In this document: positions 1-64,000 of the stretch, piece after piece | How the letters are laid out: each line of letters starts with the position of its first letter | Numbering within the stretch: position 1 is the stretch's first letter | From: Candidatus Dormiibacterota bacterium | GTDB taxonomy: Bacteria > Patescibacteriota > Saccharimonadia > UBA4664 > DATLOE01 | Assembly (NCBI GenBank): GCA_035536395.1 | Contig: DATLOE010000006.1 | Span: 6,899-70,898 of the forward strand | DNA: 64,000 nt | Direction of reading: 5' to 3' | The notes under the pieces: model-generated | Database searches by the model: none | What the model was told of the DNA's origin: nothing | What the model saw: only the letters and a program-made list of their open reading frames with translations | Position numbers and translations under genes: made by a program

Positions 1-337
1 TTACCTGTGGGCGCACTACACTAGCTAGTTCAATCTTATCGCTGGTGAGCGCCTTAATATCTCGCTTAGCCAGATACTTTAAAAAGCTGCGCAAGGCAAT
101 TAAATGATAATTTTGGGTGCTTTTACTGATAGGCTGGCCCCGATCGTCCTCCAGGCGGTTAAGCCACAGGCGCCACTTACGTACGGTTTCGGCTGAGAGC
201 TTGGCTATGCTGCAGTCACCTGTAAACTCTACCAGGCGCATCAGGTAGTGGTGGTAGTTGGCTACCGTTTTCTGGGAGCGGTTTTGTTCTATCTCTAAAT
301 GCTCTAAGAAATCAGTTATTAGCTCACTAAGCTTCAT
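1..337 (-). CDS. Tyrosine recombinase, XerC/XerD-like. Only the N-terminal core-binding domain is present; the 3' end is truncated by the window edge.
   Basis: Reverse strand from the ATG at 337 translates to MKLSELITDFLEHLEIEQNRSQKTVANYHHYLMRLVEFTGD...KWRLWLNRLEDDRGQ..NYHLIALRSFLKYLAKRDI. This is a typical integrase SAM-like N-terminal domain. The ORF has no stop before position 1. Confidence 0.6.
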   Translation of the reverse strand, partial: MKLSELITDFLEHLEIEQNRSQKTVANYHHYLMRLVEFTGDCSIAKLSAETVRKWRLWLNRLEDDRGQPISKSTQNYHLIALRSFLKYLAKRDIKALTSDKIELASVVRPQV

Positions 338-400
338 ACTGCTTATGGTACACCGGAAGTGCAGTGTCGCACAACGTACGCGTGGTGTACACTTTAGCCT

Positions 401-2236
401 ATGATACGCCGTTATCTGCCGGTTTTGGCTTTGCTTGCACCCATTATCCCTTGGGGGAGCGGGGGTAGAGAGGGATGGGCGGTTGTGGTTAGTGTGTTCG
501 CTATGCTGCTCGGGGCCTTTTTTATCCTCCAGCGCCATTACTTCCGCCCGGCCGGTAAATACTTACTTGCGGCCACAGCCGGTTTAACGGCTTGGGCGGC
601 TGCCTCGTACTTCTGGTCGGTTAATAATTATCAGACTGGCTTGTGGGTTATGTACCTACTTATGGCTATTATTGGCTTTAGCCTGGCCAGGCAGCTGACT
701 GACTGGGAAGCACGCAAATGGATACTGGGCTATTTGGCTACCTCAACAGCCTTTAGCCTATACGGAATTTATCTATACTTAGCCGAAGGGTACGAGCGCT
801 TTACCTCGCTATTTTATTGGGCCAATCCAGCCGCGACCTTTTTAATACCGGCTTTTTTAATAGCTTTTTGGTACTTTCTAGGTTCGCACAAATTGCGATA
901 TGGGGCTTTGAGCACCATATTTTTGACTTCATTACTGCTCACATATTCGCGCGGCGGGTTAGCTGTTTTGGCTCTATTAAGCCTAATTGCCTTAACGTTT
1001 AGCCGGACTGTACGGAAGGGTTGGGTAAAAATCGTGTTCGTTTTAGGAATTTCAATATTGCTGAGTACGGGAGCCACCTATATTAGGCAGCAGATCGGTG
1101 TGCAGCATGTTGATGCCGGCAGCCGGTTTGCAGAAACCGTCAAAGGCGAATCTACCAGCCTCAGCGACAGGGCTAATTACCTAGCCAGCGCGGTTGCCAT
1201 TTGGTCTGATAATCCCTTTTTAGGTACAGGAGCGGGCACCTACGAAACCATCCACCCTCAGTATCAAAAAAGAGTTATTAGCGCTTCAAGCCACGCGCAT
1301 AATGCATATCTGCAAACCCTGGCAGAGTTAGGTATCCTCGGGTTTTTACTGCTACTAGCAGTAAAAGTGGCCTTAATTCTCGGGGTACTTAAGACAGTGT
1401 GGCTGAAGCCAGAGCTAAGAATAGTAGCCCTATCTCTAGTTGGCCTGCTGATTCATTTCGGTTTAGATACAGGTTCTCGGTACCCGGCGCTTATCCTACT
1501 CTTAGCCATTTTGGCGGGCCTTACGTATGCTTCGCCCCGGCCGGTGCGCAAAAACAGCCGTATTTTGCCGATTTCTTTAATTCTAGCGTTAGTTTTGGCT
1601 GTTAGTTTTCAGCAGAGCCAAACCTGGGCCATAAAAGCTGAAACGGCGGCAGAAGAGCGTGATTATATCCGTACCGCGGAACTATACCGCCAGGCACATA
1701 CTGGCCTATTATACGACCCTGACTACTGGACGCAGGAGGGGATATACTACTACACGCTAGCTTCATTTACAGGTAAATCGAAGACCTTTACAACTCTAGC
1801 GCGCGACCGCGCCGAGCAGGCTGTGCGCCTTGATCCAAAGGATGCCCAGCATTATTTTTTGCTGGCCCGTACCGAGAAGCTGGCAGGTAGTATAGAGAAA
1901 GCCGAGAGCCTCTACCGCAAAACTTTAGAGCTTGATCCGTACAATCACCCTCAGTATTACTTTGATCTAGCTAAACTGCAGGCCGCCCGCGGTAAAATAC
2001 CAGAAGCAATCCAAACTGCCGATACGGTTTTACGCTTGTATGACGAGGCGGTCTTGGCTAACCGAGTGCATGATAAAGAGGTACCCCGGACTATTTCGGG
2101 AGTAATGGTGTTTAAGGCCGATCATCTGGCCCGCGCCGGCCACATAAAAGAGGCCCGCTCTCTGGCCGAGAAGGCAATTAAGGTTTATCCGGCCAACGCA
2201 GCAGCAGGGCAGTTAATAAAAGCCTTGCCCGAGTGA
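401..2236 (+). CDS. O-antigen ligase-like (Wzy_C) polytopic membrane protein with a C-terminal TPR region
   Basis: 611 aa ORF with more than 10 predicted TM helices. It contains the motif YSRGGLAVLALLSLIAL typical of O-antigen ligase/Wzy_C. The C-terminal ~200 aa are TPR-like. Confidence 0.6.
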   Translation: MIRRYLPVLALLAPIIPWGSGGREGWAVVVSVFAMLLGAFFILQRHYFRPAGKYLLAATAGLTAWAAASYFWSVNNYQTGLWVMYLLMAIIGFSLARQLTDWEARKWILGYLATSTAFSLYGIYLYLAEGYERFTSLFYWANPAATFLIPAFLIAFWYFLGSHKLRYGALSTIFLTSLLLTYSRGGLAVLALLSLIALTFSRTVRKGWVKIVFVLGISILLSTGATYIRQQIGVQHVDAGSRFAETVKGESTSLSDRANYLASAVAIWSDNPFLGTGAGTYETIHPQYQKRVISASSHAHNAYLQTLAELGILGFLLLLAVKVALILGVLKTVWLKPELRIVALSLVGLLIHFGLDTGSRYPALILLLAILAGLTYASPRPVRKNSRILPISLILALVLAVSFQQSQTWAIKAETAAEERDYIRTAELYRQAHTGLLYDPDYWTQEGIYYYTLASFTGKSKTFTTLARDRAEQAVRLDPKDAQHYFLLARTEKLAGSIEKAESLYRKTLELDPYNHPQYYFDLAKLQAARGKIPEAIQTADTVLRLYDEAVLANRVHDKEVPRTISGVMVFKADHLARAGHIKEARSLAEKAIKVYPANAAAGQLIKALPE

Positions 2237-2274
2237 TTCTAGCGGCATAAGCACTTAATGCGTATAATGATTTC

Positions 2275-3066
2275 ATGCAAATTCTAGAAGCGCTCTTACT
2301 TGGCATCATCCAGGGATTCACAGAATTCATACCGGTATCCAGCTCCGCACACTTACTGATTTTCGGCAAATGGTTAAACTTCGAAGCCAGCACACTGTCT
2401 TTCGACCTTGCCCTGCATATCGGCACACTAGTAGCGCTTTTCTTGTTTTTCCGCGGTGATCTGTACGATCTTGGCATAGGGCTAGTTAAGAAAACCGAGC
2501 ACAGCCGTATGAGCTGGATGATTGTACTTGCCACCATACCGGCAGTAATTGGCGGGGTGCTTTTGCAGTCATATGCCCAGGGCCTATTTAGGTCAGATGC
2601 CTTTACAGTGGTTGTGGCCACTAATTTAATTACTGTAGCTGTAATTATGCTGGCGGCCGAGCGTTTGGGCGCAAAGAAGTATGAGCTAAAAGACACCACC
2701 ATTCCTAAAATCTTAGCGGTTGGTCTGGCGCAAGTACTGGCATTGGTACCGGGGGTGTCGCGCTCGGGCATTACCATAAGCGCGGGGCTGCTAGCCGGCT
2801 TTAACCACGTGGCGGCTACTAGACTGTCTTTCTTGCTTTCGTTTCCGGTTATTTTAGGGGCAGTACTCAAGGTGGTGTTTGAACCAAGCGGACTTACTGA
2901 TATGGCAGCTGCACCTGCGCTGTACATAGCCGGAGCCGTAGGCGCCGCCGTGAGCGGTTACGCGGCTATTAAATTTATGCTAAAGTACCTTGCCACACGT
3001 GGGCTGGGCCTCTTCGCGTATTATCGGATAGCACTTGGAATAATAATTTTACTGGTTGGAGTGTAA
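2275..3066 (+). CDS. uppP: Undecaprenyl-diphosphatase
   Basis: 263 aa. N-terminal ...GFTEFIPVSSSAHL... and the VSRSGITISAGL motif are diagnostic of UppP/BacA. Confidence 0.85.
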   Translation: MQILEALLLGIIQGFTEFIPVSSSAHLLIFGKWLNFEASTLSFDLALHIGTLVALFLFFRGDLYDLGIGLVKKTEHSRMSWMIVLATIPAVIGGVLLQSYAQGLFRSDAFTVVVATNLITVAVIMLAAERLGAKKYELKDTTIPKILAVGLAQVLALVPGVSRSGITISAGLLAGFNHVAATRLSFLLSFPVILGAVLKVVFEPSGLTDMAAAPALYIAGAVGAAVSGYAAIKFMLKYLATRGLGLFAYYRIALGIIILLVGV

Positions 3067-3684
3067 GTGGGAATTACGGAATCTTTAGCGTCTTACGCAA
3101 TAAACTTAATTAACGATCTCGGTTACGGAGGCCTGGCCTTCGGCCTTATTATCGATTCAGCCGGTGTGCCTATTCCTTCCGAGGTATTAATACCGGCAGC
3201 AGCAATTCTAGCTAAAGAGGGCCGGTTTGATGTAGTGGTGATGATGGCTGTGGCGACTCTTGCCCAAACACTGGGCGCAGTGATTGCATACCATATAGGC
3301 CTGCGGCGGGGACTGCCATTTATACGCAAGTATGGCAAATACGTTTTAATTTCTAACAGGGAGCTCAACTTAACCCACCGCTGGTTTGAGCGCTATGGCG
3401 AAGGCTTAACCTTTGTTGGCCGCTGTATGCCGATTATCCGCGGCTACATCGGCTTCGTAGGGGGGATTGCCGAAATGCCGTTTAAGCGCTTTTTGGCGGC
3501 TTCTTTTATAGGATCACTAACCTGGACTATCATTCTGACGGTGTTGGGCTACATGGTAGCCGATAATATGCACCGGATAGAGGAGATAATGCGGCCGTTT
3601 TCGATTGTGATTGCACTCGGCTTGGCTTTTGGCATGGTATATTTCATAATTCATAGAATTCGCAGTAATAAGGAAAAAGCGTGA
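3067..3684 (+). CDS. DedA/SNARE-associated family membrane protein
   Basis: 205 aa. Contains the GRCMPIIRGYIGFVGG motif characteristic of the DedA family. Its start abuts the uppP stop. Confidence 0.7.
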   Translation: MGITESLASYAINLINDLGYGGLAFGLIIDSAGVPIPSEVLIPAAAILAKEGRFDVVVMMAVATLAQTLGAVIAYHIGLRRGLPFIRKYGKYVLISNRELNLTHRWFERYGEGLTFVGRCMPIIRGYIGFVGGIAEMPFKRFLAASFIGSLTWTIILTVLGYMVADNMHRIEEIMRPFSIVIALGLAFGMVYFIIHRIRSNKEKA

Positions 3685-4964
3685 AACAGCGTATTACCAC
3701 CCTCCCTAACGGACTTAGAATTGTCACCTCCCATATGGCCGACGCCCAAAGCGTAACGGTCTCTATTATTGCTGGTGTCGGCAGTCGGTATGAGGACTAT
3801 GAAGTAAATGGCGGTGTATCGCATTTTCTGGAGCACCTACTTTTTAAAGGCACCAAGAAATGGCCGGGAGCTAAGATAATCTCGGAAAAAATCGATGCCG
3901 TTGGCGGCTACAATAACGCCTACACTTCTAACGACATGACTAATTACTTTGTGAAAGTTCCGCACCAGCATGCACCACTGGCCATGGATATTCTAGCCGA
4001 CATGATCAGAAACCCCTTGCTTGATCCAGTTGAGACAGATAGAGAGCGTAACGTTATTTTGGAAGAAATGAATGTATACCGAGATGACCCCAGCCGGTAC
4101 GTCGGCTCCTTGCTGCCGCCGTTGCTGTGGCCAAACCAGCCGCTTGGCCAAGATGTAATCGGCAGCGAAAAGGTGATCCGGGAAATTCCCCACGCGCGCA
4201 TAGTCGGGTACCACAAGCTTCACTACCGTCCTGATAATTTAGTAGTGGCAGCTGCCGGCAAGGTCGATCATGATGCGATAGTGACTCAGGCTAAACAGCT
4301 GCTGGGCGGTCTAAAAAAGTCGACCTTGGCAAAAGCTGCTAGAGCTAAGGACACCCCAGCCGCGGATAAGGTGGGAATTCTAGCTAAAGATACTGCCCAG
4401 ACTCATTTAATAATCGGCACTTACGGCTACAAGTTCTTAGACAGGGATAATCCGGCGGCTCAAATAGTAACGGCTATCCTTGGCCGGGGGATGAGCTCGC
4501 GCCTATTTATTAATGTGCGTGAGCGTAAAGGGCTGGCTTACAGTGTGAATGCCTCGATTCACAGCTTTGCCGACACCGGTGTGTTCGATGTTTATGCCGG
4601 CGTAAATCTAGACAAAACTACATTGGCTATTGAAGCCATAATGAAAGAACTAGAGCTGATTTGCTCCAAGAAGGTTGCGGCAAGGGAGCTTAATAAGGCT
4701 AAAAACCAGCTCAAGGGCGGGCTGCAAATGTCGCTAGAGAGCAATTTTTCCGTGGCCGACCGCCTGGCTACTCAGCTGATTTTGGTTAATAAGATTAAAA
4801 GCGTAGAAAAGATTTTGCAGGAAATAGATGCCGTAACACCAGAAGATGTGCTGCGGGTAGCTCGGAAAATGCTAGATCCCCAGAAGCTGCGCATGGCTAT
4901 TATTACCCCCAACCCTGAGCCGGCCGCTAAAACATTTCGTAAACTAACAGGAGAGCTATCATAA
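3681..4964 (+). CDS. M16 family zinc peptidase (PqqL/insulinase-like)
   Basis: 427 aa. HFLEHLLFKGT is the inverted zinc-binding motif HxxEH of M16 peptidases. The start overlaps the dedA stop. Confidence 0.8.
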   Translation: MKQRITTLPNGLRIVTSHMADAQSVTVSIIAGVGSRYEDYEVNGGVSHFLEHLLFKGTKKWPGAKIISEKIDAVGGYNNAYTSNDMTNYFVKVPHQHAPLAMDILADMIRNPLLDPVETDRERNVILEEMNVYRDDPSRYVGSLLPPLLWPNQPLGQDVIGSEKVIREIPHARIVGYHKLHYRPDNLVVAAAGKVDHDAIVTQAKQLLGGLKKSTLAKAARAKDTPAADKVGILAKDTAQTHLIIGTYGYKFLDRDNPAAQIVTAILGRGMSSRLFINVRERKGLAYSVNASIHSFADTGVFDVYAGVNLDKTTLAIEAIMKELELICSKKVAARELNKAKNQLKGGLQMSLESNFSVADRLATQLILVNKIKSVEKILQEIDAVTPEDVLRVARKMLDPQKLRMAIITPNPEPAAKTFRKLTGELS

Positions 4965-5473
4965 TGGAACGTACTTTAATTGTCTTTAAACCCGATGCCG
5001 TGCAGAGGGGAATTGTAGGGGAGGTACTTTCGCGTTTCGAGAAGGTGGGGCTGAAGATCGCTGGCCTTAAAATGCTCTCGCCCGACCGCGATTACTACTA
5101 CCATCACTACGAAGACATTGGCAAGCTAATCAGTCGCCGGGGCAAGGATACATTTGAAATCACACTGGATATGATGATGGAGGGGCCAGTGGTTGCGGCG
5201 GTACTTGAAGGTATCGAAGCTGTTTCGCTGGTGCGTAAAATGGTCGGACCGACCGAGCCGAAAGACGCCCCGCCCGGGACCATTCGCGGCGATTACGCTC
5301 ATATGAGTTATAAGCACGGGGATGCGGAGCAGATTGGAATCCCTAATATTCTGCATGCTTCGGGAGACGAGAAAGAAGCAGAGGCTGAGATTGCCCATTG
5401 GTTTAGCCAGTCAGAACTGTACGATTACGAGAGCGTGCATCAGAAATTCACTCAGGCTAAAAAGAAGAAGTAG
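4964..5473 (+). CDS. ndk: Nucleoside diphosphate kinase
   Basis: MERTLIVFKPDAVQRGIVGEVLSRFEKVGLKIAGLKM is a typical NDK N-terminus. The C-terminal region is longer than usual. The start overlaps the upstream stop as ATAATG. Confidence 0.8.
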   Translation: MERTLIVFKPDAVQRGIVGEVLSRFEKVGLKIAGLKMLSPDRDYYYHHYEDIGKLISRRGKDTFEITLDMMMEGPVVAAVLEGIEAVSLVRKMVGPTEPKDAPPGTIRGDYAHMSYKHGDAEQIGIPNILHASGDEKEAEAEIAHWFSQSELYDYESVHQKFTQAKKKK

Positions 5474-5503
5474 CTCCTTCTCTGATATAATTTGTTACGT
5501 CCT

Positions 5504-5579
5504 GCCCTCGTAGCTCAGTGGATAGAGCGCCTCCGTCCTAAGGAGGGCGTCGGGAGTTCGAATCTCTCCGAGGGCGCCA
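5504..5579 (+). tRNA. tRNA-Arg (anticodon CCT)
   Basis: A cloverleaf can be drawn. Acceptor GCCCTCG/CGAGGGC, anticodon stem CCTCC/GGAGG with loop containing CCT, T-loop TTCGAAT, and a 3' CCA. Confidence 0.8.
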
Positions 5580-5599
5580 TGAGCTGTCGCTTGAGCTTT
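5562..5599 (+). repeat. Direct repeat copy 1, covering the 3' end of tRNA-Arg plus ~20 nt of downstream flank. Its partner is at 5726-5762.
   Basis: atctctccgagggcgcca + tgagctgtcgcttgagcttt reappears at 5726 with 18/18 identity followed by 16/19 identity. Confidence 0.8.
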
Positions 5600-5725
5600 T
5601 TCGAGCTATAGCTCATGGTTCGGAGAGTGAGAACTCCCGCTGAGTTCGGTGGACGAGGAGCGCAGGAAATAATGAGCTGGCTCAAATTATTTCCGAGCAC
5701 CGCAGGGAGAAGGCTGCAGGCCGCT

Positions 5726-5762
5726 ATCTCTCCGAGGGCGCCATAAGCTATCGCTTGGCTTT
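5726..5762 (+). repeat. Direct repeat copy 2, a partial duplicate of the tRNA-Arg 3' end. It forms an attR-like scar 163 bp downstream of the gene.
   Basis: atctctccgagggcgccataagctatcgcttggcttt. It contains the tRNA T-arm 3' half, acceptor 3' half, discriminator and CCA. Confidence 0.8.
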
Positions 5763-5847
5763 TCCTGTATGACAAATCTTTGCAAACAACACTTCTTATG
5801 CCAGAATGGGTATGTCTGATCTTTGAATTTACAAAGGAGTTGTTGTG

Positions 5848-6147
5848 ATGCTCCGCACGGTAGAACAAGAACAATCACCGACAACCTGTAGCCACGGAAT
5901 TTTGATACGCGGCTCGGGTATGAAGCTGGGCATTTCTAGCATTAACCTGCCCGAAAGAAGGATTTGCGTCTCCTGCGGAAAGACCGAAACGGCCGATGAG
6001 GACGGATTTTTCAAAAACCTGACGGTCGAGCCCGTACGTACGGTCTCGCTGCAAGAACTCACTCACTATCAAGGCGACCATCCAAATGCCGTGCGGCTGC
6101 GAGAAGAAGTGGCAGATGAGGGGCACATAATAAGGGGCGCGGAGTAA
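5848..6147 (+). CDS. Hypothetical small protein with putative zinc-binding residues (C14/H16 ... CxxC)
   Basis: AAGGAG RBS 8 nt upstream of the ATG at 5848 (the ORF track starts at GTG 5845). 99 aa. Followed by an intrinsic terminator. Confidence 0.5.
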   Translation: MLRTVEQEQSPTTCSHGILIRGSGMKLGISSINLPERRICVSCGKTETADEDGFFKNLTVEPVRTVSLQELTHYQGDHPNAVRLREEVADEGHIIRGAE

Positions 6148-6157
6148 TAAGATCGGC

Positions 6158-6190
6158 AAGGCGGGCTATAATAGGCCCGCCTTTTTCATT
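6158..6190 (+). terminator. Rho-independent terminator
   Basis: aaggcgggctataataggcccgcctttttcatt. A GC stem of 8-9 bp is followed by a T-run. Confidence 0.7.
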
Positions 6191-6225
6191 GGCGAAAATC
6201 CTTACGCCTGCATTACAATATAGAT

Positions 6226-6753
6226 ATGGAAAAAAAGTTTGAACCGGAATTTCCCGGCCAACATCAAGATGAAAAGATAGAACTGGTATTTCGTCAGCAC
6301 CCCATTGTACTCAGAAAAGAGCTGATAATAGGGCTGCTTATTATACTAGCCGGTACCGGCCCGCTGTTGCTTTTTCCGCTGTCGGATCTGGCCATGAAGA
6401 TCTTAATAGCCAGCCCCATAATCACCTTGGCCTACTGGTTCTACCATTGGATCGGCTGGCACTATAGTATTAATATTCTCACCGATAGCCGGCTAATATC
6501 CATTAAGCAAAGAGGCTTCTTTAATCGTAAAGTAAGTGAGGTGGGGCTAGATAGGGTGCAATCGATTAATTACCATATTAAAGGCCTGCAGGCAGCTCTG
6601 TTTAAGTTCGGCGATATTACCGTGCAGACTTTTAGTGGGGAGTGGCTAATGAAATCTATTAGCCATCCGGTAGAAACACATACCAAAATGATAGAAGTAG
6701 CCAGAAAAGTCTCCAAGGAGTTTGTACCTACCTCGACAGTGCCCGATAAATAA
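6226..6753 (+). CDS. Membrane protein with bacterial PH (bPH_2/YdbT-like) domain
   Basis: 175 aa. Two N-terminal TM helices are followed by a region resembling bPH_2 domains. Confidence 0.4.
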   Translation: MEKKFEPEFPGQHQDEKIELVFRQHPIVLRKELIIGLLIILAGTGPLLLFPLSDLAMKILIASPIITLAYWFYHWIGWHYSINILTDSRLISIKQRGFFNRKVSEVGLDRVQSINYHIKGLQAALFKFGDITVQTFSGEWLMKSISHPVETHTKMIEVARKVSKEFVPTSTVPDK

Positions 6754-6809
6754 GGTAGATTAAATATTAACGTAACCGCAAACAGCGGCTAATTAAATGG
6801 AGTGGTATA

Positions 6810-7847
6810 TTGAGCGAAGACAGCAAGCGTAAAACCGGCCGGAAATCACCAGCAAAGAAAACATCAGCCAAAAAAACTTCGGCGGTAGCTAGCGCCACGG
6901 TAATGCCTTCGGGTACAGGTCAGAGGCGCCTGACTGACGATAATCGCAGAGCGCTTTTGATTGCAGCTGCTATTATTTCAGCCCTGCTAGCCATATTCTT
7001 AATCGTTTTTGGTGTACTGATTTACAAATATAAGAGTGATAGCCGAGCAGTTCAGCTGGCGGCAGCCATTGTGCCTTACCCGGCCGAAAAGGTGAATGGT
7101 AGTTTTATAACTTATAGTGATTACCTATTTGAAGTTAATTCGATTAAGCACTACTACTTAAGCCAAACCACCCCCGACAATAAGCCAGCTATAGATTTTA
7201 ATACCCCCGAAGGCAAGACACGACTCAAGGAGCTGCAAAAACAGGTACTAGAGCAGCTCAAGAGTGATGCTGTCGTGAGGCAGCTGGCTAATAAGAATAA
7301 GATATCTGTATCTGACAAAGAGGTAAAAGAACAAGTAGACCAAATTACTAAATCTGCCGGCGGGGAAGCTAAGGTAAAAGAAGTGCTGAAGAAATTCTAT
7401 GGTTGGGATACTGGCGACCTGAAGAAAAAGATTCACTTCCAGCTGCTTAAGCAAAAGCTGGCTACAAAGATTAGCAGTGATGAGACTTCTAACGCCCAAG
7501 CCAAGGCCAAGGCTGAAGATGTCTTGAAGCAGGTTAAGGCCGGCACCGACTTTGCCGAGCTGGCTAAGAAACATTCTCAAGATTCAACTGCCGCAAATGG
7601 CGGAGACCTGGGGCTGTTTGGCAAAGGGCAGATGGTGCCTGAATTCGAAAACGCCGCCTTTGCGCTGCAGCCAGGGCAGACCTCTGAGATAGTTAAGACC
7701 AAATTCGGTTATCACATCATTAAGGTGACTGAAAAGAAAGATGACCAAGTGAAGGCCTCTCACATCTTAATTAAAGCCATCGATTTCGATCAGTACCTAA
7801 AGGATGAACTGGCTAAGGCCAAAGTTACCCAATACATCAAAATTTAG
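6810..7847 (+). CDS. Membrane-anchored parvulin-type peptidyl-prolyl isomerase (PrsA/SurA-like)
   Basis: TTG start with a GGAGTGG RBS. Basic N-terminus plus one TM. The C-terminal PpiC domain [21 protein letters not shown]...GYHIIKV is typical of parvulins. Confidence 0.75.
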
Positions 7848-7859
7848 GTAGGGTTTAAT

Positions 7860-9047
7860 ATGTGGCACCTGCCTTCACAGAGTTTTCATCTTTTTAAACT
7901 GACCGACCTACGCGAAATGTACGCGGCGGAAATGATCAAATTCCTCTCGCTAGGCTTGGTCGGTATATTCATTCCTATATACCTCTACACTAAAGGCGTA
8001 CCGCTGACTCTAATTATTGCTTTTTTGCTGTGGTCGACTATTTTACAGATTGGAGCGGCCTGGCTAGGGGGTAGCCTCATACCCAAGTATGGGGTTAAGC
8101 ATCTTTTGGGTGCCTCCTTTATTCTGGCTTTTGCTTATTTACTGGCCCTGGCGGCCTTTAATCAGGTATGGGTATTGTTTGCGGTTATTGCTCCGCTGTA
8201 CGCGGTAGCAGAGAGCTTCCATTCTGTCGCGTATCACTATGAATTCTCTAAGGTTAAAGATGCGGACCATAGCGGCCAGCAGTTGAGTAATGTAACAATC
8301 ATGGTTCATCTAGCCGCGGCCATCGGGCCGTTTTTAGGAGGCGTGATTGGTGCCATTTACGGTTTACAAATGACTCTTTTCGTTTGCCTCGGGCTTATGG
8401 TGCTAGGTATCGGCCCGTTATTTGCCACACGAGATATCAAACCCAGACACAAGCTTGATATGAGTAAAATCAGCTTAATGAAAATAAAGAATGATTTAAT
8501 TAGTTATAGCGGACGAGGCTTGGAGTATGTAGTTACGCTGCTAGTGTGGCCGCTATTTATGTTCCTATTCCTCGGCAGTCTGGTGGAGGTTGGAGCCGTG
8601 ACCACAGTAGCTCTAATGCTCACACTTTTTGCCAGCTACTTTATCGGGCGGCTGACCGATCGGGGCTATAGGGCGCGGCTGATAAGAATCGGCAGCATTA
8701 GTAATGCGATGGCTAATGTAGCCAGGATGCTAGTAACCGGACTAGGCTCAATACTTGCGGTTAATATCTTTAGCGATATCACTCGCGCCATAGTGCGCAT
8801 TGCCTGGGGGGCGCAGTATTATAGCAATGCCGACCGCCACAGTCGTCTGGAATACATCGTGGCGATGGAGCTGGCTGCTTACTCAGGAAGGGTACTGCTG
8901 TTTGCGGCTATGTTGGCTGCTAGCATAGTGGCTTCTGCCAAGGCAATATTCATAGCTGCCTTTGCCGTTACCGCCCTGGGCATGCTTTTGGTAATGAAAA
9001 TTGATCAGAAGGCCAAGCGCACTAAAATCTACGTCGGGCATTATTAA
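7860..9047 (+). CDS. Polytopic membrane transporter (MFS-like)
   Basis: 395 aa with about 12 predicted TM helices. No recognisable catalytic motif. Confidence 0.45.
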   Translation: MWHLPSQSFHLFKLTDLREMYAAEMIKFLSLGLVGIFIPIYLYTKGVPLTLIIAFLLWSTILQIGAAWLGGSLIPKYGVKHLLGASFILAFAYLLALAAFNQVWVLFAVIAPLYAVAESFHSVAYHYEFSKVKDADHSGQQLSNVTIMVHLAAAIGPFLGGVIGAIYGLQMTLFVCLGLMVLGIGPLFATRDIKPRHKLDMSKISLMKIKNDLISYSGRGLEYVVTLLVWPLFMFLFLGSLVEVGAVTTVALMLTLFASYFIGRLTDRGYRARLIRIGSISNAMANVARMLVTGLGSILAVNIFSDITRAIVRIAWGAQYYSNADRHSRLEYIVAMELAAYSGRVLLFAAMLAASIVASAKAIFIAAFAVTALGMLLVMKIDQKAKRTKIYVGHY

Positions 9048-9216
9048 AGGAAAACCCCCGAGTGTCCATACTCAGGGGTTATTGGAGGATACCGTTGGTT
9101 ATTAAGCAATTCTTCGGGTCTTTGATGCCGTGCGCGATTAAAAGCGTAAAAGCATGGCCTAGAGCCTTTTCAAAGGGCATCAGGTATAGCTCCACAGTCT
9201 TCTAAGGGTAAAATTA

Positions 9217-9621
9217 CTAGCTTCTGCCAGTAGTAGGCTTGTCATTATTCAGGTCCGAAGCCAATAACTTGACCAAGCCTTCATCCAGGCAACTCCGTGT
9301 AGCCTCCGCCAGTTCTTCGATAAATTCCTGATTCAGGCGGTAGAAATGCTTTAATGCTCCCCTCCGCGGCTCGATTCTGGTCATCTTGATTAGACCGTTG
9401 TCCGCCAGCCACCGGAAGTGATAACTGATACTGCCTAGCCGCCCCCGCCCCGTAATAGTTGCTGCCACCTCTACCGGGCTCATCTCAGTTAACTTGGTCG
9501 CTTTCATGATCTCTATACGCAGGGGATGCGAAAGGGCTGCTCCCAATAAAACTATCTTTGCTATATCGTCCTCGGAAGTATTAGTCCCGATCTTTGCTAG
9601 CTGTGCGGGGGTCATTTCCAC
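9217..9621 (-). CDS. Winged-helix transcriptional regulator (ArsR/MarR-like)
   Basis: 134 aa. HTH-like region LTEMSPVEVAATITGRGRLGSISYHFRWLADNGLI. Confidence 0.5.
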   Translation of the reverse strand: MEMTPAQLAKIGTNTSEDDIAKIVLLGAALSHPLRIEIMKATKLTEMSPVEVAATITGRGRLGSISYHFRWLADNGLIKMTRIEPRRGALKHFYRLNQEFIEELAEATRSCLDEGLVKLLASDLNNDKPTTGRS

Positions 9622-9758
9622 CCTTCTATATCAGAATTTTCAAGGTAAAGGGTCATTTAAGCTATAAATCAGCTTTTTTGCAAGCATAAGAAAAACCCAG
9701 CATAGCATTATTGTCAGGTAGGTGGCTTTTTGGTAGTATTAATCAGTTAATTTGACGC

Positions 9759-9835
9759 GGGCTCGTGGTGTAGAGGCCTAACACGCCTCCCTGTCACGGA
9801 GGAGATCGCCGGTTCGAATCCGGTCGGGCCCGCCA
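9759..9835 (+). tRNA. tRNA-Asp (anticodon GTC)
   Basis: Acceptor GGGCTCG/CGGGCCC, anticodon loop CTGTCAC, T-loop TTCGAAT, 3' CCA. Followed by the hairpin gaaaagcg...cgcttttc and a T-run. Confidence 0.8.
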
Positions 9836-9927
9836 AGAAAAGCGTATGACTTTGTGTCGTGCGCTTTTCTTGTGTGCCAACACTATTCGGACTGGTGAAG
9901 CCGGGGCGTAAAATAAGCGGAGTGTAA

Positions 9928-9950
9928 TTTCTCGAATCCGGTCGGACCCC
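9928..9950 (+). repeat. Partial duplicate of the tRNA-Asp 3' end, from T-loop to acceptor, about 95 bp downstream of the gene
   Basis: ttctcgaatccggtcggacccc versus the tRNA sequence ttcgaatccggtcgggcccgcca, with a 14-nt identical core. Confidence 0.65.
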
Positions 9951-9968
9951 TTATGTTATATTTGTGGC

Positions 9969-10385
9969 GTGGTTAAGAAATCTCTAAATCGAAGAAGTTG
10001 GCTCTTTCTGCCGGCACTGGTTGCGTTATGGCTGGGGGCCTTTTGGCTAGTCAACCGCGTGCCCTCATCCGGTTGTGCCGCCGGAACCGTCAGCGCTCAT
10101 AATAAGGAGCACCGCATAGTCTTTCAATCCGGCAAGGTTGCGCCATCATGCACCCGTCTTACGGCAGGAGAGAGCGTTACTTGGGTCAATCAGACCAACA
10201 AAGAAGTGGAGATTGGTGCCGACCCTCACCCAGTCCATACCGGCAATCACGAGGTGTCCTCCGGCGAGTTTGTTCTCAGAATATTGCCTGGCCAAAGCGC
10301 AAAGGTTATTATAAAAAAGAAGGGGAGTTTTGGCTTTCACGATCATGCTAACCCGTCAGCGCATGGAACCATCATTGTCAAATGA
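9969..10385 (+). CDS. Secreted small protein, possibly a cupredoxin-like beta-sandwich; His-rich
   Basis: Signal peptide or TM at the N-terminus. His-rich motifs PHPVHTGNHEV and FHDHANPSAHG. Fold assignment is tentative. Confidence 0.35.
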   Translation: MVKKSLNRRSWLFLPALVALWLGAFWLVNRVPSSGCAAGTVSAHNKEHRIVFQSGKVAPSCTRLTAGESVTWVNQTNKEVEIGADPHPVHTGNHEVSSGEFVLRILPGQSAKVIIKKKGSFGFHDHANPSAHGTIIVK

Positions 10386-11131
10386 AACGTATAGATATTA
10401 AATCTGACATCAACCTAGATTACGCCACAGAGATGAACTATCCTTGGGCCGATAAACTTATTGTTAAGATTCACTGGTGGAGCTTTGGCGGCTTGGCCTT
10501 ATTTGCCTTCCTAGCCGCGGTGGTCAAGATTGCCAACTACTATCCATCGCCGCTATCTTGGCGGGTAATGAGCCCGGCCGAGGCCTTAGGTGCCTTGGTG
10601 CTTGGGTTATTAAGTTCCGCCTTGGTCACACTGGCGCACGGGAAGATCAATAACCACTATTATTGGCGCTTGCTGGTCACCTCCACGCTGACCATCTACG
10701 CCTACCTGATGGTTTTCATTGCCGGTGGGGCTATAGAAATGCACTTTATCTTTTTTGCCATGATCACCTTGGTGCTGATTTACTCTGACTGGCGGCTAGG
10801 CTGGTTGATGTTGGTGCTGGTGGCCCTCCACCACGGCATCCTTAACTACATTGCACCGTTCTGGGTTTACCAGTATGGCCGTAACGACCTGGCGCTCTTT
10901 GCGCATTCCTGGCCGGTACTGATAGCAGTAATCTTTACCACCATTCTGGCCAATAATAACCGTCGATCAGTTCGACAGCTCAAGGACGCTCGTAGTAGCT
11001 TGGAGAAGAAGGTTCAGGCCAGAACGGCCGAACTGCGCAAGTCCAACCAGCGGATAACCAACATTCTGCAAGGCATTCTTGATGAAGGTCCGACCCGGCG
11101 TAGCAGGAAAACTGAAAAAGAAACCTTCTAG
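10382..11131 (+). CDS. Membrane protein resembling the sensor/transmembrane portion of a histidine kinase, ending after a signalling helix with no kinase domain
   Basis: 5-6 TM helices followed by KKVQARTAELRKSNQRI. The ERTAEL-like S-helix is typical immediately before a DHp domain, but the ORF stops at 249 aa. Start overlaps the upstream stop as ATGA. Confidence 0.4.
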   Translation: MKRIDIKSDINLDYATEMNYPWADKLIVKIHWWSFGGLALFAFLAAVVKIANYYPSPLSWRVMSPAEALGALVLGLLSSALVTLAHGKINNHYYWRLLVTSTLTIYAYLMVFIAGGAIEMHFIFFAMITLVLIYSDWRLGWLMLVLVALHHGILNYIAPFWVYQYGRNDLALFAHSWPVLIAVIFTTILANNNRRSVRQLKDARSSLEKKVQARTAELRKSNQRITNILQGILDEGPTRRSRKTEKETF

Positions 11132-11216
11132 CAGTTTTAGTGTGTGAGCTCCACACGATTAGGACAGCATGAGCACATTGAATGCTTTTTCAGGGTGCGC
11201 TATAATGCACTATAAT

Positions 11217-11516
11217 ATGGCATCGGAGTTTCCAAGATTAAATGACATACTGCCCAATAGTGATAAGGGTAAAAAGTCTAAGCGCACGAAAAAGGCGGTG
11301 AGCCCTGAGCCTGTTGACCTGAGCTATTACGATACCCGCCAGCAGGATGCAGGTGAACCGGTGACACAGGCCAAGTTAAAATCTAAGCCGAAGAAGCCAA
11401 AAAAGAAGGGCCGTATAAAGAAACTCTTATGGCGACTATTCTTGACGCTTCTAGTCCTTGGCCTTACAGCAGGCATAGGTGGTTTCATTTACTTCTATTA
11501 CTACTACCCGGTTTAA
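11217..11516 (+). CDS. Hypothetical Lys-rich protein with a C-terminal TM anchor
   Basis: Tandem TATAAT boxes at 11201-11216 immediately upstream of the ATG at 11217, giving a leaderless configuration. The track ORF begins earlier at 11169. Confidence 0.4.
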   Translation: MASEFPRLNDILPNSDKGKKSKRTKKAVSPEPVDLSYYDTRQQDAGEPVTQAKLKSKPKKPKKKGRIKKLLWRLFLTLLVLGLTAGIGGFIYFYYYYPV

Positions 11517-11517
11517 A

Positions 11518-11910
11518 ATGACTGTGCGGCACAGGCTAATAAACTACTTTGCGGTACTAGTTGTTATCGGTACGATCAGCTTTATTGTGACCTACATTCA
11601 AGTAGTTAAACCACCCTTGGGATTGCTTATAAAACCATTCATTCAGCCGGTCAGCTTACCGCAGATTACTAATAGTCCCGCCAAAACCGCTGGCGACCAG
11701 TCTAAAAACACTCAGTTGCCCAAGCTAGGCAAGGCCACGACTACACAGTATGTAAATGTTCGGTCTGGCAAGAGTGCAAATACCGATTTGGTTATGAATT
11801 TGGATCCGGGCACGGAGGTGGAATTGGCAGAAGATAGCGATCGCACCTGGCAGCAGGTCAGCCATAATGGTAAGAAGGGGTATATATATAAAGCCTATCT
11901 CCAGTACTAG
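11518..11910 (+). CDS. Membrane-anchored SH3b-domain protein
   Basis: N-terminal TM. The C-terminal YVNVRSGKSANTDLVMNLDPGTEVEL...GKKGYIYKAYL matches bacterial SH3 (SH3_3). Confidence 0.55.
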   Translation: MTVRHRLINYFAVLVVIGTISFIVTYIQVVKPPLGLLIKPFIQPVSLPQITNSPAKTAGDQSKNTQLPKLGKATTTQYVNVRSGKSANTDLVMNLDPGTEVELAEDSDRTWQQVSHNGKKGYIYKAYLQY

Positions 11911-12055
11911 CCCAGCTCTTAATTCTTGCGTTTAGGTAACATTAGCGGAATCATACAAAAGTAACATAACTAACACGATGTAGTTTGTGATAAACGCTAA
12001 TGTATCAGTTTATGAATCTTGGGATACTTACCCTACCATATAAGAGGGGAAAGAA

Positions 12056-12235
12056 ATGAGTAACTCAAGAGGGCGTAAATTAAGGTCGATTTCCGGGAAC
12101 AATTATGAAGATCAGCAAGTCTTCTACATGAGCCTGGAGGAAGCCAAGGACTTTTTGGCCGACAAGTACGAATACTTAGCCGAGCGCTATGAGCGGCGCT
12201 ACCCTAATAAAAAGACCAAGCTTTCACAGGGATAA
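12056..12235 (+). CDS. Small hypothetical protein, 59 aa. It is absent from the ORF track because it is under 60 aa.
   Basis: RBS GAGGGGAAAG precedes the ATG at 12056. MSNSRGRKLRSISGNNYEDQQVFYMSLEEAKDFLADKYEYLAERYERRYPNKKTKLSQG. A strong terminator follows at 12259-12288. Confidence 0.4.
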   Translation: MSNSRGRKLRSISGNNYEDQQVFYMSLEEAKDFLADKYEYLAERYERRYPNKKTKLSQG

Positions 12236-12258
12236 TATCAGTAGCAGGCAGACATAAT

Positions 12259-12288
12259 TAAGGCACCTTGTTGGGTGCCTTTTGGTTT
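12259..12288 (+). terminator. Rho-independent terminator
   Basis: aaggcaccttgttgggtgccttttggtttg. Confidence 0.7.
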
Positions 12289-12407
12289 GAGTTTTCTGAC
12301 TCTGAACCGGGATTCCAAACCAAGCGGAGCTGTTTGGGAGCCCGAAAGTGAGGCTTTGTGGCGCAAGCTGGAATAAGCCTGATTATGAAAGCTGAAGCCC
12401 AAAATAA

Positions 12408-12427
12408 CTGGAGCGGGTAGCGGGAAT
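12408..12427 (-). repeat. 20-nt duplicate of the tRNA-Gly 3' end, covering T-stem, acceptor, CCA and one further nucleotide. It lies 157 bp downstream of the gene.
   Basis: ctggagcgggtagcgggaat is identical to 12565-12584. The intervening segment has a terminator hairpin and a T-arm-like hairpin gcgggaagcgaacccgc. Confidence 0.75.
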
Positions 12428-12565
12428 GTGGCTGCACCACCTCCGCAAAGTGCTCGCCAAATTCCTGCAAGCAGTATTTGTCTGCGCGCTTTGCTGCACC
12501 GAACCCTGCGGGTTCGCTTCCCGCTTACCTCAACAAAAACGGCCACGCATGGTGACCGTCTTTGC

Positions 12566-12639
12566 TGGAGCGGGTAGCGGGAATCGAACCCGCCTCTCGA
12601 CCTTGGGAAGGTCGCATTCTACCGATGAACTATACCCGC
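12566..12639 (-). tRNA. tRNA-Gly (anticodon CCC)
   Basis: The reverse complement reads gcgggtatagttcatcggtagaatgcgaccttcccaaggtcgagaggcgggttcgattcccgctacccgctcca. Confidence 0.8.
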
Positions 12640-12640
12640 A

Positions 12641-12716
12641 TGGAGCCGATGAGCGGGATCGAACCGCTGACCTATGCTTTACGAAAGCATTGCTCTGCCA
12701 GCTGAGCTACATCGGC
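12641..12716 (-). tRNA. tRNA-Thr (anticodon CGT)
   Basis: The reverse complement reads gccgatgtagctcagctggcagagcaatgctttcgtaaagcataggtcagcggttcgatcccgctcatcggctcca. It is in tandem with tRNA-Gly. Confidence 0.8.
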
Positions 12717-12800
12717 AAATAATATATCTACCCCCACAGGGTACTGAATTTTTCCCTAAGACACCAGTAAACTGCCTATCTAAATGATATAATGCCAGGT

Positions 12801-13196
12801 ATGAATGACCAAAAGCGTATTGGCTGGCGGGGCTTAGGCAACATAGCGGAGCTGAAAGAGCATCCTCTCTTCAGAGACCGCATATCTCAGATTGCCATAG
12901 GGTTGGCTATTGTTTTTAGTATAGCTACGGTACTGGCGGCTATCACGCAAATTAAGCAGACCGACTACCCAGTGCCGGTTCATTATTCTAGCCTGGTTGG
13001 CTTTGATAAAGTCGGCAAATGGTATGAGAATTACCAAATAGTATTTTTCTCTTTAGTAGCGACTTTCGTAAATACCTTGCTAGCTGCTAAGAGTTTCAGG
13101 CGCAATCGCGTGGCAAGCTTCTTTCTGCTTTCCGGTAGTGTGGTGGTTTCATTATTTTGTTTAATAATTAGTGTTGCTTTCGCGTCAATAACCTAG
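12801..13196 (+). CDS. Small polytopic membrane protein
   Basis: A TATAAT box at 12786-12791 places a leaderless start at ATG 12801 (the track ORF starts at 12792). 3-4 TM helices. Confidence 0.4.
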   Translation: MNDQKRIGWRGLGNIAELKEHPLFRDRISQIAIGLAIVFSIATVLAAITQIKQTDYPVPVHYSSLVGFDKVGKWYENYQIVFFSLVATFVNTLLAAKSFRRNRVASFFLLSGSVVVSLFCLIISVAFASIT

Positions 13197-13199
13197 CCT

Positions 13200-14906
13200 A
13201 TGAAAAAAGTTACCCAAAATCTGCGCCCCTCGCTAGTCTACCTTACTGACAAGAGGTGGTTTATTAGAGCCTTAGAAATATTTCCAGGATTAATCACCTG
13301 GACATTTTTACTCACACCGATAGTTTTAAGTTTGATCCACCCTCTTTTTGTGGCCTACTTTATTATTGCCTTCGATCTTTTTTGGCTGATTAAATCATTA
13401 CGGCTCAGCGGTTACCTGGTGAGGGGATACAGGAAACTACATCGGGCCGAAAAGGTTAATTGGTCCGATCAGCTAAGGCGACTTAGAACCCCCGATAAAT
13501 ACCTAGTGGAGGCCGAGGCTAATCTGTCTGCCCACCTGCACAAATTCCCACGATCCAGGAGTATCCTGCACTTCACTTTGGCCGGGCGGCGCCAGCGCCA
13601 AACATACTTAGAGCTGGCGGCCGAAGTTAAGCGCATGCGGGGTATTACCGAGCGTCAGTCGGTTATTTTAGATCCGAAATCGCTGTATCACGCGGTGATA
13701 CTAGCTACCTACAATGAATCAATCGATATCGTAGAGCCATCGGTGCAGGCGCTGCTAGATGCCGACTATCCGGCGGCCCAGATAATGCTCGTAATTGCCT
13801 ATGAGGAACGAGGAGGAAAAGAGACTGAAAAGAACGCAAAGCAACTAATAGAAAAATATGGCAATCAGTTCGCGTATGCCGCGGCCATCAAACACCCCGA
13901 CGGAATTAAAGGTGAGGTAATAGGCAAAGGGGGCAACATAACTTATGCCGGGCGTAAGCTGACCGAATATATCACAGAGCAGAATATCGACCCTGAGCAT
14001 GTCATTGTGACTACGCTCGATGCCGACCATCGTCCGAGTAAACAATATTTTGCCTATCTAAGCTACGAGTATGCTATTAATCCCAACCGTGTGCGCAAGT
14101 CTTACCAGCCGGTTCCGATGTTTCACAATAATATTTGGGATGCACCGGCGCCGATGCGTGTGATAGCTACCAGCAACTCGTTCTGGCTGATTATTGAGAC
14201 GATGCGGCCGCACAGACTGCGCAACTTTGCGGCCCATGCCCAAAGCCTAAGGGCTTTAATCGACACAGATTACTGGAGCGTAACTACAATTGTGGAAGAC
14301 GGGCATCAGTATTGGCGCAGCTACTTTACCTTCGATGGCGATCACCAGGTGGTGCCGCTATTCGTACCGATTTACCAAGACGCTGTACTAGCCGATACCT
14401 ATATGCAGACCTTTAAGGTCCAGTTCAGGCAGCTACGGCGGTGGGCCTGGGGAGTTTCAGATTTCAGCTATGTGGTTTGCAACGCTATTCGCAATAAAAA
14501 TATCAAATTGCTCGATAAGTTGATTCAAATAGGGCGTTTGCTCGAAGGTCACTTTAGCTGGGCAACGGCCGCGCTTTTAATTAGCTTTGTGGCCTGGCTG
14601 CCGCTAGTTTTAAACTACGAATTCTCACAGACTGTACTGGCGCACCAGCTACCGATTATTGCCAGCCGGATTCAAAATGTTGCCATGGTCGGTCTGATAA
14701 TCACCGTGGCTATTAGCATGATTTCCTTGCCTCCTCGCCCCGCCCGCTATGGGAAAAGGCGCAGCTTAGCGATGATATTGCAGTGGAGCCTGTTACCTAT
14801 TACCAGTGTGGTATTCGGCTCGTTCGCTGCCATTAATTCCCAAACCCGTTTAATGTTCGGGCGCTATCTCGACTTCCAGGTAACCGAGAAGAGCAGGCGC
14901 AAATGA
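13200..14906 (+). CDS. Membrane-embedded family-2 glycosyltransferase (processive synthase-like)
   Basis: N- and C-terminal TM helices flank a GT-A domain (ILATYNESIDIVEPSV...DADH...). The architecture resembles synthase-type GT2 enzymes. Confidence 0.55.
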   Translation: MKKVTQNLRPSLVYLTDKRWFIRALEIFPGLITWTFLLTPIVLSLIHPLFVAYFIIAFDLFWLIKSLRLSGYLVRGYRKLHRAEKVNWSDQLRRLRTPDKYLVEAEANLSAHLHKFPRSRSILHFTLAGRRQRQTYLELAAEVKRMRGITERQSVILDPKSLYHAVILATYNESIDIVEPSVQALLDADYPAAQIMLVIAYEERGGKETEKNAKQLIEKYGNQFAYAAAIKHPDGIKGEVIGKGGNITYAGRKLTEYITEQNIDPEHVIVTTLDADHRPSKQYFAYLSYEYAINPNRVRKSYQPVPMFHNNIWDAPAPMRVIATSNSFWLIIETMRPHRLRNFAAHAQSLRALIDTDYWSVTTIVEDGHQYWRSYFTFDGDHQVVPLFVPIYQDAVLADTYMQTFKVQFRQLRRWAWGVSDFSYVVCNAIRNKNIKLLDKLIQIGRLLEGHFSWATAALLISFVAWLPLVLNYEFSQTVLAHQLPIIASRIQNVAMVGLIITVAISMISLPPRPARYGKRRSLAMILQWSLLPITSVVFGSFAAINSQTRLMFGRYLDFQVTEKSRRK

Positions 14907-15943
14907 GCTTTGGGGTAGCATTTGTAACCTCTTTTTTGCTGGCTCTGGCTGCCACCCCTTTGGTGCGACGGTTTGCAATTGCAATTGGGGCCATGGATCA
15001 TCCGAACAGCCGCAAGGTCCACCTAAAACCGGTGGCGCGTCTAGGGGGGCTAGCGATCTTTTTCGCTTTCGTTTTGGTGGTGCTTGCTATGCTGCCTGTT
15101 GGCCGCCAATTAGGAGCTCTTCTGGGCGGAGTATTCGTCTTAGTAGTTTTGGGGGCGGTAGATGACATTCGCGGCCTAAAACCCCTAACCAAGCTGCTGT
15201 GGCAGATTGTTGCAGCTTGTGTGGTACTAGCCGGCGGAATCGGCATTACTACTATCACCAATCCCTTTGGTGGGATTATTGATCTAAGCTGGGGCCGTTT
15301 TGCCGTCGACCTGCTTGGGTTCGACTTCCACATTACCCCCATTGCCAATCTGCTGAGTGTTATCTGGATGGTTGGGTTGGTGAATGCTATCAATTTTCTA
15401 GATGGTTTAGACGGCTTGGCTTGTGGCGTATCAGGCATAGCGGCGCTAGTTATGTTTGCGCTGGCGATTCAAGTTGGCCAGCCAGTGGTAGCCTTACTTG
15501 CTATCATATTGGCCGGCTCGGCGCTTGGCTTTCTGCCCTATAATTTCTTCCCGGCCCGAATATTCATGGGGGATAGCGGTGCCTACTTCTTGGGTCTTAC
15601 ACTAGCCTTACTCGCCATTTACTCGGGCGGTAAGTTAGCTACGGCTGCGCTGGTGCTGGGGTTTGTGATTGTCGACGCTCTATGGGCGGCTGTCAGGAGA
15701 ATCAGGCGTGGTACGCACCCCTTTAAGGCCGACAGGGAACACCTTCACCACCTAATGTTGGCAGCTGGCCTTTCACAGCGCACCGCCGTACTACTGCTTT
15801 ACTCACTGGCGATCTTTTTCGGCATAATCGCCTTGGCTTCAACTAGCTTCTCGAAGTTTCTGGCCTTGGTAGCCCTCTTTTGCTTCATGGTAGTACTCCT
15901 GACCGCTCTCGTTAAAATAAATGCTCGCCGCGGCGAGGGCTAA
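14903..15943 (+). CDS. Polyprenyl-phosphate N-acetylhexosamine-1-phosphate transferase (WecA/MraY/TagO family)
   Basis: Motifs VLGAVDDIRGLKP, NAINFLDGLDGLA and FMGDSGAYFLG are typical of this family. Coupled by ATGA to the upstream GT2. Confidence 0.8.
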   Translation: MSFGVAFVTSFLLALAATPLVRRFAIAIGAMDHPNSRKVHLKPVARLGGLAIFFAFVLVVLAMLPVGRQLGALLGGVFVLVVLGAVDDIRGLKPLTKLLWQIVAACVVLAGGIGITTITNPFGGIIDLSWGRFAVDLLGFDFHITPIANLLSVIWMVGLVNAINFLDGLDGLACGVSGIAALVMFALAIQVGQPVVALLAIILAGSALGFLPYNFFPARIFMGDSGAYFLGLTLALLAIYSGGKLATAALVLGFVIVDALWAAVRRIRRGTHPFKADREHLHHLMLAAGLSQRTAVLLLYSLAIFFGIIALASTSFSKFLALVALFCFMVVLLTALVKINARRGEG

Positions 15944-16011
15944 AAGTACAAATATCCACTGTTTATGGACGGATTTTTGATATAATTTAGTCATAAGGAA
16001 GGGGCGCACAT

Positions 16012-16341
16012 ATGAGCAGGAAGAATCTACAAGAGCTGATTAAAAGCTTGCAGGAATTTTACAAGTGCCCTTCGTGTGATACCAACTATTACCTTGAGGA
16101 TATAAAGTTTCTGGGCGAGCTGAACCAGTACTGTTTTGTGCAGCTCAGTTGCCATGAATGCTCCTTGCCGGTACTGGCTACGGTCGCAACCAGCGGCAAG
16201 ACCACCAACCGCAGTAAAACCGACTTAACAGCTTCAGAGGAAGCCAAGTTTGCCGCTATGGGTGTCATTACCGCCGATGAGATTGCAGATTTTCATCGCT
16301 ATATCACCGCTCACCGCGGCGGATTCTCCAGAAGCAAATAG
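16012..16341 (+). CDS. Hypothetical zinc-ribbon protein (CxxC ... CxxC)
   Basis: The TGATATAAT promoter and AAGGAAGGGG RBS lie upstream. CPSCD...CHEC. Confidence 0.45.
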   Translation: MSRKNLQELIKSLQEFYKCPSCDTNYYLEDIKFLGELNQYCFVQLSCHECSLPVLATVATSGKTTNRSKTDLTASEEAKFAAMGVITADEIADFHRYITAHRGGFSRSK

Positions 16342-16431
16342 CTTATTTTGGTGCTCCTGAAGTCTATCTAAGTCATTTACAAATGAGCAATTTTTGGTGT
16401 ACTATACCTCAGTTACGTGAGTAGGAAGAGA

Positions 16432-17166
16432 ATGGATAAAATAGTACTTCCAGTTAAATCTAGGAAGAAAGATGGAAAACAAGCAAGTAAACTGCGGGCA
16501 AATGGCCTTGTACCGGCTGTCGTCTATGGTCATGGGCTTACAACCCTGCCAATTAGCGTAGATTCCAGAGAACTAGAGAAAGCATATGGGGATGCCGGCG
16601 GAAATAAGATTATCGGTCTTAAGATTGATGAGGCAGGGCTAAAGAACGTATTAATTCACGACTTGCAGCAAGATGTCCGCACTGGGCAGATTATCCATGC
16701 CGATTTTTATGCTGTTCGCATGGATGAGAAGATTAAGGCTGAAATACCGGTACACCTAGTTGGTGAATCAACTGCCGTCTACCAGCAAGAGGGTACTTTA
16801 ATCAAAAACCTTGAGGCGATTGAAATTGAAGCTTTGCCGACCAACCTGCCCGAAGGGTTTGAAGTAGACATTGCCGTACTCGATGATTTCGATAAAACGA
16901 TTACCGTTGGCGACTTAAAAATCCCCGAGGGCGTCACCATCCTGACTCCGCTAGAAGAGCTGATTGTGAAAGTCGATCCACCTAGAAGCGAGGAGGAGCT
17001 GGCTGAGCTAGAGGAGCCTATTGAGGATGCATTGCCGCCTGAAGAGGGCGAAGAGGCCGCTGAAGGGGCCGAGGAAGCCGAGGGTAAGCAGTCTGAGCAA
17101 GGTGAAGGTGGTAAACCCGAAGACAAGAAGCCCGATGCTAGTGGTGAGGGCGAGAAGAAGGGGTAA
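16432..17166 (+). CDS. rplY: 50S ribosomal protein L25/general stress protein Ctc, with an acidic C-terminal tail
   Basis: AGGAAGAGA RBS, then MDKIVLPVKSRKKDGKQASKLRANGLVPAVVYGHG, which is typical of L25/Ctc. The track ORF starts at GTG 16417. Confidence 0.8.
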   Translation: MDKIVLPVKSRKKDGKQASKLRANGLVPAVVYGHGLTTLPISVDSRELEKAYGDAGGNKIIGLKIDEAGLKNVLIHDLQQDVRTGQIIHADFYAVRMDEKIKAEIPVHLVGESTAVYQQEGTLIKNLEAIEIEALPTNLPEGFEVDIAVLDDFDKTITVGDLKIPEGVTILTPLEELIVKVDPPRSEEELAELEEPIEDALPPEEGEEAAEGAEEAEGKQSEQGEGGKPEDKKPDASGEGEKKG

Positions 17167-17207
17167 AACCTTCCTAATACACAATAAGCGGCCTTTCGGG
17201 CCGCTTA

Positions 17208-17651
17208 TTAGTATTTCTTCAGTTCGGCTTTCAGCTGGGCGTCAGATTCTAAATCGGCTTGGTAGGATAAGTATCGTAAGAAAGCAGCCGTATTGAAGTG
17301 TTTCAGGGTTGAAAGTACGATCTCTGCTATCTGTTGGGAAGTTATCTCCTGCAGCCTAGTATCTAATATTTTGGATTCTACCGTATCTGTTACTGAGTCC
17401 ACCGTAGTTTCCTTGGCAGGAATGCTCAAAAATGCACCATAAATACCTGAATAGAGTTTTGCCCGAGAGTAGCGCTGCTTCTTGCCGGGCTTTTTGATTA
17501 CCTTTAAAAACCCCAGATCAATCGCTTCATAGGTAGTGAATGACTCCTTACACTCGAGGCAGCGCCGTCTGCGCCAGATTTGGGTGCCGAATCTGGTGGG
17601 GCGGGAGTTAAAAACGTCGGTAGTCTCGGCCCGACAGAAAGGGCACTTCAT
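17208..17651 (-). CDS. nrdR: Transcriptional repressor NrdR
   Basis: MKCPFCRAETTDVFNSRPTRFGTQIWRRRRCLECKESFTTYE is a zinc ribbon followed by an ATP-cone. Confidence 0.85.
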   Translation of the reverse strand: MKCPFCRAETTDVFNSRPTRFGTQIWRRRRCLECKESFTTYEAIDLGFLKVIKKPGKKQRYSRAKLYSGIYGAFLSIPAKETTVDSVTDTVESKILDTRLQEITSQQIAEIVLSTLKHFNTAAFLRYLSYQADLESDAQLKAELKKY

Positions 17652-17940
17652 GAGCTAACCGGGGGATTAATAATAAAAAGCCCCGCTTTGGCCGAAAAAA
17701 ACAAATAAAAAGACGGCATAATCACGAAGGCTTTCCTTACCACTTCAAAATAGTAGGCTATTTGGAAATAAAATGCAAATTGTATGACAACATGTTGATA
17801 GGTAACTATTAAATTTTAAGGTGGAAAACTAATGCCAAAAGTGGATAACAGGTCTCTGGTATGCCCACATATGCCGCTATCATTGGTTTTTAAGCTTAAG
17901 TAGTATGATTATGTCCTGCTAGCTTACACCGGGAGGTATT

Positions 17941-18711
17941 TTGAAAGCCTATGTCGCAAAACCATACATTGGAATTACTGGCGTGACAGACAGGCATCAG
18001 GTTGAGGTACTGCTTAAATCAGCTGAGGAATTAGGTTGGCCAGACAGTCATCAGCTTATGATCGGCGCCCTGGTTAGCTATAAGGGCCTGACCTTGGGCG
18101 CGGCAAGCAATATTAACCGCTATATTTCTCCTGATAGCCTTGATCGGGTCTTTGTCGGCAGTAAGATGGCTCTAAATCTGGCGCATTACAACAGCCGGGC
18201 AGCTGGGCTCTGCGCTCAGTTGGAAACCATACTAAAACCCTGCAAATATGCCGATGGAGTGCAGTTGAATGTGGATTGGCCGCGTCCTGATCAACTGGAG
18301 CGCCTAAGGGAGAGGATGTTTACGAGGGTCGTTCTGCAGGTTAGCCGTCGGGCTTACGCCTCAGTGGGACAATCACCGGCTGCTTTGGGCCGCAAGCTGC
18401 AAGATTACTGTGGAGTTGTCGACAGTGTGCTGTTTGACCCAAGCGGCGGACAGGGGGTGGAGCTGGATGTCGACCGCTCGAAGGAGATTCTTGAAGCTCT
18501 GACAGACTCCGGGCTGCCGATGAGCTGGGGGCTGGCCGGAGGGTTATCTGCTGATAATATTGCCATACTAGGCCCCTTACTCGAGATTTATCCGGAATTA
18601 AGCTGGGATGCGGAATCCGCCTTGCGCGATGAGCATGACCAACTGGATTTAAAAAAATGCCTCGGGTTCCTAACGGCCAGCGCGGCACTGTTACGGCAAA
18701 CAAAAGGCTGA
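17941..18711 (+). CDS. TIM-barrel protein resembling phosphoribosylanthranilate isomerase (TrpF-like), orphan
   Basis: TTG start with a GGGAGG RBS. The N-terminal KPYIGITGV and C-terminal LAGGLSADNI...WDAESAL resemble TrpF signatures. No other trp genes are nearby. Confidence 0.35.
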   Translation: MKAYVAKPYIGITGVTDRHQVEVLLKSAEELGWPDSHQLMIGALVSYKGLTLGAASNINRYISPDSLDRVFVGSKMALNLAHYNSRAAGLCAQLETILKPCKYADGVQLNVDWPRPDQLERLRERMFTRVVLQVSRRAYASVGQSPAALGRKLQDYCGVVDSVLFDPSGGQGVELDVDRSKEILEALTDSGLPMSWGLAGGLSADNIAILGPLLEIYPELSWDAESALRDEHDQLDLKKCLGFLTASAALLRQTKG

Positions 18712-18845
18712 GCCTTCGAGCTCAGCCTTAATTATTATGCTGGCTGTTAACCCTATTAAAAATAACTCTTGCGCTTATAGACTGTAGGTCTATACTAGGC
18801 GGTAAGCTTGGAGTAGTCCAAAGGTTCTTTGAAGGGGAGGTGTTT

Positions 18846-19187
18846 ATGTTTGATCCTAACACCCAGCGGGCAAAGCGGCAGTTGCATATTTGTCCTGAAT
18901 GCCAAAAGGATTTGGTGTATCCCGAAGAATGGCAGGAAATCGGGAGCCAGGAGTGGCAGGTAATTTTACGCTGCCCCAACTGTGAACTGTGGCGTACTCT
19001 GCTATGCCATCAGGATGAGCTCGATGCATTTGATATATGGCTTGATGATGCGACCGAAGCCGTCCACCGTGACCTTAAGCGCCTAGCTTACTCCAATATG
19101 GAGTCGGAAATCGAGCGGTTTGTAAGAGCACTGCAAAGCGATGCCATTTTACCCGAGGACTTTCGCCCTTTATCGGGCAGGGGGTAG
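18846..19187 (+). CDS. Hypothetical zinc-ribbon protein
   Basis: GGGGAGG RBS. CPECQ...CPNCE. Confidence 0.45.
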   Translation: MFDPNTQRAKRQLHICPECQKDLVYPEEWQEIGSQEWQVILRCPNCELWRTLLCHQDELDAFDIWLDDATEAVHRDLKRLAYSNMESEIERFVRALQSDAILPEDFRPLSGRG

Positions 19188-19189
19188 TC

Positions 19190-19226
19190 CTTCTAGGGGC
19201 CGAACGAGTAGTTTGGCCCCTTAACT
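19190..19226. terminator. Bidirectional terminator between convergent genes
   Basis: ggggccgaacgagtagtttggcccc followed by a T-run. Confidence 0.6.
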
Positions 19227-20465
19227 TTTTAAGGCCAGCGCGGTATCAGGGGCATTGCCAAAGCCAACTTGATCTATAATCTTTCCGCCTAGCAACTGCC
19301 TAGCCGGTTTAATAGTATTACGACCGAAGCGCAGATCTATTTCGTCTAGTGCCTCACTTAACTTTTCGGCTTTATCTGTTGGATCAAATAACCTTAGGGT
19401 AGTGGCCTGGATAGGAATTAGGTCGGTAGCCGTAACCGAAACCAGCCTGACCGGGCGGGGAGGGGACCAGCCCGCCAGTATTTTTTGGACATGCGCAAAA
19501 AAGGTGCTGGAATCAAAGAAGGGAGATCTGGTCTTTAAAGTTTTGCCCCAATAGGATCTATCCGCAAACCGCACATATACCGTTACAGATTGTGCGGCCA
19601 GCCCGGAGGCTCTCAGTCGTACAGCGGCTTTGTAGGTTAGCCGGCTGGCCACGCTTAAAACCTCTCCCGTGGTACTGGCCGGCCGGGGAATAATGGTGTT
19701 CTGGTGGCCAATCATTCTTCGCTTAGTTACGGCTAAATCGACCTCATAGCCCCGTAGGCGCAGATACCAGCGCTCACCATTAACACCCAGTCGGCTTTTC
19801 AGCAGAGAGTAAGGTGCTTGATAGAAATCGAGCGGTGTCTGAATACCCATAGAGCCTAGGCGCCTGGCCATCCGCCAGCTGATACCATGCAGATCAGTTA
19901 GTTTTAAAATAGAGTAAAAACCCTCAAGATCTTCTAGCTTAATCTCAATTAAACCATTGGGTTTATATATATTGGTAGCCATTTTGGCTAAGAAGCGATT
20001 ACTGGCAATCCCGACCGAGCATTGCAGATGGCTGCCTATGGTTCGAATAATATTCTTTACTTCTTCTGCCAGCTTTAAGCCTTCGCCCAGCAGGTCTCTG
20101 GGTACTAGCAAGAGGGCTTCATCTATACTTTGTACTCTAACCTGGCACCGGGTCTGCTCTAAAGCCGACATAATACGGCGGTGGTAATCCCGGTAGAGCC
20201 TGGCATTATTCTCTACTAGCTGAATATGCGGGCAAAGGCGCCTGGCCTTGGCTATATTAGTACCCGTCTTAACTCCGTACCGCTTAGCTTCGTAAGAGGC
20301 AGCAATGACACAGGTGGCATCACCGACAAAAGGACAAACTCCTACCGGCTTACCGCGCAGTTGAGGGTTTTCTTGCTGTTCGACCGAGGCAAAGAATGAG
20401 TTCATGTCTATAAATAGAGCTCGACCTTGCCTCGGCTGCTGTTTTAGTAAACCCTCTATATCCAC
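19221..20465 (-). CDS. dinB: Y-family DNA polymerase (DinB/Pol IV-like)
   Basis: ALFIDMNSFFASVEQQENPQLRGKPVGVC...IAASYEAKRYGVKTG is the canonical Y-family N-terminus. Confidence 0.8.
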   Translation of the reverse strand: MDIEGLLKQQPRQGRALFIDMNSFFASVEQQENPQLRGKPVGVCPFVGDATCVIAASYEAKRYGVKTGTNIAKARRLCPHIQLVENNARLYRDYHRRIMSALEQTRCQVRVQSIDEALLLVPRDLLGEGLKLAEEVKNIIRTIGSHLQCSVGIASNRFLAKMATNIYKPNGLIEIKLEDLEGFYSILKLTDLHGISWRMARRLGSMGIQTPLDFYQAPYSLLKSRLGVNGERWYLRLRGYEVDLAVTKRRMIGHQNTIIPRPASTTGEVLSVASRLTYKAAVRLRASGLAAQSVTVYVRFADRSYWGKTLKTRSPFFDSSTFFAHVQKILAGWSPPRPVRLVSVTATDLIPIQATTLRLFDPTDKAEKLSEALDEIDLRFGRNTIKPARQLLGGKIIDQVGFGNAPDTALALKS

Positions 20466-20553
20466 ACAGCCTCCCTAGAAGCATCCCCTTGCTCTGAAGT
20501 ATACCGAACAAATACCGAACTGTCAATCTAAAAAAAGAGCTTCTCTTGAAAGC

Positions 20554-20748
20554 TCATGATTCTCTATATAAACTTTGGCTCTGTTGCTCCAGATCTTCCC
20601 GGAGCTGATTCACTTGCGCTTCGCTGAGACTGGGGGTGTTTTCGTAGCCGTTTTCTTGGTGCTCTGCTTGGACACCGCCGGTGGCTGTCTGCCCGCTGAT
20701 TTCTTCATAAAAAAGCTGAAAATCTTCTAGCTTGTAATTTGGCTCCAT
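20554..20748 (-). CDS. Small acidic hypothetical protein
   Basis: AGGGAGA RBS. 64 aa, rich in Glu and Gln. Confidence 0.4.
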   Translation of the reverse strand: MEPNYKLEDFQLFYEEISGQTATGGVQAEHQENGYENTPSLSEAQVNQLREDLEQQSQSLYRES

Positions 20749-20865
20749 GTATTCTCCCTTATCTGCCTAAGTAGCCTCAATAAACATTAAGGTTACTACT
20801 TTGGAGGTGGAAGTCAAACATAAGAGCCTCCAAAAAACTCGCCTTAACCTATGATATTTTTGTCA

Positions 20866-22074
20866 TTATGCCTTATGAAGTACAGGTGATTCCGGCTCAG
20901 TGTCTTGGTAAAACATCAGCCCTAGCTTTATCTGCAATGCATCATCAAATACACGGGGATCGAGGCCTATAACCTTCTTAGTTTTATCAAGCCGGTATAT
21001 TAATGTATTGCGGTGGACATGCAGAAGCCCGGCAGCTTCGGTTAGGTTCAGCCCCGAGGTCAGGAAGGTTCTAACGGTTTTATAGAGCTGCTCATCTTTT
21101 AAGAGGGGGTATAAAATCTGGTGCGCTAACTCGGCCTTGCGCTCCTGGGTTACATTAGCCAGGGTAACGAACATCCCTACGCTCTTAATATGGTAAACCG
21201 TATCATTACCCCAAACCTTAGTGCCGACGTGAAGAGAGAGCTTGGCCTCTTGGTAGCTCTTACGTAAGCCCCCCAGATCGGGGTAGTACTGTCCCACTCC
21301 TAGCGATACGGTTTTGTCAGGATACTGTTTTTTCAGAATCCCATATACATACTCAGCCTTTTCGATTAAGAAACGCATAGTATTGCGAATGGTTAATCCT
21401 TCCCCTCCAATACCCTTTGAGAGCACAAAGGTATCACCACCCAAGTAGCAGCAGATATTTCCGGGATGGTTATTGAATGCTCCTAAAACAGTTTGGGTGA
21501 TATCATCGGCAGCCTGGGCGATTTTAAGCTCCTGTTCATCTGCCGAAATGCTTCCAAGCTGGCTGCGAATACCCTCCTGAAAGCCGTTAATTTCAATCAA
21601 AATAATGGCTTGCGGCATACGCAGGTTAAGCTGTAAAACGTCAGCTTGGCGGTAGGTTTCTGTATGACTGCCGCGTGCTGTGGTTAGTACTTGCTTAAAG
21701 AATTTGGCCCGCACGGTGGCCGATGGCTGGATATGCCTCATAAGGAAGTATTGGTGAGTAATGACTTCGGCCAGCCCCTGCAGCAGACTGATAGCTTCGG
21801 GCGTAATCGGCCCTTCATTTCCTTCTATAATTCCAAAAGCACCGACTGTCTGCCCATCATACACAAAAGGACACCAGGCAATTTGGCTTTCACCTAAAAA
21901 GGAGCGGACGATCTTGCCTTCCTGGCATGACCTAAGCGCGTCAACCATAATCTGGCCGGTGTAATCTTGGCTGGCCTGTACCAAGCCTTGAGCATCGGCT
22001 ACCAGTACCGTTCGATCCAAGATGCCTTTGGCTCTTTCTAATATCTGATCTGCTAGAGGTTGCCCGATTCTCAT
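20866..22074 (-). CDS. CdaR/PucR-family transcriptional regulator
   Basis: C-terminal HVHRNTLIYRLDKTKKVIGLDPRVFDDALQIKLGL is a PucR-type HTH. The middle region is a GGDEF-like domain as in CdaR. Confidence 0.7.
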   Translation of the reverse strand: MRIGQPLADQILERAKGILDRTVLVADAQGLVQASQDYTGQIMVDALRSCQEGKIVRSFLGESQIAWCPFVYDGQTVGAFGIIEGNEGPITPEAISLLQGLAEVITHQYFLMRHIQPSATVRAKFFKQVLTTARGSHTETYRQADVLQLNLRMPQAIILIEINGFQEGIRSQLGSISADEQELKIAQAADDITQTVLGAFNNHPGNICCYLGGDTFVLSKGIGGEGLTIRNTMRFLIEKAEYVYGILKKQYPDKTVSLGVGQYYPDLGGLRKSYQEAKLSLHVGTKVWGNDTVYHIKSVGMFVTLANVTQERKAELAHQILYPLLKDEQLYKTVRTFLTSGLNLTEAAGLLHVHRNTLIYRLDKTKKVIGLDPRVFDDALQIKLGLMFYQDTEPESPVLHKA

Positions 22075-23207
22075 TTCTGGCCTACGAATTTATTAAACAG
22101 AATCGCTAGCTTAATTTGTACAGCGTCCTCAAAGCTGCGAGGATCCAGGCCAAGCGTTTCAGCAATGCGATCTAGCCGGTACACCAAAGTGTTGCGGTGA
22201 ATGTTTAGCTCGCCAGCGGTCTGGGTGAGACCCATATTGTTTTTAAAGAAAGTCTCAAGTGTTTCTATTACACCGCCGTTCTGGCCTAATTTTTCTAGCA
22301 GTTCACGGCTGAAGTAAATATTACTTTCGTCTATACCTGACAGCAGAGGGGCGACTACCCCAAAGTCGTCAATGTGGTAAACCCGATCTTTATCCCAATT
22401 CTGCGCCCCTAGCTCAATGGCTGAGACTGCTTCCTGGTAGCTGGTGCGTAGGCCGGAAACGCCTGGGTGATAATTGCCAACCCCGACAGTAGCTGTGACT
22501 TTGAGCTCCGATTTCAGAATGCCATAGATGGTATTAATCGATTTTTTAAACTTCTCTAGGTTTTCGCCCAGATCACTATCAGTGCTGTCTATATCTTTTA
22601 AAATACAGAATACATTCTGCCCCAAGTAGGCAATGACATTCCTTCGAGTAGAAGTATAGTAGGAGTTTAGGGCTCGGTTGATGTTGAATTTATAACGCGA
22701 AATTCTTAGCTCACGGTCACCTTCGTCCCTGGTCTCGCCGGTTAGTATGGGGTCGTCTATATAAATGGTAATGGCAATCCGCGGGCCGGTAAGCTCTATG
22801 TCGAATAGCCTAGCTTCGGCTATTAGCATACGGTCGCCATCGCTTTCGGAATTGAGTAAGTCGTATACGAATTTATCGAGCCGTTCTTCTTGCTGGGGGA
22901 GCTGCTCAATTAAGGCTGATTGGTGCACTATCAGTTCAGCGATCGAGCGAATGAGAGGGGCGATTTCTTCTTGGTTAGGCATCTGAGAGGCTAGTACTAC
23001 GTAGCCAGCTACATCACTGTTGTAGAGAATGTCGATTGCATGAGGGTGCTTTTCTACTTCTACGCTTTCCTCTACCAGGGGATCATTACTAGCCAGCACA
23101 GCACCCTCTGGGCTTACAACCGATATCGGCTGGTTGACTAAGCCCGCAACCTTGCCCTGAATCTTTTCTGCTATATGGTGATTAAGCACCATTGGCGTTC
23201 CCCTCAT
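22071..23207 (-). CDS. CdaR/PucR-family transcriptional regulator, a paralog of the downstream gene
   Basis: C-terminal NIHRNTLVYRLDRIAETLGLDPRSFEDAVQIKLAILF. Same architecture as the neighbour. Start and stop overlap as ATGA. Confidence 0.7.
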   Translation of the reverse strand: MRGTPMVLNHHIAEKIQGKVAGLVNQPISVVSPEGAVLASNDPLVEESVEVEKHPHAIDILYNSDVAGYVVLASQMPNQEEIAPLIRSIAELIVHQSALIEQLPQQEERLDKFVYDLLNSESDGDRMLIAEARLFDIELTGPRIAITIYIDDPILTGETRDEGDRELRISRYKFNINRALNSYYTSTRRNVIAYLGQNVFCILKDIDSTDSDLGENLEKFKKSINTIYGILKSELKVTATVGVGNYHPGVSGLRTSYQEAVSAIELGAQNWDKDRVYHIDDFGVVAPLLSGIDESNIYFSRELLEKLGQNGGVIETLETFFKNNMGLTQTAGELNIHRNTLVYRLDRIAETLGLDPRSFEDAVQIKLAILFNKFVGQK

Positions 23208-23289
23208 TTTTTAGAAGACTGTACAAATAGATTACTTTGGCGCGGGGCAGAGAGGCAAGCGTAAGGGGATTGGTTTTTGGAGGATTGAA

Positions 23290-23332
23290 TAAAAATTAAA
23301 AGCCGGGCGTCCGTTAAGACACCCGGCTATTG
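23290..23332 (-). terminator. Rho-independent terminator for the gam-like gene
   Basis: The reverse complement gccgggtgtcttaacggacgcccggc is followed by a T-run. Confidence 0.55.
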
Positions 23333-23866
23333 CTAACCGCTTTTACCGGTGGCTGGAGTGTCGGCCTTGACCTCCACTGGATCTATATAAAAGCGTTCCT
23401 TGGGCGGGTTAAACACCACGCCATCGACTTTCTTGGCAAAGTCAGGCTCTTTAAGGAGTTCCGCTTTTTTAAGGCTGAAACTGGTCTTAATGAAGTCCTT
23501 AGCTCTTTTGAGCTTGCGGATGCTGGCTATGGCTTTTTTATCATCAGTGCCTTCCAGGCTGGCCTTACCATGCTTCCAACTCAGTTTACCCGTTGGCAGG
23601 CTGATGGTTTTACCTTCTGCTAGCATCGATCGGTTGGCTACCGCGAATGTTTCCAGGCTGGCCTCTAACTGCTCACGCTCTTCTTGCAAAGCGCTGATCT
23701 GGCTCAATGCCTTGAACTGCAGCGTCTCAATTTCATCATTCAGCTTAATTCCGATCGATGAAATTTCCCGGCTGACTTCACCGTAGCGGGCGAGTTCTTC
23801 GCAAGCCTTGTCTATCTGCTCCTTGCTGGCTGTTTTACTTTCAATACCCTTGGTTGCCCTGGGCAT
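23333..23866 (-). CDS. gam: Mu Gam-like host-nuclease inhibitor, a Ku-like DNA-end-binding protein
   Basis: The ~175-aa coiled-coil protein aligns with phage Mu Gam. Ours FAVANRSMLAEGKTISLPTGKLSWKHGKASL matches Mu WCEANRDELTNGGKVKTANLVTGDVSWRVRPPSV. Ours RKLKRAKDFIKTSFSLKKAELLKEP matches Mu LERLGLQRFIRTKQEINKEAILLEP. Confidence 0.7.
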   Translation of the reverse strand: MPRATKGIESKTASKEQIDKACEELARYGEVSREISSIGIKLNDEIETLQFKALSQISALQEEREQLEASLETFAVANRSMLAEGKTISLPTGKLSWKHGKASLEGTDDKKAIASIRKLKRAKDFIKTSFSLKKAELLKEPDFAKKVDGVVFNPPKERFYIDPVEVKADTPATGKSG

Positions 23867-23932
23867 CGCTCTCCAATCTGTCGATGTACAAGTATCCTAA
23901 TATCCTGCAATTAATATGTGCAATTGGCAAGC

Positions 23933-24382
23933 TTAAGTCTCTAGAGTGTCGATATCACCCAAAAAGTTAAGATAGGTTTTAAGCTGGGAGTGAAGCGGTG
24001 AGGGCGGGTCTTTTGGGCTAAACCAACCGATCTCATCCATTTTATGTGGTTCACCGATCTTAACTTCTGCTGGATCGACTTGAGCGCTGAACACGACAGC
24101 GACCCAGTGGGTTAGGCCTTCTTCCTCATTGCGAATAACATTGTGAACGCCTAACTGCCGAATGTTTTCGGCCTGGCATCCATATTCCTCTAATATCTCT
24201 CTCTCAACTGCCAGTTCAAAATCCTCACCGTACTCTAGTTCGCCGGCACCGCTATCCCAGCGCCCACGCTCATCACGGCAGTTCTGGCTGCGTTTGTGCA
24301 GCAGTATCTTACCCTTGCCGTCATGACAGATAAACACGCAGGTGACGCCGATATACTCGATGCCTGACCTAGGATTACTCAT
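23933..24382 (-). CDS. NUDIX hydrolase
   Basis: Nudix box GAGELEYGEDFELAVEREILEEYG. Confidence 0.8.
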   Translation of the reverse strand: MSNPRSGIEYIGVTCVFICHDGKGKILLHKRSQNCRDERGRWDSGAGELEYGEDFELAVEREILEEYGCQAENIRQLGVHNVIRNEEEGLTHWVAVVFSAQVDPAEVKIGEPHKMDEIGWFSPKDPPSPLHSQLKTYLNFLGDIDTLET

Positions 24383-24454
24383 AGCACAAGCATACCAGAT
24401 TCGTTGATTTTCAGGTGTATTTCGGCTATATTTCTTAGGTTGATTGACCCACTA

Positions 24455-24531
24455 GGGTCCTTAGCTCAGCTGGCTAGAGCGCTTCCTTGACGTGGAAGAG
24501 GTCACAGGTTCGAGTCCTGTAGGACCCACCA
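24455..24531 (+). tRNA. tRNA-Val (anticodon GAC)
   Basis: gggtccttagctcagctggctagagcgcttccttgacgtggaagaggtcacaggttcgagtcctgtaggacccacca. Confidence 0.8.
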
Positions 24532-25366
24532 TTTTTATAAATTCCCAAAACCTTGGCCAGCTTTTAGTTATAGCTTTCGGGTGCTTGAACTTAACATTGC
24601 TACCTTTAATGACTGCTCTTATTGCCACCGCCTGCACCACGCGGTGGTCTTTTGATGTAACGACCCTTCCGCTATCGGCTTGGCTGGTTGCAGTCTCCAT
24701 TTCATGCAGCCGGTTGGTTTCATGGCCGGCCAGGCTAGGCCATCTCTTACTGCCTTCGCCTGCCGAAATCATATTAAGTGCCCGCGCCAAGCAGTAATCT
24801 TCTGAGTGCCCCGGCCGAAAGCCGGCCGGCTGGCCTTTTACTTGCCTTATAAATGCCTCGGCCTGACGTTCTATCGTTTCATCCCATCTCGGCTCCCACT
24901 CCTGACGTGGCGACCATTCATAAGCTGCTTCATATGTTAAGCCCAGCTTAAGTGGGGGACCGGGTAGCCTCTTCTCGTCACCTAAAAGTACTGCAGCGCT
25001 AGCCCACTGTGAGGTGCCATTATCTAGCCCCAGCAGCTCCCTTTGGCTAAGCGTAATAATGCCAGGGTCGTTTGTAATACTGCGATGCCTAAGGGTACCG
25101 CGGCGAACGAAGGTCTTACCTAGCCCCATCTTCCACGAGGCAAAATGCAGAAAGCGGTATAGGGTGCCTGATTCACCAACACCAATAGATTGCTTAACCG
25201 GCCAGTCTTTGGCTGCCTGCAATAGTGCCTGAAGATCATCGCTCAATCCTGTTTGGCCGCTCAAAAATTCAACAATCTGCGGCTTACCATTAATAATATC
25301 CAGTAGGCCCATGCGAATAATCCACGATTTATCTAAGGGGATGTACTGCCGAAGCGCCTCATTCAT
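24461..25366 (-). CDS. Hypothetical protein, possibly EPT/RtcA-like fold. Its 3' end has no stop until it has read antisense through tRNA-Val.
   Basis: 301-aa ORF. GVGESGTLYRFLHF weakly resembles the RtcA/EPT motif. The last ~23 codons (...PTGLEPVTSS...) are antisense tRNA, so the true C-terminus is unclear. Confidence 0.35.
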   Translation of the reverse strand: MNEALRQYIPLDKSWIIRMGLLDIINGKPQIVEFLSGQTGLSDDLQALLQAAKDWPVKQSIGVGESGTLYRFLHFASWKMGLGKTFVRRGTLRHRSITNDPGIITLSQRELLGLDNGTSQWASAAVLLGDEKRLPGPPLKLGLTYEAAYEWSPRQEWEPRWDETIERQAEAFIRQVKGQPAGFRPGHSEDYCLARALNMISAGEGSKRWPSLAGHETNRLHEMETATSQADSGRVVTSKDHRVVQAVAIRAVIKGSNVKFKHPKAITKSWPRFWEFIKMVGPTGLEPVTSSTSRKRSSQLS

Positions 25367-25384
25367 TATTTGATGATATAATTA

Positions 25385-25560
25385 TTAGGCTAGAGAGGTA
25401 AATAGAGCGAAGCGGGAGTTAACCGCCCCGTAGCTCCGTTCATCGGTCGCGTCAGACTGATAAAGAGTGTCCGGCAGCTGCCGGGAAGTTTGGTGGAACC
25501 GTCCGATTACATCGGGCCCAAACGCGCAAAAGTTTGCGTGTTTTTGTTATTTTTAAGGAG
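25385..25560 (+). promoter_or_regulatory. Probable T-box riboswitch leader of thrS
   Basis: AGAGAGG and a specifier-like GTTAACCG (Thr codon ACC) lie near the 5' end. The T-box-like sequence tttGGTGGaACCGtc at ~25487-25501 matches GGGUGGNACCGCG. A downstream hairpin and T-run precede the AAGGAGAGAG RBS. Confidence 0.5.
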
Positions 25561-25564
25561 AGAG

Positions 25565-27406
25565 ATGAGCAAAAAAGCCGAAAAAATCGATTTGCACCCC
25601 ATGCGCCACTCGCTGGCCCATATCATGGCTGCGGCCGTGCGGCGCCTCTACCCTAAGGCCAAATTTGGCATCGGCCCGGTGATAGAAAACGGCTTTTATT
25701 ACGATATTGATTTGCCTGACGCATTGAACCCGGAAGATCTGCCGAAAATAGAAAAGGCGATGCACGAGATTATTGCCGAAGATCAGAAGTTTGAGCGTAG
25801 TGTGATAAAGATAGATGAAGCAATCAAACTGTTTAAGCAGAAACACCAGCCATATAAGGTCGAGCTGATGAATGACCTGAAGAAGTATGGCACCACCAAG
25901 GCAAAGGACCTAGATAGAGAACAGCTCGGTGTAAAAAATGTGGAAAAAGTTACAACAGTAAGTCTGTATTCGAACGGTGATTTTGAGGATTTGTGCACCG
26001 GCCCGCACTTAAAAAGTACAGGCCAGGCCGGTAGCTTTAAGCTCACTAAGGTTTCGGGTGCTTATTGGCGTGGTGATGAGAAAAACCCTCAGTTGCAGCG
26101 TATTTATGGGGTGGCTTTTGCCGGTAAAGAGGAGCTTGCGGCGCACCTTCATCAGTTGGAGGAGGCCGAGCGTCGTGATCACCGCAAGCTTGGTGCCCAG
26201 CTAGACATTTTCTTACAGAATGAAATGGTTGGCGCTGGCTTACCGCTGTTTACCCCTAAAGGCACGGCGATGATTAACGCTATGATGCAACAGGTACGAG
26301 AGCTAAATGGGCCGGATGGTTACGAAGAGGTCCGCACCGGTCACATGACAAGAACCGGCTTGTATGCCAAATCCGGCCACCTGGATAAATTCGCGGGTAG
26401 TTTGTTTGTAATAGATGCCGAGGACGATAAACTGGCACTTAAGCCGATGAACTGCCCCCACCATGCCCAGCTTTATGCTGCTAAATTGCGCAGCTACCGC
26501 GACTTGCCTGTAAAATACGCGGAGTTTTCGACCCTGCACCGGAATGAAGTTAAGGGTGCCTTGGGTGGCTTAACTAGGGTGAGGGCACTGACCCAAGACG
26601 ATGCCCATGCCTTTGTACGCCCCGATCAGGTAGAAGCAGAAATAGGCAAAATCGTAAGAGAAATCGATTCATTAATGTCGGTTTACGGCCTAACTTACCG
26701 AGTAAGACTATCTTTGCGCGATCCAGGTAGGATGAAGGAGTATTTGGGCGATAAAGCTGTTTGGGATAAAGCTGAGCAGCAGCTTACGGTCTTGGCTAAG
26801 AAGTTTAAGATGGATTACGAGGCGGTTGAGGGGGAGGCAGCTTTTTACGGGCCGAAGATGGACTTTCTGGCCACTGACGCGATTGGCCGGGAGCACCAGC
26901 TTTCAACAATTCAGCTCGATTTTAACCAGCCCGAGAGGTTCGACCTTAGCTATGTGGCCGAAGACGGCTCCAGGCAGCGGCCGGTCTTAATCCACCGTGC
27001 CCTGAACGGCACCTTTGAGCGAATGCTGGGAATTCTTATAGAACATTACGCCGGTAATTTCCCGGTGTGGCTGGCGCCAGAGCAGGTTAGGATAATGACT
27101 GTAAATGAAACAAAAAAGATCTCGGCTGCTGCAGAGAAAATGCAGAGTGAATTAAAAGCCGCCGGTATTCGTACAGAGCTAGATGTCTCGAACGAATCTG
27201 TGAGTAAAAAGATTCGCGGCGCGTCACTCGCCAAGGTGCCTTATACGATTGTTGTGGGGGATAAAGAGGTAGCAAGTGGTAAGGTAGCACCCCGTGTGCG
27301 AGCCGATTTGCTGCGGAAGCAGGAGCCGGCACCATTACCGTTTGGCGGTTTTGTAAGCAGGGTAATCAGTGAGGTTGCAGAACGGGCCGCAAAAAGTAGC
27401 TTTTAA
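25565..27406 (+). CDS. thrS: Threonyl-tRNA synthetase
   Basis: Class II motifs, HRDHRKLG, and tRNA_SAD and anticodon-binding regions are present. The ATG at 25565 follows an RBS; the track ORF starts upstream at 25490. Confidence 0.85.
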   Translation: MSKKAEKIDLHPMRHSLAHIMAAAVRRLYPKAKFGIGPVIENGFYYDIDLPDALNPEDLPKIEKAMHEIIAEDQKFERSVIKIDEAIKLFKQKHQPYKVELMNDLKKYGTTKAKDLDREQLGVKNVEKVTTVSLYSNGDFEDLCTGPHLKSTGQAGSFKLTKVSGAYWRGDEKNPQLQRIYGVAFAGKEELAAHLHQLEEAERRDHRKLGAQLDIFLQNEMVGAGLPLFTPKGTAMINAMMQQVRELNGPDGYEEVRTGHMTRTGLYAKSGHLDKFAGSLFVIDAEDDKLALKPMNCPHHAQLYAAKLRSYRDLPVKYAEFSTLHRNEVKGALGGLTRVRALTQDDAHAFVRPDQVEAEIGKIVREIDSLMSVYGLTYRVRLSLRDPGRMKEYLGDKAVWDKAEQQLTVLAKKFKMDYEAVEGEAAFYGPKMDFLATDAIGREHQLSTIQLDFNQPERFDLSYVAEDGSRQRPVLIHRALNGTFERMLGILIEHYAGNFPVWLAPEQVRIMTVNETKKISAAAEKMQSELKAAGIRTELDVSNESVSKKIRGASLAKVPYTIVVGDKEVASGKVAPRVRADLLRKQEPAPLPFGGFVSRVISEVAERAAKSSF

Positions 27407-27418
27407 AGGACCCTATAT

Positions 27419-28225
27419 ATGAACATGCGTAAATTTATTGATGAATATGAGCTGAAGGTGGATGGGGTTAGCTTCTGGACACCCTATTATATGGCGCCTG
27501 TGCATACTAAAGAGAATCCAAACCCCAAGCCGGGTCCACTGAAAGGCAAGGGTTCGCCGGCCGAAATTACACAAGTCCTACTAGAAGAACTAGCCGACAA
27601 GCGCCTGAAAGACGGTGAGGAGTATCGCAAGTTTATGCACGGAATCGGTTTAGGTGTAGAATGCTCAGGCTTTATGTATTTTGTGCTCGACCAAGCTTTA
27701 AAAAGCCGTGGCATTCGGTTGGCAGACTGCCTGTATAAATCACGGGAGCAGATGCTTGAGATATATGACAATCCGGTATTGACTCCCCCGGCTGGTTTGA
27801 ACAGGGGGGCAGTAGAGGCTTATCCGGATGCTGTGCCCCTGAGCCAAATTCAAAAAGACTGGGGCAACCAGCCGCGCAACATTGCCGATATGGCTACTAT
27901 TGCCAGTCCTCTGGCTAATGATTGCTTTGATGACGTATCAGGTATAAAACCGGGGGACATGATTTATATGACCGGGCACGACGGAATACCCCATGCTGTA
28001 CTAGTGGTAAAGGTAAAAAAAGATGTAATCGAGTTTGTGCATTCGGGGGGTCCGCATGGAAAGAAAGATTATTATGGCGGTGTGGAGTATGGCAGTATTG
28101 ATATTACCGACCCAGCCCAGCCGATCGAAAAGCAGGAGTGGCATAGCCGGTTCGATTTTGTACAAACTACGCACTACTTTGAGCCAAAGGCACTACGCAG
28201 ACTAAAGGTGCTGGCTGGTGGCTGA
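27419..28225 (+). CDS. Hypothetical protein, possibly a Cys/His hydrolase (papain-like/NlpC-like fold)
   Basis: Conserved-looking C (VECSGFMYFVL) and H (GHDGIPHAVLVV) spaced as in permuted papain-fold enzymes. The assignment is weak. Confidence 0.3.
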   Translation: MNMRKFIDEYELKVDGVSFWTPYYMAPVHTKENPNPKPGPLKGKGSPAEITQVLLEELADKRLKDGEEYRKFMHGIGLGVECSGFMYFVLDQALKSRGIRLADCLYKSREQMLEIYDNPVLTPPAGLNRGAVEAYPDAVPLSQIQKDWGNQPRNIADMATIASPLANDCFDDVSGIKPGDMIYMTGHDGIPHAVLVVKVKKDVIEFVHSGGPHGKKDYYGGVEYGSIDITDPAQPIEKQEWHSRFDFVQTTHYFEPKALRRLKVLAGG

Positions 28226-28550
28226 GCGCAAGGTCAGTCAGTTTACCAAGGATGTTTATGATTTAGTTGCCAGAATACCGAAAGGCCGGCTAATGACTTA
28301 TGGCCAAGTGGCGGCTCTGTGCGGTCACCCCAGGGCCGCTATTATCGTGGGGCAGGTGGCGCATTGGGGGCCGCTTGAGCTGCCGTGGCAGAGGGTGGTG
28401 AACCGTTATGGCGGTTTGGCTTCGGGCTACACTACAGGGGGCCGTGAGGCTCACAAGCGTGATCTGGAAGCAGAAGGGGTGAAGATAAGTGAAGAGTATA
28501 GGGTGATAAAGTTTGAAGATCTGATTTGGTGGCCCGATGAGCAAAACTGA
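28218..28550 (+). CDS. Alkyltransferase-like protein (ATL), an MGMT-fold DNA-binding protein lacking the catalytic cysteine
   Basis: 110 aa. YGQVAALCGHPRAAIIVGQVAHWGP...LPWQRVVN. The MGMT active-site PCHRV is replaced by PWQRV, as in ATL proteins such as Atl1/YbaZ (PWHRV). GTG start overlaps the upstream gene. Confidence 0.7.
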   Translation: MAERKVSQFTKDVYDLVARIPKGRLMTYGQVAALCGHPRAAIIVGQVAHWGPLELPWQRVVNRYGGLASGYTTGGREAHKRDLEAEGVKISEEYRVIKFEDLIWWPDEQN

Positions 28551-29427
28551 ACGAGATGCCAGGCTGATAGCGGTTGTTGGCCCCACAGCTAGTGGAAAAA
28601 CAGACTTAGCGTTGCAGATTGCACAACGATATAGGGGCGAAATTATAGCTGCCGACTCTCGTACGATATATAAAGGTATGGATATCGGTACGGCTAAGCC
28701 TACTGCCGCTCAGCAGGCCCGTATTAAGCACCATTGCCTGGATTTAATTACACCCGATCGTAACTTCAGCGCGGCGGAGTTCAAGGCTCACGCGCTGGAT
28801 GCCATTTGCGACATTCGCGCACGAGGCAAGTTGCCGATTTTGGTGGGAGGTACCGGATTGTACACCTATGCTGTTCTATATGACTACCAGTTTCCGGCCG
28901 GGGCTAGTAACGAGCTTAGAATGCAGCTAGAAAAAATGCCGATTACTGAGCTAGTTGCTCAAATAAAACAACTAGACCCGGAGCGGGCGGCCGAAATCGA
29001 CCTTAATAATCCGCGCCGGGTCATTAGGGCTATCGAAACAGCGGGTAAGCCGCGAACCAGTCGCCCGAAGCTGCCGCCGAACTGGCTACTGGTTGGCCTG
29101 AACCCCGGCCAGCAAGCTATTGAGAGCAATATCATCAGACGTACCAGCGCCATGTTTAAGGCCGGTTTGACGGATGAAGTTAAAGCCTTGGTATCTCATT
29201 ACGGCCCTGACTGCGAACCTCTAAATACTGTGGGCTACAGAGAGATAATCGATAACCTTACGGGTAAAACCACGCTTGCCGAGGCTGAGGAACTGATTAT
29301 GGTTCATACCCGCCAGTTGATGAAGAGGCAGATGACTTGGTTCAAGCGCAGTCCAGACATTATGTGGGCGCAATCGGCCGAAGAGGCCCTAAGAGTCGCG
29401 CAGAAGTTTATGACTAAAGCGGTATAA
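28537..29427 (+). CDS. miaA: tRNA dimethylallyltransferase
   Basis: VVGPTASGKTDLALQIAQRYRGEIIAADSRTIYKGMDIGTAKPT. Confidence 0.85.
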   Translation: MSKTERDARLIAVVGPTASGKTDLALQIAQRYRGEIIAADSRTIYKGMDIGTAKPTAAQQARIKHHCLDLITPDRNFSAAEFKAHALDAICDIRARGKLPILVGGTGLYTYAVLYDYQFPAGASNELRMQLEKMPITELVAQIKQLDPERAAEIDLNNPRRVIRAIETAGKPRTSRPKLPPNWLLVGLNPGQQAIESNIIRRTSAMFKAGLTDEVKALVSHYGPDCEPLNTVGYREIIDNLTGKTTLAEAEELIMVHTRQLMKRQMTWFKRSPDIMWAQSAEEALRVAQKFMTKAV

Positions 29428-29434
29428 TGTATCT

Positions 29435-30805
29435 ATGCCTGTGTATATAACGATACTGATTACCAAAACCATCTTGCGCCTAAGTCGTGCGCTAGGCCGA
29501 GGTGGCGGTTCGGCTCTGCCGGGACTGGTGGCGCTTAAATTAAACCCGAATATAGGCGCCAAAATAGCCGCTACCATAAAGAGCGGTAGCGTGATTATAA
29601 CCGGTACGAACGGTAAGACCACTACTAGTAAAATGCTGGTAACCGCTATCCAAAAGGAAGGCTACACAATCGTTGCTAACCGTGCCGGTTCAAACCTGGC
29701 CAGGGGTATAGTTTCGACTCTAATCGAACACTGCGACATGAATGGGCGGATCAGCGAAGACGTCGGTGTGTTCGAGGTCGATGAAGCGGCTATGCCCGAG
29801 GTCTGCAGGATGCTCCAACCGAAATTAATTACGGTTTTGAATCTCTTTCGTGATCAGCTCGATAGATACGGTGAGCTGGATTCTACCGCCACGCTTATCG
29901 GGCAGGCTATAGCCGCTACCGATGCCGCCGTGCTTCTGAATGCCGACGACCCTTTGGTTTCCGGTCTAAAGAAAATGCTTAAATCGCAGCCGGTTTACTA
30001 CTTTGGTCTCAGCGGCGTTCCTGTAAAAAAGATGGCTCACGATGTAACGGCTGATTCTATTAACTGCCCACTTTGCGGGAGGGCTCTGAAGTTCAGCCGA
30101 ATATTCTTTGGCCACATCGGCCATTACGCTTGCAGCCGGGGGCACTTTAACCGTCCCAAGCCGGAGTTTGTGGTAAGTGCCATTAAACTAGCCGGCAGCC
30201 ACTCTAAATTCAAAATGTCACTAGCCGGTGACTGGGGGGGTGATGCGTCTCTTAACCTGCCGGGCGTTTACAATATATATAATGCTGCTGCTGTGTTTGG
30301 CCTAGGGTATATTTTAGGTTTGGAGCCCCCTAATATGGTTCATGCTCTAAAAGGGGTTAGTGCGGCTTTCGGCCGAGTGGAATCTCTGGTAGTTGATGGT
30401 AAAAAGATTTATCTGCTTTTAATTAAGAACCCAACCGGGTTCAATCAAATCATCCAAACCTTCTTACTAGGGAAAAAGAGTCAGCCGCTTTTAATTGCGG
30501 TCAATGACAAGTTTGCCGATGGGCGGGACGTTTCCTGGCTGTGGGATGTAGCTTTTGAGGAGTTTAAACCGTTGAATCACTCAATTACCGCCTCAGGCAT
30601 AAGGGCGAGCGATCTAGCTCTGAGACTTAAATACGCCGGTATCGGTTTGCAGAGCACAGAGCCGAATCTAAAGAAGGCTTTAAATAATTTCATAGGTAGC
30701 CTGAAACCGGGCCAGGCTGGCTACATAGTTCCAACTTATACGGCAATGCTTGAGCTAAGGAAGATATTAGGCAAGAAAACCGACATTAAGGGGATATGGG
30801 AATGA
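29435..30805 (+). CDS. murT: Lipid II isoglutaminyl synthase, Mur-ligase-like subunit
   Basis: Mur ligase central domain TGTNGKTTT plus the zinc ribbon CPLCGRALKF...HYACSRGH (DUF1727), typical of MurT. TATAAT lies 7 nt upstream of the ATG, so the transcript is leaderless. Confidence 0.8.
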   Translation: MPVYITILITKTILRLSRALGRGGGSALPGLVALKLNPNIGAKIAATIKSGSVIITGTNGKTTTSKMLVTAIQKEGYTIVANRAGSNLARGIVSTLIEHCDMNGRISEDVGVFEVDEAAMPEVCRMLQPKLITVLNLFRDQLDRYGELDSTATLIGQAIAATDAAVLLNADDPLVSGLKKMLKSQPVYYFGLSGVPVKKMAHDVTADSINCPLCGRALKFSRIFFGHIGHYACSRGHFNRPKPEFVVSAIKLAGSHSKFKMSLAGDWGGDASLNLPGVYNIYNAAAVFGLGYILGLEPPNMVHALKGVSAAFGRVESLVVDGKKIYLLLIKNPTGFNQIIQTFLLGKKSQPLLIAVNDKFADGRDVSWLWDVAFEEFKPLNHSITASGIRASDLALRLKYAGIGLQSTEPNLKKALNNFIGSLKPGQAGYIVPTYTAMLELRKILGKKTDIKGIWE

Positions 30806-31521
30806 ATAAAACTGTTACCATTCTGCACCTTTACCCCGATGAGATGAATATTTACGGTGATAGAGGTAATGTACTAACCTTGGTGCGAAGGCTCGAGTGG
30901 AGGGGGTTTAAGCCGGTTGTTCTTGGGAGGGGTATCGGTGAAACCAAGGGGATCGATCAGGCCGACATCATCTTCGCCGGCGGCGGCCAGGACAAAGGCC
31001 AAATCGCAGTCGGCCAGGATCTGCTACGCTCCGCCGGAAGACTGCATCGGGCTGCCGAAAAGGGTATACCCATGCTCACTGTCTGCGGCACTTATCAGCT
31101 ATTTGGCAAAGGCTTTAAGACAGCTGAGGGAGAGGAGATCCCCGGCATTGAGATCTTTGGAGCTACGACAACCGGCTCTAGCCATCGGATGATCGGTAAT
31201 ATTGTGATTCAAACTGAGTGGGGTCAACTGGTCGGGTTCGAAAACCATAGCGGCAAGACTGTACTAGAGGCGCACCAGTCGCCGCTCGGCAAGATTATTA
31301 AGGGTTATGGCAATGATGGCCGCAGCGGCTATGAGGGGGCGAGATTTAATAATGTACTGGGGACTTATCTGCATGGTCCGATTTTACCTAAAAACCCCGT
31401 ACTGGCAGACTTCCTAATTAAGACGGCTCTTACAAATAGGTATGGAGTTAGTGAGCTTGCGCCATTAGATGATGCGGCTGAACTCCAAGCTGCTATGACC
31501 GCCGCCAAGCGGCCCAAGTAG
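30802..31521 (+). CDS. gatD: Lipid II isoglutaminyl synthase, glutaminase subunit GatD (CobQ-type GATase)
   Basis: MLTVCGTYQLFGKGF and HGP motifs. ATGA overlap with the murT stop; the track ORF starts 6 nt earlier. Confidence 0.8.
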   Translation: MNKTVTILHLYPDEMNIYGDRGNVLTLVRRLEWRGFKPVVLGRGIGETKGIDQADIIFAGGGQDKGQIAVGQDLLRSAGRLHRAAEKGIPMLTVCGTYQLFGKGFKTAEGEEIPGIEIFGATTTGSSHRMIGNIVIQTEWGQLVGFENHSGKTVLEAHQSPLGKIIKGYGNDGRSGYEGARFNNVLGTYLHGPILPKNPVLADFLIKTALTNRYGVSELAPLDDAAELQAAMTAAKRPK

Positions 31522-31559
31522 TTGCCAAATAAGCATAAGCCGTATATGCTAGCCGTAAT

Positions 31560-32900
31560 ATGGCTGCTGAGGGAAAATCTCGTTTTACGCGCAAAGGGCT
31601 CGTACTGCAGGTAAAGCAGTCGCGCTTTGGGCGGTTCTGGAGAATCTTAGGCCCTGGTCTAATCACAGGAGCAGCCGACGATGATCCTTCCGGTATAGCC
31701 ACCTATTCGCAGGCAGGCGCCCAGTTCGGCTATACTACCGCCTGGCTGATGCCGCTAACCCTGCCATTGATGACGGCTGTACAGGAGGCCTGTGCTCGTA
31801 TCGGTGCTGTCACAGGCAAAGGCTTAGCTGCAGTTATTAGGCTGCATTATGGCCGCAAGGTTCTTTATCCTGTTGTGCTACTAGTGGTAGTGGCTAATAC
31901 CATTAATATCGGAGCGAATATCGGTGCCATGGCAGCCGCTACAAGGCTAATAGTCCCAACTGTTTCGTTTACCGCGCTGGCTTTGCTATTCGCATTGGTT
32001 GTCATATTTTTCGAGTTGTTTGTATCTTATAGAACCCTAGCTAAATCACTCAAATGGTTGGCAATAACTCTTCTTGCATACCCATTAACAGCATTTATAG
32101 TGCAAATACCCTGGGATGATGTAATAAAAGCAACATTAATTCCCCGCATTGAATTCAGTATAGATTATTTATTCATTTTTGTAGCGGTGCTGGGTACAAC
32201 CATATCTCCTTATTTGTTTTTTTGGCAGACCTCGGAGGTGGTAGAAGAAGAAATCGCTAGCCACCGGCTTGCCCAGAAGGGTGGAGTTCCTAGGCTAAGC
32301 GCTAAATTTCTCAGAAACCTCAAAACCGATAATGTAATCGGGATGGTTTTCTCTAATGTGACAGCCTTTTTTATCATTTTGACAGGAGCTGCCGTATTGC
32401 ATGCCAATGGCATCACTCAAATAAACAGTGCGGCCGATGCGGCTCGTGCACTGGAGCCTTTAGTGCAGGGCTTCCCTAACGCCGGCTTGATCTCCAAGGG
32501 TATATTCGCTGTCGGCATCATCGGCTTGGGCTTGCTTGCTGTGCCCGTTCTGGCAGGCTCATCATCCTACGCCTTAAGCGAAGCTTTGGGCTGGCAAGAG
32601 GGCTTGTTTAGAAAGCTCAGGCAAGCGAAGGGATTTTACACTATCATTGCCCTAGGCACCCTACTTGGTTTGACGATGAATTTAATCGGAATCGACCCTA
32701 TTAAAGCGTTGGTGTTTACAGCCGTCTTTAATGGCCTAGCGGCGGTCCCCTTGGTGTTCTTAATTGCTAGGCTTAGCCAATCATCAGATGTTGTCGGAGT
32801 ATACACCGGGGGCCTTCTCTCTAGGATTGTACTAGCAATAACTTTCATTATTATGTCGCTGGCTGCCTCCGCCTTATTGGTGTCATTTGTATTGAGCTAA
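31560..32900 (+). CDS. mntH: NRAMP-family divalent metal transporter (MntH-like)
   Basis: GPGLITGAADDDPSGIATYSQAGAQFGY is the NRAMP signature. Confidence 0.8.
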   Translation: MAAEGKSRFTRKGLVLQVKQSRFGRFWRILGPGLITGAADDDPSGIATYSQAGAQFGYTTAWLMPLTLPLMTAVQEACARIGAVTGKGLAAVIRLHYGRKVLYPVVLLVVVANTINIGANIGAMAAATRLIVPTVSFTALALLFALVVIFFELFVSYRTLAKSLKWLAITLLAYPLTAFIVQIPWDDVIKATLIPRIEFSIDYLFIFVAVLGTTISPYLFFWQTSEVVEEEIASHRLAQKGGVPRLSAKFLRNLKTDNVIGMVFSNVTAFFIILTGAAVLHANGITQINSAADAARALEPLVQGFPNAGLISKGIFAVGIIGLGLLAVPVLAGSSSYALSEALGWQEGLFRKLRQAKGFYTIIALGTLLGLTMNLIGIDPIKALVFTAVFNGLAAVPLVFLIARLSQSSDVVGVYTGGLLSRIVLAITFIIMSLAASALLVSFVLS

Positions 32901-33002
32901 CTTTGAGTTCTTATTCTCGGCCGTCCGAACTTTGAACACAAAAGGTGTTGCGGTATAAATCCTTCTGCTATAATTAAGTGCGATTTCATATTTTAATTTT
33001 TA

Positions 33003-33698
33003 GTGAGGCAGGAGAAATATTTGTTCGATCAACTATTTGGTTCAAAAACCCGAGTAAAATTATTAAGCTTATTTCTTAATAACCCAGACCGTCCTTACTA
33101 CGTACGGGAGATTACCCGTAAAGTAGATGAGCAGATTAATTCGGTCAGGCGTGAGCTTTCCAACCTGCTGGCAATCGGCATCGTGCGTTCTGACAGCACT
33201 AATAATCGGCTTTACTACGAAGTTAATAAGAAGTATCAGTTTTACGCGCCGCTTAGAGCCATATTCACTAATATTTCACTTGATGAACCGCAGCTAAAAG
33301 AGACGAGGGAAGATGACGAGCTGGCTAAAAAGCTGCGCTCGAGCGGTAATGTGGAATTGGCCTTCTTAACTGGCACTTTTGTACGAGACCACAAGGCCAG
33401 TACCGATATATTTATTATGGGTGATGTAAACCGCAGCCGAGTGAATAAGGTAGTGCAGGAGGTAGAGAAAGAATTGAATAAAGAAATCAATTTCACCATC
33501 ATGACTCCGGAAGATTTTGAGTACCGTCTGAGCTTAAATGATAGGTTTTTAACCGGAATCCTAGAGTCAAAGAAAATCATATTGGTTGACGAGACTAAGG
33601 CCGACATCAGGCCGGTTGCTGCCAGGCTTAAGGAAGATCCAGTAGATATTCCAGTGGCTGAGGATACAGGTTCGCAAAAAGAAGAAAGTAAGGAGTAG
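33003..33698 (+). CDS. Hypothetical protein with an N-terminal winged-helix-like domain
   Basis: 231 aa. The precise start is unclear, as GTG 33003 and TTG 33021 are both possible. Confidence 0.35.
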   Translation: MRQEKYLFDQLFGSKTRVKLLSLFLNNPDRPYYVREITRKVDEQINSVRRELSNLLAIGIVRSDSTNNRLYYEVNKKYQFYAPLRAIFTNISLDEPQLKETREDDELAKKLRSSGNVELAFLTGTFVRDHKASTDIFIMGDVNRSRVNKVVQEVEKELNKEINFTIMTPEDFEYRLSLNDRFLTGILESKKIILVDETKADIRPVAARLKEDPVDIPVAEDTGSQKEESKE

Positions 33699-33702
33699 GG
33701 CA

Positions 33703-34317
33703 GTGGAGGTAACCTATTTTGGCATGAACTGCGTACGGCTGACAGGCAAGGGTGTCAGTATTATTTGTGACCCTTATGCTGATTTGTCTGCCGCTAAGGG
33801 ATCGTTCGATGTGATTTTGCTTTCTCAGGACGAAGGAGTGACTGCTCCCCCTGGCCCGGGAATGATCATTGACGGGCCTGGTGAATATGAGGTTAAGAAC
33901 TGCCTAATTACTGGTGTGCCGGCTACCTTACATACTGAAGAAGAGGGGAATAATTCGACCATTTATTCTATTTTGATTGACGGCGTAAGGGTTCTGCATC
34001 TTGGCAATATCTCCCCTAAGCTGGCCGACAGCCAGATTGAAGCCATTGGCGAAGTAGATGTTTTGACTATACCGGTAGGAGGTCACGGCTTAACCCTGGA
34101 TGCCACCGCAGCCGCAGAGATTATAAGCCAGCTGGAGCCAAAGTATATTATTCCCACTCACTATGATGATGGTAAAACCAAGTATTCCGTAGCCCAGGAT
34201 AAGCTAGAGGTTTTCTTAAAGGAAATTGGAGCCCACCCTGAGCCAGTCGGCAAGTTAAAAGTAGTTGCCAAGGACCTGCCACTGGAAACCACCACTATAA
34301 TTCTAGAAAAGGCATAA
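33703..34317 (+). CDS. MBL-fold metallo-hydrolase
   Basis: 204 aa. MEVTYFGMNCVRL...DPY...HxD-like motifs resemble UlaG/MBL-fold proteins. Confidence 0.5.
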   Translation: MEVTYFGMNCVRLTGKGVSIICDPYADLSAAKGSFDVILLSQDEGVTAPPGPGMIIDGPGEYEVKNCLITGVPATLHTEEEGNNSTIYSILIDGVRVLHLGNISPKLADSQIEAIGEVDVLTIPVGGHGLTLDATAAAEIISQLEPKYIIPTHYDDGKTKYSVAQDKLEVFLKEIGAHPEPVGKLKVVAKDLPLETTTIILEKA

Positions 34318-34321
34318 TCAA

Positions 34322-34352
34322 CCTGAATTAAAAAACCGCCCCTTTGGGCGGG
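34322..34352. terminator. Bidirectional rho-independent terminator between the MBL gene and rpmB
   Basis: aaaaaccgcccctttgggcgggtttaggtttt. Confidence 0.75.
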
Positions 34353-34353
34353 T

Positions 34354-34587
34354 TTAGGTTTTGGCTGGCGATTTAGCAGCCTCAGTCTTGGTGGCTTCCT
34401 TGCGCTTGTATTTTTCAAGCGTGCGCATACACTGGGTACACATTTTAACCCTGACGCGGTTTTCGCCGAGGGTAATGTACTTACGCTGTAAGTTTGGCTT
34501 CCAGACTTTGTTGGTCTTTTTTAGGGAAAAGGGAACATTATGACCGAACTGTTTGCCTTTGCCGCAGATTTCACAACTATATGCCAT
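34354..34587 (-). CDS. rpmB: 50S ribosomal protein L28
   Basis: MAYSCEICGKGKQFGHNVPFSLKKTNKVWKPNLQ. Confidence 0.85.
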   Translation of the reverse strand: MAYSCEICGKGKQFGHNVPFSLKKTNKVWKPNLQRKYITLGENRVRVKMCTQCMRTLEKYKRKEATKTEAAKSPAKT

Positions 34588-34666
34588 TTGACTCTTATAT
34601 TAGAACCACACAATCATACCCAATACACATTGCTAAGTCAAACCTTATTAATGATACAATCGTGTT

Positions 34667-35308
34667 ATGTTTCCAGACCCAATATCACTTATATATATCA
34701 TTCTCGCCTTAATATTGGCTTTAACCCTGCATGAGTTCGCCCACGCCTGGACGAGTGATTACCTTGGAGATTCAACCGCCCGCTCTCAGGGCAGACTGAC
34801 ATTAAACCCAAAGGCACATATTGATCCGTTTATGACACTGCTCCTACCTCTCGCTTTGATTATTGCCGGCTCCCCGGTAATATTCGGGGCAGCTAAGCCT
34901 GTACCGTTTAACCCCTGGGCAGTCAGGTACGGCAAGTGGGGGGCGGCGCTGGTGGCTTTTGCCGGACCATTAACCAACCTGCTACTAGCCATATTTTTTG
35001 CGGCTTGGCTGGCATTTGTACCAATCGTCCAAGAACTCATACCCTTATTTATTATGATGATTTCAGTGAATGTCGCTTTCTTTGTGTTTAATATGATACC
35101 CATCCCGCCTCTAGACGGCTCTAGGATCCTATATGCGGTTGCACCCAGCGGGCTCAGAAGGGTAATGGATAGCCTGGAGCAGAGCGGGCTCATTATTATA
35201 TTCTTACTACTGCTAGTGGCCAGCCCGGTTATTATGCCCTTAATTAGCGGCGTGGTAGGAGCGATTATGCAGATTTTAGTACCTGGCTTGACTGGTTTAA
35301 CAGGTTAA
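34667..35308 (+). CDS. Site-2 protease family (M50) membrane metalloprotease
   Basis: HExxH (LHEFAHAW) in the first TM helix, with 4+ TM helices. TGATACAAT -10 lies 8 nt upstream of the ATG. Confidence 0.7.
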   Translation: MFPDPISLIYIILALILALTLHEFAHAWTSDYLGDSTARSQGRLTLNPKAHIDPFMTLLLPLALIIAGSPVIFGAAKPVPFNPWAVRYGKWGAALVAFAGPLTNLLLAIFFAAWLAFVPIVQELIPLFIMMISVNVAFFVFNMIPIPPLDGSRILYAVAPSGLRRVMDSLEQSGLIIIFLLLLVASPVIMPLISGVVGAIMQILVPGLTGLTG

Positions 35309-35525
35309 ACTGGGCTACAATAAATACAGCTTGTGCATCCTTGGCGGCGCTAAGTATTTTTTCTCAAGCTTTTTGAATGGGAGCTCAAGATTGTCTGACG
35401 GTGCGCCGTTATGACTGAGGGCACCCACCTGCGATATTGCGGGAAAAAGGCAAAGCGCTGCCATGATGCATGGGTTTAAGAGCAGCTTTGATCTCGACAC
35501 GTATAAGTGAAACCAGTTTGGAGAA

Positions 35526-35601
35526 CGGGGTGTGGCGCAGTTGGCAGCGCGTACGGCTGGGGGCCGTGAGGTCGCAGGTTCAAGTCCTGTCACCCCGACC
35601 A
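35526..35601 (+). tRNA. tRNA-Pro (anticodon GGG)
   Basis: cggggtgtggcgcagttggcagcgcgtacggctgggggccgtgaggtcgcaggttcaagtcctgtcaccccgacca. Confidence 0.75.
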
Positions 35602-35661
35602 ATTCGAAAGTCACACTTTGTTAGTTTACAATCTAGTATTAAATTAAAGTATAATATCCAT

Positions 35662-36093
35662 ATGCCCGCATTAATAAATTCGGTTGGTCCTCAGCCTGAA
35701 CTAATTATTCATACAGACGGTGGCTCCAGGGGCAACCCAGGCCCATCAGCTATAGGTGTAGTGATTTTTACACCAGATAAAGAGCACCTCGAGTCATTTG
35801 GGGAGTACATTGGGACAACCACTAACAATCAGGCAGAATATAAGGCGGTAATTGCCGGCTTAAAGGCCGCGAACAAATATAATGCTCAAAAGATCACTTT
35901 TAATATTGACAGTGAGCTAGTGGTAAGGCAATTAAATGGCCGTTACAGGGTCAAGAATCCTGAGCTAAAGCCGTTATTTGAGCAAGTGCATAGTCTAATT
36001 AAGGGTGTGGATGTCTCATTCCACCATGTGACAAGAGAAAATAACCAGTTAGCTGACATTGAGGTTAATAAAGCGCTGGATCAAGCTAGATAG
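35662..36093 (+). CDS. rnhA: Ribonuclease HI
   Basis: MPALINSVGPQPELIIHTDGGSRGNPGPSAIGVVIF...EYKAVIAGL...VSFHHVTRENNQLAD. TATAAT lies 6 nt upstream, so the transcript is leaderless. The track ORF extends upstream over tRNA-Pro and is an artifact. Confidence 0.85.
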   Translation: MPALINSVGPQPELIIHTDGGSRGNPGPSAIGVVIFTPDKEHLESFGEYIGTTTNNQAEYKAVIAGLKAANKYNAQKITFNIDSELVVRQLNGRYRVKNPELKPLFEQVHSLIKGVDVSFHHVTRENNQLADIEVNKALDQAR

Positions 36094-36128
36094 CTTGAAA
36101 AAACAGCTTTTTTCAGGTATATTTGTTT

Positions 36129-36533
36129 GGCTAGATTGCCAGATGGCCGCCCGTAAATTACGGGAGGAAAGTCCGGACAGCATAGAGCAATGACGGTTGC
36201 TAACGGCAACCGGGAGTAAGTTCGAGCATTATTTCTCTCGAGAAAATGATACTTGAGCCAAGCCTAGGGAAAGTGCCACAGAAACGATACCGCCCAGCTT
36301 GCTGGGTAAGGGTGAAAAGAGTGGGGCAAGAGCCCACAACTTCGGTTGGTGACAACCGAAGGAGGTAAACCCCGTCTGCTGCAAGGCTGCCAGCCATACG
36401 CGATTGCTCGTCGCGGCTGGCGTGAGTGCCGCTTGAGCCGATCAGCAATGCTCGGCCCAGATAGATGGTCATCCAACCCGGTCCGCCAGTTGGTGGAGCG
36501 GGGGACAGAATCCGGCTTATAAGCAATCTAGCC
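36129..36533 (+). ncRNA. rnpB: RNase P RNA (bacterial type A)
   Basis: The P1 helix ggctagattgc pairs with gcaatctagcc. Conserved GGGAGGAAAGTCCGGAC, AAGGGTGAAAAGAGTGGGGCAAGAGCCCAC and ACAGAATCCGGCTTATAAG elements are present. Confidence 0.85.
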
Positions 36534-36563
36534 AGAAAGCCTCTAGGGGCTTTCTGTTTTTTG
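36534..36563 (+). terminator. Rho-independent terminator after rnpB
   Basis: agaaagcctctaggggctttctgtttttt. Confidence 0.7.
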
Positions 36564-36591
36564 AATAGTTAAGCTAAAATAAACCATACCT

Positions 36592-38049
36592 ATGCGTAAA
36601 CGCAGTGAGCTATTTTTTAATCTCTTTCTTTTGCCCATCGACTTTGCTGCGATGCTGGCAGCCTTTGTCGTAGCCTATGCCATACGCGTAAAGATCGATG
36701 CCAGGCCTGTAGCTTACCCCCTGGGAATTGAATTCTTTCTGCAGATTTTTCTGCTGATAATACCAGTTATTATCCTCATATTCGCTCTAACCGGTCTTTA
36801 CAACCTATCTAGTATTAGAGGCCGCTTGCAGGAAGCCGGTAAGATATTCGTAGCCGTTTCAGGGGGTCTGATGTTCATGATAATGGTGGATTTCTTTAGT
36901 ATCTCGCCAATATTCCCCTCCAAGTCTATTCCGTTCTATGCTTATGGCATAAGTCTGGTTACAGTAACACTGGGCCGTCAAATTGTAAGGAGCCTGCAAC
37001 GAGCGCTGTTCCGCCGCGGAATTGGTACTTACCGGGTAGTGGTTGTAGGCAGCGGCCCGATTGCTGCAAATGTAGTGAACGGGCTTAAAGACACCAGGAC
37101 CTCCGGCTACCAAATAGTCGGAGCGATTGATAGCGCAAAAGGCTCCCAGAAGCGTATGGGCAAGATAAGAGTCGACCGTAATCTAACTAATCTTGTTAAC
37201 CGCCTGGGTGGTGTGGAATTTGATGAAATAATTCAGGCTGACTCTTCTCTGGCCCAAGAAGAAATACTCGAGCTCGTAACATTTGCTAGCAATCACCACC
37301 TGACTTATAGGTTCGTCCCAAACCAGCTGGGGATTTATGCTACCCACTCGACTATCAGCACAATGGCTGGGATGCCAATGGTGGAAATCAAGCGTACTCC
37401 GCTCGATGGCTGGGGAAGGATTGTAAAAAGAGCTTTTGATTTAACTGCTTCAGGACTGGCTTTAATAATTTTGACCCCTCTTTTTACTGTAATTGGCCTT
37501 ATTATTAAGCTAATTGATCCCGGGCCGGTGTTTTATAAGCACAAACGTCTGAGTCGGGAAGGCAAGTATATAAATGTATATAAATTCAGAACAATGAAAG
37601 CCAAATACTGCACAGGGCCTGGCTTTACCGGCAAGTCTGATGCCGAGGTTTTTGCTGATTTAGGTAAACCAGAGCTGACCCAGGAATTCGATAAACAGCA
37701 GAAGCTGAAAGATGATCCTCGTGTTAGCCCAGTTGGTAGATTCTTACGCCGAACCAGTTTGGATGAACTTGCACAGCTATTCAACGTTGTAAAAGGCGAT
37801 TTAAGTTTGGTTGGCCCCCGCCCTATAGTTCAGGCCGAATTAGATAGATATGGCACGCAGCAGTCCAAGCTGCTGTCCCTGCGCCCTGGTGTTACCGGTT
37901 GGTGGCAGATCTCTGGACGAAGCGACATAGATTACGATGAACGGGTTAAGCTGGATATGTATTATGTCGAGAACTGGAGCTTCTGGCTGGATATAAAGAT
38001 CATTTTAAGAACAGTTGTGGTCCTAATAGCAGGCCGAGGAGCTTATTGA
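36592..38049 (+). CDS. Polyprenyl glycosylphosphotransferase (bacterial sugar transferase, WbaP/CpsE family)
   Basis: Five N-terminal TM helices and a C-terminal PRPIVQAELDRY...PGVTGWWQISGRS...YVENWSFWLDIKI. Confidence 0.8.
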   Translation: MRKRSELFFNLFLLPIDFAAMLAAFVVAYAIRVKIDARPVAYPLGIEFFLQIFLLIIPVIILIFALTGLYNLSSIRGRLQEAGKIFVAVSGGLMFMIMVDFFSISPIFPSKSIPFYAYGISLVTVTLGRQIVRSLQRALFRRGIGTYRVVVVGSGPIAANVVNGLKDTRTSGYQIVGAIDSAKGSQKRMGKIRVDRNLTNLVNRLGGVEFDEIIQADSSLAQEEILELVTFASNHHLTYRFVPNQLGIYATHSTISTMAGMPMVEIKRTPLDGWGRIVKRAFDLTASGLALIILTPLFTVIGLIIKLIDPGPVFYKHKRLSREGKYINVYKFRTMKAKYCTGPGFTGKSDAEVFADLGKPELTQEFDKQQKLKDDPRVSPVGRFLRRTSLDELAQLFNVVKGDLSLVGPRPIVQAELDRYGTQQSKLLSLRPGVTGWWQISGRSDIDYDERVKLDMYYVENWSFWLDIKIILRTVVVLIAGRGAY

Positions 38050-39158
38050 TGAGGCAGCTCAAAGTTGCGATAGTTCATGACTGGATGGTTTCGCCAGGAG
38101 GCGCCGAGAAGGTTGTGCTGGAGCTTCACAAAATATGGCCCAAGGCACCGATATATACTGCTGCTTATGAGCCGAGCAAGTTTCCCGAATTTGCGGATGC
38201 GGATGTGCGACCTACTTGGCTAAACCGCATAAAACTAGCAAAAACTAAACATCAACTATTCACAATCCCCAGAGCATGGGCTTTTAAAACACTTAATTTG
38301 TCGGATTATGATTTGGTAATCTCCTCGTCCAGTGCGGAATCTAAATATGTTAAAACTGGTCCCAGCACAGCCCATATTTGCTACTGCCATACGCCCGTAC
38401 GCTACTATTGGAGCGATTACGACTGGTATCGCAAGCATCCGCCTTTCGGCAAGCTCAACCCTCTTGCTGGGCTGGTACTCCCGTTTCTAATTGGCACTTT
38501 GCGCAGAATGGACTACAAAGCGGCCCAAAAGGTCGATTATTATCTAGCAAATTCAGCAAATGTGCAGGCGCGTATTAAGCGCTACTATGGCCGCGACTCT
38601 GAGGTTGTATACCCCCCCATTGAAACTGGCAGTTTTACAAAACCACGCACCCCAAAGGACTACTACTTAATAGTGGGGCGGCAAGTGGCTTATAAGCGTC
38701 TGGATCTGGCCGTGGATGCCTTTAATAAACTGGGGTTGAAGCTGAAAGTTGCAGGATCGGGTGAGGAAATAAACCGGCAGAAAGCCCGATCCAAGCCCAA
38801 TATTGAGTATCTCGGTTTTGTTAGCGGAGATGAACTGGCCGATCTTTACGCCGGGGCTAAGGGTTTTATTTTCCCGCCCGAAGAAGACTTTGGTATAGCA
38901 CCGGTTGAGGCAATGTCGGCCGGCTGCCCCGTAATTGCCTATGCTAAGGGCGGTGCACTGGAGTATGTTATTGAAGGGGAGACAGGGGTTTTATTTAAAA
39001 AACAGACCCCGCAGGACCTGATTGATGCAGTTAAGCGCTTGCAAGGCATTAAGTTTGACGAGAAGAAGATCAGGCGTCATGCCAAACAGTTCGATAGAAA
39101 AGTATTTATAAAAAAAATAAGAGACTTTGTTTCTAAAGTCTCAGTTTCTGTTAGCTAA
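38046..39158 (+). CDS. GT4-family glycosyltransferase
   Basis: The GT-B C-terminal motif EDFGIAPVEAMSAGCPVIA (E-x7-E). ATGA coupling to the upstream gene. Confidence 0.75.
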   Translation: MMRQLKVAIVHDWMVSPGGAEKVVLELHKIWPKAPIYTAAYEPSKFPEFADADVRPTWLNRIKLAKTKHQLFTIPRAWAFKTLNLSDYDLVISSSSAESKYVKTGPSTAHICYCHTPVRYYWSDYDWYRKHPPFGKLNPLAGLVLPFLIGTLRRMDYKAAQKVDYYLANSANVQARIKRYYGRDSEVVYPPIETGSFTKPRTPKDYYLIVGRQVAYKRLDLAVDAFNKLGLKLKVAGSGEEINRQKARSKPNIEYLGFVSGDELADLYAGAKGFIFPPEEDFGIAPVEAMSAGCPVIAYAKGGALEYVIEGETGVLFKKQTPQDLIDAVKRLQGIKFDEKKIRRHAKQFDRKVFIKKIRDFVSKVSVSVS

Positions 39159-39515
39159 CTATTTAGCTTGGTGCTTAGTAACGTGTTCCACAACAGCCTT
39201 AAAAGCGGCTGGCTGGCTAACAGCTAGTTCGCTTAGGATTTTACGGTCCAGTGTTACACCGGATTTCTTCATTAGACCCATGAACTTGCTATAAGTTATT
39301 CCTGTTTCACGTAGCCCGGCATTGATACGCACAATCCAGAGTGAGCGGAAGTCGCGTTTTTTAGTCCGTCGGTCGCGGTAGGCGTAAGAAAGCGCCTTCA
39401 GCACTGCCTCACGGGCTTTTTTAATACTGGCACGCCGCATATGGCTCATACCTTTGGTTTGAGCCCGCAGTTTCTTATGTTTTTTGTGGGAGGCTACGCC
39501 CCGTTTAACTCTCAT
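39159..39515 (-). CDS. rplT: 50S ribosomal protein L20
   Basis: MRVKRGVASHKKHKKLRAQTKG... Confidence 0.85.
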   Translation of the reverse strand: MRVKRGVASHKKHKKLRAQTKGMSHMRRASIKKAREAVLKALSYAYRDRRTKKRDFRSLWIVRINAGLRETGITYSKFMGLMKKSGVTLDRKILSELAVSQPAAFKAVVEHVTKHQAK

Positions 39516-39518
39516 AAA

Positions 39519-39719
39519 TTACTTATACTTTCCTAGCATCTTTTTAATATTGGCAGCATCGCCCTGAGAAACTTCGAACTCTTTAACGTATGTACGCTTA
39601 GTCTTGGTTTGCTTATGACCAAGGAGGTGACTACGATATGCCTTCCGGCGCAGCATCTTGCCGCCAGCCGAAAGTTTAATCCGCTTAGCCATTCCTTTAT
39701 GAGTTTTGAGTTTTGGCAT
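39519..39719 (-). CDS. rpmI: 50S ribosomal protein L35
   Basis: MPKLKTHKGMAKRIKLSAGGKMLRRKAYRSH. The track ORF is 5 codons longer. Confidence 0.85.
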   Translation of the reverse strand: MPKLKTHKGMAKRIKLSAGGKMLRRKAYRSHLLGHKQTKTKRTYVKEFEVSQGDAANIKKMLGKYK

Positions 39720-40227
39720 CTTTCTTACTTCCAATTACTGTGCTTATTTCCCGGCCCGATAGGGGGTTGGTCTGTTCGACCTCAGCTATATCGGATAGAG
39801 CTTCAATGACCCGGCTGATAATAGCCAGGCCGAGGTCAGGATGGGTAATTTCCCGTCCGCGGAATAATACGCTAATTTTAACTTTATGACCAGACTCTAA
39901 AAATTTACGGGCTCGGTCAAGCTTAACATTAAAGTCATGATCACCGATTTTTAATCCAAACCGCACCTGTTTAATCTCTACCTGTTTTTGATTCTTACGG
40001 CTTTTTTGGATCTGCTTAGTCTGTTCATAGCGGTATTTGCCCCAATCCAGAATTTTAACCACTGGGGGTTTGGCATTGGGTGCGATTTCAACTAGGTCAT
40101 ACCCAGCTGCTTCCGCGCGCTCCAGGGCTTCTTGCAAACTGACAACACCAGCCTGATTACCTTCGAGATCGACTAATCTGACCTCAGGGGCAGTGATCTC
40201 TCGGTTGAGGCGGGTTTTGTGAGCTAT
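39697..40227 (-). CDS. infC: Translation initiation factor IF-3, with probable non-canonical (ATA) initiation
   Basis: The reading frame continues upstream of the track's TTG with IAHKTRLNREITAPEVRLVDLEGNQAGVVSLQEALE, a typical IF3 N-domain. An AAGGAGA RBS lies 7 nt before the ATA codon at 40227. Confidence 0.7.
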   Translation of the reverse strand: MAHKTRLNREITAPEVRLVDLEGNQAGVVSLQEALERAEAAGYDLVEIAPNAKPPVVKILDWGKYRYEQTKQIQKSRKNQKQVEIKQVRFGLKIGDHDFNVKLDRARKFLESGHKVKISVLFRGREITHPDLGLAIISRVIEALSDIAEVEQTNPLSGREISTVIGSKKDAKTQNS

Positions 40228-40296
40228 TACAGGTCTCCTTAAGCTAACCCGAGTCTAACAGATGAGCCTCTTCTGGTCAATAAGTTACAAAAAGGC

Positions 40297-41172
40297 TTAA
40301 TTTTTGAAGTTTCCGGACTGTTTTTCGGTAATAAACCGTATGCGTCTGTCGGTCAGGCGAATTACAATCGGAGTTTTACCGGCCAGATTGCCGTCTATCA
40401 TTACTTGTGTTTCGGGGTTAATTTCGATGACAGCCCGATCGGCTTTGACTCTGGTGCTAATATTCTCCAATCTACCAGGAGTTTTCTTCAGCAGCTGCCA
40501 GGCATAATTTGTGAGATCCCAGCGCGAAGGTTTTTCGGTTAGGCTAATGATTAGTTTATTGTCGGCCAGAGGGTTGTCGAACTTTTGATTGGCAACGGTC
40601 AGGCTGAAGAGGGGGGATGTAAGTTCATATTTACTATCAACCGTAATCTTGCACTTTAGTGGCTTAAAATTTTTGGCTTGGTCGAAACTGGTCTTAAACT
40701 GTTTAATCTTGTCTTTCAAACCTTCCTTGGAGCCATTTTCCGCCCGATCTTCCAGCTGGGTTTCAAAGCCCAGCACCAAGGTCGATAAAAAGAATTTTTG
40801 TCCGGCGGCAATTAGTCCGTAGCTTGTAATTCGGCGGGCGGCCAGCACCTCACAGGCCTGTTGCCAATCATGGATACCCAAATGACCCGCCAGCAGGTTA
40901 GAACTACCGGTTGGAATAATGCCTATGGCAGTATTATTCTCTCGGCTTATACCATTAATAACTTCATTCACCGTATCATCTCCGCCGACAGCCACAATGG
41001 TATTCATTCCCTTTTTTACAGCCAGCTCCGCTATTTTGGCGGCATCGCCAGGGCCGGTAGTCTTAGCAAACTCTCCACTAATACCCAGCTCTGTTAGCCT
41101 GCTTCTTAGCTTGTCCTGAATGTTATTAATCGCCCCTTTACCAGCGGCTGGATTGATGATGTAGTAGTACAT
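40297..41172 (-). CDS. Diacylglycerol kinase catalytic-domain lipid kinase (YegS/DagK family)
   Basis: MYYYIINPAAGKG...IVAVGGDDTVNEV. Confidence 0.75.
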   Translation of the reverse strand: MYYYIINPAAGKGAINNIQDKLRSRLTELGISGEFAKTTGPGDAAKIAELAVKKGMNTIVAVGGDDTVNEVINGISRENNTAIGIIPTGSSNLLAGHLGIHDWQQACEVLAARRITSYGLIAAGQKFFLSTLVLGFETQLEDRAENGSKEGLKDKIKQFKTSFDQAKNFKPLKCKITVDSKYELTSPLFSLTVANQKFDNPLADNKLIISLTEKPSRWDLTNYAWQLLKKTPGRLENISTRVKADRAVIEINPETQVMIDGNLAGKTPIVIRLTDRRIRFITEKQSGNFKN

Positions 41173-41564
41173 TAGTCTTCAGCAGGCTCTTTGTTTGTGG
41201 CTTCTGTCTGTGTTTGAGCTGGCTTCATTTTGCTATTACCGATAAATATACCACCGCGCTCTATGCTTAAGAGAGAGGCGGTAATGTCACCGGCTACTTG
41301 CCCAGTGGCTGTAATAGTAGCTCCTTCGGTAGCCTGAATGTCTCCCTTTTGCTGCCCGGCTATTGTGATGTTTTGCCCAGCAACATCACCTGCTATTTGA
41401 GCATTGACTCCAATTGTCACATCGCGGGCCGATTTTACATTGCCTTCCAGGTGGCCGTCTATTAAAATATCACCCTCACTGGCTAAATTACCTTTGAGCC
41501 GAACATTAGCGCCGATAATAGTATCTGTTTCGGTAACTCCTAATAAATCATGTTTTTTTGGCAT
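41172..41564 (-). CDS. Bactofilin
   Basis: Repetitive beta-helical segments such as GDILIDGHLEGNVKSARDVTIGVNAQIAGDV are typical of CcmA/bactofilin. Confidence 0.7.
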   Translation of the reverse strand: MPKKHDLLGVTETDTIIGANVRLKGNLASEGDILIDGHLEGNVKSARDVTIGVNAQIAGDVAGQNITIAGQQKGDIQATEGATITATGQVAGDITASLLSIERGGIFIGNSKMKPAQTQTEATNKEPAED

Positions 41565-42045
41565 CTGATTTCTCCTTACTGTGCGGCTTTCTTTTTGAGG
41601 CCTGTTTAAGTGCTTTTAATTCTTCCTCGGCGAGGGCATGCTTACTTTTACCGTAATCAATTGGTTTTACATATACCCGTGTACCGGTTCGGCTGTGGAT
41701 GCTAGTTATGACATAGCCGGAATCATGTGCATCCAGGACCGCCAGCACAAAGCTTTGATCCCCACCGGTATCACCAAATGGATTGAACCTCACAATCGAA
41801 ATTTTTTGCGATGACAGGCTTTGGGATTCGGCTAATTGGCGGTAGAGAGTGTCGAGTTTTTTCAGGTGGGATTCGGTTGAATTAACCGATTGAAAATATT
41901 TGGCCAATGTCTTTTCCAGCTCACCGCCCTCGGTTGTAAATGCAGCATTAAATCGCTGGCGCAGCCTGATAGTTTGCCATACCGCGAAGGCTGCTGTAGC
42001 AATACTTGCACCGCTGATTAGCCAAATTGTATTAACGTTCTCCAC
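41548..42045 (-). CDS. Hypothetical membrane-anchored protein
   Basis: 165 aa with an N-terminal TM helix. Apparently in an operon with bactofilin, with overlapping ends. Confidence 0.4.
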   Translation of the reverse strand: MENVNTIWLISGASIATAAFAVWQTIRLRQRFNAAFTTEGGELEKTLAKYFQSVNSTESHLKKLDTLYRQLAESQSLSSQKISIVRFNPFGDTGGDQSFVLAVLDAHDSGYVITSIHSRTGTRVYVKPIDYGKSKHALAEEELKALKQASKRKPHSKEKSDAKKT

Positions 42046-42119
42046 GCCAAACAGTATAGTGTGTGGGGCAAACTCTCTGCAACTGCAGCCAGCCCCAGTT
42101 GTGTTAAAATTAGTCTATT

Positions 42120-42356
42120 ATGGCTAGAAAAACCAAGCGCAAAAAAAGTAAAAAACAGAAGCGCCAGGAACTTAGTACAGTTGTACCGCCGGCTATGCCA
42201 GCCGTGCAAGCCAGCGAGGAGCCGCCGCAATCGCTTGAACTTCCCACAGACCACAAGCTAAGTTATGTGAAGACCGACATTAAAAGGATAGTGTGGTTAC
42301 TGGCCACCGCTATCATTCTGCAAATAACTATTTGGTACGCCTTTCAACTACAGTAG
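42120..42356 (+). CDS. Small basic hypothetical protein with a C-terminal TM helix
   Basis: 78 aa. The Lys/Arg-rich N-terminus suggests nucleic-acid or ribosome association. Support is weak. Confidence 0.3.
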   Translation: MARKTKRKKSKKQKRQELSTVVPPAMPAVQASEEPPQSLELPTDHKLSYVKTDIKRIVWLLATAIILQITIWYAFQLQ

Positions 42357-43853
42357 TCAGAGTTTTGGCCGATACTGCAAAGCTTCAGCCAGGTGGCAGG
42401 TTTGTATATTCTGGCTTCCTGACAGATCGGCTATGGTTCGGGCTACCCTTAAAACTCTCATATACGACCTAGCTGATAAATTCAGACTGGAGAGCGCTTG
42501 GCGTTCCAGGCGGCGGCCTTCTTCATCCAGTTGGCAGTGGGTCTTAATTTGAGCATTATCCATACCTGCGTTGATGTTGGCAGATTTTAGGCGCTTGGCT
42601 TGAATGAGCCTGGCAGTATGTACTCGTTCGGCTACAGACTTGCTTGGTTCGGCGGTTGCTTTAGCAATCATACTTTCTTGTTCGACCGGCGCCACATCTA
42701 CGAATAGATCGACCCTGTCTAGTAGCGGGCCGGAGACCTTCTTGCTGTATCGTGCTACTTGTGCCGGGCTACAGACACATTCCCGCTTAGCATCGCCAGC
42801 ATAGCCGCAGGGGCAGGGGTTCTGGGTGGCTACCAACATAAATCGGGCCGGATAGGTGATAGAACCAGAAGCTCTAGCAATACTTACCACACCGTCTTCT
42901 AAGGGCTGGCGCAGCACCTCCAGTACATGGCGGGGGAATTCCGGCAGCTCGTCGAGGAAGAGTACTCCCCGGTGGCTCAGACTGATCTCGCCTGGCTTAG
43001 GCCAAGTGCCGCCGCCAATCAGAGCTACATCGCTGGCCGTGTGGTGAGGGTTTCGGAAAGGCCTTTGATAGCCCGCCTCAGCCGACAGACCGGCTAGGCT
43101 ATATAACTCAGCGATTTCGATTGTTTCTTCTAAGCTTGGTGCAGGTAGGAGCCCGGCCAAGGCTCTGGCTAGCAAGGTCTTGCCGGTGCCGGGAGGGCCG
43201 GAGAGCAGAATATTATGGCCGCCCGCCGCCGCTACTTCAATAGCTCGCTTGGCTTGGTTCTGGCCGTAAATATCTTGCATATCGACAGCCGGTTTAGCCT
43301 GAGCTTTAACCTTCCTAGCAGAGCCGGAATAGGGCTTTACTGCCTCTTCTTTCGCCAAGTGCCGGTACAGCTGCCGCAAGGACTTAAGGGGGTAGAGGGT
43401 TAACCCTTCCACTAAAGAAGCCTCCTGAATGTTAGCTTCGGGTACGAATATCTCAGATATACCGCTGATTTTGGCTAGCCGTACTGCCGAGAGTACGCCC
43501 TTGGTGGAGCGCACCGAACCATCCAGTGCCAGCTCTCCTGTAAAGAGATAATCGTTTGGGTCTATACTGAGCTGTTCGCTGGCTGTGAGTATAGCAACAG
43601 CAATACTCAGGTCATAAGCCGTGCCGTCTTTAGGCAGGTCGGCCGGAGCAAGATTAAGGGTAATGCGCTTGGGGGGCAGAAATAGGCCACTGTTCTTAAT
43701 AGCGCTGCGTACGCGATCTTTGGCTTCGGCTACGGCTTTATCTCCTAGACCTACTACCGTAAAGGAGGGGAGGCCGCTGGCCAGATCGCACTCCACATCG
43801 ATGAGTTGTCCTTTTACACCTATACAGGTTGGGGCGAGCACTTTAGCTGGCAT
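42357..43853 (-). CDS. YifB/ComM-family Mg-chelatase-like AAA+ ATPase
   Basis: Lon-like N-domain, Walker A GPPGTGKT, and a C-terminal Mg_chelatase_C region. A GGAGA RBS precedes the MPAKVLAP start. Confidence 0.8.
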   Translation of the reverse strand: MPAKVLAPTCIGVKGQLIDVECDLASGLPSFTVVGLGDKAVAEAKDRVRSAIKNSGLFLPPKRITLNLAPADLPKDGTAYDLSIAVAILTASEQLSIDPNDYLFTGELALDGSVRSTKGVLSAVRLAKISGISEIFVPEANIQEASLVEGLTLYPLKSLRQLYRHLAKEEAVKPYSGSARKVKAQAKPAVDMQDIYGQNQAKRAIEVAAAGGHNILLSGPPGTGKTLLARALAGLLPAPSLEETIEIAELYSLAGLSAEAGYQRPFRNPHHTASDVALIGGGTWPKPGEISLSHRGVLFLDELPEFPRHVLEVLRQPLEDGVVSIARASGSITYPARFMLVATQNPCPCGYAGDAKRECVCSPAQVARYSKKVSGPLLDRVDLFVDVAPVEQESMIAKATAEPSKSVAERVHTARLIQAKRLKSANINAGMDNAQIKTHCQLDEEGRRLERQALSSLNLSARSYMRVLRVARTIADLSGSQNIQTCHLAEALQYRPKL

Positions 43854-43980
43854 TTTATTTCTCCGCCGCCCGTTAATTAGTAATAAAACGATGTTAGCGA
43901 ACAAAAAGCGAACTGTCAAATGTCTTATGTTGTCAATGCTTATTTACAAATGCTACAAATCAGCGTACAATCTATAAGCT

Positions 43981-44781
43981 ATGAATGAAGAACTGGTAAA
44001 ACAAGTAGAAGATCTCGGCCTGAGCAACAAGGAAGCCCGGGTTTATCTAGCCAACCTAATGCTTGGCCCTTCTGGCGTGCAGCAGATAGCAGAAGCCGCA
44101 GGTATAAAGCGGGTTACTACCTACGTTATACTCGAATCTTTAGTCGGCCTGGGGCTGGTCAGCCAGACTACCCATGCCAAAAAAACTTTATTTAATGCGG
44201 AAGACCCTCAACATCTCAGCCGTCTACTGGAGAAGAGGGAGGAAGCGCTTAAGGAGCAGAAGCAGAACCTTAGCGAATTGCTGCCAGATATAAAGAAGCT
44301 TAAATCGCTTTCTAAAGATGTTCCAGCAGTAAAATTTTATGAAGGTGCAGAGAGTATGATGACTATTTATAAGTCTTTGCCTCTCGTTTTTAAAAAATAC
44401 AATGTTAAGGAAAGTTTCGGTATCAGCAATTTGGATCAACTATATGCTTCCTTTCCTGAGATAAAAGATGCCCAGGCTAACCCCTCTCGTGTTGATGCCA
44501 AAGTAAAGAGCAGATTTATTTACACCACTAAAGAAGGACCAATTATTAAAGAATCAGATTCGGTCGCAATACGCGAATCAAGGTTTGTGCCTTTAGATAA
44601 ATTCCCCTTCAATTGTGACATTGGTATAGTGGGGGATTTTATCTCGGTCATGTCACTTGAAACACCACGGCCAATGGGAATTACTATTGAAAGCGCAGCT
44701 CTGGCTAAGGGGTTCAAGGCTGTGTTTGAGCTGGCCTGGGAAGGCGCTGAAAAGTATGATAAAGAAAATAAGAGTAAGTAA
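43981..44781 (+). CDS. TrmB-family transcriptional regulator
   Basis: The N-terminal wHTH LGLSNKEARVYLANLMLGPSGVQQIAEAAGIKRVTTY is typical of TrmB. TACAAT lies 9 nt upstream of the ATG. Confidence 0.6.
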   Translation: MNEELVKQVEDLGLSNKEARVYLANLMLGPSGVQQIAEAAGIKRVTTYVILESLVGLGLVSQTTHAKKTLFNAEDPQHLSRLLEKREEALKEQKQNLSELLPDIKKLKSLSKDVPAVKFYEGAESMMTIYKSLPLVFKKYNVKESFGISNLDQLYASFPEIKDAQANPSRVDAKVKSRFIYTTKEGPIIKESDSVAIRESRFVPLDKFPFNCDIGIVGDFISVMSLETPRPMGITIESAALAKGFKAVFELAWEGAEKYDKENKSK

Positions 44782-44795
44782 GTTAAAACTTGTAG

Positions 44796-44824
44796 TTGAC
44801 TTTAAGCCGTAATAGGAGTACAAT
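44796..44824 (+). promoter_or_regulatory. Consensus sigma70 promoter (-35 TTGACT, 17-nt spacer, -10 TACAAT) driving a non-coding transcript
   Basis: ttgactttaagccgtaataggagtacaat. Confidence 0.6.
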
Positions 44825-44829
44825 CGGTT

Positions 44830-45277
44830 TTGTCTCTTTGGCATCGGCCTATGGTTTATGCCAAAAGAAGTGCAGTACAAAAAGCTTCTTCGCCCCGTCG
44901 AAGAAGCCGACCAGGCAAGGAGAGTGGGATGCCATGTTCGGTCTGTAGATCGACACGCACATGGCGCCCCCGCTGAAAGCGGTTTCTTCACGGCTACCTA
45001 GCTGTAGTTCCGCTTCGGCGGGGCGTCAAAGACTTCTTCTGCCTATGCTGTCGCTTAGGAGTGACGCCCCGCGCGTCAGCTAAGGGAAGAAGACAGGGAA
45101 TCCTGAGCATGGACTGCCGGGCCAAGGATTGGCTCGAGAGTCACCTCAGGAACCCATTGCACCGAGCGGCGCCGGGGATCGGTCCCAAGGACTTTGTCCA
45201 AAAGACCGTCCCCGGCCACGCTTCTCAACTTTGAGCTTTTAGCTCTCAGTAACCTCCAGTTCTGCTGGAGGTTTTTC
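44830..45277 (+). ncRNA. Candidate structured ncRNA of unknown family, about 450 nt
   Basis: A promoter lies upstream, and the intrinsic terminator cctccagttctgctggaggttttt lies at 45253-45276. It contains GC-rich hairpins with GAAA and UUCG tetraloops (cccgctgaaagcgg, ccgcttcggcgg) but no credible ORF. Confidence 0.45.
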
Positions 45278-45331
45278 AATATAAGCTCCTTGGACCGGTT
45301 TAGTCTATCGGCTCTGGATATATCAGGGTTT

Positions 45332-46639
45332 TTACTTTTTAGGCAGGCGCGCAGGTAGTCTAAACCGTCTTTTAGGCGGTTTTTTAGCGTTAATATGGCC
45401 CTTTAGTACCGTTTCATACAGTCTGGCCAGTTGCTTGGCTTGGCGCTCGGCAGAGTACTTAGCCGCAAGCTTAATGCTGGCTTCACCCATATCCTGGCGC
45501 AGCCGATCGTTCGTCAGCACCTGGCTGAGTCTTCGGGCAAAGCTGCGCGCGTTATTACGGGAGAATAGACCATTAACCTTATCTATAACTACATTAGTGA
45601 TGTCGTGATCGATCATAACAATCGGCAATCCGGCCCAAGCCGCTTCCTGGATAACCAGGCCTTGGGTGTCGGTGGTGGAAGGGAAGGCAAAGACGGTGGC
45701 TACCTTATAGGCTGCCCCCAGCCGACTTCTTTCTATTCGGCCGGTAAATACGACGCGATCGGCTACACCCAGGTTCTTAGCCTGCCTCACCAGCTTGTCC
45801 TGCTTCTCGTGGCGGCCGATTAATACCAGCTTAGCCTTAGGGTGGCTGGGCGCAATTATAGCAAAGGCGGTAATTAACAGATCCACGCTTTTTTCATCTC
45901 CCAGCCGGCCGACGAAGAGGATTACCTGATCGCTCTCTTTTAACCCATATCTCTCACGGAACAGCTTAGCAGCCCTAGTGGTCGTAGTAATTTTGTCAAC
46001 ACCTGTCGGTAAAACCCTGATTAAAGACTTGGTTTTCCACGATCGCAGCTGCTGCTCGATTTTGATAGAGGGTACAATAACCCGATCACAATAGTTATGC
46101 AGCATAGTAATGCCTTTAACGATTATTTTCTGATTCCAGGCATCCACATTACGTTCCGGCTTTATGCTGCTTAGAGCAAATCGTAGGTCGTCCATTTTGC
46201 CCCCGGTAATTAAAGGGGAAAGCATAGAAAGGGCAATCGCGCCAGGCAAGACCTGGGGGTAGTAAGTAACGTACTCATATAAGTCTGAGTGATAGGTGGT
46301 AACAAGGGGTTTGCGGTTGTGTATGGCGTAGTAGGCTCCTAGTAGGCCGATTTGGCCAGGGGTATGGTAATGCACGATGTCAGGGTTTATCTTTTTTATC
46401 TTCAGCAGAGCCTGCGGGGGGAAGAATATACTAGTCAGATAGTCATCGAATACCAGGCCCTTGACTGCCGGAAACCTAAGGATGTTAGGGGATTTCTCCT
46501 TATAACGAAGCCCAGGAGCCGGGGCGATCACGTGAACCTCGTGGCCCAGCTTTTCCAGCTCAACCCGAAAAGTCTCTATGGAGTAAGCTACTCCATCAGC
46601 TCTGGGCAGGTATGAATCTGTGAAAAAAGCTATTTTCAT
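45332..46639 (-). CDS. GT4-family glycosyltransferase
   Basis: MKIAFFTDSYLPRADGVAYSIETF... The GT-B fold has the C-terminal E-x7-E region. Confidence 0.75.
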   Translation of the reverse strand: MKIAFFTDSYLPRADGVAYSIETFRVELEKLGHEVHVIAPAPGLRYKEKSPNILRFPAVKGLVFDDYLTSIFFPPQALLKIKKINPDIVHYHTPGQIGLLGAYYAIHNRKPLVTTYHSDLYEYVTYYPQVLPGAIALSMLSPLITGGKMDDLRFALSSIKPERNVDAWNQKIIVKGITMLHNYCDRVIVPSIKIEQQLRSWKTKSLIRVLPTGVDKITTTTRAAKLFRERYGLKESDQVILFVGRLGDEKSVDLLITAFAIIAPSHPKAKLVLIGRHEKQDKLVRQAKNLGVADRVVFTGRIERSRLGAAYKVATVFAFPSTTDTQGLVIQEAAWAGLPIVMIDHDITNVVIDKVNGLFSRNNARSFARRLSQVLTNDRLRQDMGEASIKLAAKYSAERQAKQLARLYETVLKGHINAKKPPKRRFRLPARLPKK

Positions 46640-47652
46640 TTACTAGCTATTAGTTGTCGGTATAGTCTGCATAGTTGCTTGGCTCCGCTGGCATTATCGA
46701 ACTTGGTGGCAATTGCGCGTGATAACTCAACTGCCTCCCTATAGTATACCTGGTTGTCGTGAAGGCGTTGCACTATATGCGCAAAGGTCTTGTCTGTGCC
46801 GCGAAGAATATCTTGGCCAAAGTTAGAATCGTAAGAGGGGATATCTCTAACGACAATAGGCAGGCCGGCGGCGGCGGCTTCTAGTACAGCTAATGGGTGT
46901 CCTTCCCGATTGGAGGGCATAATAAACACATCGGCAGCCCAGTAGTACTGCTTGACCTCGCTATGCTCAAGGGGGCCAATAGTACTCATATTTGCTGGCT
47001 GCTTGTGCGTAAGCTCTAGCATATCCTTATAACTGGCACTTAGGTGTTTGAACGGCGTACCGCCAATCCAAATGAATCTGAAGCCCGGAAACTGCTTTGC
47101 AAGACTCAAAAAGCTCTCATACCGCTTGGTGGGGTTAATCTGCCCGACAGACAGTACGATGAAGTCAGTGGATCCAAGCCCCAGCTTTTGCCGGGCCAGC
47201 CGCTTACCATCTTTCGCCGGTTTATATTGGGCTGTATCGACCGTATTGGGTATTACGGTAATCTTATCTGACTTTATTCCAAGCTTTCTAATCAAGCTTT
47301 GCTCTACTTCTTCCGATATCGCTATGATTTTGTCTGCGCGGTTGTAGAAAAATTTTAGGTACCAAGCCGCCAGACGATACCAGTACTTAGCTCCGGCTAC
47401 CGTTCCCACGAAAGCGTCTGGCACAACGTGGGCCGTTACGACCTTTTTGTTGCCACCCAACACGAGCGCCACTAGGCCGTACGGGCCAGTAGTGTGCACG
47501 TGCGTAATGTCAGCGGATCCCAGTTGGTTAACTCTAACCAGGACATCATTACGCTCACCCAGGGCCAGTACATGCTCTCTAAAGGCTGTATCGACCCCAT
47601 GCCCACCAATAGAAAAGGCCGATTCAGAAATAATATTTACTTTCAGTTTCAT
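46636..47652 (-). CDS. GT4-family glycosyltransferase
   Basis: 338 aa GT-B. NREGHPLAVLEAAAAGLPIV. Confidence 0.7.
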   Translation of the reverse strand: MKLKVNIISESAFSIGGHGVDTAFREHVLALGERNDVLVRVNQLGSADITHVHTTGPYGLVALVLGGNKKVVTAHVVPDAFVGTVAGAKYWYRLAAWYLKFFYNRADKIIAISEEVEQSLIRKLGIKSDKITVIPNTVDTAQYKPAKDGKRLARQKLGLGSTDFIVLSVGQINPTKRYESFLSLAKQFPGFRFIWIGGTPFKHLSASYKDMLELTHKQPANMSTIGPLEHSEVKQYYWAADVFIMPSNREGHPLAVLEAAAAGLPIVVRDIPSYDSNFGQDILRGTDKTFAHIVQRLHDNQVYYREAVELSRAIATKFDNASGAKQLCRLYRQLIASK

Positions 47653-47725
47653 ATAATAATCGCGGTTTTATAACAAGAAATTAGGCACTGGGCTATATTG
47701 TACTAAAAATTATAGTAATAAAACA

Positions 47726-47760
47726 AAAACCGGAGGCTAGCTGCCTCCGGTTGCAGTAGA
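47726..47760. terminator. Rho-independent terminator, usable in both directions
   Basis: aaaaaccggaggctagctgcctccggtt. Confidence 0.65.
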
Positions 47761-47770
47761 ACCGCACTAA

Positions 47771-47989
47771 CTACATGCGGTCTTCTTGGCCAGGTTCGGT
47801 TTCCTCTCCCTCAGTACCAGAGTGATCTAATTGCTCCCCAAAAGTTGGGTGGTTTTTTGTTTCTTCTCCAGAAAACTCTTCTTGAAGAGCGTCATTTAGC
47901 TCCGGATCCGCGTTTTGCTGGGCATCTCTTTTAATTTGTTCGCCAAACTCCATTCCCTCTGCGTCTTCACATTTCTGGTCTTGTGCCAT
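47771..47989 (-). CDS. Small highly acidic, probably disordered protein
   Basis: Perfect AAGGAGA RBS. 72 aa with about 35% Asp/Glu. Confidence 0.45.
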   Translation of the reverse strand: MAQDQKCEDAEGMEFGEQIKRDAQQNADPELNDALQEEFSGEETKNHPTFGEQLDHSGTEGEETEPGQEDRM

Positions 47990-48105
47990 ACTGTCTCCTT
48001 TTAATTACTTGGGTATTATTTTAACGGTATTACAGATAAGGGAGGTAGTTGCAGGCTCACAAAATAGCTCGCTCTCACAAGCGGATTTTTGGCAAAACTG
48101 GCACA

Positions 48106-48146
48106 AAAACACACCAGTTTGAACTGATGCGTTTTTGGTGGAGCTG
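48106..48146 (-). repeat. Distal copy of the tmRNA 3'-end direct repeat (att-like)
   Basis: aaaaacacaccagtttgaactgatgcgtttttggtggagctg versus 48594-48634. A 25-nt perfect core aactgatgcgtttttggtggagctg is shared. Confidence 0.8.
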
Positions 48147-48247
48147 AGTTAACCCGGCCTGAGATATCATAACTATTACGCCCCGCCGGTTATCCGACGA
48201 GGCGTTTGCTGGTTTGTCATATATGAGGGTCCTAGCACATCTTCACT

Positions 48248-48499
48248 TCATTTGTTCAGCAGCCATATGCCTATTCCAGCTGGCACTAAAGCAGCCGCCC
48301 ATTGGCCCATGACAACCAAAGCAACTGCTATGGCGAGGTTGCCAAGTACAATAACTCCGAAGAAGGCAACTAGTAAAAATTCAAGAGGGCCAAGCCCGGA
48401 GCCTGGTGTCGCCCGTGGGCCTTCCTGGGTGGAAAAATATGATCCATCTCCTCTTGAGGAGTCACAACCACAACTCGATTCGCAGCCATAACCATGCAT
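48248..48499 (-). CDS. Small Cys-rich membrane protein (two predicted TM helices), the only gene inside the repeat-bounded insert at tmRNA
   Basis: AGGAGTGG RBS precedes the ATG at 48499. MHGYGCESSCGCDSSRGDGSYFSTQEGPRATPGSGLGPLEFLLVAFFGVIVLGNLAIAVALVVMGQWAAALVPAGIGIWLLNK. Confidence 0.5.
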   Translation of the reverse strand: MHGYGCESSCGCDSSRGDGSYFSTQEGPRATPGSGLGPLEFLLVAFFGVIVLGNLAIAVALVVMGQWAAALVPAGIGIWLLNK

Positions 48500-48623
48500 T
48501 TCCACTCCTAATGCTCTGTTGTTAAGGTGGCAAGATGTTACCACCAACCTGATAATTGGTCAACATTCATACACTGGGGGTATTAGTGGCAACAAAAAAG
48601 CACCAGATAAACTGATGCGTTTT

Positions 48624-49011
48624 TGGTGGAGCTGCGGGGAATTGCACCCCGGTCCGAAAGCTAACAAAATGTTCTTCTACAGGCTTAGACCGCTTAGCTG
48701 GGGTAAGCCCCGCTTAGGTAACGATCTGTAAGCGGACCAAATAACCGTTACTGCAGCCTAATGTCTTAAAAGCAGCCGTTAGGCGCCAGCTGCTTAGCAG
48801 CCAGAAAATATAACACCGGCGAGCCCCCATCTGGCGTCAGGTGCCGATGGCTTACGGGTTTAAGCGTAAGCTGGTGCGAGCTGAAGACCGCTAAAAGCAG
48901 TCTTAACCCGCGAAACAATCGAGTTGACGGTTGTTTATGGGTGGATTTAACGCATTCCTGCGGCCTGCAAAACAAATTGAAAATGTACTTTCGTCGAAGC
49001 TTATCAGCCCC
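48624..49011 (-). ncRNA. ssrA: tmRNA (SsrA)
   Basis: The 5' end GGGGCTGATAAGCTTCGACG and the 3' end GGACCGGGGTGCAATTCCCCGCAGCTCCACCA closely match the E. coli tmRNA ends (GGGGCUGAUUCUGGAUUCGACGG ... GGGUUCAACUCCCGCCAGCUCCACCA). The tag reading frame was not confidently resolved. Confidence 0.8.
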
Positions 49012-49079
49012 ATAGCGAACTATATTAACAGGTTTGGGCGGTAATTTCAAGGAGTGGGGGTGCAGTATGGCTCTTATGT

Positions 49080-50018
49080 TTGCAAGGTGCTATATTAAAG
49101 CAAATGAGGAAGAACATAACCGCCAGACGGGTTGTAATAACTTCTTTTCTAGTCGATCTGAGCGACGTAATCTTAAATGTGACAGCGGCTATCTTATCCG
49201 GCAGTGTGGTGGTACTAACCGAGGCCATGCAGGGCGCTGCGGATTTGCTGACGGCTGGCCTTTTGTGGATGGGGGTCAGTCGCTCAAAGAGGCGGGCAGA
49301 TAGGAGGCATCGCTTCGGCTATGGCAAAGAATTATTCTTCTGGATACTTATGGCCGGTATTTCGATGTTTTTCTTAACTGCCGGGGTCTCTTTTTACCTG
49401 GGCCTGCAGCGCTTTTTGCACCCGCGGCCGATTCATAACCTGGAGTTTGCGTACTTAGTACTGGCAATCGGGGTGGTGACTAATGCTTATGCCCTACGCC
49501 TCAGCTTGCATCGCCTGCATATTAATCGCCATACCCGAGTGGAGGATTTATGGAGCAGGGTTGGCGGCTCCAGCTTTGTAGAGACAAAAGCTACCACCAT
49601 TCTGGATCTAATGGGCACCACAGCTGCTGCTCTAGGCCTAGTAGCATTGGTGGTATACGGCGTCACCGGCGATCTAAGGTTTGATGGTATCGGCGCCATG
49701 GTAGTCGGATTGGTATCTGGTATATTCGCGATTCTTCTAATACTTGAGGTTAAGGAATTCATTATCGGTCGCAGCGCTCCTCAAGAGCTAGAAGAACGCA
49801 TCCGTAAGGTAGCCGAATCGGTAGAGGGTATAAAGAAGGTTCTAGACCTTAGAACCATGCAAATGGGCTCAGACAGGGTGCTGGTGAATATGGAGGTACA
49901 TATAAACAGAAACCTAAATGCCAAACAAATTGAGAAGCTAATGGATGATCTCAAGAAAAGGGTTAAAACCAGTGTGCCAGAAGTACAGCATATTCAAGTA
50001 GAGATAGAAACGCCTTAA
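49080..50018 (+). CDS. Cation diffusion facilitator (CDF) family transporter
   Basis: Six TM helices plus a C-terminal cytoplasmic domain. The TM2/TM5 motifs are typical of CDF. Confidence 0.7.
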   Translation: MQGAILKQMRKNITARRVVITSFLVDLSDVILNVTAAILSGSVVVLTEAMQGAADLLTAGLLWMGVSRSKRRADRRHRFGYGKELFFWILMAGISMFFLTAGVSFYLGLQRFLHPRPIHNLEFAYLVLAIGVVTNAYALRLSLHRLHINRHTRVEDLWSRVGGSSFVETKATTILDLMGTTAAALGLVALVVYGVTGDLRFDGIGAMVVGLVSGIFAILLILEVKEFIIGRSAPQELEERIRKVAESVEGIKKVLDLRTMQMGSDRVLVNMEVHINRNLNAKQIEKLMDDLKKRVKTSVPEVQHIQVEIETP

Positions 50019-50048
50019 TACATGTGCTTTTGGTACAATACTTAAGCT

Positions 50049-51353
50049 ATGTATGACGAACTAGAGATTTATTCGGACGAAATAACCCCCAAGCCAAGGA
50101 GGAGCCAGCGGTTGAAGAAATTCTTAATCGGTTTTGTGGCCCTGGCTTTGGTTGGTGCGGCAGTCTTTGTGCTACTGAACTTATTTAAGACATCTGTTAA
50201 CCCTTTTAGTTTCGGTTTACTACGAGGCGAGCTAGATGGCCGGGTAAATATAATGCTACTGGGGGTGGGTGACCCGGGCCACGCTGGTGAAACCCTGACT
50301 GACACCAATATACTCATGAGCGTTAACACCAGGACCAAGCAGGTTTCTACCGTCAGCATACCTCGTGATCTGAGAGTGGCCTTGCCAAAGGGTGGCTATG
50401 GCAAGATTAACCAAGCGCATTCCAAGGGGGGTATACCAGGCGCCGAGGAGGTATTTGAGGAAACATTGGGCGTACCAGTTCACTATTACGTCAGGGCCAA
50501 CTTTACGGGGCTCAGGCAGGCAGTTGATGCGGTGGGAGGCATTGATATTGAGGTTAAGGAGTCCCTATACGACCCGGAATATCCCTGTGATAAAAATCAG
50601 TATCGCAGCTGTGGCTTCAGGCTGGCAAAGGGCCAGCAGCATATGAATGGCACGACGGCGCTTAAGTATGTCCGTTGCCGTAAGGGCAATTGTGGCGATG
50701 ACTTTGGTAGGGCACAACGCCAGCAGGAGGTGATGCAGGCTATTCGCGCGAAGGCGACCGGGCTGGATACCATTACTAACCCTTACCGGCTGGGCAAGCT
50801 GATTGCGGCTACAGGTAGTAATATCAAAACCAACTTAAGTGTAAACAACATCCTGCGCCTAAATGACCTAACCAAAGATACGGCGCAAGATCAAATGATA
50901 GGTGTGGTGCTTAGCCTGCAGCCAGACGGGTTCTTGGTGTCTTCAAAGACGAGCAGCGATCTGGTGCCCAGGGGTAATGATTTCGATGACATCCATTCCT
51001 TTGTGCAGAAGATTTTTAGCCTCGGCCCCGTCTGGACAGAGCATCCCACTCTTCAAATCGAAAACGGTACTACTACCATGGGAACTGCCGGGCAGGTTAA
51101 ATCTAAGATCGAGCGGGATGGCTACACCATTAATGTCACCGGTCTCGCCAATGCTTTAAAGCGTGATTATACCGCCACCCAGATTATCGATTACACTGGT
51201 GGCAAGAAGAAGCATACGATTGCTTACCTGGAAAAGCTGCTGGGGGTTAAGGCGGTGCCTCCGCCCACACCAGTTAAGGTGCCCCTGGCCGACTTTCGAG
51301 TGATCGTGGGAACTGATTTTGTACAAGCTAACACCAAGCCCTCCGCGCAGTAA
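50049..51353 (+). CDS. LCP (LytR-CpsA-Psr) family cell-wall glycopolymer transferase
   Basis: N-terminal TM, then NIMLLGVGDPGHAGETLTDTNILMSVN...SIPRDL...GYGKINQAHSKGG, the LCP core. Confidence 0.8.
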   Translation: MYDELEIYSDEITPKPRRSQRLKKFLIGFVALALVGAAVFVLLNLFKTSVNPFSFGLLRGELDGRVNIMLLGVGDPGHAGETLTDTNILMSVNTRTKQVSTVSIPRDLRVALPKGGYGKINQAHSKGGIPGAEEVFEETLGVPVHYYVRANFTGLRQAVDAVGGIDIEVKESLYDPEYPCDKNQYRSCGFRLAKGQQHMNGTTALKYVRCRKGNCGDDFGRAQRQQEVMQAIRAKATGLDTITNPYRLGKLIAATGSNIKTNLSVNNILRLNDLTKDTAQDQMIGVVLSLQPDGFLVSSKTSSDLVPRGNDFDDIHSFVQKIFSLGPVWTEHPTLQIENGTTTMGTAGQVKSKIERDGYTINVTGLANALKRDYTATQIIDYTGGKKKHTIAYLEKLLGVKAVPPPTPVKVPLADFRVIVGTDFVQANTKPSAQ

Positions 51354-51387
51354 TGGCAATTCTTATCTGACCTGCTAAAATAGCGGT

Positions 51388-51753
51388 ATGTTAGCATTAG
51401 CATTTTTAGAGTGGTGGTATGGCCGTGGCTGGAAGCTTTTTGCAGGTAAACAGCTAGGCAGTATTAAGCATCTTATGTTGGCTTTCTCCGTGCCGTTACT
51501 AGCTAGGACTCTGTTTGCACCTTGGAAGCAGATTATTTCTTACAGCGACGACTCACTGGCAATGAATATGAGGGTACTTTTAGATAACACGGTTTCGCGG
51601 GTGGTTGGCTTCGGTGTGCGAATAATTGTTTTGTTCGCAGCCTTTTTACTGTCTGCAATTTGGCTTGCAGTTAGCTTGGCTGGTTTAATTCTGTGGCCAT
51701 TATTACCAATAGCATCAATAGTGCTAATAATAGGGGGCTTAGTATGGATGTAA
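51388..51753 (+). CDS. Small membrane protein
   Basis: 121 aa with 3 TM helices. It overlaps the start of the following Clp-like gene. Confidence 0.4.
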   Translation: MLALAFLEWWYGRGWKLFAGKQLGSIKHLMLAFSVPLLARTLFAPWKQIISYSDDSLAMNMRVLLDNTVSRVVGFGVRIIVLFAAFLLSAIWLAVSLAGLILWPLLPIASIVLIIGGLVWM

Positions 51754-54146
51754 CCCGGGTAAAAATCACAACACCCCGTTTAAAGAAGGCTAAATTGGCC
51801 GAATATTTTAGCCGAAGGGTGTTGCTTGCGGCTAAAATCATTACTTTAGTTTTGGCGGTAGGCGCACTTTATCTTCTAGCAAGCGGATCTGGATTTGGCT
51901 GGACACTCATGGGCTTAGCTCTAGCTGGGTTGATATTGCAAGCTTGGGCGAATTGGGACCTTTCCAATCTGCCGCCATCCAAACCGCTAAGCGAGGCCAG
52001 TAAGCTAGATGACGTATTGACCGCACCTTTGCTGGCCCATTATCCCAGCATCAGCAAGACAGCCGAACTCTGGGCGGTGATTAAAAAACAGCCCGAAGCC
52101 GTGTTTTTAATGAACCGCCTAACGATGCATCCGGAAGAAGTAGAGCAGATTATTCAATCTAGCCCAGTTGGCATTACCCAGGTTTGGGAGGCTGCAAAGG
52201 GGCTGGCGCTGCACGAAGGCAGTCGGGTAATTGACGCAGCCCATGTATTTGCAGCCCTGCTTGCAGTAAGTCCTGGCTCAAAACTCTACTTTGATCAAAT
52301 CAAGCTAGATATTGATGACCTTGAAGCCGGCCTCAACTGGCTTCGTCAGATAAAAACTATGTCCGATGAAGCCAAAAAGAAGGGATACTTTGGTGGAATT
52401 GGCAGAGATTGGTCGGCCGGATACACTCCCGTGCTCAAGCGGTTTGGTGTGAATATCAGTCGCAGTATAGAAGCCGGTGCTAGCTACAGAGTGACGAGTA
52501 GCCGGCAGGAAACAATTGATAGGATGCTAACATATCTGCAAAGCTCTTCTCGGTCCAGCGTGGCTTTGATCGGTCCCCCTGGTTCTGGTAAAACCACATT
52601 AGTTTACGGTTTTGCAGAGAGAATCCTTAAAGGCCGTCAGGTTGGCAACCTGGCATACTACCAGGTGGTGGTGCTCAACCCCTCACTTATTATCTCAAGC
52701 CAAACTTCAATTGAAGAGACGGTTTTAACCTTGCTAGGAGAAGCGGGCCACGCCAAAAACATAATTCTTTTCCTAGATGATGCTCAACTGTTTCTTAACC
52801 AAGGGGTGGGGTCGGTTGATCTCTCGCAAGTTTTGCTGCCTATTTTACAACAGAGCAATATTAAGCTGGTTATGGCGCTGACAGACACGGACTGGCAGAA
52901 GCTAAAGGCGGCTAAACCGGCCCTGGCTACCATTCTTAACCATGTGGCGGTTCCCAATATGAGCGAGCCGGATGTGGTTGATACCCTGCAGGAGTCGGCT
53001 GTTTATATTGAGCATAAAAGCCGGGCTTTAATTACTATGCAGGCTATTAAAGAAGCTCTACGTTTGTCCGATCGATACCTGCAAGAGGAGGCCTTCCCAG
53101 GCAAAGCCGTACGCTTACTGAGCGACGCTTCTAATTATCCTGACGGCAGTTTAATCACCGCCAAATCTGTTCAGAGCGCTATTGAATCGATGACTGGCGT
53201 AAAGGCCGTATCGGCGGATGAGACCGAGAAGAAAGAACTGGTAAACCTAGAAGAGCGGATACATAAACAAATGGTCAATCAATCACGGGCGGTAAGTGTG
53301 GTGGCTAATGCCCTCCGACGGGTGCGATCTGGGGTTGGTAACCCAAAGCGCCCTTCGGGTAGCTTTTTATTCCTCGGGCCTACAGGAGTGGGTAAGACCG
53401 AGCTTGCCAAGGCTCTCGCCAATGTTTACTTCGGCGGCGCCGAAAAAATGATACGAGTCGATATGAGTGAATACCAGCAGCCAAGCGATGCCACTAGGCT
53501 GCTGGCGGCCTCTCCAGACAAATCAAGCGGTTCAACTCTAATTAGTAGTGTTCGATCCCAGCCTTTTAGTGTGGTGCTGTTAGATGAGGTAGAGAAGGCT
53601 CACCCAGATATTCTTAATCTTCTTTTACAGCTACTCGATGAAGGCCACTTAACAGATTCAGATGGTCGCAAAGTTTCTTTCAAGGAATGTATTATAATCG
53701 CTACCTCTAACGCCTCGGCCGATGAAATAAGGAGGCGAGTAGAAGCCGGCGAAGACCTGGCAGACTTCGAAAAGACGATTATTAGCCAGCTGACCAGTAG
53801 TCATCAGTTTCGCCAAGAGCTTCTGAATCGCTTTGACGAGATCGTCTTATTCCGGCCACTTTCAAAAAATGAGCTAGCTCAGGTAGTAGAGCTTATGTTA
53901 GCTGAGGTAAACAACAATCTTAAACCACAGAAACTATCTGTTGAGCTTACTCCGGGTGCCATCCAATGGATGATTGAGGCCGGGTACGACCCCAGGCTGG
54001 GAGCCCGTCCAATGAGGAGGGTAGTGCAAAAAGCAGTAGAGAACGTGGTGGCTAAGAAGATCCTAGAGAATAAGATAACTTCAGGTGAAACCGTTCGGCT
54101 AGATGTATCTGATATCCGGGAAACAGATAATACTACTTCTCAATAA
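51744..54146 (+). CDS. Two-domain AAA+ Clp/Hsp100-family ATPase (ClpC/ClpB-like) with an N-terminal double-TM anchor
   Basis: AGGGGG RBS with the ATG at 51744. Two TM helices in the first ~90 aa. Clp_N-like repeat, Walker A ALIGPPGSGKTT (D1) and FLFLGPTGVGKTELAKALA (D2). Confidence 0.7.
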   Translation: MDVTRVKITTPRLKKAKLAEYFSRRVLLAAKIITLVLAVGALYLLASGSGFGWTLMGLALAGLILQAWANWDLSNLPPSKPLSEASKLDDVLTAPLLAHYPSISKTAELWAVIKKQPEAVFLMNRLTMHPEEVEQIIQSSPVGITQVWEAAKGLALHEGSRVIDAAHVFAALLAVSPGSKLYFDQIKLDIDDLEAGLNWLRQIKTMSDEAKKKGYFGGIGRDWSAGYTPVLKRFGVNISRSIEAGASYRVTSSRQETIDRMLTYLQSSSRSSVALIGPPGSGKTTLVYGFAERILKGRQVGNLAYYQVVVLNPSLIISSQTSIEETVLTLLGEAGHAKNIILFLDDAQLFLNQGVGSVDLSQVLLPILQQSNIKLVMALTDTDWQKLKAAKPALATILNHVAVPNMSEPDVVDTLQESAVYIEHKSRALITMQAIKEALRLSDRYLQEEAFPGKAVRLLSDASNYPDGSLITAKSVQSAIESMTGVKAVSADETEKKELVNLEERIHKQMVNQSRAVSVVANALRRVRSGVGNPKRPSGSFLFLGPTGVGKTELAKALANVYFGGAEKMIRVDMSEYQQPSDATRLLAASPDKSSGSTLISSVRSQPFSVVLLDEVEKAHPDILNLLLQLLDEGHLTDSDGRKVSFKECIIIATSNASADEIRRRVEAGEDLADFEKTIISQLTSSHQFRQELLNRFDEIVLFRPLSKNELAQVVELMLAEVNNNLKPQKLSVELTPGAIQWMIEAGYDPRLGARPMRRVVQKAVENVVAKKILENKITSGETVRLDVSDIRETDNTTSQ

Positions 54147-54676
54147 CAGAAAAAGTATTGTGCGACATAAAGCCCTTATGCTTACAAAGGCAGAACGGTA
54201 TGCTGTCTAGCGCTTAAATCGTCTGAGTAGCACCGACTGTACGTTATAGGAGGATGTTTGGCTTGTGGTTAAGGCCCAATTATTGGCTGCGTATTGCGTA
54301 AGTAGCCAGCCGCGCATAATAAACAGTTTTTTGCGGCCTGTAATGTAGTTCGGAACGCGCAAAAAAGTAAAAAAATAATGCCTCAAAATTAATAAAACTT
54401 CAAAAATAATTTTTATTTTTAAACTTAGTGCAAAAAGATGGGTGATGGGCTAATGCTTAATCTAGCTTTTAAGCAATAGATGCTAATACCAAAATAACGG
54501 CTTTGCTAAGCCGTTATTTTGGTGGTGTTGGTTTTGTTTTTGTTTTGAGTACTTAATTTGTTCAAGTACCTATTTCAAGATTACTCACTAAAAAAAAGCC
54601 TGTCAATACATTTTTTTGAGTTTTTATAAAAAACTTTTTAAGAAAATTAAAAAAAGACTAAAAAATTAAATACTAA
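54147..54676. other. 530-bp AT-rich non-coding island between convergent genes
   Basis: Long A/T runs and low complexity. Hairpins aacggctttgctaagccgtt (+T-run) and gtacttaatttgttcaagtac. No ORF longer than about 15 codons. Confidence 0.6.
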
Positions 54677-55117
54677 TTAGCGCGGCAGTTCTTTGGCCGT
54701 GTCGCGAATTTGATCGCGTTTTTTTATTAGCTGCCGTTTGTCATATTTTTTACGCCCGCGGCCAATTCCGATTTCTAATTTAATTAAGTTACGATCCTCA
54801 GCCAGCGAAAGGGGGACAATAGCGGCTCCAGCTTGCTTGTAGCCTGTCAGCTGTTCCAGCTCTCTCTTGTGCAATAGCAGCTTACGCGGCCGGTCAGGGT
54901 CTAGCCTGGAGCTATTCCCGGCCCGGTTATAGGGAGTAAAATGGGCGTTTGATAGATAAGCCTCTCCATCTTTCAGGGATACAAAGCTGCCCTTTAAGCT
55001 GACCTGTCCAAGTTTGCCGCTCTTTACCTCGGCCCCAGATAGCACAAGCCCCGCGGTCATCTTATGTTCGATCGCATAGTCGTAGCCGGCCCGCCTGTTT
55101 TTAGCCAGAATTTTCAT
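54677..55117 (-). CDS. smpB: SsrA-binding protein SmpB
   Basis: MKILAKNRRAGYDYAIEHKMTAGLVLSGAEVKS... Confidence 0.85.
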   Translation of the reverse strand: MKILAKNRRAGYDYAIEHKMTAGLVLSGAEVKSGKLGQVSLKGSFVSLKDGEAYLSNAHFTPYNRAGNSSRLDPDRPRKLLLHKRELEQLTGYKQAGAAIVPLSLAEDRNLIKLEIGIGRGRKKYDKRQLIKKRDQIRDTAKELPR

Positions 55118-55163
55118 AGGGCTATTATAGCTTTATAACGCCAGATTGTAACCTGATGATATA

Positions 55164-56762
55164 ATGAACTTTGTTATGGTCTTAAGGGAAATTTCAGAAA
55201 TTGTTGCTAAGGCGGTTTGGACGGAGTTTAAGGTTAAAACCGCCCCCCAAATCAGCTATGCCGAGCCAAAGTTCGGTGATTTTGCTACTAATATCAGCTT
55301 TGAGCTTGCAAAAACATTGAAACAGAACCCGAAGCAAATTGCAGAGGGTATTGCGAGCAATATCAAACATCCTCAGATAGAGAAGGCTTCTAGTGTGGGC
55401 GGATTCGTGAATATCGTAGTGGCAGAGAGCTACTGGGTAGATTGCTTGAAGAAGATCAAACCTGGCTATGGACAAAGCAAGCCTCGAAAAGGTCAGAAAG
55501 TTCAGGTGGAATTCATATCAGCCAACCCCACAGGGCCGCTGACGCTGGGTAATGCCCGGGGTGGATATCTAGGGGATGTGTTATCTCGGGTGCTCGATCA
55601 TGCTGGCTACAAAACTACCAGTGAATATTACTTTAATGATGCTGGCACTCAGATCAGTAAGCTGGTCGAGTCGGTGAAGCACCAAGCCGGTATCATTAAA
55701 GCCAGTCAGGTTGAATACCAGGGTAAGTATATCGAGGAGCTGGCCAGCGATCTGAAAAATGAATTAAAAAGCCGATCCGACGAAGATTTAGCCGGAATAT
55801 TAACCAAAGAGGTCTCCAGGCGCTATATCAAAGAAGCTATTACCAGGATGGGTATTGAATTTGATGAGTGGTTTAATGAAAAGTCGCTGATTTCTAGCGG
55901 AGAACTCGAAAAAGCGCTTGAGTTGCTGCGCAAAAAAGGCCTGACATACGAGAAAGATGGGGCTTTGTGGCTGAAATCAACTGATTATGGAGATGAACGT
56001 GATCGTGTGCTACAGAAAAGCAACGGAGATGTTACGTATTTAGGTACCGATATTGCCTACCACCTTAATATCTTCGAGCATCGCAGATTCGATCGCGCAA
56101 TTAAAATCTGGGGGGCCGATCACGCCGGACAGGTTCCCTCCTTAAATCTGACCATGAAGCGCTTGATCCCAGATTGCCGCCTCGATTTTGTGATAGTTCA
56201 ATGGGTGCGTCTAGTCCAAGGGGGTAAAGAGGTAAAAATGAGCAAGCGAGCTGGCAGCTTCGTTACGGTGGATGAACTTATAGATGAAATTGGCTCCGAT
56301 GTAGCCAGATTTTTCTTTCTGATGCGCTCAGCTACCAGCCATATGGATTTCGATCTTAGCTTAGCCAAGGAGCAATCCCAGAAAAACCCCTTATTTTATG
56401 TGATGTACTCTTACGTGCGAGCCCACTCCATATTAGCTCAAGCTGCCTCTAAGCAGTTGAAGCCTTCTAATTCCCTTGAGAGGCTTAACACCACGGAATC
56501 AGAATTGGTTAAGTATATGACTCGGCTGCCTGATTTAATTTCAGAGATAGCAGAGAGTTATGAGGTACATCATTTGAGTTTCTTCGCCACCCAGCTTGCC
56601 AAGAAGTTTCATGATTTATATGAATCAGAGAGAATTATTGACCTAAATCAAGAAACAGCAGAATGCAAGTTGTATTTAATACAACAATACATTACATTTA
56701 TGGAAATATTATTTAATATAATTGGTGTAACACCAATCAAGAAGATGGAGCCTAAAGTTTAG
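55164..56762 (+). CDS. argS: Arginyl-tRNA synthetase
   Basis: Class I HIGH-like FISANPTGPLTLGNARGG. KMSK-like MSKRAGSFV. DALR anticodon-binding C-terminus. Confidence 0.85.
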   Translation: MNFVMVLREISEIVAKAVWTEFKVKTAPQISYAEPKFGDFATNISFELAKTLKQNPKQIAEGIASNIKHPQIEKASSVGGFVNIVVAESYWVDCLKKIKPGYGQSKPRKGQKVQVEFISANPTGPLTLGNARGGYLGDVLSRVLDHAGYKTTSEYYFNDAGTQISKLVESVKHQAGIIKASQVEYQGKYIEELASDLKNELKSRSDEDLAGILTKEVSRRYIKEAITRMGIEFDEWFNEKSLISSGELEKALELLRKKGLTYEKDGALWLKSTDYGDERDRVLQKSNGDVTYLGTDIAYHLNIFEHRRFDRAIKIWGADHAGQVPSLNLTMKRLIPDCRLDFVIVQWVRLVQGGKEVKMSKRAGSFVTVDELIDEIGSDVARFFFLMRSATSHMDFDLSLAKEQSQKNPLFYVMYSYVRAHSILAQAASKQLKPSNSLERLNTTESELVKYMTRLPDLISEIAESYEVHHLSFFATQLAKKFHDLYESERIIDLNQETAECKLYLIQQYITFMEILFNIIGVTPIKKMEPKV

Positions 56763-58794
56763 CCTTGGCTTTAATCAGTTTATTATCTGCAACCGTGAAC
56801 CATTGCTGGGTTTTGGCTTCATAAACCGCGGTAACGGCCTTACCGTAGCCTTCAAAACTGTACTGTTTTTCGAATGAAAGCGATTTATCAGATAGGCGCA
56901 TTATGCCGATTTTGGCAGTCTGACGACTGAAGACAGCCACTGTGTCCAGATTAATAACTTTAATTTCAGATATTTCTGACAGACCCTGGGGTAAGCCCTG
57001 AGCTTCATGGGTTTTCTGTCCCACCAAAAAGCGTTCCACCTTTTTGCCGCCACCGCTTATATAAATACTGCCGTCTATGGCAATGCTTGTAGCACTCTTT
57101 ATGCTTGGAAAGTCTCTTGAGCTAATCGAAGTAGAAGGTGAGGAGAAGCCGGCCAAAGTAGGTATATGTTTGTGAACGCCGGCATCATCTAAAACGTACA
57201 GACTGTTATTATAGCTGGCTATCGATCGGCCTCTTGCCCACGAACCCTGGCTGAGCTCCTTGCGTTCAAAGCGGTTGTCTTTAATCTGGTAGACCCATAC
57301 AGCAGGCTCCTCAGTTAGGATGTATATTGTGCCTCCGTCATCGGATACGGCTGAGGCCGTGATTACCCCTAGTCCTTTTGGAAGTGGCGCAGAGGTTAAC
57401 ACTTGGCTTGTAGCCGCATTGTAGACCGTAACGGCTTCTTCCTGGCCTATGACAATCAGATTACCCTCCACTGACTCTAGGAAGACTGGCATACTGTTTT
57501 TGTACTGCTTGATTACTTGCGGCTGTAGCCTGATTAATCCTTGCAGCTTGTCTATTTTTACTGCTACTTCTTCTTTGAGTTTTGTGACGCTTGCCGGATC
57601 TTGTTCCTCATGGGGTAGGGATTGCAGCTTGGCTTCAACCTGCTTAAGGGCCGGGCTTTTTGAGATGCTATCTAGTATTTTGTACGCGCTCTGTAAGTCT
57701 TGTTCAGCTGCAGCTTTATCCCGCAGCCCGAGCTTTTGCTGCCCAGAAAGAGTGAGAGTGTAAGCTTGCTGGTAGCGTTTCTGCTGTTTGCTGATTTCAC
57801 TAGCCCGCACCCATTGGTAGGTCGCCAGTGAGGCCACTAGCAGAATGGCGGCAGCGGCCATGATGACTGGCTTACGACTCTGTTTGCCTCTTATGGCCTT
57901 GCCCGCATAGTTTTGACTGCGTGCGATCGCTTTCTTTGTCAGCGGCAAAATACTCTGCCGATAAGCCGTCTGGCTCCGGGTATGGCCGTTCTTCAATACC
58001 TGGGCGGTTTTTTTAATAAAAGGCTTTAGGTTGTGTTGGGCACTTACGGCAAAAGACTCTCTGTCTTCAATGTGTAGTTCGCTTGGCTCATTGGGCAGAA
58101 CTTGCATAGCCAGGAGTTCAGGGGTAGTAACCGATGCTATTAGCCCTGAAGTGCGATTTAGGTTTGGCTGGGTTTTTAATATTTCGCCAATACGGCTTAC
58201 GGCCGTTTGGGGAGTTGAGTTGCTGGCAATGCTTCTTAACTCGGTCTGAGGAACCTTATGCATGAGGCCGGGAGTTGCAAAGACCAGCTGATCGCCGGTT
58301 TGAATTGTACCGCTGGCAACACTTTCAAAGGGTTGGCTATTATCGTTTGTTAGGCCTTCTGTCAGATCTATAGCGTGCTGTCCTCGGTACAAGTAGGCTT
58401 GAGCATTACCCATGCTCGATATTATCAGGCTGTCTTCATAGGCGACGGCGATGACAGCGTGGATCTTATCTGCCCATTCTGCCGATTGGCCGTATACTTT
58501 GGTGATGATTTCATTAAGTGCCTGTATGGTTGATTCGAAATTCGAAGTCCTATCAGGTTCACCTTCTTCGGTGGGTGGCGTGTAATAGGTTTCGCCAGCC
58601 GTTTGAATTAGAGTGTCAATTATCTCCTCCGCTTTCTTGGTGGGCCCCAGTACTTCAATTACCACGATTAGAGACCCAAGAGATTCAAGATTTTTAGGGG
58701 GCTCATAGCAGTAAGACAAGGCTGAACCGGCTGTAGGGTGCAGTCTTTTGCTTCGGGGAATGATTTTGGCAGTCTGGAGAATCAGCTTGGACAT
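56752..58794 (-). CDS. Membrane protein with a cytoplasmic PP2C-like phosphatase domain, one TM, a coiled coil and an extracellular beta-propeller-like repeat region
   Basis: The N-terminal region has PPM-like blocks (GSLIVVIEVLG; AVIAVAYEDSLIISSMGNAQAYLYRG). TM at ~aa 310-330. The C-terminus has repeated hydrophobic-G-D/N blade-like segments. Confidence 0.45.
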   Translation of the reverse strand: MSKLILQTAKIIPRSKRLHPTAGSALSYCYEPPKNLESLGSLIVVIEVLGPTKKAEEIIDTLIQTAGETYYTPPTEEGEPDRTSNFESTIQALNEIITKVYGQSAEWADKIHAVIAVAYEDSLIISSMGNAQAYLYRGQHAIDLTEGLTNDNSQPFESVASGTIQTGDQLVFATPGLMHKVPQTELRSIASNSTPQTAVSRIGEILKTQPNLNRTSGLIASVTTPELLAMQVLPNEPSELHIEDRESFAVSAQHNLKPFIKKTAQVLKNGHTRSQTAYRQSILPLTKKAIARSQNYAGKAIRGKQSRKPVIMAAAAILLVASLATYQWVRASEISKQQKRYQQAYTLTLSGQQKLGLRDKAAAEQDLQSAYKILDSISKSPALKQVEAKLQSLPHEEQDPASVTKLKEEVAVKIDKLQGLIRLQPQVIKQYKNSMPVFLESVEGNLIVIGQEEAVTVYNAATSQVLTSAPLPKGLGVITASAVSDDGGTIYILTEEPAVWVYQIKDNRFERKELSQGSWARGRSIASYNNSLYVLDDAGVHKHIPTLAGFSSPSTSISSRDFPSIKSATSIAIDGSIYISGGGKKVERFLVGQKTHEAQGLPQGLSEISEIKVINLDTVAVFSRQTAKIGIMRLSDKSLSFEKQYSFEGYGKAVTAVYEAKTQQWFTVADNKLIKAKAKL

Positions 58795-58883
58795 GTATGG
58801 CCCACTTTTGGCCTATGCTAGCATTATTTTACTCCCTAAACAATCCTTATGCTTATCTGTTAATCCTGCTATACTTAACTAAT

Positions 58884-61757
58884 ATGGAGTCGACTTTGCG
58901 AAGCTTGAACCCCGAACAGCGCCGGGCCGTAGAACATCTAGACGGCCCCCTTCTGGTTATCGCTGGGGCCGGAACAGGTAAGACGGAGGTAATCACTAGC
59001 CGGATTGCTTACCTAATTAATCACCACCACATTCCAGCTAGCCAGATTATAGCACTGACGTTTACAGATAAGGCAGCCCGAGAGATGGAGGAGAGGGTAG
59101 ATACACTGCTACCCTTGGGGTTAAATTTGCCTCAGGTACAAACATTCAATTCCTTCGGTGATCAGCTGCTTAGGGAGTACGCACTCGATATGGGCCTACC
59201 AATCAGTGCCAAGCTGATGTCTAAAACACAACAATTATTGCTTTTAATAGAGCATTTTGACGATTTAGAACTAGAATATTTTGCTCCTCGTGGGAATCCC
59301 TCTGATTTGTTTATTAACCTACTCGGCTACTTTTCTACCCTTCGTAATGAGCTGATACAACCAGAAGATTACGGTAAGTACGCCGCAAAGTCTGCAGAGT
59401 CTGCCGCAGGGGAAGAGGAAAAGCTCGAAGCCGACAAACACTTGGAATTATCAAACCTGTATAAAAAATATACCCAGATCAAAAAGAAGAAGGGCTTAAT
59501 GGACTATGACGACCAGATTAACCTGGTGATTGAGCTTATGGACAAGAGGCCAAACATATCAAAAGAGATCAGGGAGCGGTATCGCTATATATTAGTAGAC
59601 GAGTTTCAGGATACTAACTACGCCCAGAATTATCTGCTTGAACTTGTAGCAGGCAAGAAAGGTAACTTAATGGTGGTTGGAGATGACGACCAAAGTATCT
59701 ATAAGTTTAGAGGCGCGGCCGTTTCAAATATCCTCAGGTTCAGCGAAACATTTCAAGATGTAGAGCGTATCGTGCTTACCCGTAACTATCGTTCAACCCA
59801 AAAAATTCTAGATGCGTCCTACCGATTGATTCAGCACAATAATCCTGATCGTCTGGAGTTTAAATATCAGATTAATAAAGTTCTAGCAGCATCTGAGACT
59901 GGAACAGAGCCCACCCTTCTGCCCCAGCCCGATTATCATGCCGAGACAGAGGCAGTAGCAGCGCTGTTGGCCAAAAGAATAGCCTCAGGCACCAAGCCGG
60001 CCGACATAGCGGTTCTGGCACGCAAGCATAAGCAGCTAGAAGCACTTGTGCCGTCTTTGCAGCGGCATAAGGTGCCATTTAGCCTGCTCGGGCCTCAGAA
60101 GCTTTACAAGCAGCCTGAGGTGGAGCTAGTGGTGCATGCTCTAAGGTATTTGTCCGATCCTCATAATTCTGAGGCTTTGTACCATCTGCTGGCCAGAGAG
60201 CCATTTAAACTCGACATCCATCAGCTCGCGGCAGCGGCAGGTGGGGCAAAGCGAATGAATATGCCGCTGCGGCAGTACCTCCAGGAGCATCACACGGGGA
60301 GTAAAGATTTCAATGCCTCGCTTACAAAGTTCTTAGCATTCTTTGATGCGTTAAGAGATTCTGCTGCCAACCGCAGCGTACTCGAGGTGGCCTATAGCTT
60401 TTTAACTGAATCTGGGTATATCAGACAGCTTGAGACCAGGGCAGACCAGGACCCCACTATACCAGCCAGGTTTAAGAATTTGGAACGCTTTCTGCAGCTA
60501 CTAACCGATTTTTCTAGTATTGCTCATGACGCCAGTTTGCAGGCGTTTGCCAGTCAGTTTGACCACTTCCGTGATTTTACTAGCGAAGAGGCTTTTCAGG
60601 AGGCCGATTATGCTTTAGACGAAGTCAGGCTACTTACGATCCACCAGTCCAAGGGCTTGGAGTTTGAGACGGTCGTACTGTTTGATTTTAACCAAACCGA
60701 CTTTCCGGGCAGCTCAAGAACAGAAAGCCTCAAGATACCAGATACCTTACTGGCAGGCGAAGTACTACCTGCGGGCAACTGGCATTTGCAGGAGGAGAGG
60801 CGCCTCGCGTATGTGGCAATGACGAGGGCCAAAAAGGAACTAGTTATGACATTTTCACCTAACCATGGCTCAAAGCGCCTTCGCCGCCCGTCTATTTTTC
60901 TTCAGGAAGCGCTAGGGGATAAAGTTGAAATACCGGAAGCCGAAACAGCCACCTTCACCCTCGATCGCTTTGCTTCTGTGGCCGATAATAAAAAACTTGT
61001 TCAAAGCCGGCTTTATGATAATAAGGGCCGCTTAAGACTGACGCCGTACCAGATAGATGATTACCTAACCTGTCCCTATAACTTTCGCTATCGGGTATTG
61101 CTGCAAGTACCACAAGGGCCGAATCCGGTTCTGATGTATGGCAATATCATCCATCAGGCTATAAACCAGTATTACGTAATGAAGCGACAAGGCAAGATAG
61201 ACGAAGCAGTGCTTTTAAAAATGATTGAAGATTTATGGGTAAGCCAGGGATTCACCACCAAACAACAGGAGGATAAGATGATCAAACAGGCTCAATCTAC
61301 TGTTAAAAAGTTCATCGTCCAGGGGAGTAAGAGCGATTTAATGCCTGTTCACAGTGAGCATCCCTTTCAGTTTGAGCTGCCGAGCCACAAACTGGTGGTA
61401 AGCGGCCGGTTCGACGCGGTGTTTCAGTACCCAGATGGGCAGGTTGAGATCCGTGATTATAAAACCGGGCAGACTGATGACGAGGCGAAGGCCGAGGACA
61501 GGGCTAAAAAAAGTATTCAGCTTGGTATATACGCTCTAGCCTGGGAGAAGATAACAGGCAAGGCACCTGATATAGTTGCCCTGGAGTTCGTCGACACTGG
61601 CACTAGAGGCACCACGCATAAGACAGCCAAGCAGTTAATGGCTATAGAAGAGAAAATTATTGCGGTATCAGAAGGAATTAGAGCTGGACGGTTCGAGCCA
61701 AAGGGCGATCATCGCTATTGCGAGCATGGGCCGGTTCAGACTGGAATGCTGCTATGA
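58884..61757 (+). CDS. UvrD/PcrA-family helicase fused to a C-terminal PD-(D/E)XK (RecB/AddA-like) nuclease domain
   Basis: Helicase motifs GAGTGKT, DEFQDT, a VGDDDQSIY-like block and TIHQSKGLEF. C-terminal RecB-like motifs ...GRFDAV...EIRDYKTGQ... and terminal Cys residues. Confidence 0.75.
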   Translation: MESTLRSLNPEQRRAVEHLDGPLLVIAGAGTGKTEVITSRIAYLINHHHIPASQIIALTFTDKAAREMEERVDTLLPLGLNLPQVQTFNSFGDQLLREYALDMGLPISAKLMSKTQQLLLLIEHFDDLELEYFAPRGNPSDLFINLLGYFSTLRNELIQPEDYGKYAAKSAESAAGEEEKLEADKHLELSNLYKKYTQIKKKKGLMDYDDQINLVIELMDKRPNISKEIRERYRYILVDEFQDTNYAQNYLLELVAGKKGNLMVVGDDDQSIYKFRGAAVSNILRFSETFQDVERIVLTRNYRSTQKILDASYRLIQHNNPDRLEFKYQINKVLAASETGTEPTLLPQPDYHAETEAVAALLAKRIASGTKPADIAVLARKHKQLEALVPSLQRHKVPFSLLGPQKLYKQPEVELVVHALRYLSDPHNSEALYHLLAREPFKLDIHQLAAAAGGAKRMNMPLRQYLQEHHTGSKDFNASLTKFLAFFDALRDSAANRSVLEVAYSFLTESGYIRQLETRADQDPTIPARFKNLERFLQLLTDFSSIAHDASLQAFASQFDHFRDFTSEEAFQEADYALDEVRLLTIHQSKGLEFETVVLFDFNQTDFPGSSRTESLKIPDTLLAGEVLPAGNWHLQEERRLAYVAMTRAKKELVMTFSPNHGSKRLRRPSIFLQEALGDKVEIPEAETATFTLDRFASVADNKKLVQSRLYDNKGRLRLTPYQIDDYLTCPYNFRYRVLLQVPQGPNPVLMYGNIIHQAINQYYVMKRQGKIDEAVLLKMIEDLWVSQGFTTKQQEDKMIKQAQSTVKKFIVQGSKSDLMPVHSEHPFQFELPSHKLVVSGRFDAVFQYPDGQVEIRDYKTGQTDDEAKAEDRAKKSIQLGIYALAWEKITGKAPDIVALEFVDTGTRGTTHKTAKQLMAIEEKIIAVSEGIRAGRFEPKGDHRYCEHGPVQTGMLL

Positions 61758-62215
61758 GAGATGAATTATGGCTGCAGCAGCTTCTGGATGAAACCTGGGA
61801 TAAGTACTTTGCGGATGTCCCGCAAGATAATATTGTGCGGATAAAATTTGGCCGCCGGGCTCGTACTCGGCTGGGTTCAATCAGGATTCACCCCGACCAC
61901 CCGGATACTACCGAAATCACCCTTAACGGGCTGTTCAGGGATCCGGCGGTGCCCGAGTTTGTAGTACTTGCAACTCTGGTGCATGAAATGATTCATTACG
62001 CGCATGGCTTTAATTCTCCCCTGGAACAGAAGCACAGGCATCCGCACGCCGGCGGTGTGGTAAGAGCCGAGTATCGGGAGAGGGGGCTGGAGGAGCTCTA
62101 CTTAAGGCAAAAAAAATGGCTGAAAGCTAACTGGCCAGACATATTAAGAGCCAACTTCCAACCTGTAAAGCGAAGAATTGTAAAAAGAACAATACCCAAG
62201 CCGTTCTGGTTTTAA
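61754..62215 (+). CDS. SprT-like zinc metalloprotease domain protein
   Basis: HExxH in LVHEMIHYAHG, about 150 aa. The ATG at 61754 overlaps the helicase TGA (ATGA), indicating translational coupling. Confidence 0.55.
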   Translation: MRDELWLQQLLDETWDKYFADVPQDNIVRIKFGRRARTRLGSIRIHPDHPDTTEITLNGLFRDPAVPEFVVLATLVHEMIHYAHGFNSPLEQKHRHPHAGGVVRAEYRERGLEELYLRQKKWLKANWPDILRANFQPVKRRIVKRTIPKPFWF

Positions 62216-62216
62216 C

Positions 62217-62293
62217 TGGTCGGGGTGACAGGACTTGAACCTGCGACCTCAGCGTCCCGAACGCTGCGCGCTAGCCAACTGCGCCACACCCCG
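62217..62293 (-). tRNA. tRNA-Pro (anticodon CGG)
   Basis: The reverse complement reads cggggtgtggcgcagttggctagcgcgcagcgttcgggacgctgaggtcgcaggttcaagtcctgtcaccccgacca. It is identical to tRNA-Pro(GGG) outside the anticodon arm. Confidence 0.75.
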
Positions 62294-62354
62294 GTGTTGA
62301 GATTATATCAGGCGGCATGTTTAAGCCCCGGCTGCTCTTACGAGCTTCCGGGGC

Positions 62355-62627
62355 TTAATCGTCCTTGTACACATGTGCCTTACTGGATTCTCCTGGATTT
62401 TTCGTCCAGTAGATATTGCCGTCTGCCAGCTTAAGCATCCACCAATCTACCTCAACCTTGGTACCTCTTGGGGTCTTTGTAATACCCAGAGAGAGCGATT
62501 CGATATTTCGGTAGACGGTTTTTGCCTGGCTGCGGCTGGCGGCTTCACACCAGCGGCTTTTTTTCTCAGAATCACCGCTGACCAGCCAGTAGGCAGTAAC
62601 GCCTGGGTTGTAGCTTCGAACAGCCAT
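62355..62627 (-). CDS. Hypothetical small protein (90 aa), translationally coupled to the upstream zinc-ribbon gene
   Basis: TGATG stop/start overlap at 62625-62629. No recognisable motif. Confidence 0.4.
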   Translation of the reverse strand: MAVRSYNPGVTAYWLVSGDSEKKSRWCEAASRSQAKTVYRNIESLSLGITKTPRGTKVEVDWWMLKLADGNIYWTKNPGESSKAHVYKDD

Positions 62628-62884
62628 CAGATGAGCGGACCCATTGGATCGTACTCATCAGACTTCATGTTGTCTGCTCGATCGCTACCTCGCTTTCCGC
62701 TTGGGAGTTTGCGGCGCGAGCCATCCTTAACCCAACCACGCCCAGGATGGCGCTTCTTTGGGTTCATGCGATAAAGCTTGAGTTTGGTTGGCTCATCGCA
62801 GTTGGGGCAGTGGTCTGCTCCATTGAACTGCAAAGCTGATGTGCCGCAATTGGCGCATCCAGCATATGTTTCTGGGTTGGCCAT
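62627..62884 (-). CDS. Hypothetical small zinc-ribbon protein (CxxC-x12-CxxC) with a basic C-terminal tail
   Basis: MANPETYAGCANCGTSALQFNGADHCPNCDEP... Confidence 0.4.
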   Translation of the reverse strand: MANPETYAGCANCGTSALQFNGADHCPNCDEPTKLKLYRMNPKKRHPGRGWVKDGSRRKLPSGKRGSDRADNMKSDEYDPMGPLI

Positions 62885-63012
62885 TGCGGCTCCTTTTCAG
62901 CAGGTTGGTGTTCAAGGTACGATTAACATATATATTATAACCATAAAAGCTATAAATGTCAATGTCTGTAGCTGTGAAACAGATAAGAAATTTGGTCTGC
63001 TATGATGTTTTT

Positions 63013-63435
63013 ATGTCTGATACGCCAATAAAAGCCGTGGTTTTTGATCTATTAGGGGTGCTCATCACCAGCCAGCATCCCATGGGCCAACCGCTATTAC
63101 TTGAGCTGGCTAGCAGCTTACGCAAAGCAGGTTATAAAATCGGGATTCTCTCTAATCTCCAGCCCAGCGATCAGCTTCAGAAAGACTGCGCCCAGCTATT
63201 TGAGCAGTTCAACGTAGTAATCTTTTCTGGTGAGACGGGCCTAGTTAAACCCGACCCAGAGAGCTATATTTCTGCCGCGGAACAGTTGGGCTGCAGGCCA
63301 GAAGAGGTTCTAATGATTGACGACGCAGCAGAAAACACCGAGGGGGCAAAGAGGGCGGGGTGCCAGGCTATCTTATATCGCACAGAATCCCAATTACGGA
63401 GCGACCTTAAGGCGTCTGGACTACCCCTCGGCTAG
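63013..63435 (+). CDS. HAD-superfamily hydrolase (short form)
   Basis: The DxD motif in VVFDLLGVL plus downstream S/T and D motifs. TATGAT lies 7 nt upstream of the ATG, so the transcript is leaderless. Confidence 0.55.
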   Translation: MSDTPIKAVVFDLLGVLITSQHPMGQPLLLELASSLRKAGYKIGILSNLQPSDQLQKDCAQLFEQFNVVIFSGETGLVKPDPESYISAAEQLGCRPEEVLMIDDAAENTEGAKRAGCQAILYRTESQLRSDLKASGLPLG

Positions 63436-63467
63436 CTTAATCAGGCAGTTTTTCGTACAATCTTCTT

Positions 63468-64000
63468 ATGGATACGACCTTAGTCCTCGTGATATTAATA
63501 GCCGTCATGGCAATCGGCTTTGCTGGCATAGCCCTGTTTGTTAACAGTAAGCTGGGCGGACTAAAGAACGACACAGCCCTGGGGCTGATAAAGCAAGATT
63601 TTCAGGGCATGCATGAGCGGTTAGATAAGGCCGCTACTGTTTTCGGCGGTTTACAGCAAGAGCTTGGGCGTATGCAGGAGCTGGGCCGCAGCATGCGCGA
63701 CATTCAGGATGCCCTGAAATCCCCCAAGCTAAGGGGTAATATTGGCGAGCAGATGATGGCAGAGATGCTGAGCCAGCAGATACCAAAGGGCAATTTTAAG
63801 CTGCAGCATGCTTTCCGCTCGGGAGAGAAAGTCGATGCTGTTATAAAAACCCGGAACGGCTTAATACCGATCGATTCTAAATTCCCAGCCGAGAACTTCC
63901 TTAAATACGTTCAGTCAAAGGATGAGGCAGAAAAGAAGCGCCTACATAAGGATTTCGTGGCAGATGTAAAAAAGCATATTCAGGCGATATCAACCAAGTA
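63468..64000 (+). CDS. rmuC: DNA recombination protein RmuC (N-terminal part; runs off the window)
   Basis: ATG at 63468, open to the window end. N-terminal TM, coiled coil, then DAVIKTRNGLIPIDSKFPAENF matching the RmuC core. It is absent from the ORF track because no stop codon lies within the window. Confidence 0.65.
   Translation, partial: MDTTLVLVILIAVMAIGFAGIALFVNSKLGGLKNDTALGLIKQDFQGMHERLDKAATVFGGLQQELGRMQELGRSMRDIQDALKSPKLRGNIGEQMMAEMLSQQIPKGNFKLQHAFRSGEKVDAVIKTRNGLIPIDSKFPAENFLKYVQSKDEAEKKRLHKDFVADVKKHIQAISTK

Follow-up and report, generated by a model that had tools for sequence, protein, structure and literature searches.

Small Non-Coding Modules With Direct and Inverted Copies of tRNA 3' Ends Behind tRNA Genes of a Patescibacteria Genome

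Similar non-coding modules of about 160 bases are located behind at least two, and probably three, tRNA genes of an uncultivated bacterium in the 64-kb stretch of DNA that was analysed (hereafter, the window). The modules have a common architecture, recur at several tRNAs, carry similar cores, contain no genes and are absent from the nearest relatives. They may represent, in a reading that is put forward tentatively, a small family of non-coding, tRNA-specific and non-autonomous insertion modules of approximately 115–165 bp in a Patescibacteria (Saccharibacteria-like) lineage. Partial tRNA copies are usually read as the scars of large islands, whereas the scar here is a defined unit that holds no genes, recurs at several tRNAs and keeps the same layout. 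The host has a reduced Patescibacteria genome, and the mobile DNA of this group has been poorly characterized.

The duplicated 3' end of tRNA-Arg and its spacer

The gene for tRNA-Arg(CCT) was located at 5504–5579 on the forward strand by ARAGORN and by the Rfam tRNA model (60.2 bits). Its CCA is encoded, and a TATAAT −10 box is found at 5485–5490. The original prediction held that the 3' end of this gene is duplicated downstream, and this was borne out. The 18-mer ATCTCTCCGAGGGCGCCA, which corresponds to tRNA-Arg positions 59–76, occurred exactly at 5562–5579 and 5726–5743 and at no other site in the 64 kb. The same two sites were returned when up to three mismatches were allowed, and two matches were obtained in 0 of 100 shuffles. 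Copy A (5562–5600) comprises tRNA positions 59–76 and a trailer of approximately 20 nt, and copy C (5726–5763) comprises the exact positions 59–76 followed by a diverged copy of the trailer. Both are on the forward strand, as are all the features of the Arg module given below. With the trailer included, the two copies were identical in 36 of 39 alignment columns with one gap, and the local score of this direct repeat was 32, compared with 10.9 ± 1.9 for shuffled sequence (0/500). All of the 3–4 differences between A and C were in the trailer, and none were in the 18 tRNA bases. Because the identical bases are tRNA positions 59–76, the start of the repeat falls within the T-loop. A direct repeat from the T-loop to CCA has the form expected from insertion into a tRNA 3' end, as had been proposed. 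The distance from copy to copy, which had been given as 163 bp, was 164 bp when measured from start to start.

The repeat was also present in an independent assembly. A Logan assembly of the same run (SRR8544467) covered 5523–9147 with 0 mismatches; since a second assembler agreed at every base, the Arg repeat is not the artefact of one assembler. Chance or artefact as the origin of the repeat was ruled out by the shuffles and by the independent Logan contigs for both the Arg and the Gly loci.

The spacer between the two copies was divided into several parts. A hairpin with 18-bp arms, in which the CCA is included, spans 5577–5618 (arms 5577–5594 and 5601–5618), and it forms the centre of an imperfect palindrome with arms of approximately 40 bp at 5551–5639. 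The hairpin arms differ at three positions, two of which are G–U compatible on the tRNA-sense strand as read from the sequence. Part B (5601–5639) is an inverted copy of the trailer, the CCA and the T-arm, from which 5 nt of the acceptor 3' strand are deleted. The T-arm part of B is at 5619–5639 (offset +41..+60), and the inverted alignment scored 22, compared with 10.0 ± 1.75 for shuffled sequence (0/500). The inverted tRNA copy makes up about one third of the spacer. Part D at 5642–5649 (GAGTTCGG) repeats, in direct orientation, the last bases of the T-stem 5' strand together with TTCG, and it pairs with the end of B in a 6-bp hairpin. The remaining 76 nt (5650–5725) form a core that resembles the core of the Gly module. 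The landmarks of the Arg core are GCGCAG at 5660, CGAGCAC at 5694 and GGGAG at 5705; the core also contains a central hairpin (5665–5673 / 5686–5694) and a small hairpin GGC-TGCAG-GCC (5712–5722). Both palindromes quoted in the original prediction were recovered, namely GAGCTATAGCTC at 5603–5614 and the arms GGAAATAAT and ATTATTTCC of the central hairpin. C is trailed by a copy of the trailer of A, and the three trailer copies of the Arg module have diverged about equally among themselves. No ORF was found in 5580–5725, which agrees with the earlier statement that the element is far too small for coding. The possibility that the spacer holds a second, degenerate tRNA was considered and rejected: significance was confined to the T-arm, CCA and trailer portion of the inverted copy, the extension of this copy into the D- and anticodon arms reached only a shuffle-level score, and no second tRNA was matched by Rfam within the Arg spacer at E ≤ 10.

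Related modules in the window and in other genomes

A second module of the same layout was found 7 kb from the Arg module, behind tRNA-Gly(CCC). This tRNA gene (12566–12639, minus strand; ARAGORN and Rfam) is directly preceded by tRNA-Thr(CGT) at 12641–12716, and its module occupies 12409–12565 on the minus strand, the strand of all the parts that follow. The intrinsic terminator of tRNA-Gly (12534–12560) consists of a hairpin and then a T-run. B (12508–12533) repeats the CCA and the T-arm in inverted orientation but lacks approximately 4 nt of the acceptor, and its T-arm part (offset +41..+58) matched at 17 of 18 positions. D and the core together occupy 12428–12506, in which D is GGGTTCGG (12499–12506) and the core has 71 nt with its motifs in the same order as in Arg. 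C (12409–12427) reproduces the final 19 nt of tRNA-Gly, CCA included, without a mismatch. The similarity of the Gly repeat ends exactly at the CCA; the trailers after A and C are unrelated, and C is not trailed by the terminator that is found after A. The Gly module was also present in Logan contig L092 with 0 mismatches. Logan contigs L081, L091 and L092 end inside tRNA genes (at 5538 and 12593–12630 of the window), and these breaks likely reflect 31-mers common to other organisms of the sample, not rearrangement.

The Arg and Gly modules are of comparable dimensions. Their sizes are 164 and 157 bp, and the exact end copies of 18 and 19 nt are at +147..+164 in Arg and +139..+157 in Gly. In both modules, the inverted copy (B) has lost 4–5 acceptor bases, and D, a short T-arm piece in direct orientation that lies 2–5 nt beyond B, pairs with the end of B. 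A third module, shorter and decayed, is located at 9836–9949 on the forward strand behind tRNA-Asp (9759–9835). Its parts are a terminator (9838–9871), the motif TTCGG..GTGAAGC (9886–9901), GCGGAG at 9917 and, at 9932–9949, tRNA positions 56–73 in a direct copy that matches at 17 of 18 positions and does not include the CCA. The 64 kb thus contain two good copies and one degenerate copy, with cores that are approximately 60–65% alike.

A control matrix was calculated in which the 3' portion of each tRNA of the window was compared with the flanks of that tRNA and of all the others. The scores for the own downstream flank (direct/inverted) were 18/12 for Arg and 19/16 for Gly(CCC), and the direct score for Asp was 16. 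The background scores of the matrix were 6–10, and a few reached 12. An inverted 12-mer of tRNA-Pro(CGG) at 61888–61899 was discarded; it apparently lies in coding sequence and is probably a chance match.

The cores were compared between the loci. Arg 5641–5725 aligned with Gly 12507–12428 at a score of 21, compared with 9.0 ± 1.6 for shuffled sequence (z = 7.5, 0/2000 shuffles). The similarity was weaker when piece D was left out, and the score was then reached in 29 of 5000 shuffles and in 6 of 1576 genomic windows. The z value for the Gly and Asp cores was 4.0. The Arg and Gly cores are collinear, and the order of the motifs is kept: measured from D, the motifs GCGCAG, CGAGCAC and G[GC]GGAG and part C lie at distances of 18/52/63/84 nt in Arg and of 19/50/60/79 nt in Gly. 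Leave-one-out profiles were calculated with a third good module from another genome (L043). The profile of Arg and L043 recovered the Gly module at E = 8.7e-4, the profile of Arg and Gly recovered L043 only at E = 2.4 (rank 2), and that of Gly and L043 failed to recover Arg. No similarity was detected between the cores and their own tRNA or the flanks of ±700 bp. Hence, the cores are foreign to their loci, and an origin from the local flanks was ruled out. According to the nhmmer profile and covariance model searches of approximately 0.65–1.1 Mb of related loci, no core members other than the three training copies were present.

The original prediction had also raised the idea of an att-bounded, MITE-like unit, of which other copies might be found in the genome. 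The att-type repeat and the existence of a related module elsewhere agree with this idea; homologous copies of the spacer are present as the Gly module, the degenerate Asp module and the module of L043. However, a MITE would consist of an anonymous sequence in verbatim copies, which does not hold for the spacer, and no verbatim copy of it was found within the window.

The related loci used for comparison comprised 80 species-representative loci with 148 tRNAs and 296 flanks, and 91 related loci were included in wider searches. The order of NDK and then tRNA-Arg(CCT) was kept in about 60 of the 80 species-representative loci, and a second copy of the tRNA-Arg 3' end was found in none of these related loci. 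Fragments of the own tRNA were rare in the flanks (7 of the 296 flanks of 148 tRNAs). The closest available relatives are approximately 68–76% identical at the protein level, and the repeat is absent from them. NDK of the window matched MAGs of Patescibacteria/Saccharibacteria at no more than 76% identity, and the exact NDK protein was found in one NCBI MAG contig, whose Dormibacteraeota label is probably due to binning, and in one Logan run. Among 5.8 billion proteins, no closer relative was detected above 76% for NDK or above 68% for the glycosyltransferase, which ruled out an empty-site comparison. The two loci nearest by the 568-aa glycosyltransferase (L087 and L089, 68% identity) have plain Arg, Asp and Gly tRNA genes and no module. 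In both of these loci, the motif (T)TGGACTTAT was observed immediately after three different tRNA genes (Arg, Asp and Gly), and it may be a common processing or termination signal.

The third good module is located at tRNA-Asp in L043 (UBA6258, Saccharibacteria), with the full layout and similar core ends. L021, which is a sister of L043, contains a shortened remnant. An inverted T-arm copy directly after the terminator was found in L004 (tRNA-Arg) and in L025, L043 and L046 (tRNA-Asp). Furthermore, a mirror-image layout was observed upstream of tRNA-Arg in L073 (6428–6530). At −101 it has a direct copy of tRNA positions 3–18, which carries a TACAAT box of its own, and at −54 the D-arm (positions 12–26) is repeated exactly in inverted orientation. 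This layout suggests a similar process at the tRNA 5' end.

The tRNA-Arg(CCT) gene and its promoter occur either way round relative to NDK, with one orientation in L004, L006, L024, L025, L046 and L048 and the other in L014, L042 and the window. The tRNA-Arg of L006 is 100% identical to that of the window, and its 3' end lies 4 bp from the NDK stop codon.

Gene context and possible origins

The upstream neighbours of the Arg module are housekeeping genes and encode BacA, a VTT-domain protein, an M16 peptidase and NDK. Downstream are a 99-aa ORF and the genes for a bPH protein, PpiC, an MFS protein and an HTH protein. The 99-aa ORF (5848–6147) encodes a CxxC motif and is followed by a strong intrinsic terminator at 6158–6190; it was rejected as an enzyme of the module because it showed no domain of informative value and is located beyond the repeats. 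In L006, L024 and L042, the interval from tRNA-Arg to the bPH gene is occupied by unrelated small ORFs. No integrase, transposase or reverse transcriptase was found in or beside any module, and no recombinase domain was found in the ORFs that neighbour the Arg module. When the window was searched by tblastn with Xer-like, serine recombinase and reverse transcriptase queries, the sole match was a truncated Xer-like gene at 2–337 on the minus strand. This is the 5' part of the gene for a Xer-like tyrosine recombinase and is cut by the edge of the window. It is of the housekeeping type and syntenic in relatives, and in L025 the gene upstream of NDK shares 60% identity with it.

An autonomous element at the same att site was found in none of the 91 related loci, viral contigs, phage records and JGI metagenomes that were searched. 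Exact-pattern scans of the JGI metagenome contigs, with the inverted T-arm piece and with the 3' 43 nt of the tRNA, returned nothing. The scans of viral contigs returned only tRNA-Arg(TCG) genes of jumbo phages and chance hairpins, and blastn against phage records gave no match. The spacer and the core were assigned to no family of Rfam 15, in which the only matches were the tRNAs themselves.

Recombinase and reverse transcriptase genes of three related loci were also inspected. In L050, a truncated serine recombinase ORF (8452–9705) runs into the tRNA-Asp 3' end in antisense. Serine recombinases do not generate long direct repeats, and the L050 gene was rejected as the candidate enzyme on this ground and because it adjoins tRNA-Asp and not tRNA-Arg. 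In L053, a 633-aa ORF for a large serine recombinase, in the region 6536–8543, overlaps the antisense strand of tRNA-Arg(CCT). This ORF is flanked by inverted repeats of 104 nt with 95% identity (6642–6745 / 8440–8543), and a second inverted pair of 175 nt with 99% identity surrounds the next 2.6 kb, in the region 8536–11487. The segments in L053 look like invertible segments. In L087, a 324-aa ORF resembling a reverse transcriptase (RVT_1, weak) is located at 3644–4618 on the minus strand between PpiC and tRNA-Asp, where the window has the MFS gene. It was rejected as a candidate enzyme because it has no counterpart in the window.

In the preferred reading, the modules would have arrived by insertion as pre-formed, tRNA-specific units, and a site-specific recombinase, possibly acting on the folded palindrome, would have inserted them. 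Each module would then be composed of a replacement tRNA end that reaches from the T-loop to the CCA and brings a hairpin or terminator, the same tRNA end in inverted form (B) with 4–5 acceptor bases unpaired, a short direct T-arm piece (D), a core of 70–76 nt common to the modules and the displaced original tRNA end (C). The direct repeat at Arg would thus be a duplication of the attL/attR type, and the tRNA would remain intact because the insert supplies a matching 3' end. An insert with a replaced end also predicts that the Gly repeat stops at the CCA and that the trailers are unrelated. Since the modules contain no gene, they would have been moved in trans or would be dead. The insertion times appear to differ, with Arg and Gly being fresh and Asp being decayed. 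Insertion of this kind, which is possible but held with limited confidence, covers more of the facts than the other readings, these facts being the repeat from the T-loop to the CCA, the inverted copy just after the terminator, the common core and the lineage-specific spread of fresh and decayed copies.

Several points stand against the insertion of pre-formed modules. No recombinase, parent element or empty site in a close relative was found, only three good copies were present in approximately 1.1 Mb of related sequence, and some of the leave-one-out profile tests were weak. A, B and D are specific to the tRNA and would have to be carried beforehand, which leaves the move between tRNA species unexplained. 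Moreover, the att sites of ordinary integrases have no inverted target copy, and the similarity in Arg reaches into the trailer, which is not needed by a simple att core.

It is rather unlikely, though conceivable, that the modules constitute a new miniature mobile element that homes to tRNA genes and carries both strands of the target in a single strand. B would pair with D and the copy of the tRNA end, so that the final third of the tRNA gene would be mimicked in double-stranded form; the core would loop out at the T-loop and a few acceptor bases would be unpaired. A Xer-like tyrosine recombinase of the host or another enzyme could then swap one strand with the chromosomal tRNA gene, in the manner of CTX-phi at dif or of a cassette at attC. 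The product of such a strand exchange would have the order of tRNA, hairpin, inverted copy, core and displaced tRNA end, as observed.

The order of direct, inverted and direct copies is also exactly as expected from fold-back template switching during replication or repair (of the tandem-inversion-duplication or inverted-triplication type) with no mobile element, an origin that is judged improbable. In such an event, the nascent strand would snap back at the terminator hairpin and copy the tRNA end backwards to give B, and a second switch at the T-stem palindrome would restore forward copying to give D and C. Template switching at short inverted repeats is known to give inverted triplications (PMC10766183). 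Both junctions are at hairpins (the centre of the trailer or terminator hairpin, and the hairpin of B and D), in Arg, Gly and L004 B mirrors the tRNA end with the terminator loop as the axis, and the locus-specificity of the tRNA-derived pieces would be automatic. The about equal divergence of the three Arg trailers and the copy of the trailer of A after C are consistent with this process, as are the isolated inverted T-arm copies after terminators in L004, L025 and L046. However, template switching leaves the core of 70–76 nt unexplained, which matches neither the tRNA nor the flank of ±700 bp, and it does not account for alike cores at two loci and in L043 with the same point of interruption in the T-loop. 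The absence after C in Gly of the terminator that follows A and the same unpaired acceptor bases in every copy further argue against it. A quite different origin, considered very unlikely, is that the modules are the remnants of tRNA islands or prophages of kilobase size from which only the arms next to attL and attR are left, as in an extreme CIME. Partial tRNA copies are the standard scar of integration, with repeats from the T-loop to the 3' end being typical (PMC9897764), and CIMEs keep attL and attR without the integrase (PMC5704250). The region from tRNA-Arg to the next conserved gene varies among relatives and holds different small ORFs, and serine recombinase genes abut tRNA-Arg in L053 and tRNA-Asp in L050, although the recombinases of this class that were found would leave no long direct repeats. 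Independent deletions would not yield, at two loci, the same architecture, the same offset of +41, a gap of just 2–5 nt between B and D, and nearly equal sizes (164 and 157 bp). Furthermore, no integrase pseudogene or other coding remnant was found in the modules, and no related full-length island was found in the 91 related loci.

The modules could instead be a functional structured RNA or cis-element of the tRNA genes in which the match to the tRNA is kept by selection, an explanation to which a low probability is given. Such an RNA might be a mimic of the tRNA end with an acceptor strand and a CCA tail, or a device for the processing or termination of read-through transcripts in which B pairs with the T-arm. 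The predicted folds were more stable than those of shuffled sequences (z = −5.3 for 5504–5790 and z = −3.35 for the Gly module alone), and a closing stem between B and C was predicted in both the Arg and the Gly modules. The central hairpin and the TGCAG-loop hairpin stay paired through two-sided changes between Arg and Gly, but the covariation evidence is anecdotal with just 2–3 sequences, and the minimum-energy folds of Arg and Gly differ within the closing stem. C is perfectly conserved while the cores are approximately 35–40% diverged, and of the three mismatches of the Arg hairpin, two are G–U pairs on the sense strand. Against a function of this kind, no promoter-like site was found in or before the module, no Rfam match was obtained, and terminators part the module from the tRNA in Gly and Asp. 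The absence of the modules from the nearest relatives and their decay in Asp and L021 also argue against an important function.

Should the modules prove mobile, no smaller tRNA-targeted integrative elements would be known, and they would point to a targeting principle based on inverted and direct copies of the target around a conserved core. If they are fold-back errors or RNA devices, then tRNA-terminator hairpins would shape the intergenic DNA of small genomes. Either way, the modules can mislead the annotation of tRNAs and islands.

Comparison with known systems

The islands and prophages that tyrosine integrases insert into tRNA genes reportedly include a T-loop sublocation class, for which repeats from the T-loop to the 3' end are said to be typical, an account attributed to Williams in 2002. 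The modules have the tRNA 3'-end repeat of such islands, with 18/18 identical bases in Arg, 19/19 in Gly and 17/18 in Asp. As in the islands and prophages of tyrosine integrases, the 3' end borne by the element keeps the tRNA intact, and a displaced partial copy is found at the far end. Partial tRNA copies from integration are commonplace around kilobases of DNA with an integrase (PMC9897764). In contrast, the modules are 115–165 bp in size and have no integrase or other gene; they hold an inverted copy of the target, and several tRNAs of one genome carry related cores. CIMEs are flanked by att sites and have lost the genes for integration and transfer (PMC5704250). They are alike in being non-autonomous, with attL- and attR-like repeats at a tRNA 3' end and a recombinase that presumably acts in trans. 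The trait of retained attL and attR without integration genes fits the modules, though descriptively only. Whereas CIMEs are decayed ICEs or IMEs of kilobase size beside autonomous kin, the modules have no known parent and are constant in size and architecture across loci.

Folded attachment sites resemble the palindrome of the modules. The attP(+) of CTX-phi consists of two inverted dif-like sites 90 bp apart on a folded single strand (PMC4246890, PMC3442271), and attC of integrons is likewise a folded single-strand attachment site (PMC4792948). Such sites share with the modules two inverted target-like copies, a short spacer and a duplex with unpaired bases; this trait is present in Arg as the palindrome of 5551–5639 with a gap of 5 nt in the acceptor and in Gly with a gap of 4 nt. 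By reasoning only, integration of a folded strand through the exchange of one strand would give the order of target, loop, inverted target, rest and target, which is the order seen. The modules differ from CTX-phi and attC in that the target would be a tRNA gene instead of dif or attI, and in that the element would comprise approximately 160 nt and no genes. There is no sign of a phage, an integron integrase or a single-stranded stage, and the only recombinase gene seen in the window is the housekeeping-type Xer-like gene.

Tandem inversion duplications (TID) occur in Salmonella. TID and the inverted triplications of template switching are similar to the modules in the order of direct, inverted and direct copies and in having both junctions at hairpins. 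However, the modules are on the scale of tens of bases, a foreign conserved core breaks the third copy, and the trailer in Gly is not duplicated. In template switching, all of the insert is copied from the locus, but the core instead matches that of another locus. MITEs are small, non-coding and repeated, and their terminal inverted repeats have a counterpart in B and C of the modules. MITEs carry their own inverted repeats, whereas those of the modules are local copies of the tRNA and differ between Arg and Gly; unlike MITEs, the modules have no short target-site duplication and no parent transposase, and no near-identical copies were seen within the 64 kb. Islands, CIMEs and MITEs do not pair an inverted target copy with a conserved core at constant geometry, and the layout could not be matched to any described mobile element or RNA family. 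On this ground, the modules were set as a variant of tRNA-targeted integrative DNA, and there is a real chance that they are more unusual than such a variant.

Follow-up and report, generated by a model that had tools for sequence, protein, structure and literature searches.

Integrase-borne islands and prophages, such as the ssrA islands of Dehalococcoides, enter tRNA and tmRNA genes by crossover in the T-loop or at the 3' end and are flanked by attL/attR repeats; an integrase/attP pair is normally bound to one site. The tRNA-related retroelements include LTR elements with an 18-nt primer-binding site, tRNA-derived SINEs and the Mauriceville retroplasmid, whose tRNA-like 3' structure ends in CCA; nt 48 and 58 of modified tRNA are regions where reverse transcriptases classically stop. 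Type V-K CRISPR-associated transposons home downstream of tRNA genes via a short tRNA-matching guide. The classical signature of integrase islands is reportedly a direct repeat that extends from T-loop to 3' end, as Williams is said to have set out in NAR in 2002.

The window, that is, the whole 64-kb stretch of DNA analysed here, includes the following stable-RNA genes:

5504-5579, plus strand: tRNA-Arg(CCT), T-loop TTCGAAT, host of element 1 (ARAGORN, Rfam)
9759-9835, plus strand: tRNA-Asp (ARAGORN, Rfam)
12566-12639, minus strand: tRNA-Gly(CCC), host of element 2 (ARAGORN, Rfam)
12641-12716, minus strand: tRNA-Thr(CGT), 1 nt from tRNA-Gly(CCC) (ARAGORN, Rfam)
36131-36535, plus strand: RNase P RNA
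48624-49011, minus strand: tmRNA (ARAGORN, Rfam)

The ARAGORN and Rfam positions of the Arg, Asp, Gly and tmRNA genes agree with those of an earlier note on the same DNA, to whose list tRNA-Thr(CGT) and RNase P RNA are additions. That note had claimed that these four genes carry downstream copies of their own 3' ends across spacers of 95-490 bp, and all four direct repeats were located at the sequence level, with spacers of ~146 (Arg), ~96 (Asp), ~138 (Gly) and ~476 nt (tmRNA), close to the range given. By chance, an exact 14-19-mer within 2 kb is not to be expected (order of 1e-4 or less per gene). tRNA-Val and both tRNA-Pro genes, correctly described as lacking a repeat, showed no downstream match of >=12 nt, and neither did tRNA-Thr or RNase P RNA. 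The single architecture proposed for the four loci stands in part: when the spacers were compared for shared motifs, Arg and Gly had a common, homologous core, whereas the tmRNA spacer is core-less, the Asp spacer has a relic of it at most and neither gave a CM match. The Arg and Gly repeats are members of a family of ~170-base modules; the Asp and tmRNA repeats enclose different small inserts, at sites of the same type.

Sequence comparison shows homology between the Arg and Gly spacers, both of which hold a conserved core that is predicted to fold. The modules run from the tRNA through a hairpin, usually with the CCA in its stem, to X', which copies the T-arm of the tRNA in antisense, and then to a split sense copy of the 3' third. 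This copy restarts at ~nt 48-51, a core of about 75-95 nt splits its T-loop between G57 and A58, and tRNA nt 58/59-76 follow as the 18-19-nt repeat (R) that the earlier reader saw. The homology of the two spacers with their covarying core, the antisense T-arm copy and the lodging of the core in the T-loop of a partial second tRNA copy go beyond the earlier note. The parts of element 1, behind tRNA-Arg(CCT), and of element 2, behind tRNA-Gly(CCC), are:

5577..5618, plus strand: hairpin f of element 1, arms CCATGAGCT / AGCTCATGG (from the sequence)
5620..5639, plus strand: X' of element 1, TCGGAGAGTGAGAACTCCCG, antisense to the tRNA-Arg T-arm and 3 nt of the acceptor
5642..5648, plus strand: sense-copy restart of element 1, GAG + TTCG, tRNA nt 51-57
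5649..5725, plus strand: core of element 1, subtype A, with a motif in common with the Gly element
5726..5743, plus strand: R of element 1, ATCTCTCCGAGGGCGCCA, 18 nt exact, tRNA-Arg nt 59-76
12534..12565, minus strand: hairpin f of element 2, terminator-like, GACGGTCAC..GTGGCCGT, then a T-run (from the sequence)
12508..12529, minus strand: X' of element 2, GGTAAGCGGGAAGCGAACCCGC, antisense to the tRNA-Gly T-arm and acceptor
12500..12506, minus strand: sense-copy restart of element 2, GGG + TTCG, tRNA nt 51-57
12428..12499, minus strand: core of element 2, subtype B, with a 6-bp P4 (GCAAAG/CTTTGC)
12409..12427, minus strand: R of element 2, ATTCCCGCTACCCGCTCCA, 19 nt exact, tRNA-Gly nt 58-76

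The arms of hairpin f in element 1 place the CCA of tRNA-Arg inside its stem. X' of this element matches the reverse complement of the tRNA-Arg 3' third at 18/21 positions (local alignment) and is predicted by the MFE fold to pair with the 3' repeat (P1); X' of element 2 matches 20/21 tRNA positions, plus one extra base, and tRNA-Gly ranks first for it among all tRNAs tested. The element 1 core reads GTG-GA-CGAGGA-GCGCAG, P5 hairpin, CGAGCAC-CGCAG-GGAG, P6 hairpin, and both window spacers carry the motif GTTCGGTG-N8/9-GCGCAG-hairpin-CGAGCAC-N5-GGAG (chance expectation 0.00). CM R1 matches element 1 at 5631-5732 (84.3 bits, E 6e-20) and element 2 at 12420-12517 (68.1 bits, E 9e-16). Beyond R of element 1, imperfect similarity to the post-tRNA sequence continues ~20 nt past the CCA, to ~5763.

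Pattern scans added ~40 copies to the two of the window (25 true loci in species-representative genomes and 15 in metagenomes), almost all of them from MAGs of the ultra-small Saccharibacteria/Patescibacteria; nearly all copies come from MAGs and metagenome contigs, where repeat misassembly is possible (e.g. L009). The remaining pattern matches were chance matches in GC-rich coding DNA and not elements. Core copies share the strand of their tRNA and lie 54-71 nt downstream of it; the tRNAs concerned represent at least 15 identities (Ala, Arg with four anticodons, Cys, two Gln, Glu, Gly, two Leu, Met, Phe, Pro, two Ser, Val and more). In most copies, the repeat begins at a tRNA position 18 or 19 nt from the 3' end. 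A CCA-embracing hairpin follows 12/29 element-bearing tRNAs versus 1/28 without an element. The T-loop is TTCG in 29/29 element-bearing tRNAs, those without an element having 17 TTCG and 10 TTCA, an association that is partly built in by a search pattern demanding GTTCG at the core edge. No Rfam family matched the module, nor did phage and plasmid comparisons or a literature search yield a match; it apparently represents an undescribed, Patescibacteria-wide family of ~170-nt non-coding modules at tRNA 3' ends.

On the tRNA-sense strand, the core is a long irregular hairpin (P4, internal loop, P5) with a small P6 hairpin. These hairpins show covariation, and their folding is better on the strand of the tRNA: the summed MFE of P5 (35 distinct sequences, mean z -2.8) is -246.7 in sense versus -210.6 in antisense, with 19 versus 10 G.U pairs, and that of P6 is -186.6 versus -163.2. 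P4 shows compensatory changes in subtypes A and B, cis pairing exceeds trans pairing in P5 and P6, the internal loop between P4 and P5 is invariant (GCGCAG/CGAGCA), and the sequence specificity of P1 and P2 is weak. With X' paired to the repeat, the predicted layout is cloverleaf-like, with four helices and a ...NCCA end.

In 23/26 copies, the 3' repeat specifically matches the neighbouring tRNA; X' fits its own tRNA in only ~7/26. In one freshwater clade, hairpin, X' and core are >90% identical behind tRNA-Gln(CTG) and tRNA-Gln(TTG), each gene having a repeat of the local type. Cores that are near-identical follow unlike tRNAs from one MAG to another (L008, L031), the arms are mismatched in recombinant copies (L008, L022, L024), and tRNA-Arg(TCT) has the element in L025 and lacks it in L018. 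Core subtypes differ at tRNA-Arg (A in the window, B in L032) and at tRNA-Gly (B in the window, A in L019). Gene conversion between resident copies can explain the shared tRNA-Gln modules and the subtype swaps at orthologous sites, as an alternative to transposition. The comparison of related genomes yielded no close pair with exactly alignable empty and filled sites, and the inserted segment is inferred rather than observed.

Like integrase islands, the modules occupy the 3' part of a tRNA/tmRNA gene that remains intact, with a partial 3' copy displaced downstream, and tandem insert arrays have 3'-end copies between them; unlike islands, they measure ~170 nt, have no integrase inside or nearby, use at least 15 tRNA identities within one family, contain an antisense T-arm copy as well as a core that is structured and covaries, and interrupt the T-loop of the downstream copy with that core. 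Being small, non-coding, hairpin-rich, intergenic and transposase-less, the module resembles PATEs (IS200/IS605-derived) and REP/REPIN elements with RAYT, non-autonomous hairpin elements that single-copy HUH transposases mobilise in trans. Its strand-specific folding, suggestive of a single-stranded substrate, its sub-terminal hairpins near both ends and its core after a fixed short TTCG recall HUH-moved elements, this last parallel being confounded by how the copies were found. However, no HUH gene was identified for the module, and PATEs and REPINs neither duplicate nor copy their target, show no tRNA specificity and have no antisense target copy. As in integron attC and CTX-phage attP(+), inverted copies in one folding strand form a target-resembling duplex with an unpaired bulge, and integrase-less cassettes are arrayed at one site as in integrons; but the module lacks both an integron integrase and attI, GTTRRRY/RYYYAAC core sites like those of attC are absent (its GTTCGGT does not fit), its target is a tRNA T-arm and its "bulge" is a conserved structured core. 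With tRNA-related retroelements it shares an 18-19-nt stretch identical to tRNA nt 58/59-76, a CCA-ended fold like that of a tRNA, a left boundary at an RNA-processing site (the tRNA CCA) and copy boundaries at nt 48 and 58; unlike them, it has no LTR or A-tail, and neither the window nor the flanks yielded a reverse transcriptase. A step-by-step retro-model failed to reproduce all junctions, and Patescibacteria are reported to lack group II introns (PMC13011429). A scaffold-like structured module followed by ~18-19 nt identical to the tRNA 3' end, at a nearly constant distance (54-71 nt) from the tRNA, is reminiscent of Type V-K transposons, but Cas12k, Tns genes, CRISPR repeats and transposon ends are absent; the matching segment is most simply a displaced target and not a guide.

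The best reading of the Arg and Gly spacers, to which we assign roughly even chances, is that of a non-autonomous mobile module targeting the tRNA T-loop/3' end, with a structured single-stranded core. Such a module would be moved in trans; the form recognised and processed would be a folded single strand of RNA or ssDNA, and its target would be TTCG|A of the T-loop or the tRNA 3' end, so that the downstream repeat would be target-derived DNA rather than element-carried. Resident copies may swap cores, whether by recombination or gene conversion, and further integrase-less cassettes may gather at the repeated 3' ends. Against this reading, no enzyme acting in trans was identified, and the direct-inverted-direct arrangement is, on paper, reproduced by no known mechanism. 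The earlier suggestion of tiny non-autonomous elements using stable-RNA 3' ends comes close for Arg and Gly, given 40+ copies across Patescibacteria that in every case follow a tRNA and precede a copy of its 3' end, with no recombinase in them or close by.

It is rather unlikely that the spacers instead encode a domesticated host small RNA, tRNA-like, cloverleaf-shaped, ~150 nt long and serving the cell. This RNA would be co-transcribed with the tRNA via hairpin read-through, the tRNA-processing machinery would cut it out at the two CCA ends, its roles might include tRNA maturation, quality control or that of a decoy, and its copies would be old, vertically inherited and homogenised by gene conversion. 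The compensatory changes in P4, P5 and P6 and the better sense-strand folding agree with such a product, as do the tRNA-type 3' ends at both module bounds and the two window MFE folds, both of which pair X' with the repeat and leave a ...NCCA tail; the invariant internal-loop and junction sequences may represent a binding site. Orthologous tRNA sites are occupied in the window and L032 (Arg-CCT) and in the window and L019 (Gly-CCC), X' being apparently orthologous at both, and the modules are kept in streamlined genomes of ~1 Mb. Yet a strong hairpin with a T-run separates the tRNA from the putative RNA, X' mismatches the local tRNA in most copies, often making the closing helix impossible, the host tRNA varies between genomes (at least 15 identities), relatives differ in presence or absence, and decayed or recombinant copies with the repeat or P1 lost are many (L012, L024, L032, L008).

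Scars of classical integrase islands are an improbable source of the core family. T-loop-crossing tyrosine integrases would have inserted larger elements at tRNA/tmRNA genes, internal deletion leaving attL/attR repeats and a core that is a conserved attP-arm remnant. The direct repeats do span the T-loop to the 3' end, as in classical islands, and in relatives tRNA-3'-end repeats of the same kind bracket arrayed 1-4.4-kb cargo segments (TspO; a lyase with an AlaX-like gene; a subtilase; an island of small ORFs), one such island switching side between L050 and L057. The window also holds a tyrosine recombinase gene fragment:

2..337, minus strand: 5' part of a tyrosine-recombinase (Xer/integrase-like) gene, running off the window (Pfam Phage_int_SAM_1, E 4e-14)

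This fragment encodes the N-terminal SAM-like domain and is the only recombinase-type gene in the window, as had been stated (at 1-337, here placed by Pfam at 2-337 on the minus strand); it has no demonstrated link to the elements. Against island scars, no integrase was found in any of the four spacers, in keeping with the earlier note, in the cargo segments examined in relatives or as a recurrent neighbour of ~45 loci; the 8-kb flanks hold no co-travelling protein family, the module loci have no linked integrase, reverse transcriptase or transposase, and the window genes neighbouring the elements are housekeeping genes. A single core family is found at 15 or more tRNA identities, the repeat is local and the remainder of the module shared, the core sits inside the would-be crossover region (nt 57/58) and not beside an intact T-loop, and its covariation is RNA-like and strand-biased, with no decay. 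The proposal of integrase integration and excision is thus unsupported for Arg and Gly, given the many tRNA identities, the lack of a linked integrase and the structurally constrained core; integrase scars are possible for the tmRNA insert, the Asp insert and the cargo cassettes of relatives.

Spontaneous local duplication by replication slippage or template switching at post-gene hairpins, with no element involved, is very improbable. In its favour, template switching at quasi-palindromes typically yields direct-inverted-direct arrangements, the duplicated stretch takes in the whole terminator at some loci (56 nt in L015, also L044, 48 nt at the window tmRNA and ~32 nt at the window Arg), and L021 has tandem units of 96 nt. 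Against it, a tRNA-unrelated conserved core of ~75-95 nt is found at one and the same T-loop position after many different tRNAs in many genomes, and the core shared by Arg and Gly refutes this origin for both.

The two core-less loci are laid out as follows:

9759..9953, plus strand: tRNA-Asp locus (tRNA, hairpin, X'-like stretch, repeat)
48099..49011, minus strand: tmRNA locus (gene, direct repeat, insert between the copies)

At tRNA-Asp, the locus comprises a CCA-embracing hairpin (9834-9872), a stretch (9888-9908) that, read by eye, appears to resemble X', and a repeat (9932-9949) of tRNA nt 55-72 (14 nt exact, 18 nt at 94%); the spacer, in which neither a core nor a CM match was found, is possibly a core-less relative of the Arg and Gly modules. 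At tmRNA, 48587-48634 recurs at 48099-48146 (48 nt, 77% identity, start-to-start 488), the repeat consisting of 12 nt of the gene and its terminator and bracketing a 488-bp small-gene insert, again with no CM match and no core. This insert and the Asp spacer fit island scars better than they fit the core family. Between the tmRNA repeats lies an 83-aa membrane-protein ORF (48248-48499) that matches no Pfam family and is equipped with an SD and a promoter-like sequence.

Four stable-RNA genes of the window are each trailed by a copy of their own 3' end, as the earlier note had stated, and the exhaustive exact-match search that accompanied our reading of the sequence places these repeats far beyond chance:

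Stable-RNA genes followed by a copy of their own 3' end
5504-5579, plus strand: tRNA-Arg(CCT); 3'-end copy at 5726-5743, 18 nt exact
9759-9835, plus strand: tRNA-Asp; 3'-end copy at 9932-9949, 14 nt exact, 18 nt at 94%
12566-12639, minus strand: tRNA-Gly(CCC); 3'-end copy at 12427-12409, 19 nt exact
48624-49011, minus strand: tmRNA; 48-nt repeat at 77%, made of 12 nt of the gene plus the terminator, spacing 488

The window holds eight genes of the tRNA or tmRNA type and one for RNase P RNA (ARAGORN, Rfam), and the same search within it found no comparable downstream copy for tRNA-Thr, RNase P RNA or, in agreement with the note, tRNA-Val and the two tRNA-Pro genes. The note had proposed integrase scars or tiny non-autonomous elements with no integrase inside; the 96-476-nt spacers indeed contain no such ORF, and the sole recombinase-type sequence of the window belongs to a tyrosine recombinase gene, represented by its 5' part (2-337, minus strand; Pfam). 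Its suggestion of one architecture for all four loci stands for tRNA-Arg and tRNA-Gly, whose spacers carry a common motif, but not for tRNA-Asp and tmRNA, whose spacers have no match to the covariance model described below. The loci are surrounded by housekeeping genes (NDK, M16 peptidase, PPIase, ThrRS, MiaA, L25, IF3, ArgRS, an AddA-type helicase-nuclease and glycosyltransferases) in DNA of 48% G+C.

The comparison of spacers for shared motifs called for in the note revealed that those behind tRNA-Arg and tRNA-Gly are homologous. Their alignment gives GTTCGGTG, 8-9 nt, GCGCAG, a hairpin whose sequence differs between the two, CGAGCAC, 5 nt, GGAG, a small hairpin and the tRNA copy, a motif found exactly twice in the window against a chance expectation of 0.00. 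No Rfam 15 family falls on either spacer at the gathering threshold or at E values up to 5. A covariance model trained on 37 distinct collected copies scores the Arg and Gly elements at 84 and 68 bits and has no further match within the window, which places the tRNA-Asp and tmRNA spacers outside the family.

This family extends across Patescibacteria. A strict motif scan of species-representative genomes returned 27 loci, 25 of them in MAGs of Saccharibacteria or other Patescibacteria and two chance hits elsewhere, and a metagenome collection yielded 21, of which 15 are true copies and six are GC-rich chance hits. With a looser pattern, viral contigs gave seven matches, six of them by chance in GC-rich coding DNA; the remaining one, L007 (L-numbers denote loci collected from other genomes, metagenomes or viral contigs), lies beside a phage tRNA-Gln, lacks GGAG, the terminal hairpin and the repeat, was not reported by the covariance model, and was rejected as a copy. 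L014 (Citrobacter), L020 (Acidimicrobiaceae), L038, L042, L046-L048 and L052 were likewise discarded as chance hits. BLAST against annotated phages and plasmids found no match, five related loci contained no other Rfam family, and a full-text literature search retrieved nothing corresponding to a tRNA-tail element. The same core stands behind at least 15 tRNA identities, always at the same sublocation (T-loop 57/58); by their shared flanking proteins, L032 is orthologous to the tRNA-Arg locus of the window and L019 to its tRNA-Thr/Gly locus, and the organism behind the window is accordingly Saccharibacteria-like. The model recovers every collected copy plus an additional, convergent one behind tRNA-Val in L013. 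A diverged core variant in L010 was not reported by the search (default filters, E up to 1), and the family is therefore broader than sampled.

Two arrangements deserve mention here. At L013:557-1092, two elements stand tail to tail and fill the whole intergenic space, the plus-strand one following tRNA-Leu(GAG) and the minus-strand one tRNA-Val(TAC). L010:7076-7405 is a tandem pair behind tRNA-Ser(CGA) whose tRNA-proximal core is the shorter, diverged variant (GTTCGTGAGCGAGCTCTGCGCA...CGAGCACAGAGCGAAG).

Read on the tRNA strand wherever an upstream tRNA is recognisable, the parts follow a fixed order: tRNA, a hairpin (f), an antisense copy of the T-arm (X'), a gap of 1-4 nt, a restarted sense copy, the conserved core, and tRNA nucleotides 58/59 to 76. 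Hairpin f starts at or inside the CCA, which pairs with TGG, and usually includes an A-tract and a T-tract. In the window copies X' matches at 18/21 and 20/21 positions and ends opposite tRNA nucleotide 48/49. The restarted copy consists of TTCG preceded by 2-6 nt from the 5' strand of the T-stem and is significantly of the local tRNA type (0/5000 permutations). In most copies the core begins 54-71 nt after the tRNA end and the terminal repeat starts 18 or 19 nt from the tRNA 3' end, so that the core lies between G57 and A58 in the T-loop of a partial second tRNA copy, and the 3' third of the tRNA is present at the locus in direct, inverted and direct orientation. The duplication extends through the terminator in some loci (56 nt in L015, also L044, and about 32 nt at the tRNA-Arg of the window). 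A CCA-embracing hairpin accompanies 12 of 29 element-bearing tRNAs versus one of 28 element-free ones, the single exception being the tRNA-Asp of the window. The T-loop reads TTCG in 29/29 element-bearing tRNAs, compared with 17 TTCG and 10 TTCA among element-free tRNAs of the same loci (Fisher p ~1e-4), an association to be read with the serious caveat that the copies were found with a pattern requiring GTTCG, itself a would-be copy of the local T-loop, at the edge of the core, and that they are phylogenetically non-independent. Both element-free tRNA-Pro genes of the window have TTCA.

Two irregular loci belong with this anatomy. L009:1339-1700, with the locus oriented on the minus strand, contains a tandem duplication of 183 bp. 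Its core joins directly onto the T-loop (GGTTCG) of a fragment from the 5' part of tRNA-Gln, and an intact tRNA-Gln comes next. Either this is a simple form with the core in the T-loop or the 3.4-kb contig is misassembled, and because of the second possibility it was kept out of the evidence. At L027:158-240, a run of CCCCTGCCA units follows the 3' repeat and then passes into Ns; either the tRNA tail copy has expanded here in a microsatellite-like manner or the assembly is at fault.

The core is folded. Helices were evaluated one by one on copies parsed by invariant anchors rather than by covariation of MAFFT columns. P5 is a hairpin of 25-32 nt represented by 35 distinct sequences (mean z -2.8 versus shuffles). 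In P4 the nucleotides following GGTG-N-A pair with six that start at the last C of CGAGCAC; in core subtype B the helix has 6 bp in seven different sequences, with 54 Watson-Crick and five G.U pairs among 72 positions, and in subtype A it joins CGAGG to CCGC(A)G, with changes from C:G to T:A (L026, L030), G:C to G.U (L018) and A.G to T:A (L045). P6, a hairpin of 3-7 bp immediately before the repeat, shows G:C, C:G and T:A changes in its stem. In the outer and inner parts of P5 (6.16 vs 4.52 and 5.38 vs 4.03) and in P6 (4.59 vs 3.70), pairing is better within a copy than between strands taken from different copies. Summed folding energies favour the tRNA-sense strand over its complement in both P5 (-246.7 vs -210.6 kcal/mol, with 19 vs 10 G.U pairs) and P6 (-186.6 vs -163.2), so that what is constrained is one strand, the tRNA-sense one, as RNA or ssDNA. 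Between P4 and P5, GCGCAG and CGAGCA are invariant, as are the junctions GGTG-N-A and GGAG; such conserved loop and junction sequences suggest a putative binding surface. Outside the core, X' has two possible partners: the restarted copy (P2, GAACC/GGTTC), a generic pairing, and the repeat (P1), a helix present in the MFE structure of both window copies and of weak specificity family-wide. With P1 and P2 formed, the modelled RNA would be a four-helix cloverleaf ending in ...NCCA. A GUUCG/CGAGC plus GUG/CGC helix given by RNAalifold on MAFFT alignments comprised only invariant columns, which speak neither for nor against it, and was not adopted. Identities with a K-turn, group II domain V and integron attC core sites were rejected by eye.

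Module and site differ in their relation to the tRNA. The repeat fits the adjacent tRNA better than any other in 23/26 copies, X' in only about 7/26. In a freshwater clade, tRNA-Gln(CTG) and tRNA-Gln(TTG) are followed by f, X' and core sequences that share over 90% identity, and the repeat is of the CTG type behind the former and the TTG type behind the latter. Since the modules are alike and the repeats local, f, X' and core travel, or are homogenised, together, and the repeat is target DNA. An element behind tRNA-Arg(TCT) is present in L025 and absent from L018, which has the same tRNA cluster, with flanks too diverged for exact boundaries. L008 joins the hairpin and X' typical of a tRNA-Ala copy (as in L044) to a core like that of L031 and an Arg-type repeat, and is a recombinant between two copies; differing core subtypes at orthologous sites point to an exchange of cores by recombination. 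Clustering of ORFs of at least 120 aa from all loci revealed no co-recurring protein family within 8-kb flanks beyond what synteny explains, and among some 50 ORFs of the window and 10 of the cargo segments Pfam recognised no reverse transcriptase (RT), HUH enzyme, TnpB, Cas1 or complete integrase.

We infer that the module is a non-autonomous mobile element moved in trans and targeting the tRNA T-loop and 3' end by way of a folded single-stranded intermediate. Conservatively, it belongs to the known kind of elements that occupy tRNA 3' ends, with a modest but genuine chance that its mechanism is of a new type. A serious rival is that the module is a host RNA whose cores have spread by gene conversion; homogenisation is one way to read the shared f, X' and core.

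For a mobile module, target-primed reverse transcription with one nick in the T-loop and a second after the CCA fits in part. Nucleotides 48 and 58/59 are classical RT-stop regions on modified tRNA. This route accounts for the local repeat together with donor-type f and X', and it also agrees with a left boundary that coincides with an RNA-processing site and with copy limits at nucleotides 48 and 58/59. Retroelements have boundaries set at the RNA level, a variable 5' side and a target duplication; here the tRNA CCA forms the left boundary, the left end is unconserved and the repeat measures 18-19 nt, a likeness that, with the limits at 48/58, is suggestive only. Against it, neither the window nor the scanned flanks show an RT, and Patescibacteria are reported to lack group II introns (PMC13011429). 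A further reading, which we regard as rather unlikely, is that a new kind of bacterial mobile element has the core as its RNA; this tRNA-, SINE- or guide-like RNA would pair through its 3' end or flank with the 3' end of the tRNA gene and be copied by a trans-encoded enzyme into the T-loop and 3' end. That enzyme could be an RT, acting by target priming and snap-back synthesis, or a nuclease or ligase specific for RNA or ssDNA structure. On this reading, reverse transcription on tRNA-shaped templates would have left the copy limits at nucleotides 48 and 58/59 as its footprints.

No single known mechanism that we considered yields every junction: of the models tried on paper (tyrosine-integrase crossover, Campbell-type homologous integration, target-primed RT, snap-back RT, fold-back replication and HUH peel-and-paste), each covers some and none all. 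HUH-type insertion 3' of TTCG accounts for the 57/58 junction at every tRNA, not for the duplications. Elements of the IS200/IS605 (HUH) or PATE type insert 3' of a fixed 4-5-nt target without duplication; the core here always follows TTCG, in copies found with a pattern that required GTTCG, and the locus has duplications. Such elements carry sub-terminal hairpins at both ends; in the core, P5 starts some 17-18 nt in from the left edge, and 0-3 nt separate the end of P6 from the right edge. No TnpA (Y1 HUH) or TnpB was found within the 64-kb window. Integrase-mediated tRNA and tmRNA islands are similar in that direct repeats of the target's 3' part (18, 18, 19 and 48 nt here) flank the insert. 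In contrast, these islands keep their own integrase beside the att site, and none is present in the spacers or the 10 cargo ORFs, nor does any protein family recur in the 8-kb flanks; each island family uses one attB, whereas the core occurs at no fewer than 15 tRNA identities. A tyrosine-integrase crossover would moreover leave an intact T-loop beside the element and tie it to one tRNA, and Campbell-type integration would yield hybrid repeats. MITEs have the terminal inverted repeats of a parent IS and target duplications of 2-10 bp; no such inverted repeats were seen here, the left end being a non-conserved hairpin plus X' and the right end P6, and the duplications are of 18-19, sometimes 32-56, nt. 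The GAACC...GGTTCGG of the module does not suit the RYYYAAC/GTTRRRY core sites of integron attC, being unfit for RRRY, and no intI was found in the flanks. The group I introns described in Patescibacteria tRNAs sit at position 35/36 of the anticodon loop and are much larger than the core (PMC13011429), which has no Rfam intron match, measures 75-95 nt, lies in the T-loop of a partial copy and lacks the conserved terminal G.

Comparison of freshwater contigs uncovered further inserts bracketed by tRNA-Gln 3'-end copies, with neither core nor integrase:

Core-less segments bracketed by tRNA-Gln 3'-end copies
1 kb: TspO segment, L041
1.85 kb: lyase plus AlaX-like segment, L056
3 kb: subtilase-bearing segment plus 96-nt tandem mini-units, L021
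4.4 kb: island, preceding the element in L050 and following it in L057

The L021 mini-units, two to three in tandem and about 3.0-3.1 kb upstream of the core (oriented), each consist of a terminator hairpin and an X'-like stretch, a further small hairpin and 20 nt copied from the 3' end of tRNA-Gln(CTG), with no core. The tRNA-Asp spacer of the window (a hairpin, an X'-like stretch, a short tail with GCGGAG, then the repeat) would seem by its layout to resemble these units. The 488-bp tmRNA insert is of the same kind as the core-less cargo inserts; its ORF (48248-48499, 83 aa) has its own SD and encodes a Cys-rich, double-membrane-span-like membrane protein with no Pfam family.

tRNA genes are classical landing sites for mobile DNA, and every well-understood element at such sites depends, to our knowledge, on a recombinase, its own or a borrowed one, that is tied to a single site. 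The present case is, in contrast, a tiny non-coding module with a folded, conserved core, found at many tRNAs in streamlined Candidate Phyla Radiation genomes, and it stands out by a precise geometry (T-loop nucleotides 57/58, an 18-19-nt tail copy, an antisense T-arm) with no matching known mechanism and no linked enzyme. If mobile, it would imply an unknown structure- or RNA-directed insertion activity recognising a universal tRNA feature, which bears on mobile-element biology and genome-targeting tools; if a host RNA, it would represent a new class of tRNA-linked, tRNA-like RNA in a phylum whose RNA biology is scarcely characterised. In either case the covariance model makes a phylum-wide census immediately feasible.

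The copies are also dispersed repeats that can mislead tRNA and island annotation in MAGs and are likely substrates of rearrangements such as that in L008. Short-read assemblies are broken at element-bearing tRNA loci: exact-protein look-ups of NDK and of the ORF beside tRNA-Thr returned only short same-sample contigs ending at tRNAs. Two Logan contigs of SRR8544467 (L035, L036), whose proteins are identical to those of the window, end no more than about 65 and 160 nt from the flanking genes, at tRNA-Arg and tRNA-Thr.

Several other features of the window merit a record. A phage Mu Gam-like protein (23333-23866, minus strand, E 8e-26) is encoded amid housekeeping genes, adjoining a NUDIX gene and tRNA-Val, with no further phage genes seen near it. 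Two neighbouring paralogous PucR/CdaR-like regulators (Diacid_rec + GGDEF_2 + HTH_30) occupy 20866-23207 on the minus strand and adjoin a DinB/ImpB-type polymerase gene (19221-20465). At 56752-61757, an AddA-like UvrD helicase/PD-(D/E)XK nuclease of 986 aa is the divergent neighbour of a 679-aa protein with no Pfam match, possibly its AddB partner. tRNA-Pro(GGG) is followed, after about 530 nt, by a complete bacterial class-A RNase P RNA (36131-36535, plus strand, 257 bits), and the tmRNA at 48624-49011 (minus strand) has an unusual predicted tag peptide, VNSIVSRVKTAFSGLQLAPAYA.

Follow-up and report, generated by a model that had tools for sequence, protein, structure and literature searches.

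Few structured bacterial RNAs exceed about 400 nt, and the majority of the known ones (for example RNase P RNA, tmRNA, OLE, ROOL and GOLLD) have led to new biology. The CPR/Patescibacteria account for much of bacterial diversity and have an RNA biology that has hardly been explored, and in their minimal genomes some 0.5 kb of conserved non-coding DNA is expensive. The RNA gene described here occupies positions 44796-45282, plus strand, of a 64,000-nt window, the whole stretch of DNA that was analysed. The window comes from a Candidatus Dormiibacterota bacterium MAG (GCA_035536395.1, contig DATLOE010000006.1, positions 6,899-70,898), which belongs to the Saccharimonadia (CPR/Patescibacteria).

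Like the window RNA, tmRNA is a structured RNA of a few hundred nucleotides that runs from promoter to terminator, contains pseudoknots and holds a very short internal frame with its stop codon in a hairpin loop; its partner is the ribosome, as may also be the case here. In tmRNA, however, the frame is entered in trans at a resume codon and encodes a degradation tag, whereas the window RNA has a canonical Shine-Dalgarno sequence (SD) and an AUG, its ORF of 3-4 codons encodes an unconserved peptide, and it has neither a tRNA-like domain nor an Rfam match. Leader-peptide attenuators of the trp type and of the erm / ARE-ABCF type likewise place an SD-linked, very short ORF just 5' of mutually exclusive pairings, but the window RNA has no same-strand gene to regulate, the next gene being convergent.

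The bar minigenes of phage lambda, and other minigenes of 2-6 codons, consist of an SD, an AUG, a few codons and a stop, encode a peptide that has no function of its own, and act via peptidyl-tRNA drop-off and tRNA sequestration. The window RNA shares with the bar minigenes this arrangement and a peptide apparently without function; minigenes, in contrast, are not embedded in a large conserved RNA fold, and there is no sign of toxicity here. OLE, ROOL, GOLLD, raiA and HEARO, large ncRNAs whose function is unknown or was assigned recently, resemble the window RNA in being unusually long, GC-rich relative to the genome, rich in hairpins with a pseudoknot, and lineage-restricted, with a function not evident from context. 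The window RNA does not match their Rfam models, and its family differs in pairing a conserved 5' core with a variable 3' half; none of these RNAs is known to combine a mini-ORF with a ribosome-binding site that is conserved. When a transcript has a strong SD close to its 5' end, the ribosome bound there guards the downstream RNA from 5'-exonucleolytic decay (PMC5737220). The hbs mRNA of B. subtilis and STAB-SD sequences have in common with the window RNA the strong SD near the 5' end. They protect protein-coding mRNAs, whereas here the body is a non-coding structured RNA, and STAB-SD sequences need no start codon, whereas here an AUG and an in-frame stop are conserved as well.

Genomic setting and transcription unit

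The RNA gene lies between a TrmB-like HTH regulator gene (266 aa; 43981..44781, plus strand), assigned by Pfam PF01978 (E = 2e-12), homologues and synteny, and a GT4 glycosyltransferase gene (45332..46639, minus strand), assigned by synteny and Pfam families PF00534 and PF13439; two convergent GT4 genes with these families lie downstream. We found no sequence relative of the TrmB-like protein with a solved structure. The GT4 gene is context only, with no same-strand cis regulation by the RNA. No plus-strand gene follows the RNA in the window, and none of the neighbouring genes is evidently a partner that would define its function. About 45 related loci keep the order of trmB-like gene and then RNA unit, in position and orientation, and in nearly all of them the unit faces a glycosyltransferase gene that is convergent; in clade members that lack the unit (e.g. 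L019 and L032), trmB directly abuts the next gene. Independent gene callers left the trmB-GT gap of 580-730 nt empty in most of eleven extra loci. In L115, L118 and L120 they placed a short ORF of 79-93 aa, without a Pfam match, inside it.

A promoter scan finds a sigma-70-type promoter, TTGACT (-35) and TACAAT (-10) separated by 17 nt, at 44796..44824 (plus strand), matching 10 of 12 consensus positions. By itself the match is not significant, the scan giving four promoter-like sites per 2 kb against 2.0 expected. A TTGAC-N17-TAnnnT promoter recurs no more than 120 nt from the trmB stop codon in 41 related loci, as against just 3 of 33 control loci from more distant Patescibacteria with a promoter in the same place. 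Transcription is predicted to start at about 44831-44833; the RNase P and tmRNA genes of the window likewise run from promoter to terminator, with 8-10 nt between a comparable -10 box and the start of the RNA. The intrinsic terminator (45251..45278, plus strand), identified by pairing analysis and fold, has a 10-bp stem and a 3-nt loop, AACCUCCAGU-UCU-GCUGGAGGUU at 45251-45273, with U's running to 45277, and relatives have terminators at the equivalent place. A simple terminator scan did not list it, we think because two of the U's are taken up in an extended stem. The unit in relative L001 also runs from a promoter of its own, TTGACT-17-TAATAT, to a terminator of 12 bp.

The initial annotation of this segment, made from sequence, had described a near-consensus sigma70 promoter, a canonical intrinsic terminator, a TrmB-like regulator on one side with a convergent GT4 pair on the other, and no following plus-strand gene, all of which the present analysis bears out; the synteny with trmB-like and GT4 genes that it had proposed to check is conserved. 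The only ORFs are, as it stated, short or antisense, and none in the region matches any Pfam domain. The observation is confirmed: the segment is a self-contained gene, bounded by a promoter of its own and an intrinsic terminator, for a structured RNA of about 450 nt whose separate transcription and transcript ends are predicted from sequence.

Predicted fold

The window RNA has an MFE of -212.6 kcal/mol, against -157.4 +/- 6.0 for shuffles (z = -9.24), and none of 100 shuffles folds as well; the reverse strand of the region also folds well (z = -7.7). All features that follow are on the plus strand. The 5'-terminal hairpin P1 (44833..44868) is supported by MFE and centroid folds and by relatives, whose transcripts start with (U)GUYCUUC and whose hairpin has the tip GCG-YCY-CGC. 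Pairing analysis and fold next give hairpin P1b, GCUUCUUCG-CCCCGU-CGAAGAAGC (44884..44907), whose C-rich loop is one of several segments complementary to a G-rich strand at 45017-45025. Hairpin P2 (44926..44970), seen in pairing analysis and fold and with the same geometry in relatives, encloses the mini-ORF; its stem contains the start codon, and its apical loop (UGUA|G) is where the stop codon lies. The small hairpins P3 (CCGCU-GAA-AGCGG, 44970-44982) and P4 (44990-45005), taken from the fold, are variable, and their sequence is not conserved among relatives.

A further small hairpin, Hx (CCGC-UUCG-GCGG, 45010..45021), is present in all subtype-I members, with loops of UUCG, CUCG, CACG, AACA, UACA, CUAG, GUCA or GACA, and its 3' strand overlaps the outer pairs of pseudoknot stem S1. 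The two strands of S1, GCGGGGCGUCA at 45018..45028 and UGACGCCCCGC at 45062..45072, rest on pairing analysis, covariation and CM searches. Between them, at 45029..45054, lie the A-rich linker L1 (AAGA) and the 5' strand of stem S2 (CUUCUUCU, 45033-45040, extendable to 45054). The 3' strand of S2 (45073..45092, core GGAAGAAG at 45085-45092) adjoins the 3' strand of S1, making a compact H-type pseudoknot. The variable 3' domain holds the long, irregular hairpin P6 (45096..45155; MFE and centroid folds), followed by P7 (45164..45223; fold), in which a conserved GC clamp (GCCGGGG / CCCCGGC) carries a variable tip and compensatory changes are seen in seven relatives. Ahead of the small hairpin P8 (45228..45250; fold and relatives' sequences) stands a CUCAAC motif, which relatives also have before their terminators. 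The two ends of the RNA do not pair with each other, the 5' end forming a local hairpin and the 3' end the terminator.

The dense GC-rich hairpins of the initial annotation are reflected in the fold. Of the tetraloops that it listed, the cUUCGg loop of Hx is real, but the GNRA loop is not a clean one (CCGCU-GAA-AGCGG / UGAAA, in P3).

Comparison with described RNA classes

With Rfam 15 at gathering score, the whole window yields only RNase P RNA, tmRNA and seven tRNAs, with nothing at the RNA locus. The RNA region has no Rfam 15 match with E < 0.01, and at E up to 10 the best is mir-316, with 24.5 bits against a threshold of 80; a TLS-PK1 match (E = 0.11) and the miRNA matches were set aside as chance fits to the S1 helix, far below gathering scores. 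Among eleven syntenic loci Rfam 15 matched only tmRNA, and nothing at the RNA locus, be it at gathering score or with E < 0.01. The Rfam scan suggested at the outset therefore leaves the locus without a gathering-score match in the window or the eleven relatives, and it recovers the RNase P RNA and tmRNA said to lie elsewhere in the window. Together with the conserved unit and the covarying helices described below, this supports the original reading of a promoter-to-terminator transcript of no known family.

Individual classes were considered and rejected. For tmRNA (RF00023) no match to the region appears even at E up to 10, a tRNA-like domain was sought with ARAGORN in 44700-45400 and is absent, and the transcript has a local hairpin at its 5' end and a terminator at its 3' end; the genuine tmRNA is encoded 3.5 kb from the RNA locus, at 48624-49011. 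The RNA does have the short SD-linked leader ORF of a leader-peptide transcription attenuator, but a convergent gene comes next, here as in most loci, leaving no same-strand target, and the terminator-like CCGCUGAAAGCGG-UUUCUUC at 44970-44989 is not conserved in relatives. A riboswitch or other cis-regulatory 5' leader was dismissed for want of a co-directional gene downstream. The mini-ORF peptides are unconserved and show no tblastx similarity, unlike a dual-function sRNA of the RNAIII, SgrS or SR1 type, and the absence of protein-level conservation and of any domain match speaks against a protein-coding gene or pseudogene. GGA motifs, as in a CsrB/RsmZ-type sponge, are not enriched (112 in nine family RNAs, with 102 expected from dinucleotide shuffles). 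We found no description of such an RNA in the literature, where the sole TM7 motif of Weinberg et al. 2017 is the small lysM-TM7 leader (PMC5737381), and the family is apparently undescribed.

Conservation and covariation within the family

Primary sequence is almost unconserved. Searches of the region by nhmmer/blastn against 46, and later about 120, syntenic loci returned one stretch only, in L001 (30 nt, 93% identity), and with similarity so nearly absent the family is invisible to sequence search alone. Collecting homologues by BLASTN/nhmmer, as had been proposed, accordingly reached L001 and not the remaining family. Protein-level similarity is also lacking, the best tblastx match against all homologous gaps having E = 0.04 and no ORF of the region matching a Pfam domain; the protein-like conservation named beforehand as evidence against a non-coding transcript did not appear.

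What is conserved, with compensatory changes, is a series of structural elements: the 5'-terminal hairpin; the small hairpin followed by the H-type pseudoknot, made up of S1, an A-rich linker and a CUUC/GAAG S2; a GGCCGGGG hairpin; and the terminator. Between L002 and L005, 20 of 155 predicted pairs are changed on both sides with pairing kept. MAFFT core alignments were structurally inconsistent and were replaced by single-sequence covariance models (CMs), iterated. A CM of the window core alone finds, at the syntenic spot, L001 (E = 7e-7) and L113 (0.015), as well as L002 and L005 with a non-significant E of 0.7. Iterated CMs add L047, L116 and L048 (0.015) and, more weakly, L118 (0.08) and L114 (1.1), which brings to ten the distinct loci whose pseudoknot core is recovered in syntenic position.

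In the CM alignment of S1, 96.9% of cells are paired and five of the eleven pairs change on both sides; a covariation score of 0.43 compares with 0.17 in shuffles, none of 500 being as high, and with at most 0.12 in slid controls. These figures lean towards structure, because the CM alignments are fitted to the model and hand-curated helices were picked per sequence, and the shuffle controls overstate significance because the sequences are related. S1, S2, Hx and P7, when curated by hand, each show several pair types per position. S2 cannot be scored on the CM alignment, since its 3' strand falls in different columns for L002, L005 and L116, and it was scored on a hand-curated table, with helices picked per sequence, rather than by the standard pair counter. 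The pseudoknot is better than 54-60 of 60 dinucleotide shuffles in all 11 of 11 subtype-I RNAs, and S1 begins 56-90 nt after the start codon in every one. The score of a generic pseudoknot descriptor fails to separate the family from background (38-51 in coding controls, 49-82 in members), and we relied for this reason on anchored-region shuffles and CM searches. The covariation analysis put forward in the initial annotation thus finds helices that covary.

These comparisons show the 5' half to be a conserved core and the 3' half to consist of variable GC-rich hairpins that include one conserved clamp (P7). The order of elements in the 5' half is the 5'-terminal hairpin, the SD, an ORF of 3-4 codons in a hairpin with the stop in the loop, the small hairpin and the H-type pseudoknot. 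In the data examined, the family is restricted to a clade of Saccharimonadia.

A Shine-Dalgarno sequence and a frame of three to four codons

The SD (AAGGAGAG, 44917..44924, plus strand) has a counterpart at the equivalent place in 33 of 41 loci, with a spacing to the start codon that is mostly 4-9 nt in the family. The mini-ORF of the window, AUG UUC GGU CUG UAG (MFGL*, 44934..44948, plus strand), was recognized by ORF inspection, family statistics and a frame test. A second AUG, at 44929 and out of frame with the first, begins an unconserved ORF of 15 codons. The closest relatives encode MVTH*, MSGL*, MFGG*, MCGG*, MGGG*, MSGA* and MTGV*, and across the family (MFGL, MVTH, MSGL, MGN, MGG, MVH, MSQ and others) the peptides are unconserved. 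An SD with AUG or GUG, 2-5 codons and a stop occurs in 21 of 41 loci, compared with 1 of 41 in each set of control regions and a mean of 0.9 (maximum 4) in shuffles; five further instances are present in newly fetched loci. ORF lengths are bimodal, at 3-4 codons or at 11 and more. The stop trinucleotides cluster at +9, with 13 cases, and at +12, with 12, and frame 0 holds 26 against 6 and 9 in the other two frames, whereas control start codons without an SD have stops per frame of 41:40:39. All three stop codons are used, and AUG is far commoner than GUG. The original term "non-coding" holds in that no protein-like conservation is present, but fails to cover the SD and 3-4 codon ORF of these 21 loci.

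The mini-ORF is not universal, since about half of the loci lack a 3-4 codon frame: L005 has lost the SD, L002 and L111 have ORFs of 12 and 9 codons, and more distant loci have ORFs of 29-48 codons at this position. Predicted SD accessibility is not raised (0.34, the same as the RNA average of 0.34), and efficient translation is not obvious because the start codon often lies inside a stem.

Proposed function and alternative explanations

We infer from the sequence, and regard as rather probable, that this self-contained gene for a structured RNA outside Rfam 15 works as RNA and that its function would require ribosome loading on the mini-ORF. Selection would retain the SD, the AUG and, exactly 3-4 codons on, a stop in the same frame, but not the peptide, and since the former are kept and the latter is not, initiation followed by immediate termination would be what matters. 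Two roles for this ribosome seem the most likely. It might shield and stabilise a long untranslated RNA, as initiating ribosomes do on B. subtilis hbs mRNA. Alternatively, by melting P2, it might change which of the competing C-rich strands pairs with the single G-rich strand common to Hx and S1, so that pseudoknot formation would depend on translational status, an attenuator-like logic whose output would be an RNA fold and not a downstream gene. The 3' strand of P2, the G-rich strand and the 3' strand of S1 would then recall the 1:2 / 2:3 / 3:4 pattern of an attenuator in a putative switch, with the difference that the "3:4" helix is a pseudoknot stem without a U tract and is followed by some 200-400 nt of further structure. 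A crude simulation of ribosome occupancy (nucleotides forced unpaired, nested partition function) gave no consistent structural shift and a near-zero probability for S1, and is uninformative because S1 and S2 cross.

It is possible, and we offer it tentatively, that the RNA is a new class of housekeeping-type CPR RNA working on or through the ribosome. A bona fide ribosome-binding site would recruit a 70S ribosome, held on the 3-4 codon start-stop frame with its stop in the hairpin loop, and occupancy would either set the pseudoknot fold (a translation-status sensor with RNA output) or tether the RNA to ribosomes for sequestration or regulation; the RNA may derive from the mRNA of a small protein whose ORF was cut down to the least that still loads a ribosome. 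A covarying, pseudoknotted fold combined with a strictly kept 3-4 codon frame would, if true, represent a use of the ribosome by an RNA that is new, and the model is directly testable by mutation of the AUG, the stop or the frame. The family may also illustrate how an ncRNA arises from the mRNA of a small protein, or turns into one. A covariance model of the family would annotate a recurrent unexplained gap in Saccharimonadia genomes.

That the RNA is a structured ncRNA engaging no ribosome, its SD-like, AUG and stop elements being purely structural nucleotides (a purine-rich strand that pairs with recurrent CUUC tracts, and UGA or UAG in a loop), seems to us unlikely. It would agree with an SD region predicted to be no more accessible than the rest of the RNA and an AUG predicted to be usually paired, with the pairing of GGAGAG to UUCUUC 44984-44989 in the window MFE, with the use of mini-ORF nucleotides (YCGGY) to build the P2 stem, and with the half of the family that has no mini-ORF. 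Structure has no cause to respect frame, yet stops prevail in frame (26 vs 6 and 9) with controls unbiased; the SD-AUG spacing stays within the functional 4-9 nt, the three stop codons are all used with AUG strongly favoured over GUG, and by inspection the putative anti-SD partner is not conserved between relatives. We think it quite improbable that the segment is a cis-acting element instead of a gene, either a long structured trmB 3' UTR or a buffer or terminator zone between convergent units. Transcripts of trmB would run on into the RNA gene, there being no terminator between the trmB stop (44781) and the promoter (44796), and the unit sits between convergent genes in nearly all loci; against this, 41 loci have a near-consensus promoter of its own, a terminator zone needs no 450-650 nt with conserved pseudoknot, SD and mini-ORF, and in L019 and L032, which lack the unit, trmB lies against the next gene.

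A highly divergent member of a known family (6S, SRP, tmRNA-like, OLE, ROOL, GOLLD, raiA or a riboswitch), missed by covariance models, is highly improbable. CPR bacteria are poorly represented in Rfam seed alignments, and the promoter and terminator resemble those of housekeeping RNAs in the same genome, but Rfam models do find RNase P RNA (257 bits) and tmRNA (99 bits) in this genome, while in the region itself, scanned permissively with E up to 10, they give only chance miRNA and TLS-PK1 fragments far below threshold and eleven relatives have no Rfam match at the locus. ARAGORN's failure to find a tRNA-like domain, the lack of pairing between the 5' and 3' ends such as 6S or tmRNA shows, and the lack of the co-directional downstream gene that a riboswitch would require point the same way. 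We also give little credence to an mRNA or dual-function sRNA whose product is a small protein, either the 15-aa MPCSVCRSTRTWRPR from AUG 44929 or a homologue of the basic peptides of 29-48 aa in distant Saccharimonadia. The alternative-frame ORF in L001 differs in length and sequence (20 aa, no Cys) and is missing in L116, L047 and L048, where only one AUG is present; the family shows no similarity at the protein level, ORFs of 11-48 codons are the chance expectation from a fixed AUG in sequence of 60% GC, and a 15-aa peptide leaves about 300 nt of conserved, covarying downstream structure unexplained. In its favour, AUG 44929 is better spaced from GGAG (6 nt) than the AUG of the mini-ORF, and L004 has MRCPACSHHRVAS in the same frame with a CxxC motif common to both. 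SD-linked ORFs of 29-48 codons in distant loci share a similar basic amphipathic C-terminus, and L054 and L072 resemble plain small genes.

Transcription unit

The candidate RNA gene (window positions 44796-45282, plus strand) lies between a TrmB-like gene and two convergent genes for GT4 glycosyltransferases, a context recognized in the initial annotation that holds for both assignments. The near-consensus sigma70 promoter described there is present as TTGACT-17-TACAAT at 44796-44824, with 10 of 12 consensus positions matched. Matches of this quality are commonplace alone (four seen versus 2.0 expected per 2 kb in a promoter scan). The promoter is nonetheless credible because the genes for RNase P RNA (36131-36535, plus strand) and tmRNA (49011-48624, minus strand) share the same layout: in both (within 36095-36556 and 48600-49050), a TTGAAA-17-TAnAnT promoter ends 8-10 nt ahead of the RNA, and a terminator made of a hairpin and a U run lies immediately 3' of it. 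This agreement validates the use of simple scans for promoters and terminators in this organism. The intrinsic terminator of the candidate is a 10-bp hairpin with a U run on its 3' side (45251-45273). Beyond it, the 3' end of the convergent GT4 gene is straddled by an imperfect inverted repeat of 17 nt, CGGUUUAGUCUAUCGGC / GCAGGUAGUCUAAACCG (45296-45367), which may serve as the terminator of that gene or as another barrier separating the convergent units.

Between promoter and terminator, G+C climbs to 0.59-0.61; the flanks have about 0.40-0.50. The minimum free energy (MFE) of the candidate RNA is -212.6 kcal/mol, compared with -157.4 +/- 6.0 for dinucleotide shuffles (z = -9.24; none of 100 as good), in keeping with the dense GC-rich hairpins noticed at first inspection; the opposite strand also folds well (z = -7.7). 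The tetraloops reported there survive in part: the cUUCGg loop is genuine (45010-45021), while the supposed GNRA loop at 44970-44982 is better read as a GAA or UGAAA loop. Only short or antisense ORFs had been seen in the region, and none of the short ones matches Pfam.

Related loci

Of the related loci collected, designated by L numbers, species-representative genomes contributed 46, metagenomes 64, and assemblies encoding close TrmB homologues 11. Relatives of the window protein at 45-67% identity all belong to Saccharimonadales / Saccharimonadia. In the clade delimited by a TrmB identity of roughly 44% or higher, trmB is followed by some 400-800 nt that hold no long ORF, and the next gene is usually convergent. 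Independent gene callers leave 580-730 nt uncalled between trmB and a glycosyltransferase gene in most of the 11 extra assemblies; in L115, L118 and L120 they place a short ORF (79-93 aa) without a Pfam hit in that stretch. A promoter of the form TTGAC-N17-TAnnnT occurs within 120 nt of the trmB stop in 41 loci, and a strong terminator closes the gap in many; L001, for example, has TTGACT-17-TAATAT and a 12-bp terminator. Among 33 TrmB homologues of other Patescibacteria at 40% identity or less, the promoter is present in only three and the GC-rich gap is absent. A few clade members, such as L019 and L032, also lack the unit.

Conserved architecture

Primary sequence is nearly unconserved: nhmmer with the region finds L001 as its sole match (E = 0.003), and blastn finds one 30-nt stretch. 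Side-by-side reading of the homologous gaps nevertheless gave a common plan for the window subtype (subtype I), comprising the window, L001, L002/L050/L120, L004, L005, L047, L048, L111/L112, L113, L114/L115, L116, L118 and L055. From 5' to 3', its predicted elements are hairpin P1, a Shine-Dalgarno sequence (SD), a short ORF within hairpin P2, one or two variable hairpins, a small hairpin (Hx), an H-type pseudoknot, a variable 3' domain, a CUCAAC-like motif, and the terminator. P1 occupies the extreme 5' end, where transcripts of the relatives are predicted to begin with (U)GUYCUUC. P2 encloses the very short ORF, whose stop codon sits at the apical loop. Stem S1 of the pseudoknot measures 7-12 bp; an A-rich linker separates it from a strand that opens with CUUC and forms stem S2 with a GAAG-ending strand just 3' of S1. 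The variable, GC-rich 3' domain contains a conserved clamp, P7 (GCCGGGG / CCCCGGC). L121 carries, about 170-275 nt past the trmB stop (L121:2440-2550), the CCCUGCC...GGCAGGG hairpin of a second subtype together with a window-type pseudoknot whose linker reads AAAAG-CUUC; because it combines the two, the subtypes form one family.

Three lines of evidence for this structure are less biased than the others. L002 and L005, at 68% identity, can be aligned by sequence, and 20 of 155 predicted pairs are double-changed yet still paired. For every one of 11 subtype-I RNAs, the best S1/S2 pseudoknot within the 190 nt that follow the start codon equals or exceeds 54 to 60 of 60 dinucleotide shuffles, and S1 always begins 56-90 nt past the start codon. 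Finally, when nothing but the window sequence is used to build a covariance model whose sole structure is S1, the model finds four further loci, all at the syntenic position: L001 (E = 7e-7), L113 (0.015), and L002 and L005 (0.7, not significant by themselves). Two iterations bring in L047, L116 and L048 (0.015) and, more weakly, L118 (0.08) and L114 (1.1); within the 64-kb window the model finds a single copy. S1 itself covaries: on a six-sequence alignment that was fitted to the model and consists of related sequences, it is 96.9% paired, 5 of 11 pairs are double-changed, and the covariation score is 0.43 versus 0.17 +/- 0.05 for shuffles (none of 500 as high) and at most 0.12 for slid controls. 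In hand-curated tables, with helices chosen per sequence, most positions of S1, S2, Hx and P7 are filled by two to four different pair types.

A mini-ORF apparently selected for initiation and early termination

In the window, the SD AAGGAGAG (44917-44924) is followed by AUG UUC GGU CUG UAG (44934-44948). The corresponding pattern, an SD, 3-10 nt, AUG or GUG, 2-5 codons and a stop between +40 and +170, occurs in 21 of 41 promoter-bearing loci, versus one of 41 each in a control region taken from these RNAs and in the reverse complement, and a mean of 0.9 (maximum 4) in 200 shuffles. Lengths of SD-linked ORFs are bimodal, with 22 of 3-4 codons, none of 5-10, and the remainder of 11-43, the longer ones being the chance expectation for a fixed AUG in GC-rich sequence. 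The encoded peptides are unrelated (MFGL, MVTH, MSGL, MGN, MGG, MVH, MSQ, MGAF and others, with MFGG, MCI, VVS and MGS from newly fetched loci). Past SD-linked starts, 13 stop trinucleotides fall at +9 and 12 at +12, and the count by frame is 26 in frame 0, 6 in frame 1 and 9 in frame 2; past those start codons of these RNAs that lack an SD, it is 41:40:39. This test is decisive against a purely structural motif, which need not respect reading frame. Since the stops do respect frame after SD-linked starts, we conclude that what selection apparently maintains is initiation with termination straight afterwards, rather than a peptide. The description of the transcript as non-coding therefore stands as regards protein-level conservation, of which tblastx against all homologous gaps gives no sign (best E 0.04), and needs qualification for the SD-linked ORF.

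Several features count against efficient translation: predicted SD accessibility is only average, the AUG is often base-paired in the predictions (the stop codon is more exposed, at 0.55), and about half of the family lacks the mini-ORF, the SD being lost in L005. A second, out-of-frame AUG at 44929 opens a 15-codon ORF (44929-44976) whose product is MPCSVCRSTRTWRPR in the window and MRCPACSHHRVAS in L004 (138-179 nt past the trmB stop), both with a CxxC motif. This likeness probably reflects shared nucleotides, because L001 does not conserve the ORF and L116, L047 and L048 lack it.

In more distant Saccharimonadia (L023, L024, L028, L054, L068/L076, L072, L073 and L074), an SD and AUG at the corresponding position, 100-280 nt past the trmB stop, open an ORF of 29-48 codons whose C-terminus is basic and amphipathic (..RVLxRhxxxLxRR..). 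The unit of L054 and L072 resembles a plain small gene, an ORF plus terminator of about 175-205 nt. It is possible that these ORFs encode genuine small proteins and represent the ancestral state.

Comparison with known RNAs

At gathering thresholds, the Rfam 15 hits in the whole window are RNase P RNA (257 bits), tmRNA (99 bits) and seven tRNAs, with none in the candidate region, where a permissive scan (E up to 10) returns just miRNA-family and TLS-PK1 fragments far under threshold; eleven syntenic loci yield tmRNA alone. The initial failure to place the RNA in a known family is thus borne out. Like tmRNA, the candidate would be a stable RNA that contains a pseudoknot and a tiny reading frame ending in a hairpin loop, but it fails every test of tmRNA membership by Rfam and by ARAGORN, which finds no tRNA-like element in it. 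An SD-linked short ORF with competing helices likewise recalls leader-peptide attenuators, but the candidate has neither a co-directional gene nor a conserved attenuator terminator. The same lack of a co-directional gene agrees with the earlier view that this is not a leader, and position excludes a riboswitch. A dual-function sRNA in the usual sense is rejected because the peptide is not conserved, and a CsrB-like RNA because GGA motifs are not enriched over dinucleotide shuffles in nine family RNAs. Models for OLE, ROOL, GOLLD, raiA and HEARO match neither the window nor the eleven syntenic loci, and to our knowledge none of these has a conserved ribosome-binding site and mini-ORF. A literature search found no account of such an RNA in Saccharibacteria or CPR. 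The original reading, a transcript of an unlisted family, is supported and is extended by the conserved architecture and mini-ORF: this appears to be an undescribed RNA class limited to a Saccharimonadia clade, and its translational feature is unusual and statistically robust.

Possible roles of the ribosome

Comparison of the loci shows a conserved RNA, predicted to be structured and independently expressed, with a conserved ribosome-loading site and a pseudoknot. We infer that the RNA is the functional product and that the ribosome is part of its mechanism, a statement that we consider somewhat probable as a whole; a specifically ribosome-dependent mechanism is a good deal more doubtful. Two non-exclusive roles would fit the anatomy. 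One is protection: a ribosome that initiates close to the 5' end could shield a long untranslated RNA against 5'-exonucleolytic decay, as shown for the hbs mRNA of B. subtilis (PMC5737220), and the early stop would prevent the ribosome from unfolding functional domains.

The other is sensing. The G-rich strand GGCGGGGCG (45017-45025) is common to Hx and S1, an overlap present in every subtype-I member, and could also pair with C-rich segments in the loop of hairpin P1b (44891-44897; a 13-bp helix in the MFE structure) and in the P2 3' strand (44963-44971). If a ribosome melted P2, a competitor for the G-rich strand would be released, so pseudoknot formation could report translational status, by the logic of the trp attenuator without a downstream gene. 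Four C-rich segments in all (44891-44897, 44963-44971, 45010-45013 and 45065-45072) can each pair with the G-rich strand; together with direct repeats AAAAGCUUCUUC (44880) and AAAGACUUCUUC (45028) and several CUUC/GAAG tracts, they suggest alternative conformations.

Wider neighborhood

Upstream, 40297-43919 encodes a diacylglycerol-kinase-like protein, bactofilin, DUF4446 and ComM/YifB; ComM is also upstream in all 10 extra loci for which an upstream gene with Pfam hits is listed. Past the tmRNA, 49080-54146 encodes a CDF transporter, LytR-CpsA-Psr and a Clp ATPase. Since neither stretch contains mobile-element, reverse transcriptase, Cas or toxin genes, nothing in this envelope and housekeeping neighborhood points to a mobile or defense-related RNA. 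The window TrmB-like protein (P0001, 43981-44781) is 100% identical to an NCBI protein from a MAG labeled 'Candidatus Dormibacteraeota bacterium', which is probably mislabeled or mis-binned because all homologues of P0001 and all syntenic contigs are Saccharimonadales / Saccharimonadia. The tmRNA gene (48624-49011) is on the strand opposite to trmB in the window and on the trmB strand, 4-6 kb downstream, in eight syntenic loci (L001, L004, L005, L013, L015, L016, L022 and L031), suggesting that a local inversion or rearrangement occurred in the lineage of the window.
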